Below, one piece after another: positions 1 through 64,000 of a stretch of DNA of 64,000 nucleotides; the first letter of the stretch is position 1, and every line of letters starts with the position of its first letter. Source of the DNA: Narcine bancroftii. Lineage: Eukaryota. Below the pieces are notes generated by a model, which saw only the letters and a list, made by a program, of their open reading frames with translations, searched no databases and was not told where the DNA came from. The position numbers were made by a program, and so were the translations under genes. The stretch spans positions 7,812,001 through 7,876,000 of the forward strand of contig NC_091474.1 of assembly GCF_036971445.1 (NCBI RefSeq), read 5' to 3'.

Positions 1-64
1 CAGTTCAAAAGACTAAAAACACAAAGCTGGAGAAACTCAACAAGTCAAGCAGTGTCCTTTATAT

Positions 65-388
65 TATGGCTTGGATTCGTGGATGAAGATTTAGGAAGGA
101 TCATAGACATGTCCTTCGAGCCTGTGCAATGGATTTGCACAAGTGGAGTGCAGTATGCACAGTACTGGCCCTACCCGTTACACCCAGGGTTGGTTATCTT
201 CCATGGCCTAGCAAGCTGGGACAATGACAGCCAAGTCCTCAAGTCATAAGTGTTTACATCAGTGTCCTTCTCCTAGATGGATGACCTGACAAGGCTAACG
301 AGCCCTTTCTGCCTGGGCTTGAATCAGAGTTTTCCTTCTCTTAGGTTGGCTGCAACCAAGGCTAAACGAGCCCAGCCCACCCTCCCAG
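65..388 (-). mobile_element. Short non-autonomous bipartite RTE-derived element (RTE 5'UTR-like motifs + RTE 3' tail)
   Basis: On - it carries two copies of a GGGCTCG..AGCCTTG....CATCTAGGAGAAGG-like motif typical of RTE/BovB 5' regions. It ends in TAAATCTTCATCCACGAATCCAAGCCA, similar to the 3' tail of local RTE copies (TAAATCTTCGTCCGCGAAGCCAAGCCA). Flanked by TTATAT (59-64) and TTATGT (389-394). Confidence 0.6.
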
Positions 389-479
389 TTATGTAGATGA
401 CAATTTCCAGTTTCTAGATAGGCCACAAAATTAACTAAGAATCAATAAAAAAGTTTTAAACTTTACAAGTTATACCGCC

Positions 480-680
480 AGACACTCAGTCGTACCATGA
501 CGTAGCAAATTCAGTAAAAACAGGGAAACACCTATGAGAAGATGTTGCTATGGATGCAGTAATGCAGGCGCAGCCATTTGTAGTGTCCTCCTGCCTGGCA
601 AGCCAGAAAACAGCAACGTGGCGATCACTACGCCAGAAAGGAGAGGCAATGTATTACGCTTGCATTTTCCCTGGGTGAGT
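480..680. promoter_or_regulatory. Promoter-like motif cluster
   Basis: Locally raised CpG, CRE-like TGACGTAG (~499), RFX X-box-like GTTGCTATGGATGC (~544), YY1-like GCAGCCATTT (~570), and a + strand donor CTGG/GTGAGT (~675). Confidence 0.35.
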
Positions 681-841
681 AGGACAACAGGCCCAGATCT
701 CACCCGGCCATCCTTTATATAGCAATGGTAAAAAATACATAATTGACGATTCAGACCCGAGCACTTCATCGAGGTCTATGAAAATGTCAGCAGGCATCTG
801 ATCAAAAAGAGTGGCGTGGGGGAAGGAAAGGGGTGATCGCA

Positions 842-1185
842 AAGCAGGAGGTGATAGGCGTACAAGGAAGGAGGGGACAGCAGAGATTAAGGAGAGGACG
901 GATGGCTTAGGTGGAGGAAACTAGAATGGGGAAGGAAAGGCAGGAGAGGAGAGCAGGGTAGCAAAAACTAGAAAAGTCAATGTTAATGCCATCTGGCTGG
1001 AGAGTGCCCAGACAGAAAATCATGTGCTGTTTCTCCAATTTGCAAGTGGTCTTGAAGGGACAGTACACAAGGCTATGGAAGACAAGCGAGTGTGGGAGCA
1101 TGACACAGAACTGATATGGTTGCCTACTGGGAGGTCTGTTACTGGTGCAGACAGACTGAAGCGATCTCCTGGTTTGCGCCCAGTT
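842..1185 (-). mobile_element. Penelope-like element fragment (GIY-YIG endonuclease C-terminal region)
   Basis: Minus frames give PVGNHISSVSCSHT and LEKQHMIFCLGTLQPDGINIDFS, the same region seen in the 8600-9600 copy. Confidence 0.65.
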
Positions 1186-1558
1186 TCCACTGGCCACCGT
1201 GACAGAGGTGCACCAAAGAAAAGGTACAAGGACTGCCTAAAGAAATCTCTTGGTGCCTGCCACATTGACCACCGCCAGTGGGCTGATATCGCCTCAAACC
1301 GTGGATCTTGGGCGCCTCACAGTTTGGCGGGCAGCAACCTCCTTTGAAGAAGAGCGCAGAGCCCACCTCACTGACAAAAGGCAAAGGAGGAAAAACCCAA
1401 CACCCAACCCCAACCAACCAATTTTCCCCTGCAGCCCGCTGCAAACCGTGTCTGCCTGTCCCGCATCGGACTTGTCAGCCACAAACGAGCCTGCAGCTGA
1501 CGTGGACTTTTACCCCCTCCATAAATCTTCGTCCGCGAAGCCAAGCCAAAGAAGAAAG
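1186..1558 (+). mobile_element. 5'-truncated RTE LINE (3' end)
   Basis: Encodes STGHRDRGAPKKRYKDCLKKSL...WRAATSFEEERR and ends in the GAAGCCAAGCCAAAGAAGAAAG tail. Near-identical to copies at 26587, 28130, 38959 and 51765. Confidence 0.9.
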
Positions 1559-1599
1559 ATGGTCTTGACAGACAATGTTTCATCAGATTGTCCATGTAC

Positions 1600-1745
1600 A
1601 ATCAGATGATAATAAATTTCAACGAAAACAGGAGTACGAAGAGGGAACCCACACGGTCATGGAGAAAGCATAAAACTCCTTTCTGATACAGGAGATTCTA
1701 AACTGGGTCACTAATACTGTAGAAGCACTACGCTAACTACGCTGC
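1600..1745 (-). mobile_element. Degraded V-SINE/HE1-like SINE
   Basis: GGAACCCACACGGTCATGGAGAAAGCATAAAACTCCT resembles the reverse complement of the V-SINE core seen at 53940. Confidence 0.45.
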
Positions 1746-3164
1746 CTGAAAATGGGGATCATACAGGATTCTGCAGATGGTGCATTCTGGAGCAACAACC
1801 AGAGGAACTCAGAAAGTTGAGCAGCATTAATGGAATTTTTTTTTTTTTTAAATTTGATGTTTCAGGCAGAACCCTTCATCAAAATGAGGATTTTACTTCA
1901 AAACACTCCTCTTAATCACACAAGGTGTCTCCCCCCCACCCACCACCCCACCCCCCCGTAACTCCACGTCTTTATACCATCTTGCAATACCATACTTCAC
2001 TGCCTAATCACTACTATGCCAATTTGATACATTTAGTTAATCAAATCTAACAATAGGTTTGAAATTAACCCATATCAATCAATTTGAAACTCCAGACTGG
2101 ACTTTAAATTCTATCCACATCAAGGGCTGTCTTTTCAAACAGAAACATTACGTTAGACAGAGTCAAATTTCAATCTCCATAAGCTATTAATGTTAATTGA
2201 TTACTTTTATATACCTTCAACTATGCTGCTGTCACAATCACCATCCAACTTTGTCCTCTCCTACCTTTCTAAATTAGTAAATTACCAAAACTCAATTCTT
2301 TTCATTCTAGAATTTGATCCATAATTATAATTTTATTGTCAAAAATGGCATTGAAATGTACAATATACTTAATTATCTTTCACTTGTTTTCCTCTTTTGC
2401 ACACCAACAATTTCCCTTCCCACTCCAAGCTCATAGGGTCTTACTACATTAAAACTCCAAAAAAGTGGTACATGCCACATTTATTTTTGTAAGATTCTCC
2501 ACTGACCATTTGGATTTTTCACATTCTTCACGAATGCTCCTCTGGTTTACTTCTGAAATCGTAATGATACAACGATTGGTAGATTCAATGGCTATTGCAA
2601 GCTACCTCTTCTGTTAGGAATGAACGAGAATAGAGTGAAGTTGATGGCAGAGTAAGAGTGAATACATAAACAATAAAATCTAGGGACTGGGACTAATATG
2701 ATTGCTCTGGTATTGACTCAATCATCCTAAAGACTTTATGTCATGAGAAATTAAATATTAAAAAACAAATCAGAAATTAAAGCTCAAATGCTACCAAGGC
2801 AGCTTTGTCTTTTAAAAAAAGATTAATTAAGGAAGCCCATTAGAGAAGGGTATCCTGCAGCAAAACCTCATTGTCTGGAAGTAACAATTCAGGAACATGA
2901 TTCAATTCTCTCCACCTACCAAGATAAGCATAGCTACCACAACCTTCAAATTCAACACCATCCAGTACAAAGCAGTCCCTCTTGATCAAAACTCTATCAT
3001 TTTTCTTCCAGCAACACTAATCTACTTAGATTTTGTGCTATCTATCAGACACATAGCAATTGCTCACATCCAAGGGAAAAAAAAAGTTTCTCCTGCTCGT
3101 GACCAATCCAATACAATAGTACCTTCACCCACATTTAACACCATACTGAATTGAAATACATTTT

Positions 3165-3800
3165 CAGAATCAGAATTTATTGTCATGAACAAATCATGAA
3201 ATTCAATATTTTGTGGCAGTATCACAATGCAAACATTCATATCATAACCATCTTACAACATTACTAAAAAAAATAGTGCATGAAATGTAAGGCAGTGCCT
3301 TTGATTCATAGATCATTCAGGAATCTGATGACATTGGGGAAGAAGCTGTCTTTGTGCCACTGAGTGCTCATCTTTTAGGTTCCCTTCCCCCCCCCACCAC
3401 CCCCAAAAGGTAGCAGAGTGAATAGGGCATGGCCTGGGTAGTCAGGCTCTTTTAGGATAGAGGCTACTTTTTTTAAAGGACACTGCCTTATGTAGAACTC
3501 TCGATGGAATAAAGTCTGGTGACTGTGATGTAGCAGGTAGACTTAACAACCGTCCTAGAATTCATTCTTACCCTGAGAGTTGGTGCCTCCAAATCAGGAA
3601 GCGATGCCTCCAAATCAGGAAGCGCTGCAACCAACCAGAATGCTTCCCACGGTACACCTGTAGAAGTTTACAAGAGTCCGAGGTGACATAGCAAATCTCC
3701 TCAGACACCTCATCAACATAGAGGCTCTAAGACGGATCCTCAGAGATGTGACACCCAGGAATTTGAAGTTCTTGACCCTTTCCACTAGTAAGTCCTCAAT
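3165..3800 (-). mobile_element. Degraded Rex1/Babar-type LINE, 3' portion
   Basis: CAGAATCAGAATTTATTGTCATG tail plus internal GGGAAGAAGCTGTC and CCCAGGAATTTGAAGTTCTTGACC segments, shared with the Rex-like copy at 55730-56930. Confidence 0.55.
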
Positions 3801-3953
3801 GAGGACATATCCTCATCATACTCCATCAGGATCTTATGTTTCAAAAGATTACCCTTCATTCTTCTGAACACCACAGATCAATTATATTTTGAAAGTTGTT
3901 GGACTCATTTTTGTTTTCTTGTTCTCCTACTGTAGGGATGTCCGGCAATACTC

Positions 3954-5857
3954 ATGGTATTATTTGCCTTTTGACAGACTAAAGTTGGTATAATCCTCTA
4001 TATTACATTTAAAGTATAACTATGTGAGAATAACAGAAATCTTTTGGTATTATTTGCCTTATGGCAGACTAAAGGTGGTATAATCCTCTATATTACGTTT
4101 TAAAGTATTACTATGTGAGAATAACAGAAATCTTTTGGTATTATTTGCCTTATGGCAGACTAAAGTTGGTATAATCCCCCTATATTACGTTTTAAAGTAT
4201 TACTATGTGAGAATAACAGAAATCTTTTGGTATTATTTGCCTTATGGCAGACTAAAGGTGGTATAATCCTCTATATTACGTTTTAAAGTATTACTATGTG
4301 AGAATAACAGAAATCTTTTGGTATTATTTGCCTTATGGCAGACTAAAGGTGGTATAATCCTCTATATTACGTTTTAAAGTATTACTATGTGAGAATAACA
4401 GAAATCTTTTGGTATTATTTGCCTTATGGCAGACTAAAGGTGGTATAATCCTCTATATTACGTTTTAAAGTATTACTATGTGAGAATAACAGAAATCTTT
4501 TGGTATTATTTGCCTTATGGCAGACTAAAGTTGGTATAATCCTCTATATTACGTTTTTAAAGTATTACTATGTGAGAAATAACAGAAATCTTTTGGTATT
4601 ATTTGCCTTATGGCAGACATAAGTTGGTATAATTCCTCTATATTACGTTTTAAAGTATTACTGTGGGAGAATAACAGAAATCTTTTGGTATTATTTGCCT
4701 TATGGCAGACTAAAGTTGGTATAATCCTCTATATTACGTTTTAAAGTATTACTGTGGGAGAATAACAGAAATCTTTTGGTATTATTTGCCTTATGGCAGA
4801 CTAAAGTTGGTAAAATCCTCTATATTACGTTTTAAAGTATTACTGTGTGAGAATAACAGAAATCTTTTGGTATTATTTGCCTTATGGCAGACTAAAGTTG
4901 GTATAATCCTCTATATTACGTTTTAAAGTATTACTATGTGAGAATAACAGAAATCTTTTGGTATTATTTGCCTTATGGCAGACTAAAGGTGGTATAATCC
5001 TCTTTATTACGTTTTAAAGTATTACTATGTGAGAATAACAGAAATCTTTTGGTATTATTTGCCTTATGGCAGACTAAAGTTGGTATAATCCTCTATATTA
5101 CGTTTTAAAGTATTACTGTGTGAGAATAACAGAAATCTTTTGGTATTATTTGCCTTATGGCAGACTAAAGTTGGTATAATCCCCTATATTACGTTTTAAA
5201 GTATTACTATGTGAGAATAACAGAAATCTTTTTGGTATTATTTGCCTTATGGCAGACTAAAGGTGGTATAATCCTCTATATTACGTTTTAAGTATTACTA
5301 TGTGAGAATAACAGAAATCTTTTGGTATTATTTGCCTTATGGCAGACTAAAGGTGGTATAATCCTCTATATTACGTTTAAAGTATTACTATGTGAAGATA
5401 ACAGAAATCTTTTGGTATTATTTGCCTTATGGCAGACTAAAGGTGGTATAATCCTCTATATTACGTTTTAAAGTATTACTATGTGAGAATAACAGAAATC
5501 TTTTGGTATTATTTGCCTTATGGCAGACTAAAGGTGGTATAATCCTCTATATTACGTTTTAAAGTATTACTATGTGAGAATAACAGAAATCTTTTGGTAT
5601 TATTTGCCTTATGGCAGACTAAAGGTGGTATAATCCTCTATATTACGTTTTAAAGTATTACTATGTGAGAATAACAGAAATCTTTTGGTATTATTTGCCT
5701 TATGGCAGACTAAAGGTGGTATAAATCCTCTATATTACGTTTTAAAGTATTACTATGTGAGAATAACAGAAATCTTTTGGTATTATTTGCCTTATGGCAG
5801 ACTAAAGTTGGTATAATCCTCTATATTACGTTTTAAAGTATTACCGTGGGAGAATAA
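3954..5857. repeat. 91-bp AT-rich minisatellite, about 21 copies
   Basis: Unit CTTTTGGTATTATTTGCCTTATGGCAGACTAAAG(G/T)TGGTATAATCCTCTATATTACGTTTTAAAGTATTACTATGTGAGAATAACAGAAAT recurs at 4041, 4132, 4224, 4315 and onward with few variants and no unique spacers. Confidence 0.97.
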
Positions 5858-6169
5858 AAGGAGCCTATGGGGTGGTAATAAGAGCAAGTATTGTCAGAAA
5901 CACTTTCATTATGAAATACAATTGTTAGTCACTTTCCTTGATTTCAAACTCAACGGTAACAGGGATTGACTCGCCCATCGTTTATCTTATAGCAAAGGAT
6001 TCATTCCACGCATTTTTCCAATCATATTCCACGAAGCATAATCGGGTACCTGACAATATCAGCGAGAATGATGGCTACAAGATGCAGTGAGTCTCTCCTC
6101 ATTTTGATGGCCACTTTAAGTCGAAGTATATGAAACTAAAAATTAAGGAATAGACCGAAAGCCACAACA

Positions 6170-6790
6170 GCCATTGACCGGCGCCACCCAAAGGCAGAGG
6201 CTCAGTTCATGCCCGGAACGGGTCACTGCCGGTGACCGGTCGCCACATCCTAACGCGCAGCCGTCACCACGATGGACGGGTGGTATGAGCCCATCACAAG
6301 CGCGGAGGACCCGCCTCCGCCAATCAGCTGTCCGCGAAGGGGCGGGGCTAGGTTGAACTGGGGACGGCCGGCATTTCGGTCAGCTCATCGGAAAATCCGG
6401 CAAACTTACCCCTCAGAGGTCCCTGATGCCCGTAGCACCAGCTCTCGGAGAGACGGCGTCGCTTCTGAAAGAAAAAAAATAAATTACGCCTGGAAGCGGC
6501 AAACTGATCCAAGAGCTCGGACGGAGTCGCCGTCATTTACAGGCCGCCGCCATCTTTGACGACGTTGCACTTCCAGAGGCTTTTCGGGTAAAAAGGGCGT
6601 GGCCAGGATGCTGAGGGGCGGGGCCGTCAGTCGACGAACGTTTCCCTTCACAGCTCCAACCCACCCCCCAGACTCATTCTTACGGCACGCAGTGATTGCT
6701 GGCGGAATTCAGCCGTCTCGCAGCGTCTAGAAACAGACTTCACCGGCGTTTCCGGCTTGAGCTTCCAAGGTAGAAGCAAAATAAAACGGG
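6170..6790. promoter_or_regulatory. CpG-island housekeeping-type promoter
   Basis: High GC and CpG, GC boxes GGGGCGGGGC (~6339, ~6615), CCAAT (~6320), YY1 motif CCGCCATCTT (~6547), ETS-like ACTTCC and GCGGAA. Confidence 0.8.
6409..6560 (-). other. Probable non-coding first exon of an unidentified gene transcribed leftward
   Basis: Minus strand starts AAGATGGCGGCGGCC (TSS/YY1-type, with a short uORF MAAACK*) and ends at a strong donor GAGGG/GTAAGT (~6409). No coding exon could be assigned within the window. Confidence 0.55.
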
Positions 6791-6807
6791 AAGATATCTA
6801 AAAGATC

Positions 6808-7352
6808 GGGGGAGAGGGAGGGGGGGGAGGGGAGGGGGGGGAGGGGGGGGGGGAGGGGGGGGGGAGGGGGAGGGGGGGGAGGGGGAGGGGGGGGAGGGGG
6901 GGGGAGGGGGGGGAGGGGGGAGGGAGGGGAAAGTGAGGTGAGGGAGTGGGGGGAGGGAGAGGGAGGGGAAAAGTGAGGTGAGGGAGGGGGAAGTGGGGGA
7001 GGGAGGGGGGAGTGGGGGAGGGAGAGGGAGGGGAAAGTGAGTGAGGTGAGGGAGGGGAGTGGGGGAGGGAGAGGGAGGGAAAGTGAGGTGAGGGAGGGGG
7101 GGAGTGGGGGAGGAGAGAGGGAGGGGAAGAGGGAAAGTGGAGGTGGGGAGGGAGGGGAGTGGGGGAGGGGGAGGGGAGGGGGAGGGAGGGGGGTGAGGGA
7201 GAGGGAGGGGGTGAGGAAGAGGGAGGGGGGTGAGGGAGAGGGAGGGGAAGAGGGAAGGGGATGTGGGGAGGGGGTGGTGGGGGAGGGGGTGGTGGGGGAG
7301 GTGGGAGAGGGAGGGGGGAGGTAGTGGTTGGGAAGGTGGGGTGGTGAGGGGA
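6808..7352 (+). repeat. Polypurine G-rich low-complexity tract (G-quadruplex/H-DNA prone)
   Basis: Long G runs interrupted by A, with repeated GGGAAAGTGAGGTGAGGGA units. Confidence 0.9.
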
Positions 7353-7970
7353 AGAGGAGTTCAGACCAAAGGGTGTTAATTGGATATGTCAAGAGAGGAG
7401 GTGAGATTTGATGTTGGGTCTGTGAAAGGAGACGGAGAAATTGGAAGAGGAGAGAGAGAGAGATGGACATCTGTATCCAGTCCTCACCAATGTTGAGGAC
7501 CACAATTGCATGGATCTCCAGGTGGCCACCCATTTCAAATGCCTGTCTTATGCACTTTAAGTCTGAGACCACTTGCAAATGGGAGGAACGGCATCTCCTC
7601 TTCCATATGGGCATCCTTCAATCTCCAACCAGTTGGCATTAACATCTACTTCTCTGGGTTTTGGAGGAAGCCTGCAGTGTAAATCGTGCCCAGAAAAATT
7701 CATTGACAATCATCCACTTTACTGCACGTCCAACCACCTGGACTGTGGCACTCCAGTACTTGCGGTCTAAAAAGGCACCCAGTGACAAATTATGTTAATT
7801 TTTTTCTGTGACTTTTCCTGACATTACGGTCTAAAAACCTTAGTCATCCATTATTTCCAAGAACTTGCTGTATTTTCAGATGAAGAGTTCATTAAATGTC
7901 TTTGAATGTAAGAAATGTTAAACAAGACTGAACGACTTTCTTAAAAAAAGATGCTGGATGATGGCTTTTA

Positions 7971-8170
7971 NNNNNNNNNNNNNNNNNNNNNNNNNNNNNN
8001 NNNNNNNNNNNNNNNNNNNNNNNNNNNNNNNNNNNNNNNNNNNNNNNNNNNNNNNNNNNNNNNNNNNNNNNNNNNNNNNNNNNNNNNNNNNNNNNNNNNN
8101 NNNNNNNNNNNNNNNNNNNNNNNNNNNNNNNNNNNNNNNNNNNNNNNNNNNNNNNNNNNNNNNNNNNNNN
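7971..8170. other. Assembly gap (200 N)
   Basis: Run of N. Confidence 1.
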
Positions 8171-8599
8171 TGGGGTGGGTGATTAAAAAGGAAGGGCTTC
8201 AGCATGGAGAAGAGGAATAGATCAAATATTCTGATGATCAAAGAATCACAGAGTAATGAAAAGAATCAAGACTCTGCTACAGGCATGTGGATTTAGTGGT
8301 GTAATGAAATATTCAGAAGATCAATTCACCTGAGAGAAACTCGTTGACTCTTGATAGTCCCGACTCAGGATGTTGACTGATCATTTCTGTCCAAGGACTT
8401 GCTGAGTTTTGTTCAAACAAGTTGAGAGCTCAAGTTGGTTCAATACTATAGCTCTCTTTGAAATTCAAGTTGACTTTGTACTTGCATCTGATCTATCAAC
8501 AATGAATGAAGTGGATTAAACTGCTGGAAAGGCAGGAAATCTTAAGACTTCAGCAACTGTACATAACAGAGCCTAAAGCTGAAAAAAAGAAATGCACTC

Positions 8600-9600
8600 C
8601 AAATGGATGGCTGCTTTGCTTCACATCAGTTGTGGGTGTCCACATCTTCTGAAATGTCTGTCTTCATTCACAAACATGGCTTCCCCTCCACCTCCATCAA
8701 CTCAGCCCTCAACCATATCTCCTCTTTATGTTCATCTGCCCTGGCACCTCTGCTCCCAGATGCAACAAATATAGAATCCTCCAATCCTCCTCATCCTCAC
8801 CTACCAGCCTCTGCATCTGACTCAATTTATCCAATGGAATTTCCAGCACTTACAACAGGATCCCACCACCACATTTTTCCACTCCCTCTGTGATTCCCTT
8901 GGGCACTCATCCCTCCCCACCTACCCCCCCCCCCCCCACCCCTGGCACCTTCCACTGTGTCCAGAGGAGGTGCAACACTTGCACCAACACATTCTCCCTC
9001 ATCATGGTCTGGGGCCCCAAACAGGCCTTCAAAATAAAGCATCACTTGTACATCCACAGGACTGATTTTCTGCATCTGATGCTCCCTTTGTGGCCTTCTA
9101 TACATCAGAGAAACCGGTGGCAGTTTTGGAACTCGCTTTGCTCAGCTCCTCTACTCCGACTGCAACAACAGCAACCTCCCTGTACCCAACCATTTCAATT
9201 CTGAGTCACACTCCCATACTCACATGTCTGTCCATGGCCTTATGTGTTATCCCACCCTGACCACCAGCAGATTAGAGGAACAACATCTCTTTACCGTTTG
9301 GGCACTCTGCAGCCAGATGGCCTTAAGGTAAACTTGCTCAACCTTCTTTCTCCTCCCCCTTTCCCCTTATCCGCCCAGCAATCCTTCCTCCCCAGATCGC
9401 TTCAGTACCCTCCCTCCCTTCTCCACCTGTCATTTACCATCACCCACCCCCCCCCCCCCCCCCCACAGCCTGCCAGCATTCTCTCATGACCTTGATGAAG
9501 GGTTCAAGCCCGAAACGTTGGTTATGTATTTTTTTACCTTTGGTACACAAAAGGACACTGTTTGACCTGTTGAGTTTCTCCAGCATTTTGTGTTTTACTG
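8600..9600 (+). mobile_element. Penelope-like element remnant (RT C-term, GIY-YIG, terminal pseudo-LTR module)
   Basis: Broken frames give HGFPSTSINSALNHIS, PGTFHCVQRRCNTC and YRLGTLQPDGL. The terminal module is TTGATGAAGGGTTCAAGCCCGAAACGTTGG...TGAGTTTCTCCAGCATTTTGTGTTTT. Confidence 0.75.
9485..9526 (+). ncRNA. Minimal type I hammerhead ribozyme motif (Penelope-associated)
   Basis: Stem I CATGACC/GGTTATG (7 bp with one G-U), core TTGATGA, stem II GGGT-TCAA-GCCC, then GAAA and palindromic AACGTT as the minimal stem III. The core has U at position 3 rather than C. Confidence 0.55.
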
Positions 9601-10017
9601 AGTAATGAAATTGTTTTCATTACTCTGCGAGTCTTTGAAAATGAGTATATTAGATCAGATCATCTCCATTCAGAAGAAGCACTTTCTCTGCACCTACTCA
9701 CCTCACTTTAAATTAATCCCTCCTTCCAACGCATGTGATGTTAACAGCGTCACACCCATCAGAATCTGTTCTTAAAACAAAGTTCTAAGGTGGTGCCAGA
9801 CCTAAGCACCACCTTCAGAGATCTTCCCCGTTCCCTTTAACTTGCAGATAGATTGCATCGATAAAGAGAACGGAGAAGATGTCTGGCTCAAGTACACATA
9901 CTTCAGACTATATCTCCAGCTCGGAAAAGTACTTGGTCGATTGGGATTCGGAAGGATCCCACAATAAAGTCTTTTGTGTGGTCTGCGACTCCTCTCGGGA
10001 GATGTGGGAGCGGTGAA

Positions 10018-10058
10018 TGAGCAAAGTTCAAGTCACATGCTCCTGTCAGGGTATAAAA
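10018..10058 (+). promoter_or_regulatory. Rh gene core promoter: HNF4-like DR1 element and TATA box
   Basis: TGAGCAAAGTTCA at 10018-10030 and TATAAAA at 10052-10058, about 125 nt upstream of the ATG at 10182. Confidence 0.55.
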
Positions 10059-10181
10059 GTGCAGGTTCAGGGGCTCCCATCAGCCAGTCAGCGCCAAGGA
10101 CGGGGAAACTGGTGCAAAGAGACCCTTGGCCAAGTATCTGCACAGTCGGTGGAGCGTTTGCAGTCCAACCTCAGGGGGGAG

Positions 10182-11612
10182 ATGTCCGCTGCACAGTGTC
10201 GGCTCCCCTTCCTAGTGCTATTCCTGGAAGGGGCTCTACTTGTACTGATTGCACTCTTTGTGACCTACGATGACCACTCCGCTGCTGCTGCCCAGAGTAA
10301 CGGGACGGACCATAGCCGTAACCAACTGTATGCCATCTTCCCTGTTTTCCAAGATGTCCAGGTGATGATTTTTGTGGGCTTCGGGCTGCTCATGGGCTTC
10401 CTCAAGAAGTACGGCTACGGAGGAATCGCCTTCAATTTTATGATAGCGGTGTTCTCCGTCCAATGGGCAATGCTGGTGCAAGGATGGTTCTATCACTTCC
10501 ACCACGGCCAAATTCACATTGGGGTATATAACCTCCTGACGGCTGAGACCGTCTGCGCCACCGTCATGATCTCATTCGGAGCCGTGCTCGGCAAAACCAG
10601 CCCGGTGCAGATCCTCGTTCTAGCGCTGCTGGAAGTCCCAATATTCACTGCAACCGAGTGGGTGATCACGGAGTTGCTGAAGATCAAAGACGTCGGAGGG
10701 TCGATTATCATCCACTTGTTCGCGTGTTATTTTGGTCTCAGCGTCACCGCGGTGCTGTACAGACCCGGGTTAAAAGGTGGGCACAAGGACGAGGACGCCG
10801 ACTATAACTCGAACAAGTTGGCGATGCTGGGGACCCTGCTGCTCTGGGTCTTCTGGCCAAGTTTTAATTCCGTCTTTGCATCGACTGGAGACGGTCAGCA
10901 CCGGGCTGTGCTCCACACTTACATTGGACTCACCTCCTGTACCCTGACCACCTTCGCGATCTCCAGCCTGTTGGACAAGCGAGGCAAAATCAACGTGGCT
11001 CACATCCAGAACGCCGCTCTGGCAGGAGGCGTGGCGGTGGGCTCGGCGGCAGATCTGATGGTCACTCCAGCCGGGGCGTTCACCTTGGGGTGTATCGCTT
11101 CCGTCCTCTGCACCTTGGGATTTAAATACTTGACCCCCTTCCTGGCGACAACCCTCAAAATTCAAGACGTGTGCGGCATCCACAACTTGCACGGCATCCC
11201 TGGCTGGATCGGGGCGATTGCCGGCATCGCCACGATCTTGCTCACGGACGATGAGAGGTATGGCCACGGCTTGTATGACACCTTCCCCGAAAGAGTTCCC
11301 CAAGAAGGAGACGAGAGCCTGGCCGAAGTGGTCCGGGTGTTCCCGCATCTGAAGGCTGGAGGCGGCCGGACCGCTTGGGATCAAGCCAAGTATCAGGCGG
11401 CGGCTGTCGGGGTCTGCTTAGGCACCGCTGTCCTGGGAGGGACCGTCACTGGCTTCACATTAAAATTACCCTGTCTGTCTCCACCTCAAGACGAGGATTG
11501 CTTCAATGACGACCCATACTTTCAAGTGCCCGAAGTGGAAGAGAAAGAAGAATTTGAATTGACAAATAAAAAAATCGCAAACGACAATGAACGCCTCAAA
11601 CTCCCAGTTTGA
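10182..11612 (+). CDS. rhp2: Intronless Rh-family (Amt/Mep/Rh) ammonium/gas transporter, most likely Rhp2, 476 aa
   Basis: Rh signatures FQDVQVMIFVGFGLLMGFL, ISFGAVLGK, DVGGSIIIHLF (first pore His), LWVFWPSFNS, NAALAGGVAVG and DVCGIHNLHGIPG (second His). N-glycosylation site NGT in loop 1. A single-exon CDS fits Rhp2 rather than multi-exon Rhag/Rhbg/Rhcg. Start placed at MSAAQCRLP, downstream of the TATA box. Confidence 0.9.
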   Translation: MSAAQCRLPFLVLFLEGALLVLIALFVTYDDHSAAAAQSNGTDHSRNQLYAIFPVFQDVQVMIFVGFGLLMGFLKKYGYGGIAFNFMIAVFSVQWAMLVQGWFYHFHHGQIHIGVYNLLTAETVCATVMISFGAVLGKTSPVQILVLALLEVPIFTATEWVITELLKIKDVGGSIIIHLFACYFGLSVTAVLYRPGLKGGHKDEDADYNSNKLAMLGTLLLWVFWPSFNSVFASTGDGQHRAVLHTYIGLTSCTLTTFAISSLLDKRGKINVAHIQNAALAGGVAVGSAADLMVTPAGAFTLGCIASVLCTLGFKYLTPFLATTLKIQDVCGIHNLHGIPGWIGAIAGIATILLTDDERYGHGLYDTFPERVPQEGDESLAEVVRVFPHLKAGGGRTAWDQAKYQAAAVGVCLGTAVLGGTVTGFTLKLPCLSPPQDEDCFNDDPYFQVPEVEEKEEFELTNKKIANDNERLKLPV

Positions 11613-11783
11613 TTTTAATGGACGAGCATCGGGGCTCGCAGCCATTCAGCTAGGACTAGTGTAAGAGTGAGTTTCCATTTTTCCTTTTTATACTCTTTAA
11701 CTTCACACTATAGCCTTTTAAGAGACTTTTTCGACCAGATAGAGGTAAAATGAATAAGGCAATTAATAACTTTAAGGACTTCA

Positions 11784-11789
11784 AATAAA
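11784..11789 (+). terminator. Polyadenylation signal of the Rh gene
   Basis: AATAAA about 170 nt after the stop codon. Confidence 0.5.
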
Positions 11790-12199
11790 GTTTTTCCAAA
11801 CACAATGCTTCAGAGTGTTCAGTAATTTCCTGTGGTCTATTTCCAGCAACATCTTTTCTGATTATGCTTCAGTGTACTTATGGAAAAGAGATCTATTTTG
11901 ACCACCTTCTCTTTGACCTTTGCCCCAAACCCTAACCCTAAAAGTAGAGCACATTTGGCCCCGACAGTACCGTACCTTTCAGAACATTTCACAAACAACA
12001 CATAGATAACACTGGACAATGAATTTTTTTGCTTCTTGAACACTTTTTGCCATATTTTATGGATTTTGAGCTGCTGATCATGAAAACACCTTAAAATGTT
12101 CCCATCACATTCCTTTCATATTTTATATCTAAAAAAGGTATCACCAAATATAGGTGTCTACTTCAAACAAACCTACCAAGTGATGCAACATTCCTGCAT

Positions 12200-13110
12200 T
12201 TGCATTTGGACTTCTTTCTTGCTGATCTTTTCGGCATGGCTGCCAACATCACCTCAGCCTGGGGGGTCGCAGTTCATGTCCAACCTATGGTTGCCGCTGG
12301 CACAGCTACTTGAGACCCAGCTGTACCACAAGTCCAACAGCCTGGTAGAGTGTTCCCACCGAAACCTGAAGATGGCCCTGATGGTGCACCTCCAATACCC
12401 GAATTGGGTGGATAAGCTCCCATGGGTGCTTCTTGGCATCTGCACGGCTCCCAAAGAAGGCTTAGCCATGTCTTCAGTTGATGGTGCCCCACTAATGGTT
12501 CCAGGCAAGTTTGTGCCAGTGGCCCATGGCACAGAGTAAACACCTGTGGTAATGCTCACAAGACTCCAAGAGAAGGTAGGAACACTAGCTCCTGTTCCAA
12601 CCTCGTGCCATGGCCCAACACCTTCCTTTGTCCCTAAGGACCTCTGGGACTGAGACTACGTCTTGGTCCACAAGGGCATGCACTGGACTCCACTCTAGTG
12701 GCTGTACAAGGGCCCGTACAAGGTGGTGTGTCAGAATGGAATCACATGCATCCTCGAAGAGGGCAGCCATGAGGAGACCTTCACCATTTACCGCCTCAAG
12801 CCGGTGCACCTAGACCGGCTTACACCCTTTGACTGTGCCACCCTCAAGCCAATGAGGTTGGCCACCCAGACTAAAGAGGCGTAGGCCATGGACTCCACAT
12901 CTCCTATCACTGGTTTTGGTTGGGGGGGGGATTGTCAGGTGGCGGCCCACTGGCTCATGGAGTCGTGGGCAAGTCTGCGGCAAATCTGACTGTGAGAGCT
13001 CTGGGTACGGGGAAAGCCCACAGCCTGGTGGCTGATGTTATAAAGGTCTTGGGAGTTGCAAGCCCACAGCCCGGTGGCTGATGTTATAAAGGTCCTGGGA
13101 GTTGCAAGTG
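12200..13110 (+). mobile_element. Gypsy LTR retrotransposon remnant (integrase core, GPY/F, PPT, start of 3' LTR)
   Basis: Encodes GSQFMSNLW...SNSLVECSHRNLKMAL...WVDKLPWVLLGICTAPKE and then YKGPYKVV. A G-rich PPT (~12921) is followed by GTGGCGGCCC, like the LTR start at 31891. A ~46-bp duplication lies at 13015-13108. Confidence 0.8.
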
Positions 13111-13499
13111 TTCTTCTCTCAGATACTTGCTCTCCAATTCAAATCAGAAGGCAACTTTAATATGTTTTGAGATCAAATATTCATGAGAAAAATAATTCTA
13201 CAATGGGAAAATATTTTTCCTTTTTTATTTTCATAATGGATTGTAACATTAATCATTATGAAATCATTTATTTGCTGATGTTGATCTGTTGAGATGGGAG
13301 CCCAATGTTAACACTCACTTTTCACTGGCTTTCTATAAAAGGGTGAAAAGGGAAGATTAAACATGTATACTACATTATGTCGTAATTGCTTGATAATCTG
13401 AGCATTGGCCAAAGTATCCATTTTGAATACCCGAGCTTACTAAAATATCTTAGTTGCTCATTGACGTTGAATGATATATCCTTATTTTTTTGTTCACTC

Positions 13500-13682
13500 C
13501 ATTGATTTTTTTTTAAATTCTCTCTTTATTGCAGTTTACTGTTCTTAATTTGTTCATACACATATATACACTACAGTTTTTCTTTTGCACTACCAATAAG
13601 TGGTTTCTGCCTCGTCCACAGAAAACGAATCTCAGGTTTGTATGTGATGCCATTAATGTACTATGACAATAAATCTGAATCT
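13500..13682 (+). mobile_element. Rex-type LINE 3' tail
   Basis: GAATCTCAGGTTTGTATGTGATG...GACAATAAATCTGAATCT terminus. Confidence 0.45.
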
Positions 13683-14212
13683 CCTTACTTTAAACAAGAT
13701 CCGAGATTCTTCAAGATGGTGTTATCAAAGAACTTCAGAAAAAAAAACAAATTTGAATCCACTTACTGAGAGTTGGAAAGTTTTCAAAATCTAAACTTTG
13801 ATACAATAGAATGTCTTAATCAGATGTAAATGCTAAACATAAAATCTTAGTGATGCTATTTGGTGTGGTAAATTGATTGCAACACCTGTAATTGGTCCAA
13901 GTCCCAGAATAAATTATTGGTGTCTATCATGGGAGTACGATAACTCCTTGCTCAACTGATACACAAGGAGTACTCCAAAGTTCAAGGTACTTGATTTTTA
14001 ATATTCTATGATTGTCATAATCAGTGCCTATGGTCCATTGCATAATTGCCTTATGTGAATCTTTTTAAATTCCACTCTGATGAAAGAGACAAACATATGA
14101 AAGAGACAAAGACGTGTATTGATTGTCCACAATATCCAACTGCATTATAATTTGTACGAGTTTAAGGCTGCTTGACATCGGATTTCAACAGATTGTTTGC
14201 TCCTACTGTTGC

Positions 14213-14490
14213 TTCACAGATCCAATGACCCAGGGTCAGTCCTGACCTCAAGTGCTGACCTTGTGGAGGTTATCTGCTTTTCCTGTGTATTTCCACTGTA
14301 TTTTTGAGTTTTCTCCCACTTGTGAAGGATATGTGGTTTGGTAGTTAATTGACTACTGTAAAAAAACAACTGCCAGTGATGGAAATGGGTGGGAGAATTG
14401 AAGGGAATGTGGGGAGAATAGATAATATAGAAAATGAATATTATAGCAATCGGAGCAGGCCGAGACTTCATGGGCTGAACGGTCTCTTTT
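14213..14490 (+). mobile_element. Degraded V-SINE/HE1-like SINE
   Basis: GACCCAGGGTCAGTCCTGACCTC head, degenerate V core, and ATGGGCTGAA CR1-like tail. Confidence 0.55.
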
Positions 14491-14939
14491 AATGTTGTAA
14501 GGAAATACGGAAACATTTTTTTTCTCAGTGGTTATGAAGCCAGAGCTCAGCAAACCTGCTTATCTACCATTTCACTCTGTGCAAGTGACTATATACAATA
14601 ATTTGTCTTTTATTGATTGCATCTTTAGAAAAACCCTGAGAGTAGTTTAATTAGAAGCGACAATGTTACATCAAATTAGAAGTCTTAGCAGAGCAGAAAA
14701 TGGTGTAAATCCTCTGTAAACAAACAGCTGGTTTCCTGAAACACCATGTTGAAGAATCAAGCTGTTCTAGTCTGGTGTTGTGCTTGATGGAATATTATAT
14801 TAAAAAAATGATTTTGCCAAATCTGAAACCAGGGCCTTAACTTTAATGAAGCAATCTATAAAAGTATGTGTTGTGATTTGGCTATGGCAGATTGAACAAT
14901 GATACCAAAGAGGTTGATGGTAAACAAGCAATGGTTAAG

Positions 14940-16250
14940 GTTTTTTTAAAATTTGAAAGTTTAGGCCAAAATATTATCAACAGGTAAAGTAGCTGTGGCT
15001 ATCAGGAGAATTCAACAAGATCAAAGGAAAAGGCATGTAATATTGCCAAAAAAAACACCCTAGTAATGCTGTAAATTTGGAAAATTTCTGAATTCAGCAC
15101 AAGTCTGTGACATTAAAATGAAAAAAGGTACATTAGAAGTGTACGGTAATGGGAAACAAAAAAAAAATTGTAGGAATTTCTATATTTCTGTGTGGGTCTT
15201 AGAGACTAAAACAGGAGAAATTATATTTTGGGGAAATAAGGCAGAGAACAAATATTTTGTTCTGGAAATGGTGGAAGCCTGGTGTAAATGAGATGATTCA
15301 AAATTAATGATCATTGGTATAAAATTAATATCAGAGAACTTATAACAGCTGAAAAGTGTCCCAAAACGTAATGACCTGCTTCCTAGGATTTCGATTGAGA
15401 TGACCATGGAATTAAATGGATGCAGTAATAGATTCAAGAGTGGTTCCCTCAACGTAGAAGGTAGTAATTAAAATCCCGCAATTAAGAGAGAGAAAAAAAG
15501 TAACATTAGACAAGGGAGCCTCGCATTATTTGTAGGGAAAATCATGGAAGCTATTTTTAAGGAAGTTGCAACTGATCACTGAGAATAGAATTATCTAGTG
15601 TCATGGATTTTTGAAAATGAAATCATATTTGACATATTTGTAAGACTTTTTTCTGGTTATTAGTTGGGATAGACCAAGTGAATATCAATTGATGTGGTAT
15701 TTGGATTTCCAAAAGCCTTCGGTAGGATACCACATAAGAGTTTATTAAACAAAGCTAGAGAATACTAATAAGAGCAGGTCACATCCCAGATTGATGGTTG
15801 ATTAAAGGACAGAAGATAGGAATAAACTGGTATTTCTGACTTAGGAGAATACAACTTGTGGTGCATTGAATGGCTGTAAGGATAAATTAATGAAAAAAGC
15901 ATGACAGATGTAATGTGGAAAGATGTGAAATTATGCATGTCATTAGTCAAAAATAGAAATATGGAATGCAATTTTTTTTAATGGGGAAAAATGGGAAGAT
16001 ATTGGTGTTCAGATGAACCTGGTGTCCTTGCATGTGAATTCCTGGAAATTAAGCAATCTGTTAGGAAAGCAAATTATATTTTGCCCTTTCTTGAAAGAGA
16101 AAATACATCTTCTTCAATCATGTAGACCTCTGGTGTGACCACATCTGGAAGTGGTCTATCTTACATACGGAAGCTGATACTTGCATAGGGGAATGGACTG
16201 AAGGTGTACCAGATTCATCACTGGGTTGGTGAGTTAATGGTGTAAAATAC
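14940..16250 (+). mobile_element. Highly degraded CR1 LINE
   Basis: GATGTGGTATTTGGATTTCCAAAAGCCTTCGGTAGGATACCACATAAG is a remnant of DVVYLDFQKAFDKVPH. GTGACCACATCTGGAA is a remnant of VRPHLE. Confidence 0.7.
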
Positions 16251-18329
16251 TTAGTAAGTCATCTTGATAAACTGGTTAGAGTAAGAATCTTCTATTAGAA
16301 ACATATTCCAGGGCATTCAATAAAGCAATGCATTATTAAGATTGAAAAAAAACTATTTTTTTCTGGCTATGCCATATAAAGGAGAAAACTATGACAAAAT
16401 ACTAAACCGGTTTCATTGTCAAAGCAAATCAGTTAGATATGTGTTTCACCTGGTAATAAACCCAATATTTCCCAGAGTGTGATCAGCAGGTTACACCAAA
16501 ACAAGGAGTCATCCATTGGTCATTTAGAGCAAAAATTCCCTTGAATCTTAGCATCTTAGGTCAAGGTATGAAAGAAACAATGTACTCAGCATAAATTTGT
16601 GGAAGCAATCTGGAACAGAGGTAGTTGCATAATGTACTCCAAAATCTTTTCTTTTTCATGAAAAGAAAGGAGTTTCTTCCTTTCGACCACCCTGTGTGAT
16701 AGTTAGTCATGCAAGTTAAGAAGAAATATAATCGTAATAACTAATGCTCATTTTACACCCAAAGACAAGACTGTTCTTGAGGAATCACATTTAATTTTCA
16801 GCTCAAATATAATTAGAATCCAAGGAAAATCCGAACCCAGCAGGGAGGAGGGAGAAGGCAGATGGTAAAGAAAGAGGAAAATGAGTTCTTAAGGAAGAGA
16901 AAGGGTTTTGAGGGAGGGATAAAATGTGAGGGAGAGGTGAAGAGGGAGAAAAAGGAGAGGAGAAATGGACAGGGAGAAGAGAGAAATAGAATAATTCTGG
17001 ATTTATCTTTTATGTTGTTTCACTCCCCATTTAATCAGTTGCAAATTGTTCTGGAATTCTTCTTGCTTTGGTTTTTGGGGTTTGTAAACTTCATTAGAAA
17101 CGGCCCCTAATTTTTTTGTTTTCTGTTTTTGCTATTTTCTAACAATTGAACATTTATCTAAGCATTCTTCAATCATCTAATCATTTTGATAAACAAAATT
17201 ACTCAGAGAAAATGGAATTGTTTACTCTTATCTATTTAGGAAAAAAACTGTTTAGAATAGTTAAGATGTCTCCATTCCAAAATAGAAGTTAAATTTCATT
17301 GGAATAGTTAAAATGTCTCTGTTCCAAAATGCCCTGGTGTATTGCATATCTGGCAGACCCTTAAGGTTTAGAATGACCTTTAGAACCCATATAATCTGTA
17401 CTTGTCAACTATACTTGTAAATAACTTTGACTTTGATGTTTTCTGGCCCATGGTTTCACCGTTGAGACTGGATTTAGGGTCAAAAACTTCGAGGCCTATG
17501 GTTCCCTGAACGCAACTCACTTTAACTCCATTGTGTGCGAGTGCTGGTTCATTTTACACAGGTCATATTGGCAGCCAGCTGATTAAATGACCTCACTGCC
17601 AGATGGGGACAGAGTCACAGCCATAGTTAAGAGGAGGAATTAATAGAACCGTGAAGAATTGACAGAAGAGGTGTGGATCAGTGCTGAGTGTGGGTCAATG
17701 CCTGGTGAGGGTTGGAGGCCATGGAGATTTGAAGGTATTATCACAGAGTGGGAGAGATGAGTGGAGATTAGATCATGGATTGGAGGCTTGCTTTATCTGA
17801 GCTTCATTGAAGTTCCATTATGAACATAGTCTCCCTTGTTTCATTTCATCCACTGGCTACATAGGCTTAAAAAAAAACTGACCTAGAGAAGAGTAAAATA
17901 GAATCAAATTAAAATGAGAGTGTGAAGTCCTTAAAGGTATTCAGGATCTACCTTACCTCCAGAGAATGGATCAGACACCACTCCTGCCCTGCCTCAGTCA
18001 TGCCTGAAAATAGGCAAACTCAATACAAGTCAAGGATGTGCTTGAAATTTGCAATATTTTTACTTTGCACCTGATCTCAGCTGACTCACTTTACTCACGG
18101 TTTACACAACACCTTATTATAAGCTCACAATGACGGTTATAAATTAATGTTTGAGGGAAGAAATATCAGAAGCAATTATTTTGTGTCAAGCTGCTGTTTC
18201 CAGGTGTCAGTAGAATGTCAACAAAATCGACAGCGGGTGAAATCTCACCCATTTTGCCCTTTACATCCATCCATGCTGGTTCCCAGCAGAACAAATCTCA
18301 TCAGTTACATACATACAGCTGCTCTTCAT

Positions 18330-18490
18330 CGACGACCTTCAAAACCATTATTCTCTCAGTGCTGGTCGAGAAGCTACAAACTCTAGGCCTCTGTATCCCC
18401 CTCTACAACTGGATCCTGACTTTCTCATTGGAAGACTACAGTCAGTACAGATTGGAAACAAAGTCTCCTTCTCACTGATTATCAGCGCAG
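18330..18490 (+). mobile_element. Rex1/Babar RT fragment
   Basis: Encodes SSTTFKTII...LVEKLQTLGLCIPLYNWILTF. Confidence 0.6.
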
Positions 18491-19920
18491 GCCATCCATC
18501 CCCAGACTCCCTCACCAAGCGCAGTATCGTTTCCTGTCAGGCCTATGGTCATAGCAAGTCTCAATCACTTAAACCCACTCTTGGTCCTGAGACACAGGGG
18601 CAATGTGTACAATAAGGGGCAATGCCCATGCAGTTGTGTTGGAAGTGACAGAAGTTTGTTAATTAGACCCCTCTGCAATGCCCAGGTTACATTACTGAGA
18701 TTCACAGGATTGGACCTCCTGAATACGGAGGAAAATAGAGCTATTTCAACAAGGGACCCCAAGTCCAAACACTTGACACGTCCAAGCCAGTGTTTGTGTT
18801 TTGTTTCATGATAAAAATCAAAGTCAATCTCTTTGACCCAAATGCTAATAAGGCAATGGACAGAATTTATAAGCGATTTCTACTAACTAAGAATGCCCCA
18901 AAATATTCGGGGTCAGTGATATAAATCCAGGAACAAAAACAGTCAATTTTCACAAAATGAGCTCCTAAAATGACATTGAGATAATGCTTAAATAATGTTA
19001 GATGTTCACCATCAGTGCCTTGATCTGCTTCCAGGGGCCAAGCCAGCGACCTTCTCGCAGATAGGTCTGATTTACTCAGATTTTACTCCCACTCCCATTG
19101 CCCTGCTGTTAAAGTTATTCTCATGCGAGAGTAGGTTTCTTCGCCCCTGGACCATTTGCATCATTGATGCTCTCCAACTATTTGATTGCAATTCTGATCT
19201 CAAGCGCCACATCCCCAAATAATCTTTCCTTTGAAGCTCCTTTTTCCTGATGCAAGAAGTATCTGCTTTCCTGAATCCAGGTTCCATTCTCTCTGTCCCA
19301 CTCTTCCTTGTTTCACAGGATGGCTTGAACATCAATTACAAGAAAAGATTGCTGCAAGGGGCTACAAACCCCTCCACCCTTGCAATGTTCTCCTCCTTTG
19401 GGTGCAAAAGAATTTCAACCATTAGTGATATTGACTCAGGGATAAATATTAGTCAGATCACCCAAGGATCATTCTACTGCTTTATGTGATAGTGCCAAAG
19501 AGTCTTCAATAAAGAAATTAAAACTTTGGTTAATATTTGCTGAAAATTTAATACACAAGCTAGGATATACATATCCAGTGAAATTGAAGAGGATGCAAAC
19601 AAGAATTTATCGAATGAATGGAGCAAAAGTTGTTTGATCAGGGATACTAAATGACTGTAGTCACATTGGCCACATAGTAAACACTCAATCCAATTAACAG
19701 CTGGCCAATTTGATGCTGTCATTTGGCCTTCTCACCAAAGGCAGATTTTTATCTCAACTTGTGCAACAGACAACCAATAAACAAAAATGAAACTAGCCCA
19801 TTTTTAAAGTAGATTAGAAGGTGGGTGTAATACACATTATGGAAACACAGCAAAGGTAGCAGGGAGAAATGTTAAAAGTATCGTTTATTTGTTGGTGTGA
19901 TTCAAAGAATTAACAAAGAA

Positions 19921-20581
19921 CAAATTAAACTCCTGGTATCTGGAAATCAAGCAACCACCAGCCTCAAGCAAGTGGGGAAAAAAACTGAGGAAAATAAATT
20001 TTAATATAAACAAATAGGCAAAAAATGTTTAAAATTGTAAATGTTCTCTGAAGTAACTCGAAAACCTTTAGTGAAGTTGGGAGCAAGTACTCAGCTGTGG
20101 AGCACATTGGTGGTGCATTGCTTAGTAGTTGTTTTAATAAAGTTGTGTGACTCAGGTCGAAGAGCTAGTTAATGCTGCTCACCTTTGGGTGACTCCCTTA
20201 AAGTGTCTCCTTATTCCTGCTTAGTAAGAATTGCCCTGGTCAGATGCTTTATCTGTAACCTTTGTTTGAAGGGTGGGGGGAAGGGTTAATTATCTACATT
20301 ATTATTGTTCGTCTTTTAGGCAGCGTGGAGGGGAGGAACCTGCAAATATTGCAACAGTTAAATGTTTTCAAAGAATGTGACTGAAAATAAAGTAAAATGC
20401 TTTACAGTTGATATATTCATCCAAGTGAAGTTTATTCAGTATAAGTATTTTTGACTTTTAAACTGTTTAATGTTAATGCAGATGTATCTGTTAGTCATTG
20501 GAAGTCTCAAACAACTGGAAAATGCACTTATCCGTCATCTACCAGTCCACAGAGGTGCCAGATACCAGGGGTTTTGCTGTA
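19921..20581. mobile_element. Non-autonomous Tc1/mariner (Tigger-like) DNA transposon
   Basis: Terminal inverted repeats AAACTCCTGGTATCTGG (19927-19943) and CCAGATACCAGGGGTTTTGCTGTA (20558-20581). Confidence 0.6.
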
Positions 20582-20935
20582 ATTTAAAAGTCTTCCTGAT
20601 ATCTTCACACAAACACAAGCAATTGGAGTTAAGGAATCTGCTCATCTTAGTAACTTTACAACATGCAGAAAAAATACTGAAATCACTGGCATCTGAAGCA
20701 AAATCCTTACTTTTTAAAATCACTGATTATTTATGGTATCTACCATATAAATACAACAGATTACCAAATAACAAGATCAAATCAAATGTACTAGATAATT
20801 GAGTAACACATTGGTAATAACACAGGGCTTAAGTTCTTCTAAACAAGGCGTTTATGAGCAGAGCTTTTGTATACACAAATAATTAAGTTGAAAGAGTTGC
20901 TAAATTCACTAACTCAAGTTTCTATATTAACTCTA

Positions 20936-21282
20936 TGTGGTGATATGATCACCATCTGACTGCAGGGGGCCATCTCTGACCTGCAGGAAGACAACCCAAG
21001 GGGCTGACTCCACCCAAGGGGCTGACTCCACCCAAGGGGCTGACTCCACCCAAGGGGCTGACTCCACCCAAGGGGCTGACTCCACCCAAGGGGCTGACTC
21101 CACCCAAGGGGCTGACTCCACCTGGTCAGCTGTCAATCAGCCGACCTGAATATAGACCTGAGCCAGTCCCTCCTGAGCCAGTCACACGGGGAGCCACCAA
21201 GGCATGAACTGGTGTTCATACTTTTACTGGAATAAAGCCTGTGGTACAGTCTTTACTGAGTATCTCAGCGCAGCGCACCGCA
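20936..21282 (+). mobile_element. Solo LTR with perfect 5-bp TSD
   Basis: TGTGGTG...CACCGCA termini, CTCTA on both sides (20931-20935 and 21283-21287), internal TATA-like TATAGA and AATAAA. Confidence 0.85.
20994..21122. repeat. 18-bp tandem repeat, about 7 copies, inside the LTR
   Basis: Perfect (ACCCAAGGGGCTGACTCC)n. Confidence 0.95.
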
Positions 21283-21679
21283 CTCTACCAGCAACTTGGA
21301 GCGAAATTCCCTGCTTTTCAGAATTGACTTTTTCCAGTGTTACACACTGACAAAATTAGTTCATTTTTAATATATATGCATTTCCATTGAGGTAAACTGA
21401 CAAATTTTTATTAACATAGTTGAAAATGGGTTTTCCTTCTAATAATAACATGTTAATGATTTATTGTTAACTTGATATCAAAAATAAAATTAAAAATGAT
21501 ACGAAGAACTAGATTAAACTATTTCCTAGTTTAATTGGTATACAATAATCAAATTGAGTGAATATATTTTTAATCTTCAAAATTATTTAAATTTTGTTTA
21601 CATGCCCAAAAGATCTTTAATTTTAAGAGCCTTCTTAAAGGCTTACAGCTAAAACCAATTAGCAGAAACTTGTCAATGT

Positions 21680-21930
21680 GTTGGTGTGTGCACGAGCACT
21701 GCGGGAAGAACACAGACAACAGGTGGTGAGCTCGTTAAGCACAACTTTGAAGTTCGCGCTGCAGCCTTTAAGGCCCTCCAGAGCCCGCCCCTGACGTACC
21801 GGAACTCTTGTCACGCTGATGCAAGCGCGTACTTCCGGTCTGTTCCTGAAGGACTCATGACACCATTTTGCCGTGGCTGACCTGCTGACCGCGCGTAACA
21901 AGCGGAGCCGGTTCGCTGCTGCAAATATGT
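21680..21930. promoter_or_regulatory. Small CpG-rich orphan promoter-like cluster
   Basis: CCCGCCCC (Sp), TGACGTA (CRE), CCGGAA and ACTTCCGG (ETS) all lie within 21784-21840. Confidence 0.55.
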
Positions 21931-22351
21931 GCACTGCCACCCCATGACAATGAATACAATCTGATCAGATCAGTGGGTGGGCCAAGCAAATGTTTACAAA
22001 AAAAAATCACAGAAACTTGATTTTCTTTGCATGTTGAATTTTTTTTCTTTCTTGTTACAGATTTGACAGAATTGCCAAGATCAGTACAACCTAGTGGAAA
22101 ATCCAGACTAGGCAGCAGGATATCTGGTACAAACACCAAAATGCTGCAGGAACTCAGCAATCACACAGGCTTCAATAGGAGGTAAAGATAATATAACCAA
22201 TGATTCAGGGCTGAGCCCCCGTTCAAGAAATTAGCAGGCAGGCTCATCATACCTTGAAGGGCACAGGCCGAAATGCTGGTTAAAGATCTTTACCTCCACT
22301 GTGTGAGTTGCTGAGTTCCTTCACTATTTTTGTGATTTTACAATCACAGTA

Positions 22352-22880
22352 TGAGAAGCAGAAGTACCTTCACAGAATTTGCTCGAGACAAAAATTGAGA
22401 ACAAAGAACATTTATTATACAACAATGCAAAGTTGGGTGCTTCCCCTGGGAATACACACAGATACTGGGGCTCGCCCAACTTTTATACAGTTCATTTCAG
22501 TGTAGAGGTACCCTCTCCCCCCCCTAACATTCCTCCTGGATAAGTTTGGCATTAGGCAATCCTGTCTGCCTATGTGCTGTTTCTGTGAACCTGTCTGTGT
22601 CCCATCATGTCATTGTCCTTATTCACACCTTCCAATCCTCAGGGCTTTACTAACTCTTATATGCAGAACTTGCTATTCTGTCTAAGCTTACTAATTACAT
22701 ATGCGGAACTTGCTGACTCTCTCTAAGGCTAGAAGACCCTTATCTTATTCAGAATAACTTTACTTCCTACATTCTATTATCTACCCTTATCCTATTCATA
22801 CTGGCTTTATTCATTACACATATATCCATACCAGCTTTCTTCATCTCTCATATTTTCATATTAGTTTTACTCATCTCTCA
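22352..22880 (-). mobile_element. Solo LTR-like element inserted in a Penelope-type module
   Basis: On - it runs TGAGAGATG...TGCTTCTCA with TATAAAA (~22485) and AATAAA (~22412). The host module sequence resumes on both sides. Confidence 0.55.
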
Positions 22881-24726
22881 CAACAGCATCTGCAAATTTT
22901 GTGTTTCACACAAGCTCTGACCCACAAATAAAACACAAGATTCAATATATTGTCATGTAATAAAAACGATATCATATGACATGAAATTGCTTTTGTCTGC
23001 TGTAGGCAGACAGATCCCTCATCAGCAGATATTGCCTGAGGCACCTCTTGTAGTCAGAGAAAGAGAAGCAAAAGAACATCCCTCTTCCCCCCCTCCCCAG
23101 CAGAGTCACCGAGTGTCCGTGGATCCACCTCCAGCACTCCCACATCCACACAGAGCCCAGTCCAAACCATCGGAAACCCGAGCTGCGGTACCCCTTCAAC
23201 CAGTTTCCAGCGGTTCACAGCCTGATGTGAGTCCCTTGACAACAGTCTCCAGCAGCCCACTCAGCCTAGGTGGGTTCCTCGCCTTGAGTCACCAACTGCC
23301 CACTACCTGTGTGGGTCCTTCAGCTGCTTCCCTGGAGTCTGCAATCCCTCATAGCTGTTGCTGATCATAAGTGCCACCATCTTGGCCTGTACAGAGCTGA
23401 CTGGGCGGTTGACCCCATGGGAGGGCTGAGTCTCCACTCCCCCTGGTCCACACCAGTGGCAGCGCCGCCATTTATTTTCAACTCAAATCATGCTCTTGGC
23501 TGGCCTTAACAGCCCAAGGCTGGAAAACTGTGAGTGAGCATTGAAACTTGGGGTGAATGCTGGATCCCCAAGATTACCACATCCTAGCAACCTATTGACA
23601 ATTTATAAAGGAGGACGAGCATACCCTTGATGCTGGATTTCTGTCCATTTTGTCCACAAGAAATAGAGGACGTTTTATGGGTTATTGTCCTCTTCAAATC
23701 CAATGATTACAGAGAGTACTTTTTTTTAATATATATATATATAAATTAGTTTTTCTCCTAGTTCAAGTCCTTGATAAATTCCAGAAAAAGCTTTGGATGT
23801 GGTAAAAAGGAGGTTCTGGAAATGATTTATTTTAATGTGGAGAGATTAAGTAGCCTAAGACTATAGGGGTTAAGAAGGATGAGGGGTGGGGATAAGTCTC
23901 ATGGGAATATTTAAAATCATGAAAAGAATCAAGAAGATAGAAGCAGAGAGGTTAAACCCTAAAATTCAGCGATCAAGATTTGGGGTAGTAGAAACTCTAA
24001 GCTCATATTTCAGTTGTTATTAGAAAAGCGAGTCTCCCTTTGCTATACTCCCCAATATGTCATTATCACTATGTCAAAACTGGCAAAAACATATTCACTT
24101 GGAAACAGGAGCAACTATTGTTCAGGTTTAAAAAAGGTCTCTTATATACTCTCAAATGTATTAATAGTAATTAAATAATGTCCTTTATTATTTGTAGTAT
24201 CTTATTGCTTCAGCATATCCACAGTTTCTATATTATGTTATCAGGTTAATGGAATACAACGTGGCATAAAGGCTCAATCTATCTGAATGCAAAAATAAAT
24301 CTGACCTGGAATTATAGAGTATTTAAGCTTATTACAGATGACCAAGCACAGCGCTTGGTGATCCTAGACATATGGGAATGATCTCTTGCAAAACCTCAGT
24401 GTTTTCTCATCAGTATTAAATGCTGCCATATGTATGCTGAGATTAACGTCAGGTAAACTTAGACCAGATATTGACAGCCAGTAAATTAAACAGAGTGAGA
24501 ATATCTTAATTTACTTTTAATCATATGCGCAAGACACAATTGTACAGCTGCAAAAATAATCAGAGGTAGAACTGAATCCTCCTTCTGTGATGTTTTCTCT
24601 TTGATGTATACATTGTCAATTTGGCAGGAGCAACATTGAATACAAGAACTGCATTCGGAAAATGATATTCACATTATATTTATTATTCATGTTTTGAAGT
24701 CAAATTGAATCATTGTAGGGATGTCA

Positions 24727-25390
24727 CTCGAAAGGGGAGTGAAGGCCCCCTCGAAAGGGGAGTGAAGGCCCCCTCGAAAGGGGAGTGAAGGCCCCCTCGA
24801 AAGGGGAGTGAAGGCCCCCTCGAAAGGGGAGTGAAGGCCCCCTCGAAAGGGGAGTGAAGGCCCCCTCGAAAGGGGAGTGAAGGCCCCCTCGAAAGGGGAG
24901 TGAAGGCCCCCTCGAAAGGGGAGTGAAGGCCCCCTCGAAAGGGGAGTGAAGGCCCCCTCGAAAGGGGAGTGAAGGCCCCCTCGAAAGGGGAGTGAAGGCC
25001 CCCTCGAAAGGGGAGTGAAGGCCCCCTCGAAAGGGGAGTGAAGGCCCCCTCGAAAGGGGAGTGAAGGCCCCCTCGAAAGGGGAGTGAAGGCCCCCTCGAA
25101 AGGGGAGTGAAGGCCCCCTCGAAAGGGGAGTGAAGGCCCCCTCGAAAGGGGAGTGAAGGCCCCCTCGAAAGGGGAGTGAAGGCCCCCTCGAAAGGGGAGT
25201 GAAGGCCCCCTCGAAAGGGGAGTGAAGGCCCCCTCGAAAGGGGAGTGAAGGCCCCCTCGAAAGGGGAGTGAAGGCCCCCTCGAAAGGGGAGTGAAGGCCC
25301 CCTCGAAAGGGGAGTGAAGGCCCCCTCGAAATGGGAGTGAAGGCCCCCTCGAAAGGGGAGTGAAGGCCCCCTCGAAAGGGGAGTGAAGAC
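24727..25390. repeat. 23-bp GC-rich minisatellite, about 29 copies
   Basis: (CTCGAAAGGGGAGTGAAGGCCCC)n, nearly invariant, with one G>T variant near 25332. Confidence 0.97.
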
Positions 25391-26586
25391 TTTGCTCACT
25401 TGAAAGGTGAGTGAAGACTTTGCTTTTACTTTATAAATGTACAAGATTTGAAATACAACAAAATGGGTTGTTTAGGGGAGAAAAATTATCTTTTTGGAAA
25501 AATCCTTAAGACCACAATGACCATAAGAAAGAGGAGCAGAAATAGGCAACTCAGCCCAAGTGTGACCCACCCTTTTCCCATTCAGCCCCACTATCCAGCC
25601 TTCTCCCCATAACCTTTGATGTCCTGGCTAATCAAGAACCAATCAATCTCTGTCTTAAATACTCTCAATGACTTGGCCTCCACATCCACCTGTGGCAACA
25701 TATTCTACAGATAGTTAATTCCTACATATCTCTGTTCTAAATGGATGCCCTTCAATCCTGAAGTTGTGCCCTCTTGTCTTAGACTCTCCCACCATGGGAA
25801 ACAACTTTTCAACATTTGTTCAGTCCATGCTTTTCAATGTTCAAAATTTCTTCAATGAGATCTCCCTTCAATCTCCTAAATTCCATTGAGGACAGGCCAA
25901 GAGTCATTACATGGTCATATAACCCTGGAATCATTCTTGTGATCCTCCTCTGAACCCTCTACACACATCAGAACATTCTTTATTAAACGAGGAGCCCAAA
26001 ACTGCTCACAATACTCCAAGAGAGGTCTCACCAGTGCCTCAACATCACTTCCCTCTTATAGTCTATTCTTCTTGAAATGAATGCCACTGGAGGTCTCTGC
26101 TGACCTTCTCTGCGCCAGTTGCCAGTGATCCTCAATTCTTTGATCTTTCAATCTCCACCTTAAATATATCTCAATGCGGCCCCTGACTAGCCTTTGGTTC
26201 CTCTTGAAATGAATGCCAACATTGCATTTGCCTTCTTCACTACTGACTCAACCTGGAAATTTACCTTCAGGCTAAATTGTGAGAACACAAGTCATTTTGC
26301 ATTGGGTGTTTTCAATTTTCTTCCCACTTTAGAAAATACTCTGCCTGTTTATTTTTTTCTTCCAAGTGCATGACCGTACACTTTCTGACATTGTATTTCA
26401 TTTGCCACTTCTCTATCCATTCTCTGAATCTGTCCAAGTCCTTCTGCAGCCTCTTTGTTTCTTCAGCACTACATGGTCTTCTACCTACCTTGTACCATTT
26501 GAAAACTTAGCAAAGCCATTCATTCCATAATGTAAATAATTAATATACCACATAAAAAGAAGCAACCCCGACACTGATCCCTATGT

Positions 26587-28120
26587 CTCTCTTCTCTCTT
26601 TCCCTTTGGCTTGGCTTCGCGGACAAAGATTTATGGAGGGGTAATGTCCACGTCAGCTGCAGGCTCGTTTGTGGCTGACAAGTCCGATGCGGGACAGGCA
26701 GACACAGTTGCAGGAAAAATTGGTTGGTTGGGGTTGGGTGTTGGGTTTTTCCTCCTTTGTCTTTTGTCAGTGAGGTGGGCTCTGCGGTCTTCTTCAAAGG
26801 AAGTTGCTGCCCACCGAACTGTGAGGCACCAAGATGCACGGATTGAGGCGATATCAGCCCACTGGCGGTGGTCAATGTGGCAGGCACCAAGAGATTTCTT
26901 TAGGCAGTCCTTGTACCTCTTCTTTGGTGCACCTCTGTCTCGGTGGCCAGTGGAGAGCTCGCCATATAACGCGATCTTGGGAAGGCGATGGACCTCCATT
27001 CTGGAGACGTGACCTGCCCAGCGCTGTTGGATCTTCAGCAGCGTGGATTCGATGCTGTCGGCCTCTGCCATCTCGAGTACTTCGATGTTAGGGATGAAAT
27101 CGCTCCAATGAATGTTGAGGATGGAGCAGAGACAACGCTGGTGGAAGCGTTTTAGGAGCCGTAGGTGATGCCGGTAGAGGACCCATGATTCGGAGCCGAA
27201 CAGGAGTGTGGGTATGACAACGGCTCTGTATACGCTAATCTTTGTGAGGTTTTTCAGTTGGTTGTTTTTCCAGACTCTTTTGTGTAGTCTTCCAAAGGCA
27301 CTATTTGCCTTGGCGAGTCTGTTGTCTATCTCGTTGTCAATCCTTGCATCCGATGAAATGGTGCAGCCGAGATAGGTAAACTGGTTGACCGTTTTGAGTT
27401 TTGTGTGCCCGATGGAGATGTGGGGGGGCTGGTAGTCATGGTGGGGAGCTGGCTGATGGAGGACCTCAGTTTTCTTCAGGCTGACTTCCAGGCCAAACAT
27501 TTTGGCAGTTTCCACAAAACAGGACGTCAAGCGCTGAAGAGCTGGCTCTGAATGGGCAACTAAAGCGGCATCGTCTGCAAAGAGTAGTTCACAGACAAGT
27601 TGCTCTTGTGTCTTGGTGTGAGCTTGCAGGCGCCTCAGATTGAAGAGACTGCCATCCGTGCGGTACCGGATGTAAACAGCATCTTCATTGTTGAGGTCTT
27701 TCATGGCTTGTTTCAGCATCACGCTGAAGAAGATTTAAAAGAGGGTTGGTGCGGGAACGCAGCCTTGCTTCACACCATTGTTAATGGAGAAGGGTTCAGA
27801 GAGCTCATTGCTGTATCTGACCCGACCTTGTTGGTTTTCGTGCAGTTGGATAACCATGTTGAGGAACTTGGCGGGGCATCCGAGGCGCTCTAGTATTTGC
27901 CAAAGCCCTTTCCTGCTCACAGTGTCGAAGGCTTTGGTGAGGTCAACAAAGGTGATGTAGAGTCCTTTGTTTTGTTCTCTGCACTTTTCTTGGAGCTGTC
28001 TGAGGGCAAAGGCCACGTCAGTAGTTCCCCTGTTTGCGCGAAAGCCATTGCAGGCAAAATCTTTGCTAGGATTCTCCTAAATAGAATAATATTTAGTCTC
28101 GCCGAGAATGTTCTCCCAGA
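26587..28120 (-). mobile_element. Young RTE LINE, 5'-truncated, with 5' inversion
   Basis: RT motifs FVDLTKAFDTV, NGVKQGCV, LLFADDAAL and FTYLGC, with one frameshift/stop near 27730. Segment 28045-28120 reads IAGKIFARILLNRI...LP on +. TSD GATCCCTATGT at 26576-26586 and 28119-28129. Confidence 0.92.
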
Positions 28121-28129
28121 TCCCTATGT

Positions 28130-28555
28130 TTTCTCTTCTTTGGCTTGGCTTCGCGGACGAAGATTTATGGAGGGGGTAAAAAGTCCACGTCAGCTGCAGG
28201 CTCGTTTGTGGCTGACAAGTCCGATGCGGGACAGGCAGACACGGTTGCAGCGGTTGCAGGGGAAAATTGGTTGGTTGGGGTTGGGTGTTTCCTCCTTTGC
28301 CTTTTGTCAGTGAGGTGGGCTCTGCGGTCTTCTTCAAAGGAGGTTGCTGCCTGCCGAACTGTGAGGCGCCAAGATGCACGGTTTGAGGCGATATCACCCT
28401 ACTGGTGGTGGTCAATGTGGCAGGCACCAAGAGATTTCTTTAGGCAGTCCTTGTACCTTTTCTTTGGTGCACCTCTGTCACGGTGGCCAGTGGAGAGCTC
28501 GCCATATAACACGATCTTGGGAAGGCGATGGTCCTCCATTCTGGAGACGTGACCC
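28130..28555 (-). mobile_element. 5'-truncated RTE LINE (3' end)
   Basis: Encodes GHVSRMEDHRLPKIVLYGELSTG and carries the same 3' tail as the other copies. Confidence 0.9.
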
Positions 28556-30379
28556 ATCACACCACAGCAATTGACAGCCAACCAGAATGGGTTCATTGTA
28601 TTCTGACTCTTCTTCCTGCCAATCAGCCAATGCTCTAACAATGCCAGTAGGTTTCCTGTAATACCACGGGCACTTAACTTAAGTAGCCTTTTGCCAAGTG
28701 GCTTCTGAAAATCCAAATGTACAACATCCACTGAATCTCCTTTATCTCACCTGCTTGTCACCTCTTCAAAGAATTCCAATAGGTTTATCAAGCGAGATTT
28801 TCCTTCAAGGAAACCATGCTGGATTTGGTCTATCTTGTCATGTACCTTTCAGAACCTGAGATTGCAATCCACCTGGACTGGGAAATTTATCTGACCCCAA
28901 GACCATTCAGCTTTCGGACTACTTTTTTGAAATCCAAAGAACTTTCTTCCACACACCGTGAAGTGGATTTGAAGGATTTGAGTTTGTGGCACCACCCAGT
29001 GGAATGATTCGGGAACTGTACAGTATTATAAAATAGAATACTGCTTCTTGGGTTGGGAAAACTCTGCACCTGCTGTAAACAGAAAGGAAATGGATCGTAG
29101 CTTTGAGGGAGGCGAGTAGGTAAAGGAAACAGAATATCAGAACTAACTGAGGATGACTGGAACAAAACAATGTCAGAATGAAAAGAGCACCATTTGAATA
29201 TAACCTGCTGGTATCAATATTTTGTATGAGAAGAAATATTTATGTTAGAGGATGAAAAGAAGGTACCTGTGGATGGTAGGACAGTCTAACTGGATTTCTT
29301 TGCATCATTGTTCCAATAGTTTCCGTATTCAAATATATTCCAACTTAGGAGGGGAAAAAACACAAAAAATGGGCTTATAGCCAGCAGGAGGAGACATTAA
29401 CAAACTAATCTCTTAATCTGGAGATTTACTTGTGCCTTCAATCATCTCTGGATTCAAATTCCACTTTCTTCCCAATGACTCCTGTTGTCGCCCATATTTT
29501 TTTTCTTTTAAACTTCTTCCCGCTTCCTTCCATTTTTATCCAGTTTGTAACAATGCCACATACTCATTGGTGAGGTTTTTGAAGTTAAGAGCATTTTTTA
29601 TTTTTAAACATAGGTTAAATCCTAGTTTTAAAAAAAATTGTAGCAGGACATTCGGGTCTTTTCACAATCAGCCCAAAACAAGTGCAAAATCAGCTGCACG
29701 CCCACAGTGTTCACTCAAGACCTATCAGCACATCGGAGATCAACAAGGAAGAATGTAGATGCTGGAAAACAAGTAATGCACAAAATGCTGGAGGAACTCA
29801 ACGGGGCAATATGCATCCCTGGAAGGCGATAGATAGCGTTCTGGGCCATAACCCTTCATCAGGAATATCTGAACTGGTTTTAGATTCTGCTTTCAATATA
29901 CGCTTTTGACATGCGTTCACCGATAGATTGCCTCTTTAAAAGGGTGGGATAACAGTTGCCTTTCACAAAGAAATGACCATTGTGGTGGCTAACTGGGCCA
30001 AGATATTGTTCAGGGAAAAATTGAATGGGTGTGGGTGAACAAGTCAGAAATGGAAAGAAAGGTTTCTGGGAGACCAAGAGGAACATAGATATTCAGATTT
30101 GTCTCATTTTCAGTCACTGAATTCCATATTAAGAGAAATTGTTTGAAGTGATTAGTCTCATTTATTTCAGGTTTATTGTCAGAGTGAGCAGGGCAGAATT
30201 GGTTGTGCAAAAAGAACTGTACATATGTAAACTAATAAAGAACTGTTAACAGATAATGAAATGAAACCAAACTGACTGTGTAATACAGAATGAATGAGTC
30301 CCTGATTGACTTTGCCATTGAGGAGTCTGATGGTGGAGTGGTAGCATCTGTTCTGTGGCATCGATACCTCTTTCCTTAA

Positions 30380-30900
30380 TTGATCGTCATATATATTAAT
30401 GATTTGGAAGAGAATATAGGTTAAATGCTGAATAAGTTTATAGGTGACATCTAAATTGATGGTATAGTGGACATGAACTAGGTAGTCTAAGGCTACAACA
30501 GGATGTAGATGTACTGGGAAAAGGAATGTCAGATGGAAGTTAACTCACACAAGGGCAAAGTGATACATATTGGGATGTTAATCCAGACCAGTGGGTGGTA
30601 GGGCCCTGGAGAGCATAGTTCCTTGAAACTAAGAGGACAAGATGAGCAGGGAAAGATTTATAGAGGATCTGAGGGTCCAGTTTTCACGTAGAGAGCAGTG
30701 TATATATATGGCACAAGATGCCAGAGCAGGTTATAGAGGCACATACAATTACCATGTTTTAAACAATATTTGGACATGCAAATGGATAAAAACGAAAGAT
30801 TTAGAGGGATAATAGAAATTGGGATGTGCAGAGGTAGGAATCTTTGTCAGCACAAACATGTTGGGCTGAGTGACCTATATTCACGCTGTATAGCTTTAAG
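30380..30900 (+). mobile_element. Degraded CR1 LINE
   Basis: ATATATATTAATGATTTGGA...AAGTTTATAGGTGACATCTAA is a remnant of YINDL..KFADDTK. Ends in a GGGCTGA tail. Confidence 0.6.
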
Positions 30901-31890
30901 AATCGATGAATAATTCAGCACCTAGGGTTAGGGATAAGTAATAAATACTGGTGTTGCCAGTGACACCTATACCTAATTTAAAAAAGTCTATTTGTTGGTT
31001 TCATTTTTGCCTGTTCTGGGTTGGCATCCAGTAATTTTGATTTATCATTTGTTATTCATGCATAGATGATTTTATTTTAATGTTATAATCTGTTAACTTG
31101 GATTTAATCACATTGTATGCTTTCAAACTGCTTGTCCACAATCCAGCTCTATGCTTTGAAATCTTGGCTCTTGCAAATGCATCCTCTATTAATCTTAAAC
31201 AGTTATTTATTTTTGACTATTTACATACAAGCACTTTTATAAACAGAACTGTTTATACAAAAAAAAATGGAATGCTAAGATATTACAGTCTTGTTGCTGA
31301 GGTGGAGCTGTCTTTAATTGGGCTTGTCCTTTTAATATAACTGATCAGATACTGCGTTTGGCAACCATTTATAAATCTTCAGATTCCACTTTGGGTCAGC
31401 AGGTCAGGAAAAACAACACTAAGGATTTGTCTTTTACAATTTTGCATTGGATTAGACTAGACTTCCTGTGGCATTAATAGCAGTGAATGTCATTTTTCCA
31501 ACACAGGGAAGAAAAGGGATTAACAAGCTTATGGAAAAATGTGCCCAGGAAAATATAATGCAGATTTCAATTAAGCTCAGTCAGGTCATAAGCTCTCAAC
31601 TTGTCAAATGTCATGTACCGTTTTAATCAGGTATTTTTTTTTCTTTTATACTTTTGCCTTGAAGAACTTTGCATTTAATTTCCTTTTGCCAAGAGTATTG
31701 AACAGAAAACCCTGGACATGGAGCATGCATTTCCTCAACATGTATTTGGACTGTGAAAGGGAATGGACTTTAAATTCTGTGTTTCCTGGCACCTAGAGAC
31801 TTTCACAAACACAAGGTCCATTTTGCCTCATGAAACTGCCCAAGATAATCATTTATGTGATTTCCAAATTTTGAAAGCAAAACTTTCAAG

Positions 31891-32256
31891 TGTGGCGGCC
31901 CGCAACCACGGAGATCAGGCCGGCACAACACGTGGTAATAAATAGCAGCATAACTCATGAACGTGACCCCTAGCAATAGTGAACTGGCGCGGTTGGAAGC
32001 TGGGGCAGTACAAGACCACCAGCCCTAAAATGGAGCTGGCAAAGCTGTCCAGCTAACAGAGCAACACCAGGCTGGGAAAGAAGGGTATTTATATGCAAGG
32101 ATTTTCCCACGGGCAGGAATCCCGTTTTTGTTATTCAGCCAATCAACCAAATGACGGGAACTCCAACTGTGTAAAAGGAGCATTTCCAGCCTCAATAAAG
32201 TCAGAGCTTAACCTCCCATACTCTGAGTGTGAGTTTCTTCGTAGCAGACGGCTACA
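31891..32256 (+). mobile_element. Solo Gypsy-type LTR
   Basis: TGTGGC...GCTACA termini, AATAAA at ~32195, flanks CAAG/TAAG. Confidence 0.7.
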
Positions 32257-34229
32257 TAAGTGTAATTTTCTAATACAAAACATAAAGTGATTAATCTGTT
32301 ATCTTTTCAATCATTCCATAAAAGGGTAGTGTTTTTTAATAATGTTGTTTCTGAGATAATGGTGTCCACATCTATTGCTTCTATTTTATTTGGAAGGTCT
32401 TCGTAACAGACTGGCACCACTGGAGCATGTTGATGTGAAATCATAATTTGGGTGAAATGAGAATTTTTAGATTTCTGTCTCAAGTTCCTTTCAAGCGTCT
32501 GGGAAACCCAAATTCTCATAAGACATCAAAACTGAGTATTCTTTAGCTCCGATATAAAAAGAGAAATAACCAACAGGTCAGGCAGGATTTGCAGAAAGAA
32601 ACAGAGTTAATCTTTTCAATCAATGACCATTCATTAAAACAACCACATTTTGCTTTCAATTTCAGTTGTGATATCTGTCCACAGAATATAACTCAAGATT
32701 TCCTGCACATGGCATTTAGAATACGCAGGTAAAAATAAAACTTTGTATTCAATTGCCAAATCATTAAAATAAAACAGGCTAAGCTTTAACTTTTGAAACA
32801 GACCAGGGCCTGTTATTATTTAATAACAACATCAATGGATACAAAAGATACTTGTATATGCAAAATCATGTAATGAAATATTTGATTTGGTCACTTGCTT
32901 CAATCCCATTTGATAAAGTAATGTGAATTACAAAGATCCTGATAAATTAAAGACATTTTGATAACAAATCTGTTCCATAGCTCTACCCAAAGACAGATGT
33001 TTAAAAAATAGACATCCTACAAAGAAAACAGGTAATTGGAGACTCTAATATTATATTTCTTATTGCCATATAATATCAAAGCCTGCAGATACATATTGAC
33101 TTAAATAGAAAATGGCAGAACCAATCATTAATCATACTTCAAACGTATGATTATTCAATGCAAATATGTGAAGTATGAGATGAGTGTGTGAGGGCACACC
33201 CCACACACGTCCATAATTTGAATGGTTAAATAGATAACAGAAAAATAACTGTCCATGAACAAGTTAGAAATGAATCATAACATCTGCTCCCACAAGAGGG
33301 CCATATTCTTTCAACATAAATGTCCAAACAGATTGCATTCATCATTTTAAAATCCCTCTTAGATAATAAACATTAAAAACATTGTTATGACATATGTCTT
33401 TGAATAAGATGTCAACATTCAAAATAACATTATTATTCATTGTGTAGAAATATTTTGTCTAATTTAGATTTACACAAAACTCAACAATCCCTTCCTCAAT
33501 TTATAAAGCTGGAGTCAAAGACAATGAATTCAAGACAATTTTTAAGAAATTATTTTCTGCCTCATTAGATCATTTTCGAGGATCAGATAAATCTTTAGAA
33601 AATCCATTAGGACATGAACTAAGATGACGAAGTAAGAAATTGTAATCGTAATATTCAAGTTGTCTTGAAATGCAGGGTGCAAACAATGTGTTATAAAATA
33701 GGCCAAATGTGTTAAAATGGAGGAAAACTTTAAAAAACATAGAAAAAGTACTTTGCCGGAAGACTAATATGATTGGATTGCCATGTTTTATTAATAAAGA
33801 GATGACACGATACCAATGCGTAGGGGTTGTTGTTTGTTCTGACTACTTCAAGCCTGTCTTTCATTATGTGTTTTGCCTGACATATTGTCTGTTGTTGTTC
33901 AACATTTTCCAGTATACAAGCCAAAGATGACTGGCATGGAAATCGGAATGCATTCCGAATTTTATCAAGCTACTAAGGTATCAAATCTGAATCAGATAGC
34001 AGCAAACAACACAACCTAGTTTATATTAATTTGGATTATATTGGCTTAGTTTACCAGAATCTCATTTTCAGTCTGTCTTTGAATACTGATTTAAGTCTTT
34101 TTTTTTTAAAAAAAACCCACAATCAGTCATTTTGTGACAGTCAGAAAGACAGAAAGTATCCAAAATATGAAGGAGTCCTGCAATTATAATTTTATTATTC
34201 AATATCACCATGGCAATAGACATTTTCCT

Positions 34230-35200
34230 CTTTTCAGGAGGTGTACTTGTGGATTGGTGCCAGGACAATAACCTCTCCCTCAATGAGAGCAAGATGAATT
34301 TCCGGAGGAGGGACATAGCTCACTTTCTTTTTCCCCCACATCGAAGGTGCTGCGGTGGAGAGAGTAAACGAGCTCAAGTTCCTCAGGGCGAACATTTCCA
34401 GAGACTTGCCCTGGTGCACCCTTGTCAATGCAATGGCCAAGAAAGCATACCAATGTCTCTACTTCTTCAGATTCCTGAGGAAATTTAGCACGTCACCAGC
34501 ATCCCTTCCGCAGATGCACAATTGAAAGCATCCAATCAATGAGTATCTCTGCGTGGTGTGGCGGAACACGGCAATGCATGCATGACATTACCATACTGTA
34601 CAGGCTAGCCCACCTCCTACCCTGTAACCCCTCCCCATAAGATTCTCCAATAAAGGCAGAGTCGCCTTAGTCCCTCCCTTCATACCTGCCTTGGAACTGG
34701 GCCAGCAACATGTGCCTGTCATTTCAGGTTATTAATAACTTTGATCACTCGTTTCAAGTCTGCTTGTAGTGACTGATTGTCTATTACTTGGTACAGGAAC
34801 TATTCTATACCACAAAAAAACACAGAGGGCTGTGAACAAGCCATCGCACAAACACCTGCTTCCTTCACTTGGTAAAAAGAGACAAAAAAAATTAAAAGAA
34901 CCATCCCACCCTGTCCACACTCTGTTCACATCCTCCTGTCAGGAAGAAGATTCACAAGTTATAAGATTAAACATTACTGGATTCAAAAATAGTTTCTTTT
35001 CTGCCATTATCAGATCCTGAATTAATCCCCAAATAATAAAATGATGGTGATTTTGCACCATACCAACAGATCTCTCTTGTAACTGCCTGCTTCTTATACT
35101 TTTGTCCTGTGTATCACTTATATTATGTATGCAATGTCTACTGGTCTGCTCACAAAACAACCTCCATCACTTCATATTTGTACGTGACCATAAATATGAA
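34230..35200 (+). mobile_element. Degraded Rex1/Babar LINE containing an LTR insertion (~34557-34775)
   Basis: Encodes DWCQDNNLSLN and KEPSHPVHTLF. The insert shares TGTAAC.CCTCCCC...CTTGGAACTGGGC with the insert at 43485-43701. Confidence 0.65.
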
Positions 35201-36059
35201 CTTATACCTGACCTAAATTATGACATCTGACTCCTTAAAAATTGCAGTCTGATCATTTTAATCATGGAATTTGCAAAATAGAGCATTTCCAATCATAAAC
35301 AAGTATGTTTCTTTAATGTGTTAATATTGAGAGTCACTTTGCAAGTCAATGCCCGGGTAAACCATGAAAATTTATTTTTGGAATGGACCACAAAAGCAAA
35401 CATAAATATCATTTCTAACTTTGTTAAAAAGAAAATCAATGTTATCCATCACAAGTATTGCACAGAATTATGTAGACCATGCTATGATAATTAAACGCCT
35501 TTCCAAACTATTTGTTGTACCTCAAAGACTTTGACCTGTTTTGTGGTAATGTGTATTATTCTAAGTTGGAAATGTCAGTAATGATTCCACAGTAGATTTT
35601 TTTAAAACACATCTGACAACTTTTTTTGCACAATTGTTCATTTTGAATATGTAAATGCTTCTGTTAAAATAGACAAGGAATCTCATTTGATTTCTCTTCA
35701 GTAAAATTCACCACGACTTAAATAAGGTACCAGGCTTATCCATTAAGATTGAATCAATAAGATGTTCATAAATTAAAAGTTTGAAACTTAATGCACGAAA
35801 TTGCATTTGTTATTCTTTTTTAAACTTTTCTCTAGGTTGCTTCAAAGTATAGGATAGAAATATAAATCACATCCTTGGATCACATTGTAATTCGACTAAA
35901 ATGAAAGTCCCTTCGGGTAAATGTGCAGGTTTTTGATAGATTCTTATCTTGCAGACATATCTGGTGATAAATTTACATAATAAATATTGTTCCTTCAAAG
36001 AAGTATTTAGGAGAGGTACAAATAAAAAACATTTACAACATATTTAAACCTTCTTGCAT

Positions 36060-36600
36060 TGCACACAGTCTCTTACATTAGATGGGCCCAAAATTTGAAA
36101 CGGTCACAAATGAAGAGAACAGTATTCATCCCACTAAAGATGTGCACCCTCTTCCAGAGCAACATTCCCAACATCGAAGTCCTAGTTGCCCTCATTTGAC
36201 TCCATTGGGACCACGTCATTCCCACGGTCTACACCCAACTCTATTCCAAGCTTTATCACAGGAAGAGATTATTAAGCGGACAAGGAAGATTCAAGATCAA
36301 TGTTTCAAGCCTCCTTCAAGAAATGCAACATCCCAGCAACTCCAGAGAACCCTGACAGTTGGGCGCAGTCAAAGTGGAAAAGGGCACTTGCTAGTTGGGT
36401 TGAAAACCGGAAGGCCCATATATTAGAAGCATGCAATAAGAGACAGAAGGATCATGCCACCTCAAATTATACACCCAGCCTCTCTGAAAGGAACATCCTC
36501 CTCCACCTGAAGAATCAGCAGATCCCACAATGCAGCCATCTCACTCCTCCCAAAGCTGAAGCACAAGTACATTTTTTTCCAATCCTAAGTGACTTAACAA
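36060..36600 (+). mobile_element. Old RTE LINE 3' fragment
   Basis: KRTRKIQD and ASFKKCNIP...SKWKR correspond to the RTE C-terminal region. Confidence 0.55.
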
Positions 36601-38958
36601 GTATTAAAACATGAAAGTCTGCAAACACCATGGTTGAAGTAAAAAAAAACAACGCTGGAGAAACTCAGCAGGTCCAACAGTGTACTTTATGTAGCAAAGA
36701 TATAAAAATACATAAGCAACGTTTCAGGATTGAGAATCTGCTTTGACGTGTGCGCTTATTAAATAGTCGTAGTCAAAATGCATGAAGTTTTGTTTCTGTC
36801 AAACACAATTAATGATTTCTTCAGATGGAAGCTCATTTGAAAAATTCTTTTGAACAATGTCTTACCTTTTATGATTTTTAAAAAAATAATTGACTCACAA
36901 TTCTACTTTACTTCACTTGCTTCCGTGTGGGGGGAACTGGTCCAACTCCAATGTCATCAGTCAGAGAACTAAGGAGAAAAGCACTATTGCACATTTTCTA
37001 CACAATGAAATTGAATAACCACAAAATTTTTACTATTACCACATACAGTATCATTAATGCACATATAAAATCACAACATCCCCAAGGTTTGGAAGCTACA
37101 TAAATAAAGACAAGTAACTTGGAAACTAGATTAGAATAATATCAAATGTTGAACTCAGCAGCTGAGTGTACTAATTATAACTCACCAATATGAGGTAGTG
37201 AGTTTAAATATCAAGCAATGCCCAGGCAACTAAATTCCATAGGTTTCTCAAATGTTAGCACCTATACTAATCTCTATTGTCATGAACCGTCTAAGTCTTA
37301 TCCATTGAATGAATGGAAGGCAGCACCAACTGCCCTATTATAATGATTGTAATGACGAGACAACACAAAATATATTGTTTGATGCATCTGCAGAGTTCGT
37401 TAAGGAATTAAGACTCATTAAACTCGACTGGAAGATTTGATTGGGCTTCTTCAATGCAGCAGAATGAGCCGGCTTGGAGGTGGGAGTTGAAATCAGGGAG
37501 GGAAAGGTTAATTACCCGTGAGCAACCTGTTCCAGATGGGCCAGATGGCGGAGTTTCCACCCAATGCACTGGATTGCACAAAACTGCAGTCATCCCTCAG
37601 GAGGGCAGGACTCTCCTTGGTTTCCAGCCCAGACTACTGCCACTCAAGATGTATACCTCAGCCAGCCTTTTAGATGGAGAACCTCTGTGACACCTCTGTA
37701 AATGGCAATTAGGAAATATCTGAAGGTTCAGTCTGGAAGGAGTCTAATCCATTAATGATTATTGCCACAATTTGTTCCTGGCTGTCCAGGCCTGACAATG
37801 CCTTGAGGACAGAATTGTGTCTGCAACCGGTGACAGATTTCTTTGAGGACATATTTTTTCCAAGTAGTAATACTTCATGTGTTTCGTTTTGCTGAAATGC
37901 AATTGGGGACATTGCTCGATGAAGACCCAGGTTATTAACAGCCTCTTGCAGATTCTTTTTTCCCTTTCTCTCTCTCTGCCTTTTCTCTTCATCTCCCTGT
38001 CCTGTTCTGCATGACAGCTCATTCACCCAGATCTTCCAAGGGAATATTTTTCAATACATCAAGCAATAAATTTGTACCTTGGCTTTGAAATCTCTAAAAA
38101 AAAAATGTTCTAGCACCCATCTTATCACTCTGTGCAGACTTTAGCAACTTAAAGCAACTAAAATAATAAAAACATCAGATGCTTTTACAATAGCAGCAAT
38201 GGTCAGAAGTTCATGTGCAAATAACATTTGATCTATTCAGTAATGCCGTGAAATAATAGTTCTTGGCTGAAATCTTAACCCATCCATTCCAAATTCAACA
38301 CAAGCATAAGGATGAGTAATCCCTTTGACAGCTGACCTGAACCAACCAGTCTTGCATATTGGATGCATTCCTTTCCTGCATACTCATCATTTTGATGAAT
38401 GCAATCTGGCCATGCTAATGCCTTCTCCAAGATAAAACATTGGCATGTACACCTACGCAAATTAGTGTCCAGCCAACAGATGCCATTTTTGAGCTCCAAG
38501 GTCCCATCGGGGCCAGTTTTTTTTTATGTATGGCCAGTTGATGACCTCTGATCAAAAGTTAAATATTTAGCTTGAAGAGCAGGGTCAACATCAAATCACA
38601 GCTTGCTAATGTTGAAGAAAATCATGCAATATTGCTATTTACCGTGATTATATAGAAAAAGTACAAAGTTTATCATTTGATACATTATTAAACAAAGTAT
38701 GAGGCATAATTTGCTGGACACGTAACAATGGATACATGAATGAATACACCATTAGCAGAGTGTAAGTCATCCAGTATTCTGCGGTGGAGAGGAAAAGCCA
38801 TCTCACAATTTTCAGGACAAATTTGCAGAAATGCGATTTTGCTGTCACTTTGTCCATGAACATCAAAAGATAATTGCATTGGGTATAAGCTACCCTTTGA
38901 ACTCACTGCAAAAATTTACGATTGGTACTTATCAAGCAAAATAAGACCATGGTGCTTT

Positions 38959-39341
38959 CTTTGGCTTGGCTTCGCGGACGAAGATTTATGGAGGGGGTAA
39001 AAAGTCCACGTCAGCTGCAGGCTCGTTTGTGGCTGACAAGTCCGATGCGGGACAGGCAGACACGATTGCAGCGGTTGCAAGGGAAAATTGGTTGGTTGGG
39101 GTTGGGTGTTGGGTTTTTCCTCCTTTGCCTTTTGTCAGTGAGGTGGGCTCTGCGGTCTGGGGAACATCTTTCTTTGGCTTGGCTTCGCGGACGAAGATTT
39201 ATGGAGGGGGTAAAAAGTCCACGTCAGCTGCAGGCTCGTTTGTGGCTGACAAGTCCGATGCGGGACAGGCAGACACGATTGCAGCGGTTGCAAGGGAAAA
39301 TTGGTTGGTTGGGGGAAAAACCCAACACCCAACCCCAACCA
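38959..39341 (-). mobile_element. Compound RTE insertion: two tandem 3' ends plus an inverted tip, one TSD
   Basis: Copies at 38959-39158 and 39168-39314, inverted segment at ~39314-39345, TSD ACCATGGTGCTTT at 38946-38958 and 39342-39354. Confidence 0.88.
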
Positions 39342-39947
39342 ACCATGGTGCTTTACGATCGTGCAATGTATACAATTACACATGTAAAACTCCATTCCTG
39401 CAGGTGGGGACTTTGTAATCTAACAATTAATTCTATTTTGTATTTTCCTTTTTGCATTTATCATTCTCTCAATCAAACTTCTCCCAGTTTTTCCTTTTTC
39501 ATTTTCTTTTGGGTACATCTCCGTTTATTTCACCATTTTTCTCCACTACTGTTTCTCTATTTATTTTTCATTCCTTAAAACCAGTTCACAGATGATGTGG
39601 ACAATTAGTGTTGTGCATCAATGTTCCAGACCACCCCACCACCCCCCGCCCTCCCCACCATCACATTGGCCTCGTGCTGAAACAGCTTGAAATTTACAGT
39701 TTCACAATATTTTCAAGCTGGAGGAAATATAAAATGTCCAATGAACCGGAAACGAGCTCCCTGACTCAGTGAATAGAGAGTTATCCACACCAGGCACGGC
39801 ACGGCAAGACTGGCAAATACTAATTTATGTACAATGTTAACAATGATTTAATATGTGGGATGAAAGTAGGAGTTATATACAGTAGATAGGAATGCAGCAA
39901 CATTAAATGTGGATCGTGTTTGGGCCAAGGGATGCTATTGTTTTCTT

Positions 39948-40130
39948 TCATCCTATCCGGCGACAGCTTTTACAGGGTCCAACAAATAACTTTTCCCAAC
40001 AGAAATACAAGCTCGTGACTGTTTTCAGCTGCTCCCTGTTTTTGCCTCTTGCTTTTAGTTTTCTGTGCTTCTTTCTTCTTTTTTTGTGGTCTGAACGATG
40101 GACGTTACATCTCGTGTTTCTATACAATTG
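39948..40130 (-). CDS. c20orf204: C20orf204-like / IL-7-like cytokine, coding exon 5 (last)
   Basis: Acceptor TATCTTTCAG, 183 nt, phase 0. Encodes QLYRNTRCNVHRSDHKKRRKKHRKLKARGKNREQLKTVTSLYFCWEKLFVGPCKSCRRIG*. CWEKLF matches the recalled human C20orf204 C-terminus. Confidence 0.85.
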   Translation of the reverse strand, partial: QLYRNTRCNVHRSDHKKRRKKHRKLKARGKNREQLKTVTSLYFCWEKLFVGPCKSCRRIG

Positions 40131-40403
40131 CTGAAAGATAACCGAAAGATAAGCTGTTCAAAATTTTAATGTGCGTAGCAGGAACTTGGTTCACTTAAAG
40201 TTGGTCAAGAAAAGCTGATGGCCCAAGGGATTTGATTGCATTCACTGGACACCCATGAAAATACATTTGTTATATAGCATTAAATCTTTAATTGACAATG
40301 TAAAATTTAATCGTACTCCAGATTAATTTATGCAAAATGCACACAAATAAAGATCATGCATCCTACCCAGATGGCATTTAGTTTGATATATCACCTGTTA
40401 ATA

Positions 40404-40630
40404 GGAACATCGGAAGTAGGAACAGGAGTAGGCCAAAAATGGCCCATCGAGCCTGTTCCGTCATTCAATAAGATCATGGCTGATCTAATTTATGACCTAA
40501 CTCCACCTACCTGCCTTTTTCTCCCCATATCCCCTAATTCCTCTATCATGAAAAAAATGTATCTAACCGAATTTTAAATATGTCTAATGAAGCAGCCTCA
40601 ACCACTTCCCTGGATAGAGAATTCCAAACA
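40404..40630 (-). mobile_element. CR1 LINE 3' end
   Basis: GAAGTAGGAACAGGAGTAGGCC...CATTCAATAAGATCATGGCTGATC. Confidence 0.65.
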
Positions 40631-42094
40631 TTCAAGAGAGAATGCATTGTGTGAGGGCAGCTATTGTGATAATGTTGACAATAATCTTCCATATGTCATT
40701 ACGTACGATTATTCAGACAGATGACAAGTGATGGTGGTGTTACCTGATTTATAAACTGTAGAATGTGACAGCAATGTTCAAAAAAAATTATAAGCTAATT
40801 GATGGGGGGAACTTTTCAAACTAATAAACAAGGATAACACTTGGACAAGTGCGAAATGGGAGAAAAGAATAGATTTAGTAAGTGCGAACAATAGCTACCT
40901 GACATGACGAGATGGTCAATAAAAGGGAATGCAGCTGATAATGGTGGAAATGGAGTTTGATAAATTGTCGCATGACATTTTAGACATCGAGATTGAAGAC
41001 CGTGAAATAAAAGCATGGGTGGAAAATAAGAAACTGTAGCAGTTAAATTACATTTTCTAGGCGGTGTTTGATTTTCTTGATGATGTTTGATGAACTCAGG
41101 ACAAATAATCTAAATTTCAGATACATTTGATTTGGAAGCATGATTAACTGGGAGGATCACGTCCAGAGACATCAGTAACAGTGACAGGACACATTGGCAT
41201 AAGGCACTTCTGATCGGAGTAATCAGAACATGATGCAAAGATAAGTAATGCCTTACCCAAACATCTGAAACAACTCAGCAAAAAATTCTATCTAAAAGGG
41301 ATAGAAATTTTTCTGTTTGCAAATTAGAATGTTTCTATATAAAAAAACCTCCTGTCCCCAGGTGGCCACCTTTTGATGTATTTCATCTAAGTGCTGAGTG
41401 GAGGAGTGGCTTTTGAGCTGGGCCTGTTTCCAGGCTTTAATGTTGTGTCTGATGATTGTTCTCAGGCCTCACCTATTTATTTGGTTTGAGGCAGGTAACT
41501 CGCCTAGCATGGGAATTCCATTTTCAGATTCCTCCCTCACAAAACAGGTTTGAATTAGGGGTGGCGTCTGATCACAATGTCCATGGAACTGACACCACTG
41601 CTCTCTTTGGCCCTGGAAGTAGCTTCTTTGTTCATTTCAAACAAAACTAGTTGCGCCAGATTCATTGGCTGTTATGAGGACAACTGAAGCATTCACAATA
41701 GAAAGGCTGAACATCTGCCTAACTTATATTTACTGCAACACAGAGTAAGGCCATTTAGCCAAATGATCCCATATCATCTCCGAGAAGAGCAATCCTTTCA
41801 GTTCCATTCCTTTATTTCCCTGTAGCCCTGCTACTCATTCATTCTCTCATGCCATCAAACTATTGTCACTTTCCTACAGCAGGGGCAGTTTACCAATATA
41901 TCTTTAGGATATGGGAGAAAACATGAGGAACCAATGGAAGAATGTGCCATATGCTATGCAGACATCACCTCAGGTCTGCATCATACTAGGGTCCCTGGAG
42001 ATATGAGGCTGGAGGGCTAAATACTGAGGTACTATGCTGCCTGTAAAGTAAGCTCAACGGGCATTGCAGCTGCTTTCCTACAGTCCTTTATTTA

Positions 42095-42480
42095 AGAACA
42101 GGAGAAATAGGAGCAGGACTACGCCAACCGGACTGTGGGGTCTGCTCCGCCATTCAATTAGATCATGGCTGATCGGATGATAGGCTAATCTGCCTTTTCC
42201 TCTTATCCCTCAACTCCCCCAACTACCTATGTAAAAAAAATCTACCCTTGTCTTAAGTGGGAAAAGTATTGTCCAAAATCATCTCAGTCCAAAATCTATT
42301 ACTCTAAGTCTTGAGGCTTTGTCCCCTCATTGTAGTCTCCCCCACCAACTTGTGTACCTCTGTCTTATCTATGCCTTTCATAATTTTATACATTTCCACA
42401 AGATCCCCTTTTATCTTCCAAATTCCAGTGAGATCAGTCCCAAACAACCCAATCTCTCATTTGCTAACCCATACCCTAAC
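42095..42480 (-). mobile_element. CR1 LINE 3' end
   Basis: AAGAACAGGAGAAATAGGAGCAGG...CATTCAATTAGATCATGGCTGATC. Confidence 0.6.
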
Positions 42481-43229
42481 ACCTCTTTGAGATGACCACC
42501 CAAGAGACCTAAAGTAAGGCTGAAAATTTGGCAGAAGATTACACAGTTAATAGATTGGTTGTCAGTAATCCTGCTGTTAATCGATGTGCCCCTCTTCCTT
42601 TATGTGCCGAAGAAATGGATCTGATGGCTCTTAAGTATCAATTACTGCTAATATGTGAGTATTTTGTTTTGCTGCAAAACATGTTGATCAACGAAGCGGC
42701 TTGGAACTTGTCATTGTCATGTAATTTGGAACCAAAATGGACTTCATAGTTTTAGGGCATGGGGGATAGTGGTTGTAGTGACAGGGAAGGAATGTTATTC
42801 TGCTACATTCATGTACGCACCTGACATTCCAAACAATTGGTGCAAAGCAAATCAGCTAATAATTTAGGTGCATGAAGCAGTGCCTCATGGCAATGGCTAA
42901 CAGCCAAAAAGTTGCAACAAATTGGACCAAAGACAAGTTCTCATTCCCCACTGCAGTGTATTGGAAATTTAGGCTCAGTTTGCACTTTTCAAGTGGTTAT
43001 ACTTTGCAAAATAACCACATTCATAAAGGAAGGGTAGCATTTCTCTTCAATATCCTGACCAGAGATATTTTGTAGAAAATACATATATTTTGTTCACGGA
43101 TAGTGTGATGCCTGGAGGATGGTTGCGATGTTTAACTGGATTCTGAAAGCGTTTCTTTAAAGCTTTAGCTGGAGGTTTGGATGAAATCTAATGTCGTTAC
43201 ATTGTTTAAGAAAGATGTCAATAATCATT

Positions 43230-44250
43230 TTGAAAATTATAGACTGGTGAGCCTGACACCATGTTATTGGAAGATATTCTAAGAGACTGTATAAGGGATA
43301 GTCAAGGTGGCTTTGTGCATGGTTTGTCATGTCTAACTAATCTTGTAGAGATTTTCAAGGAGGCTACCAGGAAAGATGATGAAGGAAAGGCAGTGGATGC
43401 TGTCTCATGGTAAGCCTTTAATAAGGCCTTTGACAAGGATCTGCATGGGAGGTTGGTCAAGGAGGTTCAGCTGCTCAGTATTCAGGTGGAACATTGTATT
43501 ACAGTCATTGTACTGGTTGGTCTGCCTCTGACACTGTAACTCCTCCCCTCCAGGATTCCTGATAAAGGATGTATCGCCCAATGCCCTCCCTCAGTACTAC
43601 TTGGAACTGGGCTAACAGTATGTAAGAAATGGCTACGTTTATAGCGATTAAAGCCTTTTAATCTCGACTTCTGTCTGTCGGGTCTAATTGATAGCGCTAC
43701 AGGTAGTAAATTGGACTTGACATTGGCTTTGCGGGATAATCCAGAGAGTGGTGGTAGATGATTGCCTCTCTGACTGCAGGCCTGCGACTAGTGGTGTGCC
43801 TCAGTGATCAGTCCTCGATCCATATTGTATATATCTCATCGATCACACTAATAATGTGATATATTGGATCAGCAAATTTGCAGATGTGGGGGGGGGGGGG
43901 GGGGGGAGGTGCAGTGGACAGCGAGGAAGGCTTTCAAAGCTTGCAGAGGGATCTGGAGCAGCTAATAAAATGGCCTGTAAAATGACAGGTGGAATTTAAT
44001 GCAGACAAGTATGAGGTATTGCATTTTGGGAAGACACACCAGGGTAAGACTTGCATGGTAAACAGTAGGGCACTGTGGAGAAAGGTAGACAGAGGGAATA
44101 GATTTGTATACTTTCTTGAAAGTGGTATCACAGCTAGATAGGCTTATAAAGAGAGCTTTTGGCATGTTGGCCTTTATAAATCAGAATGTTGAGTATAGGA
44201 GCTGAGATGTTATGTTGAAGTTGTATCAAATATTGGTGAGGCCATGAAAC
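43230..44250 (+). mobile_element. CR1 LINE fragment containing a solo LTR (~43485-43701)
   Basis: AAGGCCTTTGACAAG (KAFDK), AGTGGTGTGCCTCAG (SGVPQ) and AGCAAATTTGCAGAT (SKFAD). The insert ends GCGCTACA. Confidence 0.75.
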
Positions 44251-44889
44251 TACTTAAGGAGGAGATTCAGAAGATGCCCTCATTCAGAATAACTAATACA
44301 GTATATGTCATCTGCTGGCTTACTGCCAAATTTGTTTTCTTTTTAAATTTGTGAATCACAGAACTACAAAATTAATTCTGCTTGAAAATTACACATTAGT
44401 GGGCCATGACGTATCTATTTATCCATGGGTAAATATTTTTCAAGAGCATCATTCCCAGGAGAAATGGGAGATGACCGTAGGATGGACGATTCATGAAAAA
44501 CATCTGTAGAATAGAGGGCGGTCGGGATATTAGGTGCTGGATGATAATTCAAACAGAAAATGTTGGGAATACTGAAAGTCTAAAACAAAACAAGAAACAC
44601 TCAACAGCTCAGGCAGCATCTGTGGAGGGAGAAAAAAAGAGGCAGTGTTTCAGGACTTCTATTGTAATTTAGATGGTTGTTTGCCATCAATATTATGGTG
44701 ACCAGTAGCTTTTCAGTCTTGGGTAAATGTACTGGGTTAAGGATGGCGGGTAGAGAAGGACGATTAGGTTTTCATGAAATGGATGAGAGTGAAAGAGTGA
44801 GAAATCCTGATGTATCAGAGGAACAGGGAAGTAGATGCTGATTATGTCAATAGAAGCATTGAAATGAAGTTTAGCGAAGATATATTTTG

Positions 44890-45040
44890 CAGAAGCTGAA
44901 ACATAAGATTCTGTTGTCACCGTGGTTAAGTGAAAAAGCACACAAATGCTGGAGAAACTCAGCAGGTCAAACAGGGCCTTTATGTAGCAAAGGTGAAGAT
45001 ACATCATCAACTTTTCGGGCTTGAGCCCTTCATCAAGGTG
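44890..45040 (-). mobile_element. Penelope-type pseudo-LTR module with hammerhead motif
   Basis: Minus strand reads CCTTGATGAAGGGCTCAAGCCCGAAAAGTTG...TGAGTTTCTCCAGCATTTGTGTG. Related modules at ~1-60, 1770-1885, 22135-22350, 29750-29865, 36600-36735, 52430-52520 and 60115-60420. Confidence 0.7.
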
Positions 45041-45911
45041 AGGAAGATAGGTTTTCTTCCTGTGTGAGCTCTAGAAGGGAGATGATAGGAGTTGGGAATT
45101 ATTGGAGAGATATTGAAATAGGGAATTTTTGCAAAATGCCCACTATATTTTAATGAAATTTCCTAATGACAATTTCACATGATCTTGATTTCTTTAAAAG
45201 TATAAATCATGATTATTACAATCATTTTTTTTTTTAACATTTAATATTTCCAATGACAAAAATGTAACATTTGGCATTGGAATGTATTGGTAGTGAATGG
45301 AACAAAAGGCATTATTCCTTGATATAGGGAATAACAAGAGCAGGAATAAAATATGCAATTGTTAAGGGTGAACAGGCAGGAAAATGATACATTGAAGGCA
45401 TTAGGTGAGAGAGAGAAGGTGAGTGGAAGAGGCACCGGAGGTGGTACGAAGATAAAAAGGAAAATCAACTCCCCCATTTCTCATGGGTGCATATTAATTG
45501 TTTGTAATGTTATCTTTCTCTGAGCCACCGAAGAGAAAATCCTTCAAAATATCAATGTCTCCTTGCAATCCCCATGAACCTTGAGAACTTATAAGTGGAT
45601 AGAGGGAGTTGGAGAGAATCAGCATCAGGCACAGGATTAGGATATGGGAAAGGGTGAAAGGAGATAGAAGGATCAAGATGATAACCTTAAGTAGGCCTTG
45701 GGTAAATGTGGAGCAGAGAGCACAATGCCACCTCTCTTTGAATGAAAAACTGCCAGGAACTTAATTACAGTGTACTTGAGATCAGACAGTTATAGTTTAG
45801 ACATGATAGGGAAATGGGATGAAAATAGACTTTGGGAAGAAAGTCCTGATTGTTCCAGGAGGAGAGTTCATTTTCAGGACTTTTAAAAGGTGATAGGCAA
45901 CTGTTACCAAC

Positions 45912-46064
45912 CTGGTGCACTTTGTTACAGTGACATTTTATCACAGATTCCATTTGGTTACAAATCTTGCACAAGGTTGAATGTTCGGGGTTCGTTGCAG
46001 CGCAGTTGACTTGACTTTTTAGGAATAGACTCATACAATAAATTGACTGAAGTATCCTTTGTTC
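45912..46064 (-). CDS. c20orf204: C20orf204-like / IL-7-like cytokine, coding exon 4
   Basis: Acceptor TGTGTTTTAG, donor CAG/GTTGGT, 153 nt, phase 0/0. Encodes EQRILQSIYCMSLFLKSQVNCAATNPEHSTLCKICNQMESVIKCHCNKVHQ (compare recalled human EHSILLSI...EAVMRRHCRTLRQ). Confidence 0.82.
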
Positions 46065-47177
46065 CTAAAACACAAAATATAGAAAACGCATTTAGTTTTT
46101 AAAAATGATTCTATTGCAGATTACTATTGACACAATTTTTAAAAAACAATTCCTTTACAGAATGTCAGCATGACAGGAAATTCCTGTGTCTCTAATTGCC
46201 ACAAGCTAAGGAGACAGGTTAAGAATCAACCAGAGACACACAGGAGATTGCAGCTGCTGGAATCTGAAGCAAAACATTTTTCTGGACGAACACAGTGCTG
46301 AGTAAACATCAGTAGGAGACCATTCTTTGTCTTGTACAGATGCTACTTGACTGGCTGAGTCCCTCCAGTTGATTGCGTTTGACTGAAGAATCAACCACAT
46401 TTGTAGGTCAGGGTCCTCCCTTGAAGGATAGAAATGAACCAGAAAGATTTATACAACTTTTTATGGTTCATCTTAGAGAGTATTCAAACTGAATTCCAAA
46501 CTGATTTAATATCCCAAGTTAAAATTCCTAACTACTGTGGTCAGATTTTAACTTGTGTTTCTGAATCAATGGTCCAGAGCTCTGTCTGCTGGTTGAATAA
46601 CTTAACCACTATACTACCGCACCAATGAAACTTTTCATTCCATTCTAACAACTCTTCTTTCTGGTTCAAGTTAATGGCACCAGTTTACCATAACCTTTTT
46701 CCTACCTATCCTGAGGCAGTCACTCTATGGGCAGTTTTAGCTTCTGACATGGACAGGCTTGAGCTGGATATGATGGAAAAATATAAACATTCAATCCTAG
46801 CATCAGACAGATCTCCCTCCATTTCTTAGATTGGTGATTAGATTCGAGACTGCAAACCCAATCTTCATCTCTGGGACTGTCGATCAATTACAGATGGCTG
46901 GAAACTGAATGAAACTCCAAATCGTGAAGAGTCATCAAGACGACTGAGACAAATTGAGAGTGTGGACAAAAGATATGTCAAAAACAGTCAAAATGTTATT
47001 GACTTTAGGAAATAAAAAAGCAAAAGGAACATGTGTTACTTAAACGGTGTTTGATGAAGAAGAATTGAATGTTAACATGTAGTCACAGCAAGCAGAAAGA
47101 AAAAAAAATCAATGAAACCATTTTCTAATTTGACAAATTAGAAATTCTTAATGCTGTACTTTTTTTTCCAACTGTAC

Positions 47178-47252
47178 CTTATTAGATTGACAACTAAAGA
47201 TTTTTGGATGTTTCAGCATTTCATAACTTTCAGAAATTCCTGTGTCATTTCT
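47178..47252 (-). CDS. c20orf204: C20orf204-like / IL-7-like cytokine, coding exon 3
   Basis: Acceptor CATCTTTTGCAG, donor AAG/GTACAG, 75 nt, phase 0/0. Encodes RNDTGISESYEMLKHPKIFSCQSNK. Confidence 0.8.
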
Positions 47253-47344
47253 CTGCAAAAGATGAAATGTTAAGTGTAAATTTGTTTTTTTTTAAATTAA
47301 ATTTGTATAATGTCATAATGTACAAAATATTTTTATGTACATAC

Positions 47345-47490
47345 TAGGACTCTTAATTCATCAAAAATTACTGCTTTATAATTCTCTAGGATGACACCAA
47401 TCTTGCACTTGTTCGCTTTACACTTGCATGTGACTGAAGTCATTTGGGTCAGCAGGAGGAGGAATACACTGGTCGCAAGCCTTGGGCAAA
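47345..47490 (-). CDS. c20orf204: C20orf204-like / IL-7-like cytokine, coding exon 2 (signal peptide + helix A)
   Basis: Acceptor TTACTTTTCTCTAG, donor CTA/GTATGT, 146 nt, phase 1/0. Encodes (V)CPRLATSVFLLLLTQMTSVTCKCKANKCKIGVILENYKAVIFDELRVL (compare recalled human CSVPDVLRHYRAIIFEDLQ). Confidence 0.85.
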
Positions 47491-47657
47491 CTAGAGAAAA
47501 GTAACACAAGAGGAAATAATCACTTTTGCACGATTAATGTTTTTTTTTCCAGTTTCACACATCATCAGCCAAGTTCACATGCAAATGAAGAAATGTCAGC
47601 ACAGAGGCAGCAAACTGGCACAATTTTGCTGGTACAAAGTGCTTCACCAAAATTAAT

Positions 47658-48000
47658 TACAGTAGTCCCCTCTTATCCATGGCCCCCCAGCAGATGCCTG
47701 AAACTGCAGAGAGCACCGAACCCTATATATGCGCTACTTAACATGATATGTTCTGTGAAAATGGGTGTCATGCGATGTGGACATTGTGCGATATATACTT
47801 AGCAAAGCTATACGTGATACTGTAGTGTACTGTAAACTTTATTTGTAAATAGAGATCAGTATGGGGACCCACATGGAGCTGTGGGCAGAGAGCAGGGCAG
47901 TGGGATCAGTGTGGGGACTGATACAGGACTGTGGGGAGAGTGCGAGGCAGTGGGATTAGTTGGGACTGATACAGGACTTTGGGGAGAGAGCAGGGCACTC
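47658..48000. mobile_element. Tigger-like DNA transposon end followed by a degenerate ~49-bp repeat
   Basis: TACAGTAGTCCCCTCTTATCC terminus. About 3 copies of GTGGGGAGAG..GGCAGTGGGAT....GGGACTGATACAGGAC at 47860-48000. Confidence 0.45.
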
Positions 48001-49589
48001 GGATGAGTTTCGGACCACGGTTGAGTGTGGTAACATGAAAAGAAAAACCACAGATAGGTGAGGCGGGGGGGGGGGGGGGGGGTGGGGGAATCCACTGTAT
48101 TCTTATTTAGCCATCCCTGCCCTATCCTTGGAACCGTTGATTTTTTTAAAAATTTTTTAGAGATATACAATTCCATTTTAAGTCTGGCAAAAGCTTACTA
48201 ATTTAAAGGGTCATTCTGCATCTTCTATCCTGTATTGAAAATGTGTAGCAGAAGGGCAAATTAAGATAAGTTTGCTCATTTGAAACTTAGGCTTTGCCTC
48301 TGTTTCCAGTAGGTCAGATGAGCCATGAAATCAGTCAATTAGAATAACTAGAATTGACTTGCTTACGTTTGGATAAGTATAGTTTTTCAACACTAAATGA
48401 AATTGTATGCGAAAATAAGAGTATAATGCCTATTCTCAGGAAAATTGTTCAAGAGAAAGAAATTGTTACTGAAAATGTTAGGCTAGATTAATCACATAAT
48501 CTATTCATTTAATTAACATATACATTAATCTAATGCAGATAAGGAAATTATGAGAATTTCAAAAATAATCATTTTGCAGATGATTTAACAATCAGGACCC
48601 TACTGTAAACTAGAAAAAAGCTGTTGTAAAATTTACTATTTAACAAAGGAAAAAGAATTAAGACACCAAAAGTTCTGAAACAACAATGACCTTATTTGGC
48701 ATTTACGCTTAATATTTTTGTTAGTAACACTTCATAAATGGGAGAGGCAGAATAAATCTGTCCAATTCCAAGCAAAGTGCACTATAAGACAGCTTCCCTA
48801 ATCTGCGGCTAAGCAGTAATACTTGACAAACAGGTAAATATTACTTTAAGTAGTTACCTTCCAGAAATCCCTGGAGGTTCAAAAATTTTAGACCATCTTT
48901 TGATTGTTTCAGTTGTCGTACATCCCGTACAATCTAGATGTGCAAATGGTTCATTATTTTTGTTCCGTTTAGAGAGCCTAGATTTCTCCCCACGGTTCAA
49001 ATTGTGCGTGTAACAGAGTTGTAACCTGAGTAAGAGACTCCAAAGAGTTTCTTGAGTCAGAATTAAGCCAAATGACTCAATTTCATTGAGAACTTCAAGA
49101 TGTGTTTGAAACATCATGCAAGTCATTGCATGCAAGTTGAAGATCAGTGCAGCCAGCAAGCCCAGAAATAGATTATGTGAGTTTAAATGATAATCATATG
49201 GAAAACCAGTTGTGTTTTTTTAAACATATGTGCATCTATCATAAAATTGAACTCGACAGAATTCCACTATCGGACAAGCATTTTTCTTGATTCCTTTGTG
49301 TGTCATCAGCCTGACTGACAGACATTGAAGCAAGAATTGCCATCTATGTCCTTTATTTTTACTTCCCAGAAAATCAAAAGTAAAATGCTACACAAAATCA
49401 GCAAGGATATATGAATTAAAGAGTCCTGCATAGGATACTGATTTGCTCCTGGGTGCACATGCCTAACTGCATTTCCATTGCTGTGAATATTTGTTACAGA
49501 ATTGTTGGGTCTCCAAACCCTTATTGCAGATTGTGTTTTTATTCATTCAAGGCATGTGAGCTTTAATCGATAATCTCAAATTGCTTGAG

Positions 49590-49900
49590 AAGCTGGTGGC
49601 GAGCTGCCATCTTGAGCCACTGGACGGTGTCCACTCCCTTTTGCAGTGCTTTATGCTCAGGGGTATTGGTGTCCCCATACTAGACCATGATGCAACTGGT
49701 CAACACTTTCCACCACGCCTCTGTCAAAATTTGCCGAGGTTTCCGTTGTCGGACCAAACCTCCACAAACTCCTGAGGATGTCAAGCCAGTATCGGGCTTT
49801 CTTCACAATCCCATTAGTGTGCTGGGTCCAGGAAAGATCCCGAGATAGTGACTCCCAAGAACAAATTTGCTCACCCTCTCCACCTCTGATCCATCAATGT
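49590..49900 (-). mobile_element. Rex-type LINE fragment
   Basis: GGGCTTTCTTCACAATC...GGGTCCAGGAAAGATCC matches Rex-like segments elsewhere in the window. Confidence 0.5.
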
Positions 49901-50434
49901 TGTTTGGGAGAGAGTTCGAGGATTTTGACCCAGTGGTCACAAGATTTCCAAAGCAGGATGGGGCTTAGGAACCAATCATAGCATTGAGCTGTTTTGACTT
50001 CTACTTAAATGAGGAGTCCACGCTCTGCTGTGTCTCGAGGCCACTTGTTTGTTGTGGTGGAGAGGTGTATGGTCATAAACACTTGTTTCGCCTCCCCTGT
50101 GTTTTCTCTGCTGTTGCTCTGGCTGCCATGGAGACTGCTCCCTTTGCGGTGCAACTCCCTTCCGTAGTTGCCATCAGTATTTAACACAACACTGTTGATA
50201 CAACTACCCTAATGATGCCTTGAATGAAGATTACATGAATTTAGCAATTTTGTAGGAGTTTTAAAGCTGGCATTCCTGCCCAAGGGGGTTGTGGAAGCTT
50301 CATAGCAAAGCCAAAAAGATTTTTTGATAACATGGGCATTGAAGGGAATTGAATTGGAAGGTAGCACTGAGGTACAAGATCAGCAATAGTTTTACTTTCC
50401 TCTTTCGGGCTTCAAGCTGAAACCATGGTTTCAT

Positions 50435-50680
50435 TTTTAAAATTTAGACATACAGTGCGATAACAGGCCATTTCATTCCACGGGACCCTGTTTCACCTAA
50501 TTTACACCTAGTTTCCCTACATCCTCAGTGCATTTTGAATGGTGGGAGGAAACCAGAGCCCCTGGGGAAAACCCACACAGACTCACGGAAGAATACACAA
50601 ACTTCTTACAGACAGCGTGGGATTCAAACCCCAGTCCCAATCACTGGCGCTGTGCTAACCGCTACACCAACCATGCCACT
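50435..50680 (-). mobile_element. V-SINE/HE1-like SINE
   Basis: GGGAGGAAACCAGAGCCCCTGGGGAAAACCCACACAGACTCACGGAAGAATACACAAACT, plus a B-box-like GGATTCAAACCC. Confidence 0.75.
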
Positions 50681-51764
50681 CTGTAGCGCGGCAAATGAAG
50701 AGGAAACAGTTTCTAGGATTCAGTCAGAAATTCAGTTGTACGGAGATCTGAGTGCGGAGTCATCTGCAGCTGAGTTTTATATCGGCATACTGAAGGATAT
50801 AGGTTGGATTAAAGTAACACAGGAGACAGCATGTGTTACGTTAACACTTCTTTCATCCCCACTGATGCTGCTCGACCCCAACAGGTTCTTCCAGCAGACT
50901 GACTGTTGCTTTTGGTTTGACTAAAGTTTCTTTCTTTAAAACCTTTTATCAATATGTATGTAAATAGTAGAAGTAACAGGATTTCACAGCAGTACAGTGT
51001 CTACCTTTTATTATCTGGACATGAATCCCAAGCCAATAAAATATCTATCTAAAAGTGAATACATTTTCTTTTGTTTATGAAATATTCAACAACCGTTATC
51101 TAATTAGATATTTAATTTGATGTTCATAACAGTTAAGTATGAGCACACAAATTACTGCTTTAATTGCACCTTAAAACGGACAACCACTTTTTTTTCCTCC
51201 AAATATCCTGAACCAAAATGCCTTCTATTTTGAAATAAAGTGATATTTTGAAATAAAGTGAAAAACCTGTAATAGACATTTAATTTTCTTACTATTTTCA
51301 ATTGGGCTTGACCATTATCTTATTAGCTCCATTCCTCAATCTTCAGATGGCGCGTTCCCTCCCTTCTATTGACTCCTGCATGCATTATTTCCTCACTCCT
51401 CCCGACCCCAATGCTGGCTACCAACCGCGTGATGTTTTATCTGCAAACTTGATAATGCTCAAAATTGCGTTAAAATAATAAAAAAGTTATGCTTTTTAAA
51501 TGAGATCCACAGAAAACTGGGATGAGCAGCAAGAGAAGATGGAATGAATGTTAGAAAAGAAAGAAATAAGAGAGGGAGCAGCAGAGAACGGTTGGAGGAA
51601 TGAGAGAAGGAAGATATTGTGTGTGTCCGTCCATGTGAGCATGTGAAGACATTAATCAGCATTTCTGAATAGTTTCTCTGTCCACCTCTCTCTCCCATAT
51701 TCTGCTCCTCTACCCCACATCTTCTCCTCCATCTCCTTTCTCACTCTTGCTTCACTTCCTCTGC

Positions 51765-52200
51765 GACTTTGACTTTGGCTTGGCTTCGCGGACGAAGATT
51801 TATGCAGGGGTAATGTCCACTTCAGCTGCAGGCTCGTTTGTGGCTGACAAGTCCGATGCGGGACAGGCAGACACGGTTGCAAGGGAAAATTGGTGGGTTG
51901 GGGTTGGGTGTTGGGTTTTTCCTCCTTTGTCTTTTGTCAGTGAGGTGGGCTCTGCGGTCTTCTTCAAAGGAGGTTGCTGCCCGCCGAACTGTGAGGCGCC
52001 AAGATGCACGGTTGGAGGCGAGATCAGCCCACTGGCGGTGGTCAATGTGGCAGGCACCAAGAGCTTTCTTTAGGCAGTCCTTGTACCTCTTCTTTGGTGC
52101 ACCTCTGTGGCCAGTGGAGAGCTCGCCATATAACACGATCTTGGGAAGGCGATGGTTCTCCATTCTGGAGACGTAACCTAACCAGCGCAGTTGGATCTTC
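51765..52200 (-). mobile_element. 5'-truncated RTE LINE (3' end)
   Basis: Encodes KIQLRWLGYVSRM...CNRVCLSRIGLVSHKRAC and carries the family tail. Confidence 0.9.
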
Positions 52201-53894
52201 TGTATTTGCTCTCCATCTTCCAACTTATTCTTCTGCCCCCTTCCTTCCTCATCACTGTCCCTCTGTGGCAGGCAAATATTGACCTGGCACTCACTACCAA
52301 GATAGGAGGAAGCCATGGGGTTTATTTGAATTCTGAGAGGATTGTTGTTGAGAAGGAATGTCTTGATCTGAGCCTGATTAGATGGGAGAGTCCAAGATTC
52401 AATCCAACGCTGTTATAGGAATACAGTAAAAACACAAAAATGTCGGAGGAACTCCGCAGGCCTCGCAGCATCCACAGGAAGTAAAGATATATAACTGACA
52501 CGGAGCCCTTCTTCAAAGTATTATGTACATCTGAAACCCAAGTCAAAAGTGCAGGGCAGGAGGCTATTGTAAAAACAAGAAAAGAAACCTGAATTCTGCT
52601 TTCTCATTAGTACACATGAAAATAACTTTAAACATCTACATTTATTATCTTATTAGTCGTGTGTGCTAATGGAAATTAATTCACAGTTGTAACTAAAAAT
52701 ATTTGAGCAAACACAATTAGTTGAAAAATACTCACCTTTCTTTCCTTCACACCTAAAATCCTTCTGCAAATAGGCAAGTTCATGGATCCAGCAACAGGTC
52801 TCACCTGCCACAGGACCTGAGAGAAGATTCTGGGGAATTTCACCAAGCCTCTCTGCCACATTGGACTCCACACAGAGTCCAGCGGATGTGCAGAGAGTCG
52901 ATGACTTCCGCATTCCCAAAAAATATTTAAACACATTCAGTGCACATAAACAGTGCTTCTTTGCTTGCTAAGAAATGCTAGACTCTATAAACCAAAAAAT
53001 GTGCAGTGGATTGTATGTAACTAAATAATGCCTGTAAAGCTTGAATCTGGATATGTTTTTCATAATGCTGTTACGAAGCCCAATTAATTATTTTGCTGAA
53101 TAATTTTGTTCATCCAACATTATGGTTTCTCTGTAACTAGAAAATAGCGTGATTATCTTATTTGGATAAGCCCAAATTACTTGGACAAAGTTCAAGTATT
53201 GGACAGTATAAAATTATTTATATAGCTGTATGAAATATACTTTTGTCAGAATAAGTTGCATGTTTTCCCACATGCAGGAAACAATTAAACAGTAGTTAGT
53301 ACATGATAAAGATGCAGAACACTTTAAGAAGACATACCGAGAGAACCGAATATGCTAACATTGCCACACACAAGTATCTTTTCCACCATTGAGAAAGATC
53401 CCCATTAAGTAACTTATGGAGTGGAACAAGAGTGGACTATTCATCCTTATAAATTTATTTCTGTCATTCAGTTGATCATTCCATTTAGTCACTGTTAGCT
53501 GGTTATACTTTCACAATAAAATTCTTCAAATTTCAGTTTTGTATTTTTCAATTAACCCAGCATTCTTTGCATTTCAAGAGTGTATTCCAGTTTCATTAAC
53601 AACAAGAAAAAGTGCTCCAGTTTGAAAGCTCTGCTCCCCTTGTTTTGAGTTGCTCCACTCATCTCCAATTGAATAAAAGACAATTTCAATCCAAGCAAAT
53701 ATCTACATCATTTAAAGCACCTCGGTTAAATCACTCTTCACCGGTCCAGACTCATGGAACTCAAACCAAATGTGTGTCCTGAATTTTAATCCTGGAATAA
53801 TTCTGGCAAGTTTGAAAACATGTGAATTTTCAAAATATGCATTGTTGGGTACACAAAGTGAGAGTAATAGTTCAGAAGGGGACCTGATCGAGAC

Positions 53895-54100
53895 TGAATA
53901 CTGATACAGTGTCGGCGATTGGGACCGGGGTTTGATTCCTGCACTGTCTGTAAGGAGTTTGTACGTTCTCCTTGTGTCTGCGTGGGTTTTCCTTGGAGGC
54001 TCTGGTTTCCTCCCATCCTTAAAAAGATACCAAGGTTGTTGGTCAATTGGATATAATTGGGGAGCAAGGGCTCATGGATGAAAGGGCCTGTATGTTGAAA
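53895..54100 (+). mobile_element. V-SINE/HE1-like SINE
   Basis: V core GGAGTTTGTACGTTCTCCTTGTGTCTGCGTGGGTTTTCC...GGTTTCCTCCCA. Confidence 0.75.
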
Positions 54101-55729
54101 AATGTTAAATTTATAACAAACATAACTTCCTCTATCTTCATATTCCAGTTTTGTTTAAATTGGAGATAATTATACTATTTTTGATTTTTTTTTTCCCACT
54201 TTATGTACTTGGCCACTTTTATCCTTTAAGTATTGGTGAGGCCTTTATTTTTCTGCAGCTCCTATTTCTTTACCATAAAAAATGTCTATATGCCTGGATC
54301 AAAATTGAATGGGTTATATAACATGCATGTATTTGTGTGTCCATATTACTATTTATTTTTAGGACATCTCCAGAATTTAACAGTACTTCCAAATTTACCA
54401 AGCACCTTTAGCAAGATAGCCTATACTTAATTCAAGCACCATCATTGTATGCAAATCCACTTGCTCTGATGGCCAACGTTAACTATTTGTTGTACCTGCT
54501 TTCAGTGACTAGTGCACATGAACAATCAAGTCCCAATGTGCATCCCAATTAAACCCCACAGAAATAATCGGCCACCTTTCTGCTTTACAGAATGAAATGG
54601 AAAGTTCTAATTCATCCATATTATACTACATTTGTGGTTTTTGCTAATTTAGTCTTGAAACTTCTGCATCTCTTGCAAAATTCATATATTCACCCAGTTG
54701 AACTCTCCTCAATCCTGCTCCCAACTCTTTTCATCTAAATCTATTGGCTTAGCTGTTGGTTTTCTCCTCTGTCACACGTTCACCCAGCTTCCTTTTAAAT
54801 ATTTTTATACCAAACATCGCGTCAACTCCCTGTGGTAATGCATTTCCCTCTTTCACCGCTCTTTGATTTCTTGGAGACTCTCTCATATTGACAGTCTCTA
54901 ATTGCACTCTTCTCCTTGAATGGAAACATTCCTTCTGCATCCAGTCCACTAAACCTGCTCATAGATCATCTCACATCCTGCTCAAGAAATGAGAACCAGT
55001 CTGTTCATCCTTTCCTCAGCCCTATCCCTTACATTTCTGGCGTCATCTTTGCAAATCTTTTCTGCACCCTCTCGAGTGCCTCTATATCTTTTTATCTTCT
55101 GATACTTTCCCATGCAGACTGATGTTTGGACTATGATCAACATGGCCTGCCCAACATATCTGACTGAATGCAATTAGGCCCTCAATGCTGAGGATGTGGC
55201 CTAGAAAAGCACTCTTGTGTTGGCTCCCTGAACCTTTCAATAAACGTGAAACCTTTCATTTTCTGGAGTGATAGGCAGCCCAGGTCTCAGAATCATTTAG
55301 GAGGTCAGGAATCACAGCTGCACAATACACCACAAGCTTTCTTCTGGGTCTAAGGCATTTATTTTCAAATATGCTTTTCCTCCATGAATCAAAAGCTCTG
55401 CTGGTGCTCTGATGCCATCATCCTTGACTCCCGAGATACGATGACCGGGCCAACATTTTCCATGGTCTGATCATGGAGAGTGCAGAAGATTCAAGGATGT
55501 GACCGTATAATTTTTGAAGACGAGCAGTATCCCTGCAGGGTCGCAGGGACATCCAGCCAAGAACCATTCAAAGTGGAGAAGATGCACTGGGGATGTTACT
55601 GAGAACATGCAGCCCAGAGCACACCAAGCCTGTGTAAGCAGCAGGAGTGATCCGCTTCACAATCTAACCATCTGCCCACCACATCCTGTCCACGTGTAGA
55701 GAAATCTGCAACTCTCGTGCGAGCTTTAG

Positions 55730-56930
55730 ACAAATGACGATCCACGTTATTGACATTGTACCAATAAACCAGCCAATGAAATACAACCAGCATCGACCGG
55801 AAATAAACAAAAATAGCGCTAGATACATTACAATAAAACAAGTGCAATTAAAAACCAAGCACAAACTGTTAAAAAGTTCTGATTTGACAATGCGAGGGCA
55901 GTCCCACTCAGCGCCGTAACATAGTCACAGATTCGTTTAGAAAATCCTTGAGCCGACTGTTGCGTGATCAAAGGTTTCTACAGCGTCTCCCCAATGGGAG
56001 AAGAGTGAACAGCACGTGATTCGGGTGTCTTGCATCTTTCCCTAGAGATATTTTCGACAGTAGGCAAATGGATTCCAATAATCCGTTGGGGCAGCTTTCA
56101 ATACCCGCTGGAGTGCCCTGCGATCTTGTGCAATACAATTCCCGTACCACCCCAAAATACCATATGTTAGCAGGCTCTCAAATGTACATCTATAGAAACC
56201 CAACTGTATCCTGGGACCGAGGTGGATCTTACTCATTCTCCTCAAAAGAAAGACCCTGTTGGGCCTATTTAATCAGAATTGAAGAATCGAAGGACCAAGT
56301 GAGATTTTCAGAGAGATGGATATTAAGGAATTTAAAGCTCGGTCAACGCTCCACCACCCATTGATGTAAATCGGGGTGTGAGTGTGACTTCTGGCATGCC
56401 TGAAGTCAACGACGTTCTCCTTGGTCTTCTGAGTGCCGAGTGTCAAGTTGTTATCAGCGCACCACAAGGCCAGATGCTGAACCTCATCCCTATAGGCCAT
56501 TTCATTGGCCCCTTTAATCAGGCCCACCACCGTGGAGACACCTACAAACTTGATAGTTAAATCTGTACTGTACATAGGAACACCGTCGGAAATAAAGAAG
56601 GAATACAAAAGGGGGCTCAACACTAAATCCTGGGGCATGCCGGTATTCAAGGAAAAGAAAATATTGCCCAGTGTAACAGATTGAGGTCTATTTGTTAGAA
56701 AGTCCAAAATCCAATGACCAGGGATGGGCTGAAACCATGCAGATGAAATTTTGTTAGAGAGGAGAACAGTGTTGAAAGCTGAGCTATTGTTGATGAGTGA
56801 CATTCTAACATAGGAGCTAGACCTGTCCAAATGAGACAAAGCAGAGTGAAGCACTGTCAAAATGGCATCCTTGGTTGACCTGTTAGTACGGTAGGCATGT
56901 TGATGCAATGGAAGCAAAGCATCTTCAATC
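55730..56930 (-). mobile_element. Rex1/Babar LINE RT region, degraded
   Basis: Encodes AYRTNRSTKDAI, WILDFLTNRPQSV, VLSPLLYS and AYRDEVQHLALWCADNNLTL. Confidence 0.85.
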
Positions 56931-58072
56931 CTGAGGGAATTACTAAAATGTCCTGTTATATTATGAAAACCAGAAGTGTATACAATAGTTTATCTGTACT
57001 TTTACCAAGATTCACTCCAGGTTTAGTTTTACTTCCCCAATGTTAAATACTTAGTTTCATACATGAGCACATTTTCTACATTTTTACTTTCTGTCCACAT
57101 TTTGCAACCACTATTTTCAATTTTGCTAACAAACATACAGAATTTATCAAGTAACTATTTCAAGTTTTCCAGTTCTTGACCAATACTTGGAAATAAAAAA
57201 TGGTAGCACTGTGTTTAGGTGACTGCCATATAACAGTTTTTAGGTATTAAAACACGGCATCCTTAGTTAAAAAATTTAGTTTGCAATGTGCCAAACTAGA
57301 CCTATTACCCACTAAACAGAAAGCAGAACTTACACGTAAGGATGTAGCTATACAATTGTTCAGCCTTACTTAAAAATGAGTGCAGAAGGGCCCTTCCTTG
57401 ATATACTCAGATAAACATAAATTGGAAAATTCTGTGTTAATTTAATGTATGTTAAAGATGTTAACTAAAAAAAAGTGATGACCATAAGACTCAGGATAAT
57501 ATTAAAAATAGAATCATTTTGTAATAGCTGGGTCGAACGGATTCTCTTCTGCTGAGGCTCTGCGATTGGTAGCTACAGAACCAATATCAGTGGCTTGGTG
57601 AACTGTCTCCATATTAAATGCTAACTGCCATGATAAAACTCTGCATGGATCTGTGAATTAACAAATATGTGAAGGATTTTTCTCTTGCTTAATAAATGTT
57701 AAGGACAATGTGCAGACTTGCACTACATAAAATGAACTGTAAAAGTGCACAGAAACTCCAGTTTATATTTCGAAATACAATGATGCAATTACATCCCTGT
57801 TAAAGGACAGTTGTGTGCTTGGCTTTGAATGTAGCATGAAATGTTGCAACGTTTAATGAACTAAATCTGAAATTTATAATTCTATATGATCTGGTTTCAA
57901 TTTGTCAGCAACAAGACTTCTAATTTTAAATAGGAAGACAAACATTTGAGATTATTGATTGACAGGCATTCCAGATCAAATTAATATTCAAGAAAATTAC
58001 ATTTCTTCAAAGAAAAAAAAAGCACAATTTCCAAAAGTCAAATGAGGCACAAAATGATATTCCTTTGCTTAC

Positions 58073-58082
58073 CATTTAGCAT
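58073..58082 (-). CDS. c20orf204: C20orf204-like / IL-7-like cytokine, candidate coding exon 1 (ATG CTA AAT G)
   Basis: Kozak-like ACCATGC and strong donor ATG/GTAAGC. The 10 coding nt end in phase 1, as exon 2 requires, giving MLNVCPRLAT... Confidence 0.6.
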
Positions 58083-58359
58083 GGTACACTGGATAATCCA
58101 CAATATTGTGAATCGAAGTAATTAATGATCATTGTCAAACTTCTTTGGTGCAACAGTTACAGCTCCGCAGATCCATGTACCTCTCCGAGTAAACACCGAT
58201 GTGATGCATTGTTTTGGCATTTAGATTAATCCTCTTTAGCTAACTTCATTATAAATCAGCTCTGGTTGCTGTTGTGCACTTTGTGCCATGACCAGAGAAA
58301 GAGACAGAAGTCACTGCTTACCCTCGATGTCATTCAGCTCAAGCTTCATTGACTTCAAC

Positions 58360-58402
58360 AAACTTCCGTGACGAGCTGCCAGACTTTCACTTTCGTCCAA
58401 TG
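58360..58402 (-). promoter_or_regulatory. Interferon-responsive promoter cluster (ISRE/IRF-E, ETS, CRE half-site, CCAAT)
   Basis: GAAAGTGAAAGT on - (58383-58394), CGGAAGT on - (58362-58368), TGACG (58369-58373) and CCAAT (58397-58401). No obvious TATA box. Confidence 0.65.
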
Positions 58403-58501
58403 AAAAAAATTGGCATCATGTTCTTCATGTTTTGTTCAGGCTTTGTTCAGATGATCTGCACAGCAATTAAAAAAAAACCCAACATATTTTTAATACATTA
58501 C

Positions 58502-59590
58502 AAGACCATAAGACATAGGAGGAGAAATAGGATATTCAGCCCATCGAGTCCACCCCACTATTCAATCATGAGCTAATCCACTTTCCCACTCAGCTGCACT
58601 GCTTGGGCTTCTCCCCATAACTTTTGATGCTGTGGCGAATTAGGAACCTATAAATCTCCATCTTAAATACTCCAAATGACCTGGCCTCCACAACCACCTG
58701 TGGCAACAAGTTCCACAGATTTACCATGCTTTGGATGAAGAAATTCCTATGCATTTCCATTCTTAGCAGATGCCCATCAATCCTGAAATTGAGCCCTCTT
58801 GTTCATCTCTCACCAGAGGAAACAAAATTTCTGCATTTACTCTGTGCCTTTCAACATTCAAAATGCTTCAATTAGATCCTCCACCTTCCCCCACCCCCCC
58901 TCCCCCCCCCCGCCCACAACTGCCTCATTTCATTCTCCTAAATTCCAACAAATGCAAGTCAAGAGCTATCAAACGCTCCTCATGTGATAGCCCTTTCATT
59001 TCCGGAATCATCCTTTGAACCCTTTCCCTTTCCTTAAATGAAGAGCCCAAAACTGCTCACAATTCTCCATGTGAGGTCTCACCAGTGCCTTATAGAATGT
59101 CATCACATTCCTGCTCTTAGATTCTATATCTTTTGAAATAAATGCCAACATTGTATTTGCCTTCTTCACCACATGCAAGTTTACCTTCAGTGTATCCTGC
59201 ACGAGATCTCCCACATCCCTTTGCGACTGGGTACTTTCATTTTTCTCCCCATTTAAAAAAAATAGTCTGCCCATTTTTTTTCCTACCAAAGTGCATGAAC
59301 GTATATTTTCCAAGATTATATTTCATTTGCCACTTCTCTGCCTAAGTCCTTCTGCAGGATCGGTGTTTCCTCTACACTACCCGCTCCTCCACCTACCTTC
59401 ATATCATCTGCAAACTTGACTGCAAAGCCATTTACACTAATCCTATTCTCTCACATTCCAATCAACTCCCCCGGATTCTACCTTTTCATTCCACAATTCA
59501 AATCACTAACGTACAACATAAAAAGAAGCAGCCCCCCCCCCAACACTGACCCCCAATGGAATAAACACCATTAGCAACTGGCAGCCAAAC
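58502..59590 (-). mobile_element. CR1 LINE 3' part
   Basis: AGACCATAAGACATAGGAG tail. Encodes FYKALVRPHMENCEQFW. Confidence 0.8.
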
Positions 59591-61702
59591 CAAATTAGGA
59601 TCCAATAGTATATCACTTTTAATAATTTTAGTGTCATGTTTTAAAAAATAAATATATATCAGATACAAGCAACTGATCAAAGAGCAACATCATTTTTATT
59701 TGATTATTTTTGAAAAATGTTAATTTTTGATAATTAGAGATGGTACAGGCATAGATTTGATCACCTGGTGCCTCCAGCTCCAAATGACCAAACCTAACCT
59801 CTGATACTGTCTGTGTAGGGGTTTGCACGTTCTCCCTTGATTGTATAAATCATCTTCCACATCACAATGAGGTGATCGGTGGTTTAATTGGAAGATTAAT
59901 TATCTTTAATGTAACGGTAGAATCCGGGGGAGTTGATTGGAATGTGAGAGAATAGGATGAGTGTAAATGGGTGATTTTGATGGTCTCAGGGAACAAAGGG
60001 ATCGGTTTCTGTGCACTATGTTGTATGAATTTTTGAAAATATTTTAATACATTATTGAAAGTAAAATATCATACATCACAAGGCTGAATTGAATGATCAT
60101 TAGGAAAAGGGCATGAAACACTAAAGTTTGCAGATCCTGTGATTGTAGTAAAATGGTGGATGAACTCAGCTGGTCTTGCAATGTCCATAAGAGGTAAAGC
60201 TATATTACAGATGTGTTGGGCCTTAGCTCTTCTTCAAGGAATAAGAACGAACAGGAAGGCGCAACAATAAAGACAGAAGGCTAGCCGAGGGGGGGGGGGG
60301 GGGGGGAAGAGCCCATTCCAACAAAAGGGGTTAATTGGATAAGGTGAAAATTGAAGAGATTTTGCAGTGGACCAACTGAGTTGTGTGAAACACAAAAGTC
60401 TGCAGATGCTGTGATAGAGGAATAGGGAGGATTCTGGCTCGTAGGAACACCCTGCAAATTGATACTATTCCTTTATGATCATTTAGTCCAAATCCTAGAA
60501 CTCACATCAGCAGAATTGTGGGAGTGCAGCACCCGATGGACTTATCAGTTCAAGAAGGCAGCTCAACAACATCTTCAGTAGGGTAATTAGGGGAGGCCCA
60601 GCAATACCACATTCAGAAAAAAAATGAATACATTAAAAGTTGCTACGCTGCAATGATTCACTCCCCAAACAAATCGGATTGGTTACTCATTTAAATCCGA
60701 TCTCCTTGGTTTTGACATTGATTTAGAGGTATTTTATACTTTCGTGCAATTATTTGAATTTTGGGTAGCTCGCAGTCAAAAGGAAAAGCTCACTCCTTAA
60801 AGTAATACAATCATTAAAGAGAAATGGGCTTATTATTATTAGCTACAAAGGGATAAAGAGGTAACATTGCCCAAGAGATACAGCACCAAAAATGATAAAG
60901 GGTCGGAGTCATTGTAATCAACTAAACACAGAATGGCTAAGAGTTACTTTACTGGCTCCAGGGAACGACCCAATTGTTCTCTGCGTTTGTCTTCAGATTT
61001 GTGCTCTCTTATATTAAGACCTTAGACCAAATACATGAAACATTTATCAAAGTTTGCAGATGACACAAGTGAGAAATATATATTAAAAAAACAAAGAGAA
61101 AACAACTCGGAACAAAAATGGCAAGGTCAAATATCTAACAAATTTAATGCAAAGATAAATTATTATATTGGGTAGAAATAATAAAGGACGGCAAGACAAA
61201 ATGGTCCAATTCGCATGAAGGTGTTGGGAATGTACATGCACAGATGACAGAATAAGAATTCCTTTATTCATTTGTGGGATGTAGGCCAACATGTATTAAT
61301 GCCTAACTGACCTTGAAGATGCGGTAGGTTGCTGTCTTGCACTGCTTTATAATCATTGATCTGTGTTGCACCTTCACTGGGTTGGCACCTCATGGTTCAG
61401 TTGTTTCTGCACTCAGCATGCCTTTCTGCACTTGAAAATGCTGTATACTCTCGAGTTACGCAGCTTCTGCAATTATTTGCTGACGGCAGATATCTAGCCA
61501 AGCTTCTCAATATTCCAATCATAGCTCACAGTGATTGCTCAGAGTGCAAGTAAGCTGAAAATTCACTGGAAATACTTTCACCAGTCATCATAATTCTTTA
61601 AAAGACTACTAAATGTATTTCAAGCTGCATCAAGAAATTATTCTGGATGTGTAGAGCTTAAGGAAAAATAGTTTGTTTTAAATGCAATCATTTACATTTA
61701 AA

Positions 61703-61708
61703 CTTTAT
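61703..61708 (-). terminator. Candidate PRPF6 polyadenylation signal
   Basis: AATAAA on - about 420 nt after the PRPF6 stop. Confidence 0.4.
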
Positions 61709-62126
61709 TAAAAAGTAAACACTCTTACATGTCCTTTGACAGATAAGAGAACTTTAAGAACTTGCTCGGACAACAAAACATCCAAATATTTCATACATTT
61801 TTGCTGTTTGCTTTGTTTCAGCAATACAATCAAGTGATATTTAACTTCCTATTTTAAGCTTCAACAGTTACTACACTAACCAGCATCAAGCCTTTAAATT
61901 ATCCACTGGTTAATAATAATGGAATAACTTTAAAAAAAAAGATATCGTACACAATTACACAAAATTTTAACCCAGCAGAGAATGTCACAGGAGTTGGAAT
62001 AATTCTCATGTAATTAAATTACACAGGGGCAGGAAGACAGAGCACAGATCTAGATTTCTGCACTGAAGTACTATAGACTTATCCAACTTAAAAAAAAATT
62101 AACACCAAATATCTTGAAACATCTAT

Positions 62127-62279
62127 TTAAAAGGTATTTTTTATTTGAGCAGCTACAAGCATAAGAATTTCTCCAATTTTCCTTTGCCAGTTTCTGATGT
62201 CTTTGGATACTTCACACCACAGCTCTCCATGTCTTGGTTCTGCATTTTCACACCGTCGTTTTACTTCTTCATGCTGTTC
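62127..62279 (-). CDS. prpf6: Pre-mRNA processing factor 6, last coding exon (rest of gene lies right of the window)
   Basis: Acceptor GTTTCATCCACAG. Encodes [50 protein letters not shown], matching the vertebrate PRPF6 C-terminus ([21 protein letters not shown]...IKNTF). Confidence 0.95.
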
Positions 62280-62369
62280 CTGTGGATGAAACATGACTAA
62301 AGTTAATCTGAATCTTATTTCTACCAAAAAAACAATTTATATTAATGCATAAAGCACAATTGAGGGAAC

Positions 62370-63710
62370 ATGCACAAATTACGACAATCCCTCCAGCAAT
62401 CAAGGCCAATATTCCATTTGCTACCTTAATTACCTGTTGGACTTGTAAACCCTCCTCTTGCAGTCCATGTGCAACCACTCTCAAGTGTACAACATTATTC
62501 TGCAATCTTTGAACACGCAAGTAATAATCTGATCTCTTTCTCCTTCCAAAATGGATGACTGTATTTACTAACATTGTAATCTGTCAGACCTTCGCTCACT
62601 CCTTAACCTATTTGTAATCTCTGCATTCTCTGCACAATGTGCTTTTCCACTCCTTTTCGTGTCATCGAAAAACTTTGATAAGCTACACTCTATTCCCACT
62701 TCCAAATTGTCAATGTACATAGTAATCAGCTGCAGATCCAGCACCAACCCCTGTGGCACTTCATTCACCACTGATCAAATAGAAAAACATCCAATTATCC
62801 AAACTCTCTAACTTGTCAGCTAACCAATTCTCTCTCCTTGCTAATACATCATTCCCAACTCCACGCATCCTTATCTTAACTATTAGTCTTTTAAGCAGCA
62901 TCTTATCAAATGCCTTCTGAAACATCAGAGTACCCCCATCTACCTGCTCCTTACATACTCAAAGAACTCCAGGAGGTTTGTTAAATCGAAACTGCTCTTC
63001 CCGAATCCATGTTGTGCCTGCTTTATGGAACAATTTCTATCCAGTTTTTCAGTTTTACAGCCTCCCTCGAGGCCACAGCACACTGAAGTAAAAGTTTTAT
63101 TTTTTCCCATTTCCCCGCATGCAACAATTATTTTTTATATGGAGGAAACCAAAATATGACTGCTTCACAGGGAAGGGGGCCATAAAATTTGAGCAGAGTC
63201 CTAGGGAGGGCATAGCCAAAAAAAGGTTGAAATTGGCTGATTTAGAGAATTTTCCCAACAACAGATGTTAAGCTACCTGGCCAATAGTTACCTGCATTTT
63301 GTATGGATCATTCAGTAGCATGACATTCATTGTTTTCCAATCTGCTGGAACCTGCCCAGATTCCAGAGAACTTTGGTAAATTATCACCGGCCTCTGGTCT
63401 AGCCACCATTTCCTTCAGTACCCTGAGATGTATTCCACTGGGACCATGGGACTTGCCTATCTTTAGGCCCACTAGCTTTCTCAGCACTACTTCTCGAGTG
63501 AAAACAATTGTTTCAAGGTTCTCATCTCCCATCCGATTTAATGCTTGTCATTGCCATGTTAGAAGTGGCCTTCACTGTGAAGACAGACACAAGATAGTCG
63601 CTCAATGCCTCTTCTTCTTCCACTTTACCCATATCAATTCTTAATAATTCTTAATTCTCATCTTCCAAGAGATTCATGTTCACTTTTGCCAAATCTTTCC
63701 TTCTTATACA
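62370..63710 (-). mobile_element. Degraded CR1 LINE in the last PRPF6 intron
   Basis: Encodes GKSHGPSGIHLRVLKE and VPQGLVL...LSKFFDDTK. Confidence 0.75.
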
Positions 63711-64000
63711 ATTATCTATTTTTGCAAGCAGTTGTAGTGTTTCTGCTCTGAAAATGACGTGGAACCTTTGCAATTCAATTTAATAAAAATTATATATTCT
63801 TCAATAAGATTTTGGAATTAAGATTCAGCAAAGAATCCAACGCAACATATTGTACATTTGGAAGGATATCTTTTCTTAAAAAAATTAATGCATTTGGCCA
63901 ACATCAAATGTGTGTTCAGGAATGTGAAAATAATCACTGTTTTATTGTATAGATCATGCAAAATATTTAAAATCTACAATTTTCTAAGAAGTAATAATCA

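What the first reader, a model, noticed from the sequence alone, without database searches (positions are those of the whole stretch)
39948..58082. Hidden five-exon gene encodes a candidate orphan IL-7/TSLP-family cytokine (C20orf204 orthologue)
Seen in sequence: five GT-AG exons of 10/146/75/153/183 nt (intron phases 1,0,0,0) join into an uninterrupted 188-aa ORF: MLNVCPRLATSVFLLLLTQMTSVTCKCKANKCKIGVILENYKAVIFDELRVL|RNDTGISESYEMLKHPKIFSCQSNK|EQRILQSIYCMSLFLKSQVNCAATNPEHSTLCKICNQMESVIKCHCNKVHQ|QLYRNTRCNVHRSDHKKRRKKHRKLKARGKNREQLKTVTSLYFCWEKLFVGPCKSCRRIG. It has a hydrophobic signal-like N-terminus and an NDT sequon. Recalled knowledge (to be verified): human C20orf204 lies directly downstream of PRPF6 on the same strand and shares these motifs. 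Human IL7 has a 10-nt first coding exon (MFH/V) and phase-0 downstream introns. Its motifs parallel this protein: QYESVLMVSIDQLL vs NYKAVIFDELRVL, CDANK|EGMFL vs CQSNK|EQRIL with the same exon boundary, and TCWNKIL vs FCWEKLF. Inference: this poorly characterised gene is a short-chain four-helix cytokine related to IL-7, and this divergent copy keeps the IL-7 resemblance clearly.
Basis: partly seen in the sequence, partly recalled or inferred. Interest (0 to 1): 0.92.

Follow-up and report, generated by a model that had tools for sequence, protein, structure and literature searches.

The report
Overlooked sister gene of interleukin-7
This spliced ray gene is the counterpart of the poorly understood human gene C20orf204, and its sequence, predicted fold, exon pattern and chromosomal neighbourhood point to an ancient sister of the T-cell growth factor interleukin-7, so jawed vertebrates may carry an unrecognised immune signalling protein.

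Summary
The five-exon gene is real (minus strand). All four junctions appear in contigs of 4 of 4 probable RNA runs (one study). It is not hidden: RefSeq already lists the same 188-aa protein as a C20orf204 homologue of an electric ray.

The cytokine reading gains real support. The family spans rays to marsupials, and a 54-sequence profile's best hit among 177,635 PDB sequences is human IL-7 (E 0.0022). The AlphaFold model's top 24 structural matches are all helical cytokines. IL-7 and TSLP tie there with IL-11 and CNTF, so the fold alone does not fix the subfamily. At this genome's IL7 position, beside ZC2HC1A, I found a separate predicted gene with matching exon phases and 10/146-nt first exons; the profile scores it 45.6 bits. 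Both genes sit among stathmin, PKI and TPD52 paralogues, which suggests whole-genome duplicates.

Verdict: an IL-7 paralogue (about 0.85), neither IL-7 nor TSLP itself. Secretion, receptor and signalling are untested; IL-7Rα use is about 0.55. It is a candidate for the unidentified il7r/crlf2 ligand predicted from zebrafish genetics (about 0.3). The papers found treat the human protein as nucleolar, or link it to interleukins or growth hormone.

The parts
58073..58348 (-). Exon 1: at least 266 nt of 5' UTR (7 upstream ATGs) plus 10 coding nt (ATG at 58082)
   Evidence: (contig reaches 58348; joint 47490/58073 in 4 of 4 runs)
47345..47490 (-). Exon 2, 146 nt, phase 1 to 0: hydrophobic leader, invariant Cys32 and Tyr41, predicted helix A
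47178..47252 (-). Exon 3, 75 nt: AB loop with the conserved N-glycosylation sequon (N54) and Cys73
45912..46064 (-). Exon 4, 153 nt: predicted helices B and C, invariant Ser84 and Cys123
39948..40130 (-). Exon 5 coding part, 183 nt: basic CD loop, helix D with invariant Cys172-Trp173-x-Lys175, stop codon
39420..39947 (-). 3' UTR (at least to 39420); candidate polyA signals at 39852, 39565 and 39529
62127..62279 (-). Last coding exon of the upstream PRPF6-like gene (synteny marker, not part of the cytokine gene)
   Evidence: identity of this exon as the PRPF6 C-terminus is by recall and by continuity with the Pfam PRP1_N hit; Pfam on the exon alone gave nothing useful

Best explanation
The gene is the cartilaginous-fish orthologue of C20orf204. 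It encodes a secreted, N-glycosylated, disulfide-bonded four-helix cytokine, a third branch of the IL-7/TSLP group, and most likely the whole-genome-duplication sister of IL7. SHOWN: splicing; conservation across jawed vertebrates; a hydrophobic leader; a predicted helical-cytokine fold; IL-7 as the closest solved sequence; a separate IL7-position gene with the same predicted exon phases; paralogous flanking genes. INFERRED: the leader is cleaved near residue 24. Cys32-Cys123 and Cys73-Cys172 pair, as IL-7's N-terminal/helix-C and AB-loop/helix-D cysteines do (IL-7 pairing partly recalled). Helices A and C bind IL-7Rα; helix D and the AB loop recruit CRLF2 or the common gamma chain; JAK-STAT5 is activated in lymphoid cells. 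The basic CD loop may bind glycosaminoglycans or be cleaved, as proposed for TSLP. Odds: IL-7 paralogue about 0.85; genome-duplication origin about 0.7; secreted ligand of an IL-7Rα-containing receptor about 0.55.
For: Family: 24 hits at E<=0.001 among 1.84 billion representatives, 22 of them non-chondrichthyan relatives, 1 a skate/ray relative and 1 a repeat false hit (P0031). They are named from sturgeon, arapaima, lungfish, caecilian, newt, turtles, alligator, birds, platypus and marsupials. A teleost-seeded search gave 44 rows, mostly further teleosts. In the 54-sequence alignment C32, Y41, S84, C123, C172, W173 and K175 are 54/54, C73 53/54, the sequon 50/54, and a hydrophobic leader 53/54. 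That profile against 177,635 PDB sequences: best hit human IL-7 3di2_A, E 0.0022, aligning the helix-A Tyr, the AB-loop Cys and the helix-D CW; next cytokine IFN-gamma at E 0.086. Pfam over the 54 members: TSLP is the most frequent family (5 of 54, best E 0.025), IL7 1 of 54 (E 0.32), none at cut-off. AlphaFold model pLDDT 68.1, pTM 0.61, helices 34-55, 75-95, 103-133 and 151-178. Against 48,161 chains the top 24 rows are helical cytokines: TSLP Z 9.6 and 9.2 (15% and 14% identity), IL-7 Z 9.2 (rmsd 2.8, 96 of 115 residues), versus IL-15 7.5, IL-4 6.2 and IL-2 5.6. IL7-position gene at G000:C5:282.287-282.315 Mb, tail to tail with ZC2HC1A: predicted exons 10/146/84/138/144 nt, phases 1,0,0,0, 173 aa. 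Profile scores are 38.0 bits (29-sequence; shuffles max 8.6), 45.6 (54-sequence) and 42.4 without cartilaginous fish; best chains of other peptides scored 12.5 and 9.4. Paralogous blocks: C15 has stathmin 5.12, PKI 5.48, this gene 7.85-7.87 and TPD52 family 9.56 Mb; C5 has TPD52 family 281.69, stathmin 281.97, IL7-position gene 282.29-282.31 and PKI 282.46 Mb. Human protein: EndoH-sensitive 24 and 26 kDa bands and partial ER co-staining (PMC7969625).
Against: No direct data on secretion, receptor or signalling. Foldseek gave no match at E<=0.001 for either model. ESM features rank IL-10-family clusters first for both queries (0.93); IL-7 was rank 10 (0.91) for the ray protein and not listed for the teleost one. 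The PDB hit came with the third of three profiles (negative), and TSLP was not hit at E<=10. The IL7-position gene is a genome prediction without RNA; its exons 2, 4 and 5 were picked with the profile; its exon 3 is ambiguous; and Pfam IL7 does not recognise its single exons (0 of 4). One unrelated peptide in the same 480 kb scored 15-16 bits. PMC7969625 reports the human protein mainly in nucleoli. No placental-mammal or Danio row was seen in my searches.
Confidence: 0.6

Rival explanations
1. An IL-7 paralogue by descent and a secreted cytokine, but it has switched to another class I receptor pair that does not include IL-7Rα.
For: Only about 22% identity to the ray IL7-position protein. TSLP's receptor hot-spot arginines after the helix-D Trp (R149, R150, R153; PMC5382266) are matched only at W+2 (K175); W+1 is Glu or Gln in 52 of 54. 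No binding test was run.
Against: Both known family members use IL-7Rα through a hydrophobic helix A/C face (PMC7396566, PMC5382266). Helix A is strongly conserved in this family. Zebrafish genetics asks for a further IL-7Rα ligand (PMC6936713).
Confidence: 0.25
2. A helical cytokine of another branch (gp130-type long chain such as IL-11/CNTF, or IL-10/interferon type); the IL-7 likeness is general fold likeness.
For: IL-11, CNTF and CLCF1 have the highest structural Z-scores. ESM features rank IL-26, IL-22 and IL-20 first. PROST's main example for the human protein is somatotropin (PMC9992864).
Against: At sequence level IL-7 is the best PDB hit, 40-fold ahead of the next cytokine, and no gp130-type or IL-10-type chain appears at E<=10. 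The profile picks out the IL7-position gene of the same genome. Exon phases and flanking paralogues match that gene. TSLP and IL-7 have the highest structure-based identities among the top rows.
Confidence: 0.08
3. Mainly an intracellular, nucleolar protein that binds nucleolin and rRNA, as reported for human hepatocellular carcinoma; the cytokine fold is vestigial.
For: PMC7969625 (abstract, section 5 and passages): nuclear staining in 14 of 20 tumours, nucleolar localisation, nucleolin pull-down. A 2026 review repeats this (PMC13434451, passages). The basic loop could act as a nucleolar localisation signal.
Against: A hydrophobic leader, a sequon and four cysteines are kept across jawed vertebrates. 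The same paper shows EndoH-sensitive glycoforms and ER staining, and its main text has 0 occurrences of 'signal peptide' or 'secret'. Arg-rich overexpressed proteins commonly bind nucleoli (general knowledge).
Confidence: 0.07

Closest known systems
C20orf204 (LINC00176-encoded 189-aa protein) and its RefSeq 'C20orf204 homolog' entries
   Same: Same gene family: RefSeq name of this very protein, HMMER E 7e-21 to turtle and 3e-20 to platypus homologues, PRPF6 upstream on the same strand, similar length, one sequon, basic region.
   Different: Papers found describe the human protein as a tumour-specific nucleolar lncRNA product. The ray protein has 15 Cys against 4-5 conserved ones. The human sequence itself was not retrieved here.
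Interleukin-7 (PF01415; PDB 3DI2)
   Same: Best PDB sequence hit of the family profile; helix-A Tyr, AB-loop Cys and helix-D CW-x-K aligned; structural Z 9.2, rmsd 2.8. The predicted ray IL7-position gene has the same 10- and 146-nt first exons and phases 1,0,0,0 and sits in a paralogous block.
   Different: Different locus (PRPF6, not ZC2HC1A); a separate gene holds the IL7 position in this genome; about 22% identity to it; below the Pfam cut-off; receptor unknown.
TSLP (PF15216; PDB 5J11, 4NN5)
   Same: Structural Z 9.2-9.6 with 14-15% identity; most frequent weak Pfam family (5 of 54); N-terminal and helix-C cysteines like Cys34-Cys110; buried helix-D Trp; basic CD loop.
   Different: Not at the WDR36 locus; not hit by the profile in the PDB search; lacks two of the three arginines that bind CRLF2. 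Tetrapods have both genes (TSLP distribution recalled).
gp130-family long-chain cytokines (IL-11, CNTF, CLCF1, IL-6)
   Same: Highest or tied structural Z-scores; long helices.
   Different: No sequence signal; structure-based identity 10-11%; mature chain about 160 aa with a long unstructured CD loop.

Membership tests
C20orf204 orthogroup | Sequence homology to named C20orf204 homologues | tested here: met
   E 7e-21 (turtle), 3e-20 (platypus), 5e-17 (sturgeon); RefSeq names
C20orf204 orthogroup | Directly downstream of PRPF6 on the same strand | tested here: met
   PRPF6-like last exon about 4 kb upstream, PRP1_N hit about 40 kb upstream; the human arrangement is recalled
IL-7/TSLP group of class I helical cytokines | N-terminal hydrophobic leader | tested here: met
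   Kyte-Doolittle 11-residue maximum >=1.8 in 53 of 54; the exception is N-truncated. SignalP was not available
IL-7/TSLP group of class I helical cytokines | Secretion | not testable with these tools
   Indirect only: EndoH-sensitive forms and ER staining of the human protein (PMC7969625)
IL-7/TSLP group of class I helical cytokines | Four-helix cytokine bundle | tested here: met
   Two AlphaFold models; top 26 and top 24 rows of the wide structural search are helical cytokines; moderate confidence, Z 9-10
IL-7/TSLP group of class I helical cytokines | Closer in sequence to IL-7/TSLP than to other cytokines | tested here: met
   IL-7 best of 177,635 PDB sequences, E 0.0022; IL7-position gene 45.6 bits. 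Two shallower profiles found nothing
IL-7/TSLP group of class I helical cytokines | Reaches the Pfam IL7 or TSLP cut-off | tested here: inconclusive
   0 of 54 reach it, but the ray IL7-position exons fail too, so these models have little power here
IL-7/TSLP group of class I helical cytokines | Conserved helix-D tryptophan | tested here: met
   W173 in 54 of 54, aligned to IL-7's CW; role in IL-7 and TSLP from PMC7396566
IL-7/TSLP group of class I helical cytokines | Disulfide pairing (N-terminus to helix C; AB loop to helix D) | tested here: inconclusive
   C32, C73, C123 and C172 conserved, three of them aligned at or near IL-7 cysteines; model coordinates could not be read
IL-7/TSLP group of class I helical cytokines | Pi-helical turn in helix A | tested here: inconclusive
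   The three-state DSSP string shows 34-55 as unbroken helix and cannot show a pi turn
IL-7/TSLP group of class I helical cytokines | IL7-type exon layout (10-nt first coding exon, phases 1,0,0,0) | tested here: met
   Same as the predicted ray IL7-position gene; that model lacks RNA support; the human IL7 layout is recalled
IL-7/TSLP group of class I helical cytokines | Binds IL-7Rα and signals through STAT5 | not tested
   No full-length receptor ectodomain was held, so no complex was predicted; signalling needs experiment
IL-7 orthologue | Located next to ZC2HC1A | tested here: not met
   Another gene holds that position on C5; synteny rule from PMC6936713
TSLP orthologue | Located next to WDR36; Arg triad after the helix-D Trp | tested here: not met
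   WDR36 is on C1 (TSLP-WDR36 linkage recalled); only W+2 is basic

The most novel reading that the evidence does not exclude
C20orf204 is a third ligand of the IL-7 receptor system, born with IL7 in a vertebrate genome duplication and kept from rays to humans. It is the 'as-yet unidentified cytokine' that zebrafish genetics predicts to signal through il7r/crlf2 in thymic T-cell development, and in humans an unrecognised IL-7Rα ligand filed as a lncRNA peptide.
Probability: 0.3. Interest if true: 0.95.

Novelty: new member of a known kind. Interest (0 to 1): 0.8.

Why it matters
IL-7Rα has two known ligands, IL-7 and TSLP, and the pathway is a drug target in asthma, autoimmunity and leukaemia. 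A conserved third family member in the human genome, now described as a lncRNA-derived nucleolar peptide, would change how that biology is read. It also supplies a named candidate for an open question. Lawir et al. 2019 (PMC6936713) predicted a missing il7r/crlf2 ligand in fish and reported finding no other IL-7-related sequence. Here teleosts carry this gene, and the ray has a CRLF2-like receptor exon but no TSLP that I could detect. Six of the 44 rows carry an automatic UniRef name 'Interleukin-7' although they belong to this family, so databases may be confusing the two genes.

Tried and rejected
Single-sequence tests gave nothing:
- Pfam on the four larger exons, 0 of 4, and on the whole protein (two spurious hits).
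- PDB sequence searches with the 6- and 29-sequence profiles found no cytokine.
- Foldseek gave no E<=0.001 for either model.
- The Atlas's own structure search gave only TM<0.5 non-cytokine rows.

Whole-genome Pfam searches:
- IL7: three hits at E 0.86-7.8, none at the IL7 position. The best (C8) was looked at and dropped.
- TSLP: 8 hits, best E 0.2, none at WDR36.
- IL-7Rα D1 (PF18447): two sub-threshold hits that do not look like receptor exons, so the ray IL7R was not located.
- zf-C2HC_2 missed ZC2HC1A, which was then found by motif scan.

TSLP near WDR36: 200 kb around its 5' end held only weak profile hits (best E 0.055-0.15). By eye the leading ones look like the reverse strand of LINE coding sequence. 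This is no evidence that TSLP is absent, because the profile does not detect human TSLP either.

The CRLF2-like exon at C16:200.54 Mb passes the Pfam cut-off (28.2 vs 27.3 bits). Its neighbourhood was not read, so CRLF2 versus IL2RG stays open; a second candidate on C17 is below cut-off. No complex prediction was run, for lack of a full receptor ectodomain.

Rejected idea: that the teleost rows named 'Interleukin-7' are true IL-7. A 35-sequence teleost profile scores ray C20orf204 58.3 bits and the ray IL7-position protein 14.7. The tree (34 rows, one long-branch outgroup) cannot test family membership.

Rows left out of the 54-sequence alignment were the repeat false hit P0031, models with aberrant or truncated ends, and near-duplicates.

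Three look-ups in earlier scan findings returned nothing. A search of PROST's two text supplements for the gene name found nothing.
Full report
1. OBSERVATION. The described exons are on the minus strand: 58082-58073, 47490-47345, 47252-47178, 46064-45912 and 40130-39948. All introns are GT-AG with phases 1,0,0,0, and the exons give a 188-aa frame with 15 cysteines and an NDT sequon. Four public runs hold the 3' end (guessed to be RNA, one study). In 4 of 4, one contig skips exactly these four introns; the longest reach 58348 at the 5' end and pass 39420 at the 3' end. The gene is real and expressed as a spliced transcript, but already annotated. A PRPF6-like gene ends about 4 kb upstream on the same strand.

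2. THE FAMILY. A six-sequence profile against 1.84 billion representatives gave 24 hits at E<=0.001, one of them a repeat false hit. Names cover sturgeon, arapaima, lungfish, caecilian, newt, turtles, alligator, birds, platypus and marsupials. A teleost-seeded search gave 44 rows, including salmonid, percomorph, eel and characin entries; no row is named Danio and many are unnamed. No placental mammal appeared, so the link to the human gene rests on RefSeq's naming and on features reported in PMC7969625. In 54 aligned full-length members, C32, Y41, S84, C123, C172, W173 and K175 are invariant, C73 is in 53, the sequon in 50 and a hydrophobic leader in 53. A run of at least 5 Lys/Arg in 10 residues precedes the CW motif in 53. 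This is the profile of a secreted, disulfide-bonded glycoprotein (inference).

3. FOLD. AlphaFold2 with 29 and 54 sequences gave pLDDT 61.8 and 68.1, with a leader helix and four bundle helices joined by long, poorly predicted AB and CD loops. Against 48,161 solved chains the top 26 and top 24 rows are all helical cytokines. For the better model: IL-11 Z 10.3, CNTF 9.8, CLCF1 9.7, 4nn5_A 9.6 (mouse TSLP, recalled), IL-7 9.2 (rmsd 2.8, 96 of 115), human TSLP 9.2 and IL-6 9.2. Rows within 1 Z unit are tied. Other short-chain cytokines score lower (IL-15 7.5, IL-31 7.5, IL-4 6.2, IL-2 5.6). These Z values are below the level at which the tool excludes a common helical arrangement, and Foldseek found nothing at E<=0.001. 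ESM features list only helical cytokines but rank IL-10-family clusters first. The fold says 'helical cytokine'; it does not fix the branch.

4. SEQUENCE LINK TO IL-7. The single protein and the two shallower profiles find no IL-7. The 54-sequence profile finds human IL-7 as the best of 177,635 PDB sequences (E 0.0022; next cytokine IFN-gamma, 0.086), aligning the helix-A tyrosine, the AB-loop cysteine and the helix-D CW. TSLP is not hit there, but it is the most frequent weak Pfam family (5 of 54; IL7 1 of 54; none at cut-off).

5. THE IL7 POSITION IN THE SAME GENOME. IL7 lies beside ZC2HC1A from sharks to humans (PMC6936713, passages). Stathmin, TPD52 and PKI family searches led to contig C5, where ZC2HC1A-like exons lie at 282.336-282.363 Mb on the minus strand. 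Among 17,643 six-frame peptides of 480 kb, the 29-sequence profile's two best hits (E 0.0028 and 0.11) lie on the plus strand just beyond its 3' end. They resolve into a GT-AG gene with coding exons of 10, 146, 84, 138 and 144 nt (282287033-42, 282290668-813, 282290899-982, 282303202-339, 282314775-918), phases 1,0,0,0, 173 aa. The window's gene has 10, 146, 75, 153 and 183. Scores: 38.0 bits (mature part 29.1; 2,000 shuffles each, maxima 8.6 and 10.9), BLASTP 22% over 180 residues, pairwise E 7e-7; 45.6 bits with the deeper profile; 42.4 without cartilaginous fish. Best collinear chains of other peptides scored 12.5 and 9.4. Caveats: this gene has no RNA support; three exons were found with the profile; exon 4 recurs in most of the top combinations of 999 but exon 3 has alternatives; Pfam IL7 misses its single exons; and with the deeper profile one unrelated peptide ranks second (15-16 bits). 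Its identification as IL7 rests on position and layout. It is a different gene from the window's: a teleost profile scores the window's protein 58.3 bits and this one 14.7.

6. PARALOGOUS BLOCKS. C15 carries a stathmin (5.12 Mb), a PKI gene (5.48), this gene (7.85-7.87), PRPF6 and a TPD52-family gene (9.56). C5 carries a TPD52-family gene (281.69), a stathmin (281.97), the IL7-position gene and a PKI gene (282.46). Human 8q and 20 are described as parts of the opioid-receptor paralogon from the two vertebrate genome doublings, with stathmins among the quartets (PMC2865548, passages). That IL7 lies on 8q21 and C20orf204 on 20q13 is recalled. The simplest reading is that the two genes are duplicates from that event. 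I did not build trees of the flanking genes, and these families have further copies elsewhere in the genome.

7. HOW IT MOST LIKELY WORKS. IL-7 and TSLP both engage IL-7Rα through a hydrophobic face of helices A and C. TSLP binds CRLF2 through helix D and the AB loop, has a Cys34-Cys110 bond and a basic CD loop with a furin site, and both bury a helix-D tryptophan (PMC7396566 and PMC5382266, passages). The family studied here keeps the matching cysteines, the tryptophan and a basic CD loop, and helix A is strongly conserved. I infer a secreted ligand of IL-7Rα plus CRLF2 or gamma-c, signalling through JAK-STAT5 (about 0.55). The helix-D motif CW[EQ]KL is closer to IL-7 than to TSLP's arginine triad, which argues against a TSLP-like grip on CRLF2. 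The ray has an exon that passes the Pfam CRLF2-like D2 cut-off; IL7R was not located, and no TSLP was detected (weak tests). No complex was predicted.

8. WHAT IS IN PRINT. 'C20orf204' occurs in 40 papers of the library (30 listed). Searches with 'interleukin' (9 papers), 'AlphaFold' (1), 'secreted' (11), 'cytokine/four-helix' (uninformative), 'PRPF6/TSLP/IL-7/synteny' and 'TSLP/crlf2/teleost/orphan' showed no title or abstract start that calls it an IL-7 relative; most of these I saw only as listings. PMC7969625 (abstract, section 5, passages) describes a nucleolar tumour protein, yet shows EndoH-sensitive forms and ER staining and never uses 'signal peptide' or 'secret'. PMC13434451 (2026 review, passages) still lists it as a lncRNA peptide. 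[quoted passage not shown] Six of 44 rows have an automatic UniRef name 'Interleukin-7'. PMC6936713 (passages) predicts an unidentified cytokine acting through il7r/crlf2 in zebrafish and found no second IL-7-like sequence; PMC1963337 (passages) reports a zebrafish tslpr. PMC9465101 (passages) added nothing specific. Subscription papers, patents, bioRxiv supplements and PROST's full hit lists were not visible and could hold an earlier claim.

9. VERDICT. Observation confirmed; interpretation supported with qualifications. It is a new member of a known kind: an IL-7 paralogue (about 0.85), not the orthologue of IL-7 or of TSLP. Interest 0.8: the gene is annotated and a cytokine fold was hinted at before, but the specific IL-7 kinship, the paralogon evidence and the link to the missing fish il7r/crlf2 ligand (about 0.3) make an open question directly testable.

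Noticed in passing
window 10017-11612 (+): Uninterrupted 531-aa ORF of the Rh/ammonium transporter family (PF00909, E 3.6e-72). It has no introns, like the elasmobranch Rhp2 gene (recalled), and is the next large ORF downstream of the cytokine gene. No SOX18-sized ORF (the human neighbour, recalled) was seen in the window.
   Followed up: partly
window 58083-58348 (-): The 5' UTR holds 7 upstream ATGs in 266 nt; the nearest uORF (at -50) overlaps the start codon out of frame. Heavy uAUG load limits translation of IL-15 and IL-7 in mammals (recalled).
   Followed up: partly
window 58172: A 12-nt deletion in the 5' UTR in the contig of run X2 only; probably an allele.
   Followed up: no
L082:8315-8575 (-) (G000:C5:282188315-282188575): An 86-aa open frame between the stathmin and the IL7-position gene scores 15-16 bits on the leader/helix-A/AB-loop part of the profile (E 0.005-0.01 in 480 kb). 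It has no Pfam match and a dispersed repeat abuts its 5' end. Chance, or a remnant of another family copy.
   Followed up: partly
L061 (G000:C15:5.478 Mb): A fourth, divergent PKI-family gene near the stathmin on C15; human has three PKI genes (recalled).
   Followed up: no
L092:1501-1623 (-) (G000:C16:200.54 Mb) and L097 (C17:6.745 Mb): Exons of class I cytokine receptors with CRLF2-like D2 scores of 28.2 (above cut-off) and 21.9 bits; CRLF2 versus IL2RG or IL13RA not resolved.
   Followed up: partly
P0057, P0065, P0067, P0069, P0070, P0079: Teleost members of this family carry the automatic UniRef name 'Interleukin-7', although they group with C20orf204 and not with the ray IL7-position gene. 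A turtle member (P0036) is named TCEA2.
   Followed up: yes
P0008/P0009 and P0007: The skate isoforms differ by one Gln at the start of exon 5 (tandem acceptor). The bamboo-shark model has different first and last parts and lacks the CW motif, so it is probably mis-predicted.
   Followed up: no
window about 24690-25470, and 26540-28750, 38900-39420, 51770-52410: A tandem repeat that reads as a repeating 23-residue peptide in three frames, and several LINE reverse-transcriptase fragments, one inside intron 1.
   Followed up: no

Follow-up and report, generated by a model that had tools for sequence, protein, structure and literature searches.

A five-exon gene on the minus strand beside PRPF6 is confirmed in the 64-kb stretch of Narcine bancroftii DNA analyzed here (the window), so that the preliminary description had noted a real gene, and its identity as the ray orthologue of C20orf204 is supported. 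The spliced gene encodes a protein whose N-terminus is hydrophobic; it has four conserved cysteines and is predicted to fold into four core helices. C20orf204 is very probably a secreted class I cytokine and probably belongs to the IL-7/TSLP subfamily, and we consider the chances even that it is an ohnologue of IL7.

Structure and orthology of the C20orf204 gene

The gene had been described as starting some 4 kb past the PRPF6 stop codon on the same strand, and this was borne out, with the ATG at 58082 (minus strand) lying 4,045 bases after the stop codon. PRPF6 is represented in the window by its last exon only. The five coding exons of C20orf204 measure 10, 146, 75, 153 and 183 nt, with intron phases 1,0,0,0 (Table 1). 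The exon 1 leader contains seven upstream ATGs; mammalian IL7 presumably also has ATGs in its leader and just 10 bases in its first coding exon. The stop codon ends at 39948, the 3' UTR continues beyond 39700, and poly(A) signal hexamers were found at 39852, 39565 and 39529.

Table 1. Features located in the window.
Feature	Position	Strand	Description
Rh-family ammonium transporter ORF	10017..11612	+	Intronless, 531 aa; Pfam Ammonium_transp E 3.7e-72
C20orf204 exon 5	39700..40130	-	Coding 40130-39948, 183 nt; basic C-D loop, helix D, Cys172-Trp173
C20orf204 exon 4	45912..46064	-	153 nt; codes for helices B and C and for Cys123 (invariant)
C20orf204 exon 3	47178..47252	-	75 nt; A-B loop, N-glycosylation sequon at Asn54, conserved Cys73
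C20orf204 exon 2	47345..47490	-	146 nt; signal-like hydrophobic segment, Cys32 (invariant), helix A carrying Tyr41 (invariant)
C20orf204 exon 1	58073..58348	-	5' leader, then coding 58082-58073 (10 nt), donor in phase 1
PRPF6 stop codon	62129-62127	-	Located in sequence
PRPF6 last coding exon	62127..62279	-	Matches human PRPF6 residues 892-940, E 1.8e-21; acceptor AG located

All four splice joints were present in contigs of all four runs from one study, including the joint from 58073 to 47490, and contig pieces extended to 58348; the RNA status of these runs is the tool's guess, none being on record as RNA, and the spliced contigs bear on the joints and not on level, tissue or start site. The joined frame of 188 residues was identical (100%) to the record 'uncharacterized protein C20orf204 homolog' of Narcine bancroftii.

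The ray protein matched C20orf204-named proteins from turtle (E 2.5e-18) and platypus (E 6.3e-18), and orthologues were found from sharks to marsupials, among them sharks, rays and sturgeon. No named teleost was found among the matches, where the only ray-finned fish was sturgeon. The ray exon ends 52, 77 and 128 coincide with breaks in unspliced bird-like ORFs. The ray gene resembles human C20orf204 (the LINC00176 product) in sequence, in its place after PRPF6 and in intron positions. The next recognizable gene after ray C20orf204 is the Rh transporter (E about 1e-124 to RhCG and RhAG), whereas human has SOX18 in this position; neither SOX18 nor TCEA2 was seen in the 40 kb downstream of ray C20orf204. 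In a tree limited to family members from jawed vertebrates, the C20orf204 lineage was older than the split between sharks and bony fishes.

Alignments A2 and A3 held 67 and 70 of about 145 retrieved proteins, most truncated, intron-retaining and long-extension models having been left out. One low-complexity match of 690 residues (P0020) was dropped. All 70 members carry the C-x8-Y motif, and 64 of the 70 keep all four conserved cysteines, besides which the ray protein has 12 others. A hydrophobic N-terminus (65 of 70 members), a sequon after helix A (57 of 70) and a basic stretch before helix D (65 of 70) are likewise widespread, in counts made without a control and with birds making up 47 of the 70.

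Predicted fold and sequence comparison with cytokines

AlphaFold models of the ray (pLDDT 72.7) and platypus (pLDDT 79.6) proteins both have four core helices. Helix A (34-56 in the ray model), which in IL-7 and TSLP is kinked and has a pi-helical turn, is a single unbroken helix in the DSSP string of both models, and helices B and C reach only 18-20 residues. The ray model was searched against 48,161 chains, of which the 50 best rows were seen. Class I cytokines occupied the top 9 rows for ray and the top 11 for platypus, in both cases for a predicted model and with Z at most 10.2, and by the tool's own caution a helical-bundle Z under about 13 may reflect a mere common arrangement. For the ray model the scores were Z 9.9 with mouse TSLP (rmsd 3.1, 105/109 aligned, 14% identity), 9.7 with IL-7 (3.4, 110/115, 14%) and 9.6 with human TSLP (3.5, 108/114, 16%). 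The platypus model had mouse TSLP (Z 9.6) and IL-7 (Z 9.6; 3.4, 106/115, 17%) in ranks 1 and 2; the IL-7 entry 3DI3 scored 8.1 on this model against 9.5-9.7 in most IL-7 alignments.

Other short-chain cytokines fell about 2 Z or more below (IL-15 7.5-7.7, IL-4 6.3, IL-2 5.3-5.6). Over the two models IL-7 and TSLP scored 9.4-9.9, compared to at most 7.7 for IL-15, IL-31, IL-4, IL-2, IL-13, IL-3 and GM-CSF, and IL-9 was absent among the best 50 rows of every fold list. The long-chain cytokines came within 1 Z of IL-7 and TSLP (ray/platypus: CLCF1 10.1/9.5, IL-11 9.8/9.4, IL-6 9.3/9.1, CNTF 9.2/8.8), and in a further fold search IL-11, CLCF1, CNTF and leptin ranked no lower than TSLP and IL-7. 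Together with TSLP, IL-7 is the best short-chain match, but it is not singled out, since TSLP and the long-chain cytokines tie with it. With Foldseek neither model had a match at E <= 0.001; the lists were headed by IL-11 and IL-6, and IL-7 ranked second and fourth. The ESM Atlas structure search, which used its own low-confidence model, gave no TM above 0.5.

Individual residues could also be compared. Judged by where alignment ranges start, Cys32 and Tyr41 fall on Cys34 and Tyr43 of TSLP in both models. By range ends, Cys172 falls on IL-7 residue 141, which we take to be a cysteine, in three of four distinct alignments, and the helix D Cys-Trp is thereby in register with IL-7 (PDB 3DI2, 3DI3; Pfam PF01415). 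Trp173 is in register with the helix D tryptophan of TSLP in the ray model and displaced by two in the platypus one. In IL-7 and TSLP the cysteine preceding helix A is bonded to the end of helix C, and helix D has a buried tryptophan; the candidate counterparts of these residues are conserved in the C20orf204 family.

Sequence searches gave no link of this kind. No IL7 or TSLP protein was found among 22 matches (16 identified by name) or among the best 120 of 130 matches in a second search, and PDB sequence searches with the ray protein, two alignments and three orthologues gave no cytokine at E <= 10. Pfam searches with single exons, the ray record P0002 and P0003 gave no cytokine family, and NCBIfam gave no match. 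The Pfam TSLP family matched 5 of the 70 members (best E 0.085) and the IL7 family one (E 0.17), below the curated cut-off. We rejected these matches as noise, the unrelated family GATase_6 having matched 15 of the 70 (25 of 31 families listed). The Pfam result lowers the probability that the protein is IL-7 or is TSLP, and not that it works like them, because IL-7 and TSLP themselves resemble each other only marginally in sequence (PMC5382266). Intron phases 1,0,0,0 were set aside as evidence for IL-7, as IL-6 genes have the same layout and zebrafish il7 exons are all in phase 0 (PMC6936713); the available parts of PMC12937949 and PMC8674869 held nothing on IL7 gene structure.

Paralogon and relation to IL7 and TSLP

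The preliminary description had proposed that C20orf204 and IL7 could be ohnologues, as the human PRPF6-C20orf204 neighborhood has its paralogues on 8q, where IL7 lies. The gene order and the paralogon are in print. The human order is STMN3...TPD52L2...PRPF6, C20orf204, SOX18, TCEA2, RGS19, OPRL1...MYT1 (PMC6026315), and chromosome 20/8q paralogy is documented for families that include STMN, OPR, RGS and MYT1 (PMC2865548 Table S2). This opioid-receptor paralogon spans human 20, 8q, 1p and 6q and chicken 20, 2, 23 and 3; the 27 families analyzed there do not include IL7, PRPF6 or C20orf204 (PMC2865548). IL7 adjoins ZC2HC1A from sharks to humans and in zebrafish maps to chromosome 24 (PMC6936713), where the 8q-type genes EYA1, MYBL1 and NCOA2 are also found (PMC2865548). 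From print, for human and zebrafish, C20orf204 and IL7 are thus in paralogous arms of one paralogon, with human C20orf204 between STMN3 and RGS19/OPRL1/MYT1 and IL7 in the 8q arm.

On human 8q, STMN2 lies about 26 Mb from the paralogues of RGS19, OPRL1 and MYT1 (PMC2865548), and the argument is therefore one of paralogon level and not of microsynteny. No directly flanking gene pair has been shown common to the C20orf204 and IL7 loci, C20orf204 is not beside ZC2HC1A, and STMN3, TPD52L2, SOX18, TCEA2 and OPRL1 were not recognized within the window, in which the downstream neighbor of C20orf204 is the Rh gene; this neighbor counts against the ohnologue proposal. We assume that IL7 adjoins STMN2 in human and that TPD52, SOX and TCEA gene pairs also connect 20q13.33 with 8q. 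Our literature search found nothing on IL7 with STMN2 at 8q21 or on synteny of PRPF6 with IL-7. Among the structurally tied candidates, IL7 is, partly on our assumption, the only one that can be placed in the 20q13/8q paralogon. Since the paralogon is published and IL7 alone of the tied candidates can be placed in it, the ohnologue proposal is plausible, at the even chances given above.

C20orf204 might instead be an IL-7/TSLP-family cytokine with another origin, either the sister or parent of TSLP or a copy whose move to the side of PRPF6 had nothing to do with the genome doublings. TSLP (PDB 4NN5, 4NN6, 5J11; Pfam PF15216) scores as well as IL-7 or marginally better in both models, its weak Pfam matches cover the whole profile, and C20orf204 shares the exact helix A Cys/Tyr spacing (Cys34, Tyr43) and a basic C-D loop like the TSLP cassette 125-131 (PMC5382266). 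Moreover, the paralogon is large, so chance placement within it is not remote (about one in ten by our estimate). However, by the family tree the gene is older than the divergence of sharks and bony fishes, it shares its paralogon with IL7, and it occurs in sharks, rays and sturgeon, while no TSLP has been reported from fish (PMC6936713). Its helix D is also unlike that of TSLP, where Arg149, Arg150 and Arg153 bind TSLPR (PMC5382266); in the ray protein Trp173 is followed by Glu-Lys and not Arg-Arg. Based on this we consider a separate origin possible though unlikely. TSLP is presumably a four-exon gene on a different chromosome.

Other assignments of C20orf204

Assignment to the long-chain class I cytokines (IL-6/IL-11/CLCF1/CNTF, G-CSF, leptin or growth-hormone type), acting on a gp130-like or homodimeric receptor, would make the likeness to IL-7 generic; we find this doubtful. 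In all four VIA searches these cytokines are among the tied best matches; they also head both Foldseek lists and have a five-exon layout with a signal-peptide intron, the same in IL-6 as in C20orf204, and the human protein was aligned to somatotropin in PMC9992864. On the other hand, identity is mostly lower (3-12% for CLCF1, IL-11, IL-6 and CNTF against 11-17% for IL-7 and TSLP), target coverage is about 75-85% against 92-97%, and long-chain helices are longer than the short B and C helices of C20orf204. We also count against it that long-chain cytokine genes presumably lie outside the 20q13/8q paralogon.

A divergent class II cytokine (IL-10/IL-20/IL-22/IL-26 or interferon-lambda type) is improbable. 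The ESM feature search did put the IL-10 family first for both the ray and platypus proteins (IL-26, IL-22 and IL-20 clusters, 0.90-0.93), with IL-7 at rank 10 for ray and not among the matches listed for platypus, but these scores barely separate cytokine families, spanning just 0.89-0.93 over many of them. Exon 4, at 153 nt, has what we take to be the size of IL-10-family exon 3. Both models, however, have four core helices, the first intron is in phase 1, and IL-20 (Z 6.0-6.9) and IL-22 (5.6-7.5) score 2-4 Z below TSLP and IL-7, with the IL-10 monomer within 5.6-7.5.

It is very improbable that the protein is non-secreted, arginine-rich and nucleolar, binding nucleolin and rRNA. Human C20orf204 has been published only as a mainly nucleolar liver-cancer protein, in a single experimental paper, and in the available part of that paper nuclear staining was seen in 14 of 20 tumors, nucleolin was pulled down and rRNA rose on overexpression (PMC7969625); the ray protein is basic, with 36 K+R against 12 D+E. 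The conserved hydrophobic N-terminus, sequon and four cysteines are nevertheless secretory features, and the same part of the paper reports partial glycosylation and ER staining of the human protein; the terms 'signal peptide', 'secret' and 'cytokine' occur nowhere in the paper (PMC7969625). That the gene is the ray's own IL7, relocated next to PRPF6, is hardly credible despite the structural tie, as it groups with C20orf204-named proteins of bony vertebrates whose IL7 adjoins ZC2HC1A, and a separate IL-7 clade exists in cartilaginous fishes (PMC6238376), where both lineages thus occur.

Proposed function and significance

Ray C20orf204 would be secreted and N-glycosylated, a four-helix class I cytokine of IL-7/TSLP type, probably held by disulfides Cys32-Cys123 and Cys73-Cys172. 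Its helix A/C face may bind IL-7R-alpha while helix D and the A-B loop would engage a second chain (gamma-c or CRLF2), giving JAK-STAT5 signaling in lymphoid cells, and the basic C-D loop may serve matrix binding or cleavage. It would have arisen with IL7 by whole-genome duplication and kept its place next to PRPF6 in the paralogon's chromosome-20 arm. We hold it an even bet that this reading is correct as a whole, an IL-7/TSLP-type secreted cytokine that arose with IL7 in the vertebrate genome doublings. We found no paper that terms C20orf204 IL-7/TSLP-like.

Two ligands are known for IL-7R-alpha, which serves as a drug target in allergy, autoimmunity and leukemia. If the reading is true, a relative of these ligands, the third, extends from sharks to humans and enlarges the human cytokine repertoire, and the liver-cancer data on C20orf204 would be read differently. 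Zebrafish fare worse when il7r or crlf2 is deficient than when il7 is lost, and the ligand predicted by the authors of that work was not found by them (PMC6936713); C20orf204 is a candidate for this IL-7R/CRLF2 ligand in fish. A bolder version, which we regard as a long shot, has C20orf204 as both the duplication twin of IL7 and the ancestral IL-7R-alpha/CRLF2 ligand, the missing 'fish TSLP', with TSLP a later, relocated offshoot and humans keeping an unrecognized third IL-7R-alpha ligand that is now listed as the product of a liver-cancer lncRNA. Should the ohnologue link hold, the split within the IL-7 family would date to the early vertebrate genome doublings.

Gene structure and family

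The preliminary description placed the gene just past PRPF6 on the same strand, and this held: only the last PRPF6 exon lies in the window, and the C20orf204 homolog begins at 58082, 4,045 bases on from the PRPF6 stop codon. Its five coding exons measure, in order, 10, 146, 75, 153, and 183 nt, with introns of phases 1, 0, 0, and 0 and GT-AG ends. The joined frame is identical to P0002, the 188-residue C20orf204 homolog record of Narcine bancroftii, and all four exon joints were seen in contigs from four of four runs (one study). The gene is real and lies where described. The transcribed leader (58084-58348) contains seven upstream ATGs. Twelve bases at 58172 were missing in one run's contig, reflecting an allele or a minor splice form, and the LINE-like copy in intron 1 had very high read depth, drawn from copies elsewhere.

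Features of the window (nucleotide positions)
Feature	Position	Strand	Remarks
LINE-like element, copies	1200-1550, 26600-28550, 38960-39360, 51760-52200		Reverse-transcriptase-like frames
Tandem array	3955-5857		91 bp x 20.9 copies
CpG-rich stretch	6150-6750		Promoter-like
Strong exon candidate	6464-6410	minus	Inside the preceding stretch
N gap	7971-8170		200 bases
Rh-family ammonium transporter	10017-11612	plus	Intronless; next recognisable gene downstream of C20orf204 homolog
Tandem array	20994-21122		18 bp x 7.2 copies
Short CpG-rich stretch	21700-21920		CRE-, ETS-, GC-box-like words; no recognised gene
Tandem array	24727-25388		23 bp x 28.8 copies
C20orf204 homolog, coding span	58082-39948	minus	Joined frame is P0002
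Last PRPF6 exon	62279-62127	minus	Matches human PRPF6 residues 892-940, E 1.8e-21

The LINE-like copies were mostly truncated 3' ends. At the longer CpG-rich stretch a further gene probably starts that continues beyond the left edge of the window; it would be the next synteny marker. The shorter stretch, with words resembling CRE, ETS, and GC-box motifs, is a possible promoter.

Searching 1.84 billion representatives yielded 22 matches at E ≤ 0.001; with a profile there were 130, 120 of them listed. Named members came from skate, bamboo shark, sturgeon, lungfish, amphibians, turtles, alligator, birds, platypus, and a marsupial; among the matches listed, none was named IL7 or TSLP and no teleost was named. 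A tree of 18 chosen rows followed the species tree overall, with the deepest forks open. Among 70 aligned members, 47 of them birds, Cys32, Tyr41, and Cys123 were invariant (70/70); Cys73 was kept in 68, Trp173 in 67, and Cys172 in 66, and 64 had all four conserved cysteines. Counted without a control, an N-terminal hydrophobic stretch was found in 65/70, a sequon past helix A in 57/70, and a basic stretch ahead of helix D in 65/70. Three ray intron positions coincide with breaks in unspliced bird-like ORFs. Lungfish isoforms X3 and X4 (P0015 and P0141) apparently skip exon 3, losing the sequon and Cys73.

Predicted fold and resemblance to known cytokines

AlphaFold2 predicted four core helices both for the ray protein (pLDDT 72.7) and for its platypus orthologue (pLDDT 79.6). 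Against 48,161 solved chains, class I cytokines filled the top rows for both models, while class II structures reached Z of only 5.6-7.5. The ray model matched CLCF1 (Z 10.1, rmsd 3.7, 143 aligned), mouse TSLP (9.9, 3.1, 105), IL-11 (9.8, 3.8, 139), IL-7 (9.7, 3.4, 110), human TSLP (9.6, 3.5, 108), and IL-6 (9.3, 3.5, 130). The platypus model matched mouse TSLP and IL-7 (both Z 9.6, rmsd 3.4, 106 aligned), CLCF1 (Z 9.5), human TSLP and IL-11 (both 9.4), and IL-6 (9.1). For the predicted models these cytokines are tied, as they were in two repeat searches; Foldseek with both models gave nothing at E ≤ 0.001. Within the tie IL-7 and TSLP are favoured, since they aligned over nearly the whole chain with mostly higher identity and other short-chain cytokines scored about 2 Z or more below them. 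It is very probable that the gene encodes a secreted helical cytokine of class I, and probable that this cytokine belongs to the IL-7/TSLP type.

With registers read from alignment range ends and no gap assumed, Cys32 and Tyr41 fall on TSLP Cys34 and Tyr43 at the range starts of both models, whereas Trp173 falls on TSLP Trp148 in the ray model but two residues away in the platypus model. Sections of PMC5382266 describe a Cys34-Cys110 bond, a buried Trp148, and a basic cassette (125-131) in TSLP, and a kinked helix A common to TSLP and IL-7. Against this assignment count the Glu-Lys following the helix D Trp, where TSLP has receptor-binding arginines, the ESM features, which rank the IL-10 family first, and the zebrafish il7 exons, described as all phase 0 in PMC6936713. 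The homolog shares its exon layout with IL-6 as outlined in bioRxiv 10.64898/2026.04.02.716188. Sequence methods gave no link of the family to IL-7; Pfam TSLP matched 5/70 members and IL7 1/70, both at noise level, and PDB sequence searches with P0002, alignments, and orthologues found no cytokine. Also counting against is the only experimental paper, whose localization results have the human protein mainly nucleolar, although they include partial glycosylation and ER staining (PMC7969625).

Synteny and the relation to IL7

A patient duplication table (PMC6026315) gives the human order STMN3 ... TPD52L2 ... PRPF6, C20orf204, SOX18, TCEA2, RGS19, OPRL1 ... MYT1, bearing out the neighbourhood with STMN3, TPD52L2, SOX18, TCEA2, and OPRL1 claimed earlier. 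Human 20 and 8q appear as arms of one 2R paralogon in PMC2865548 (including Table S2), with the pairs STMN3/STMN2, OPRL1/OPRK1, RGS19/RGS20, MYT1/ST18, and others; the claimed 8q paralogy of 20q13 genes thus stands in that source for STMN and OPR. The paralogon is extended to lampreys in PMC7406891. In the locus comparison of PMC6936713, IL7 adjoins ZC2HC1A from sharks to humans and zebrafish il7 is on chromosome 24, the Table S2 column of which holds EYA1, MYBL1, and NCOA2 (PMC2865548). A well supported IL-7 clade of cartilaginous fishes is reported in the phylogeny of PMC6238376. Published gene order, paralogon, IL7 placement, and this clade together indicate that C20orf204 and IL7 are both ancient genes situated in paralogous arms. 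The synteny argument has its limits: this paralogon is large, and in human PMC2865548 puts OPRK1, RGS20, and ST18 at 53-55 Mb but STMN2 at 80.7 Mb, some 26 Mb away.

An ORF listing and a short motif scan of the window did not reveal SOX18 downstream. P0028, a turtle C20orf204 orthologue, carries the source label TCEA2; the name may come from the adjacent gene, a weak hint that C20orf204 and TCEA2 are neighbours in turtles too. The TPD52, SOX, and TCEA pairs, the remainder of the claimed paralogy, are chromosome 20/8q paralogues by our assumption; we likewise take IL7 to lie beside STMN2, and TSLP and the long-chain cytokines to lie outside this paralogon. IL7 would then be the only structurally tied candidate placeable in it, and the main force of the ohnologue hypothesis comes from this coincidence of structure and position. 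That C20orf204 is an ohnologue of IL7 is a reasonable hypothesis, with the chances about evenly balanced, and takes its support from the literature. RhCG and RhAG were about equally close to the Rh-family transporter, presumably of the Rhp2 type of non-mammalian vertebrates. RHCE/RHD (1p36) and RHAG (6p12) presumably lie within other arms of the paralogon or next to them, so the transporter too may be a marker of it.

Possible function

The protein would enter the secretory pathway and be glycosylated at Asn54, its four-helix bundle being held by putative Cys32-Cys123 and Cys73-Cys172 bonds. By analogy with IL-7 and TSLP, the helix A/C face may bind IL-7R-alpha, and helix D with the A-B loop a second receptor chain, with signalling through JAK-STAT5. 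The upstream ATGs could hold translation low, as in IL7. The basic C-D loop may serve to bind glycans of the matrix, or may be cleaved, as PMC5382266 proposes for TSLP.

Remote homologues of C20orf204 are given as mostly interleukins and growth hormones in PMC9992864, so its cytokine-like fold is not new. Our search, with most subscription journals outside it, found no paper naming C20orf204 IL-7-like, TSLP-like, or an IL7 ohnologue. In zebrafish an il7r/crlf2 ligand is predicted and left unidentified in PMC6936713, and TSLP is stated as not found in fish in passages of PMC4690019 and PMC9138301. C20orf204 is a concrete candidate for this ligand, provided that teleosts have it. C20orf204 is likely an unrecognised IL-7/TSLP relative kept into humans.
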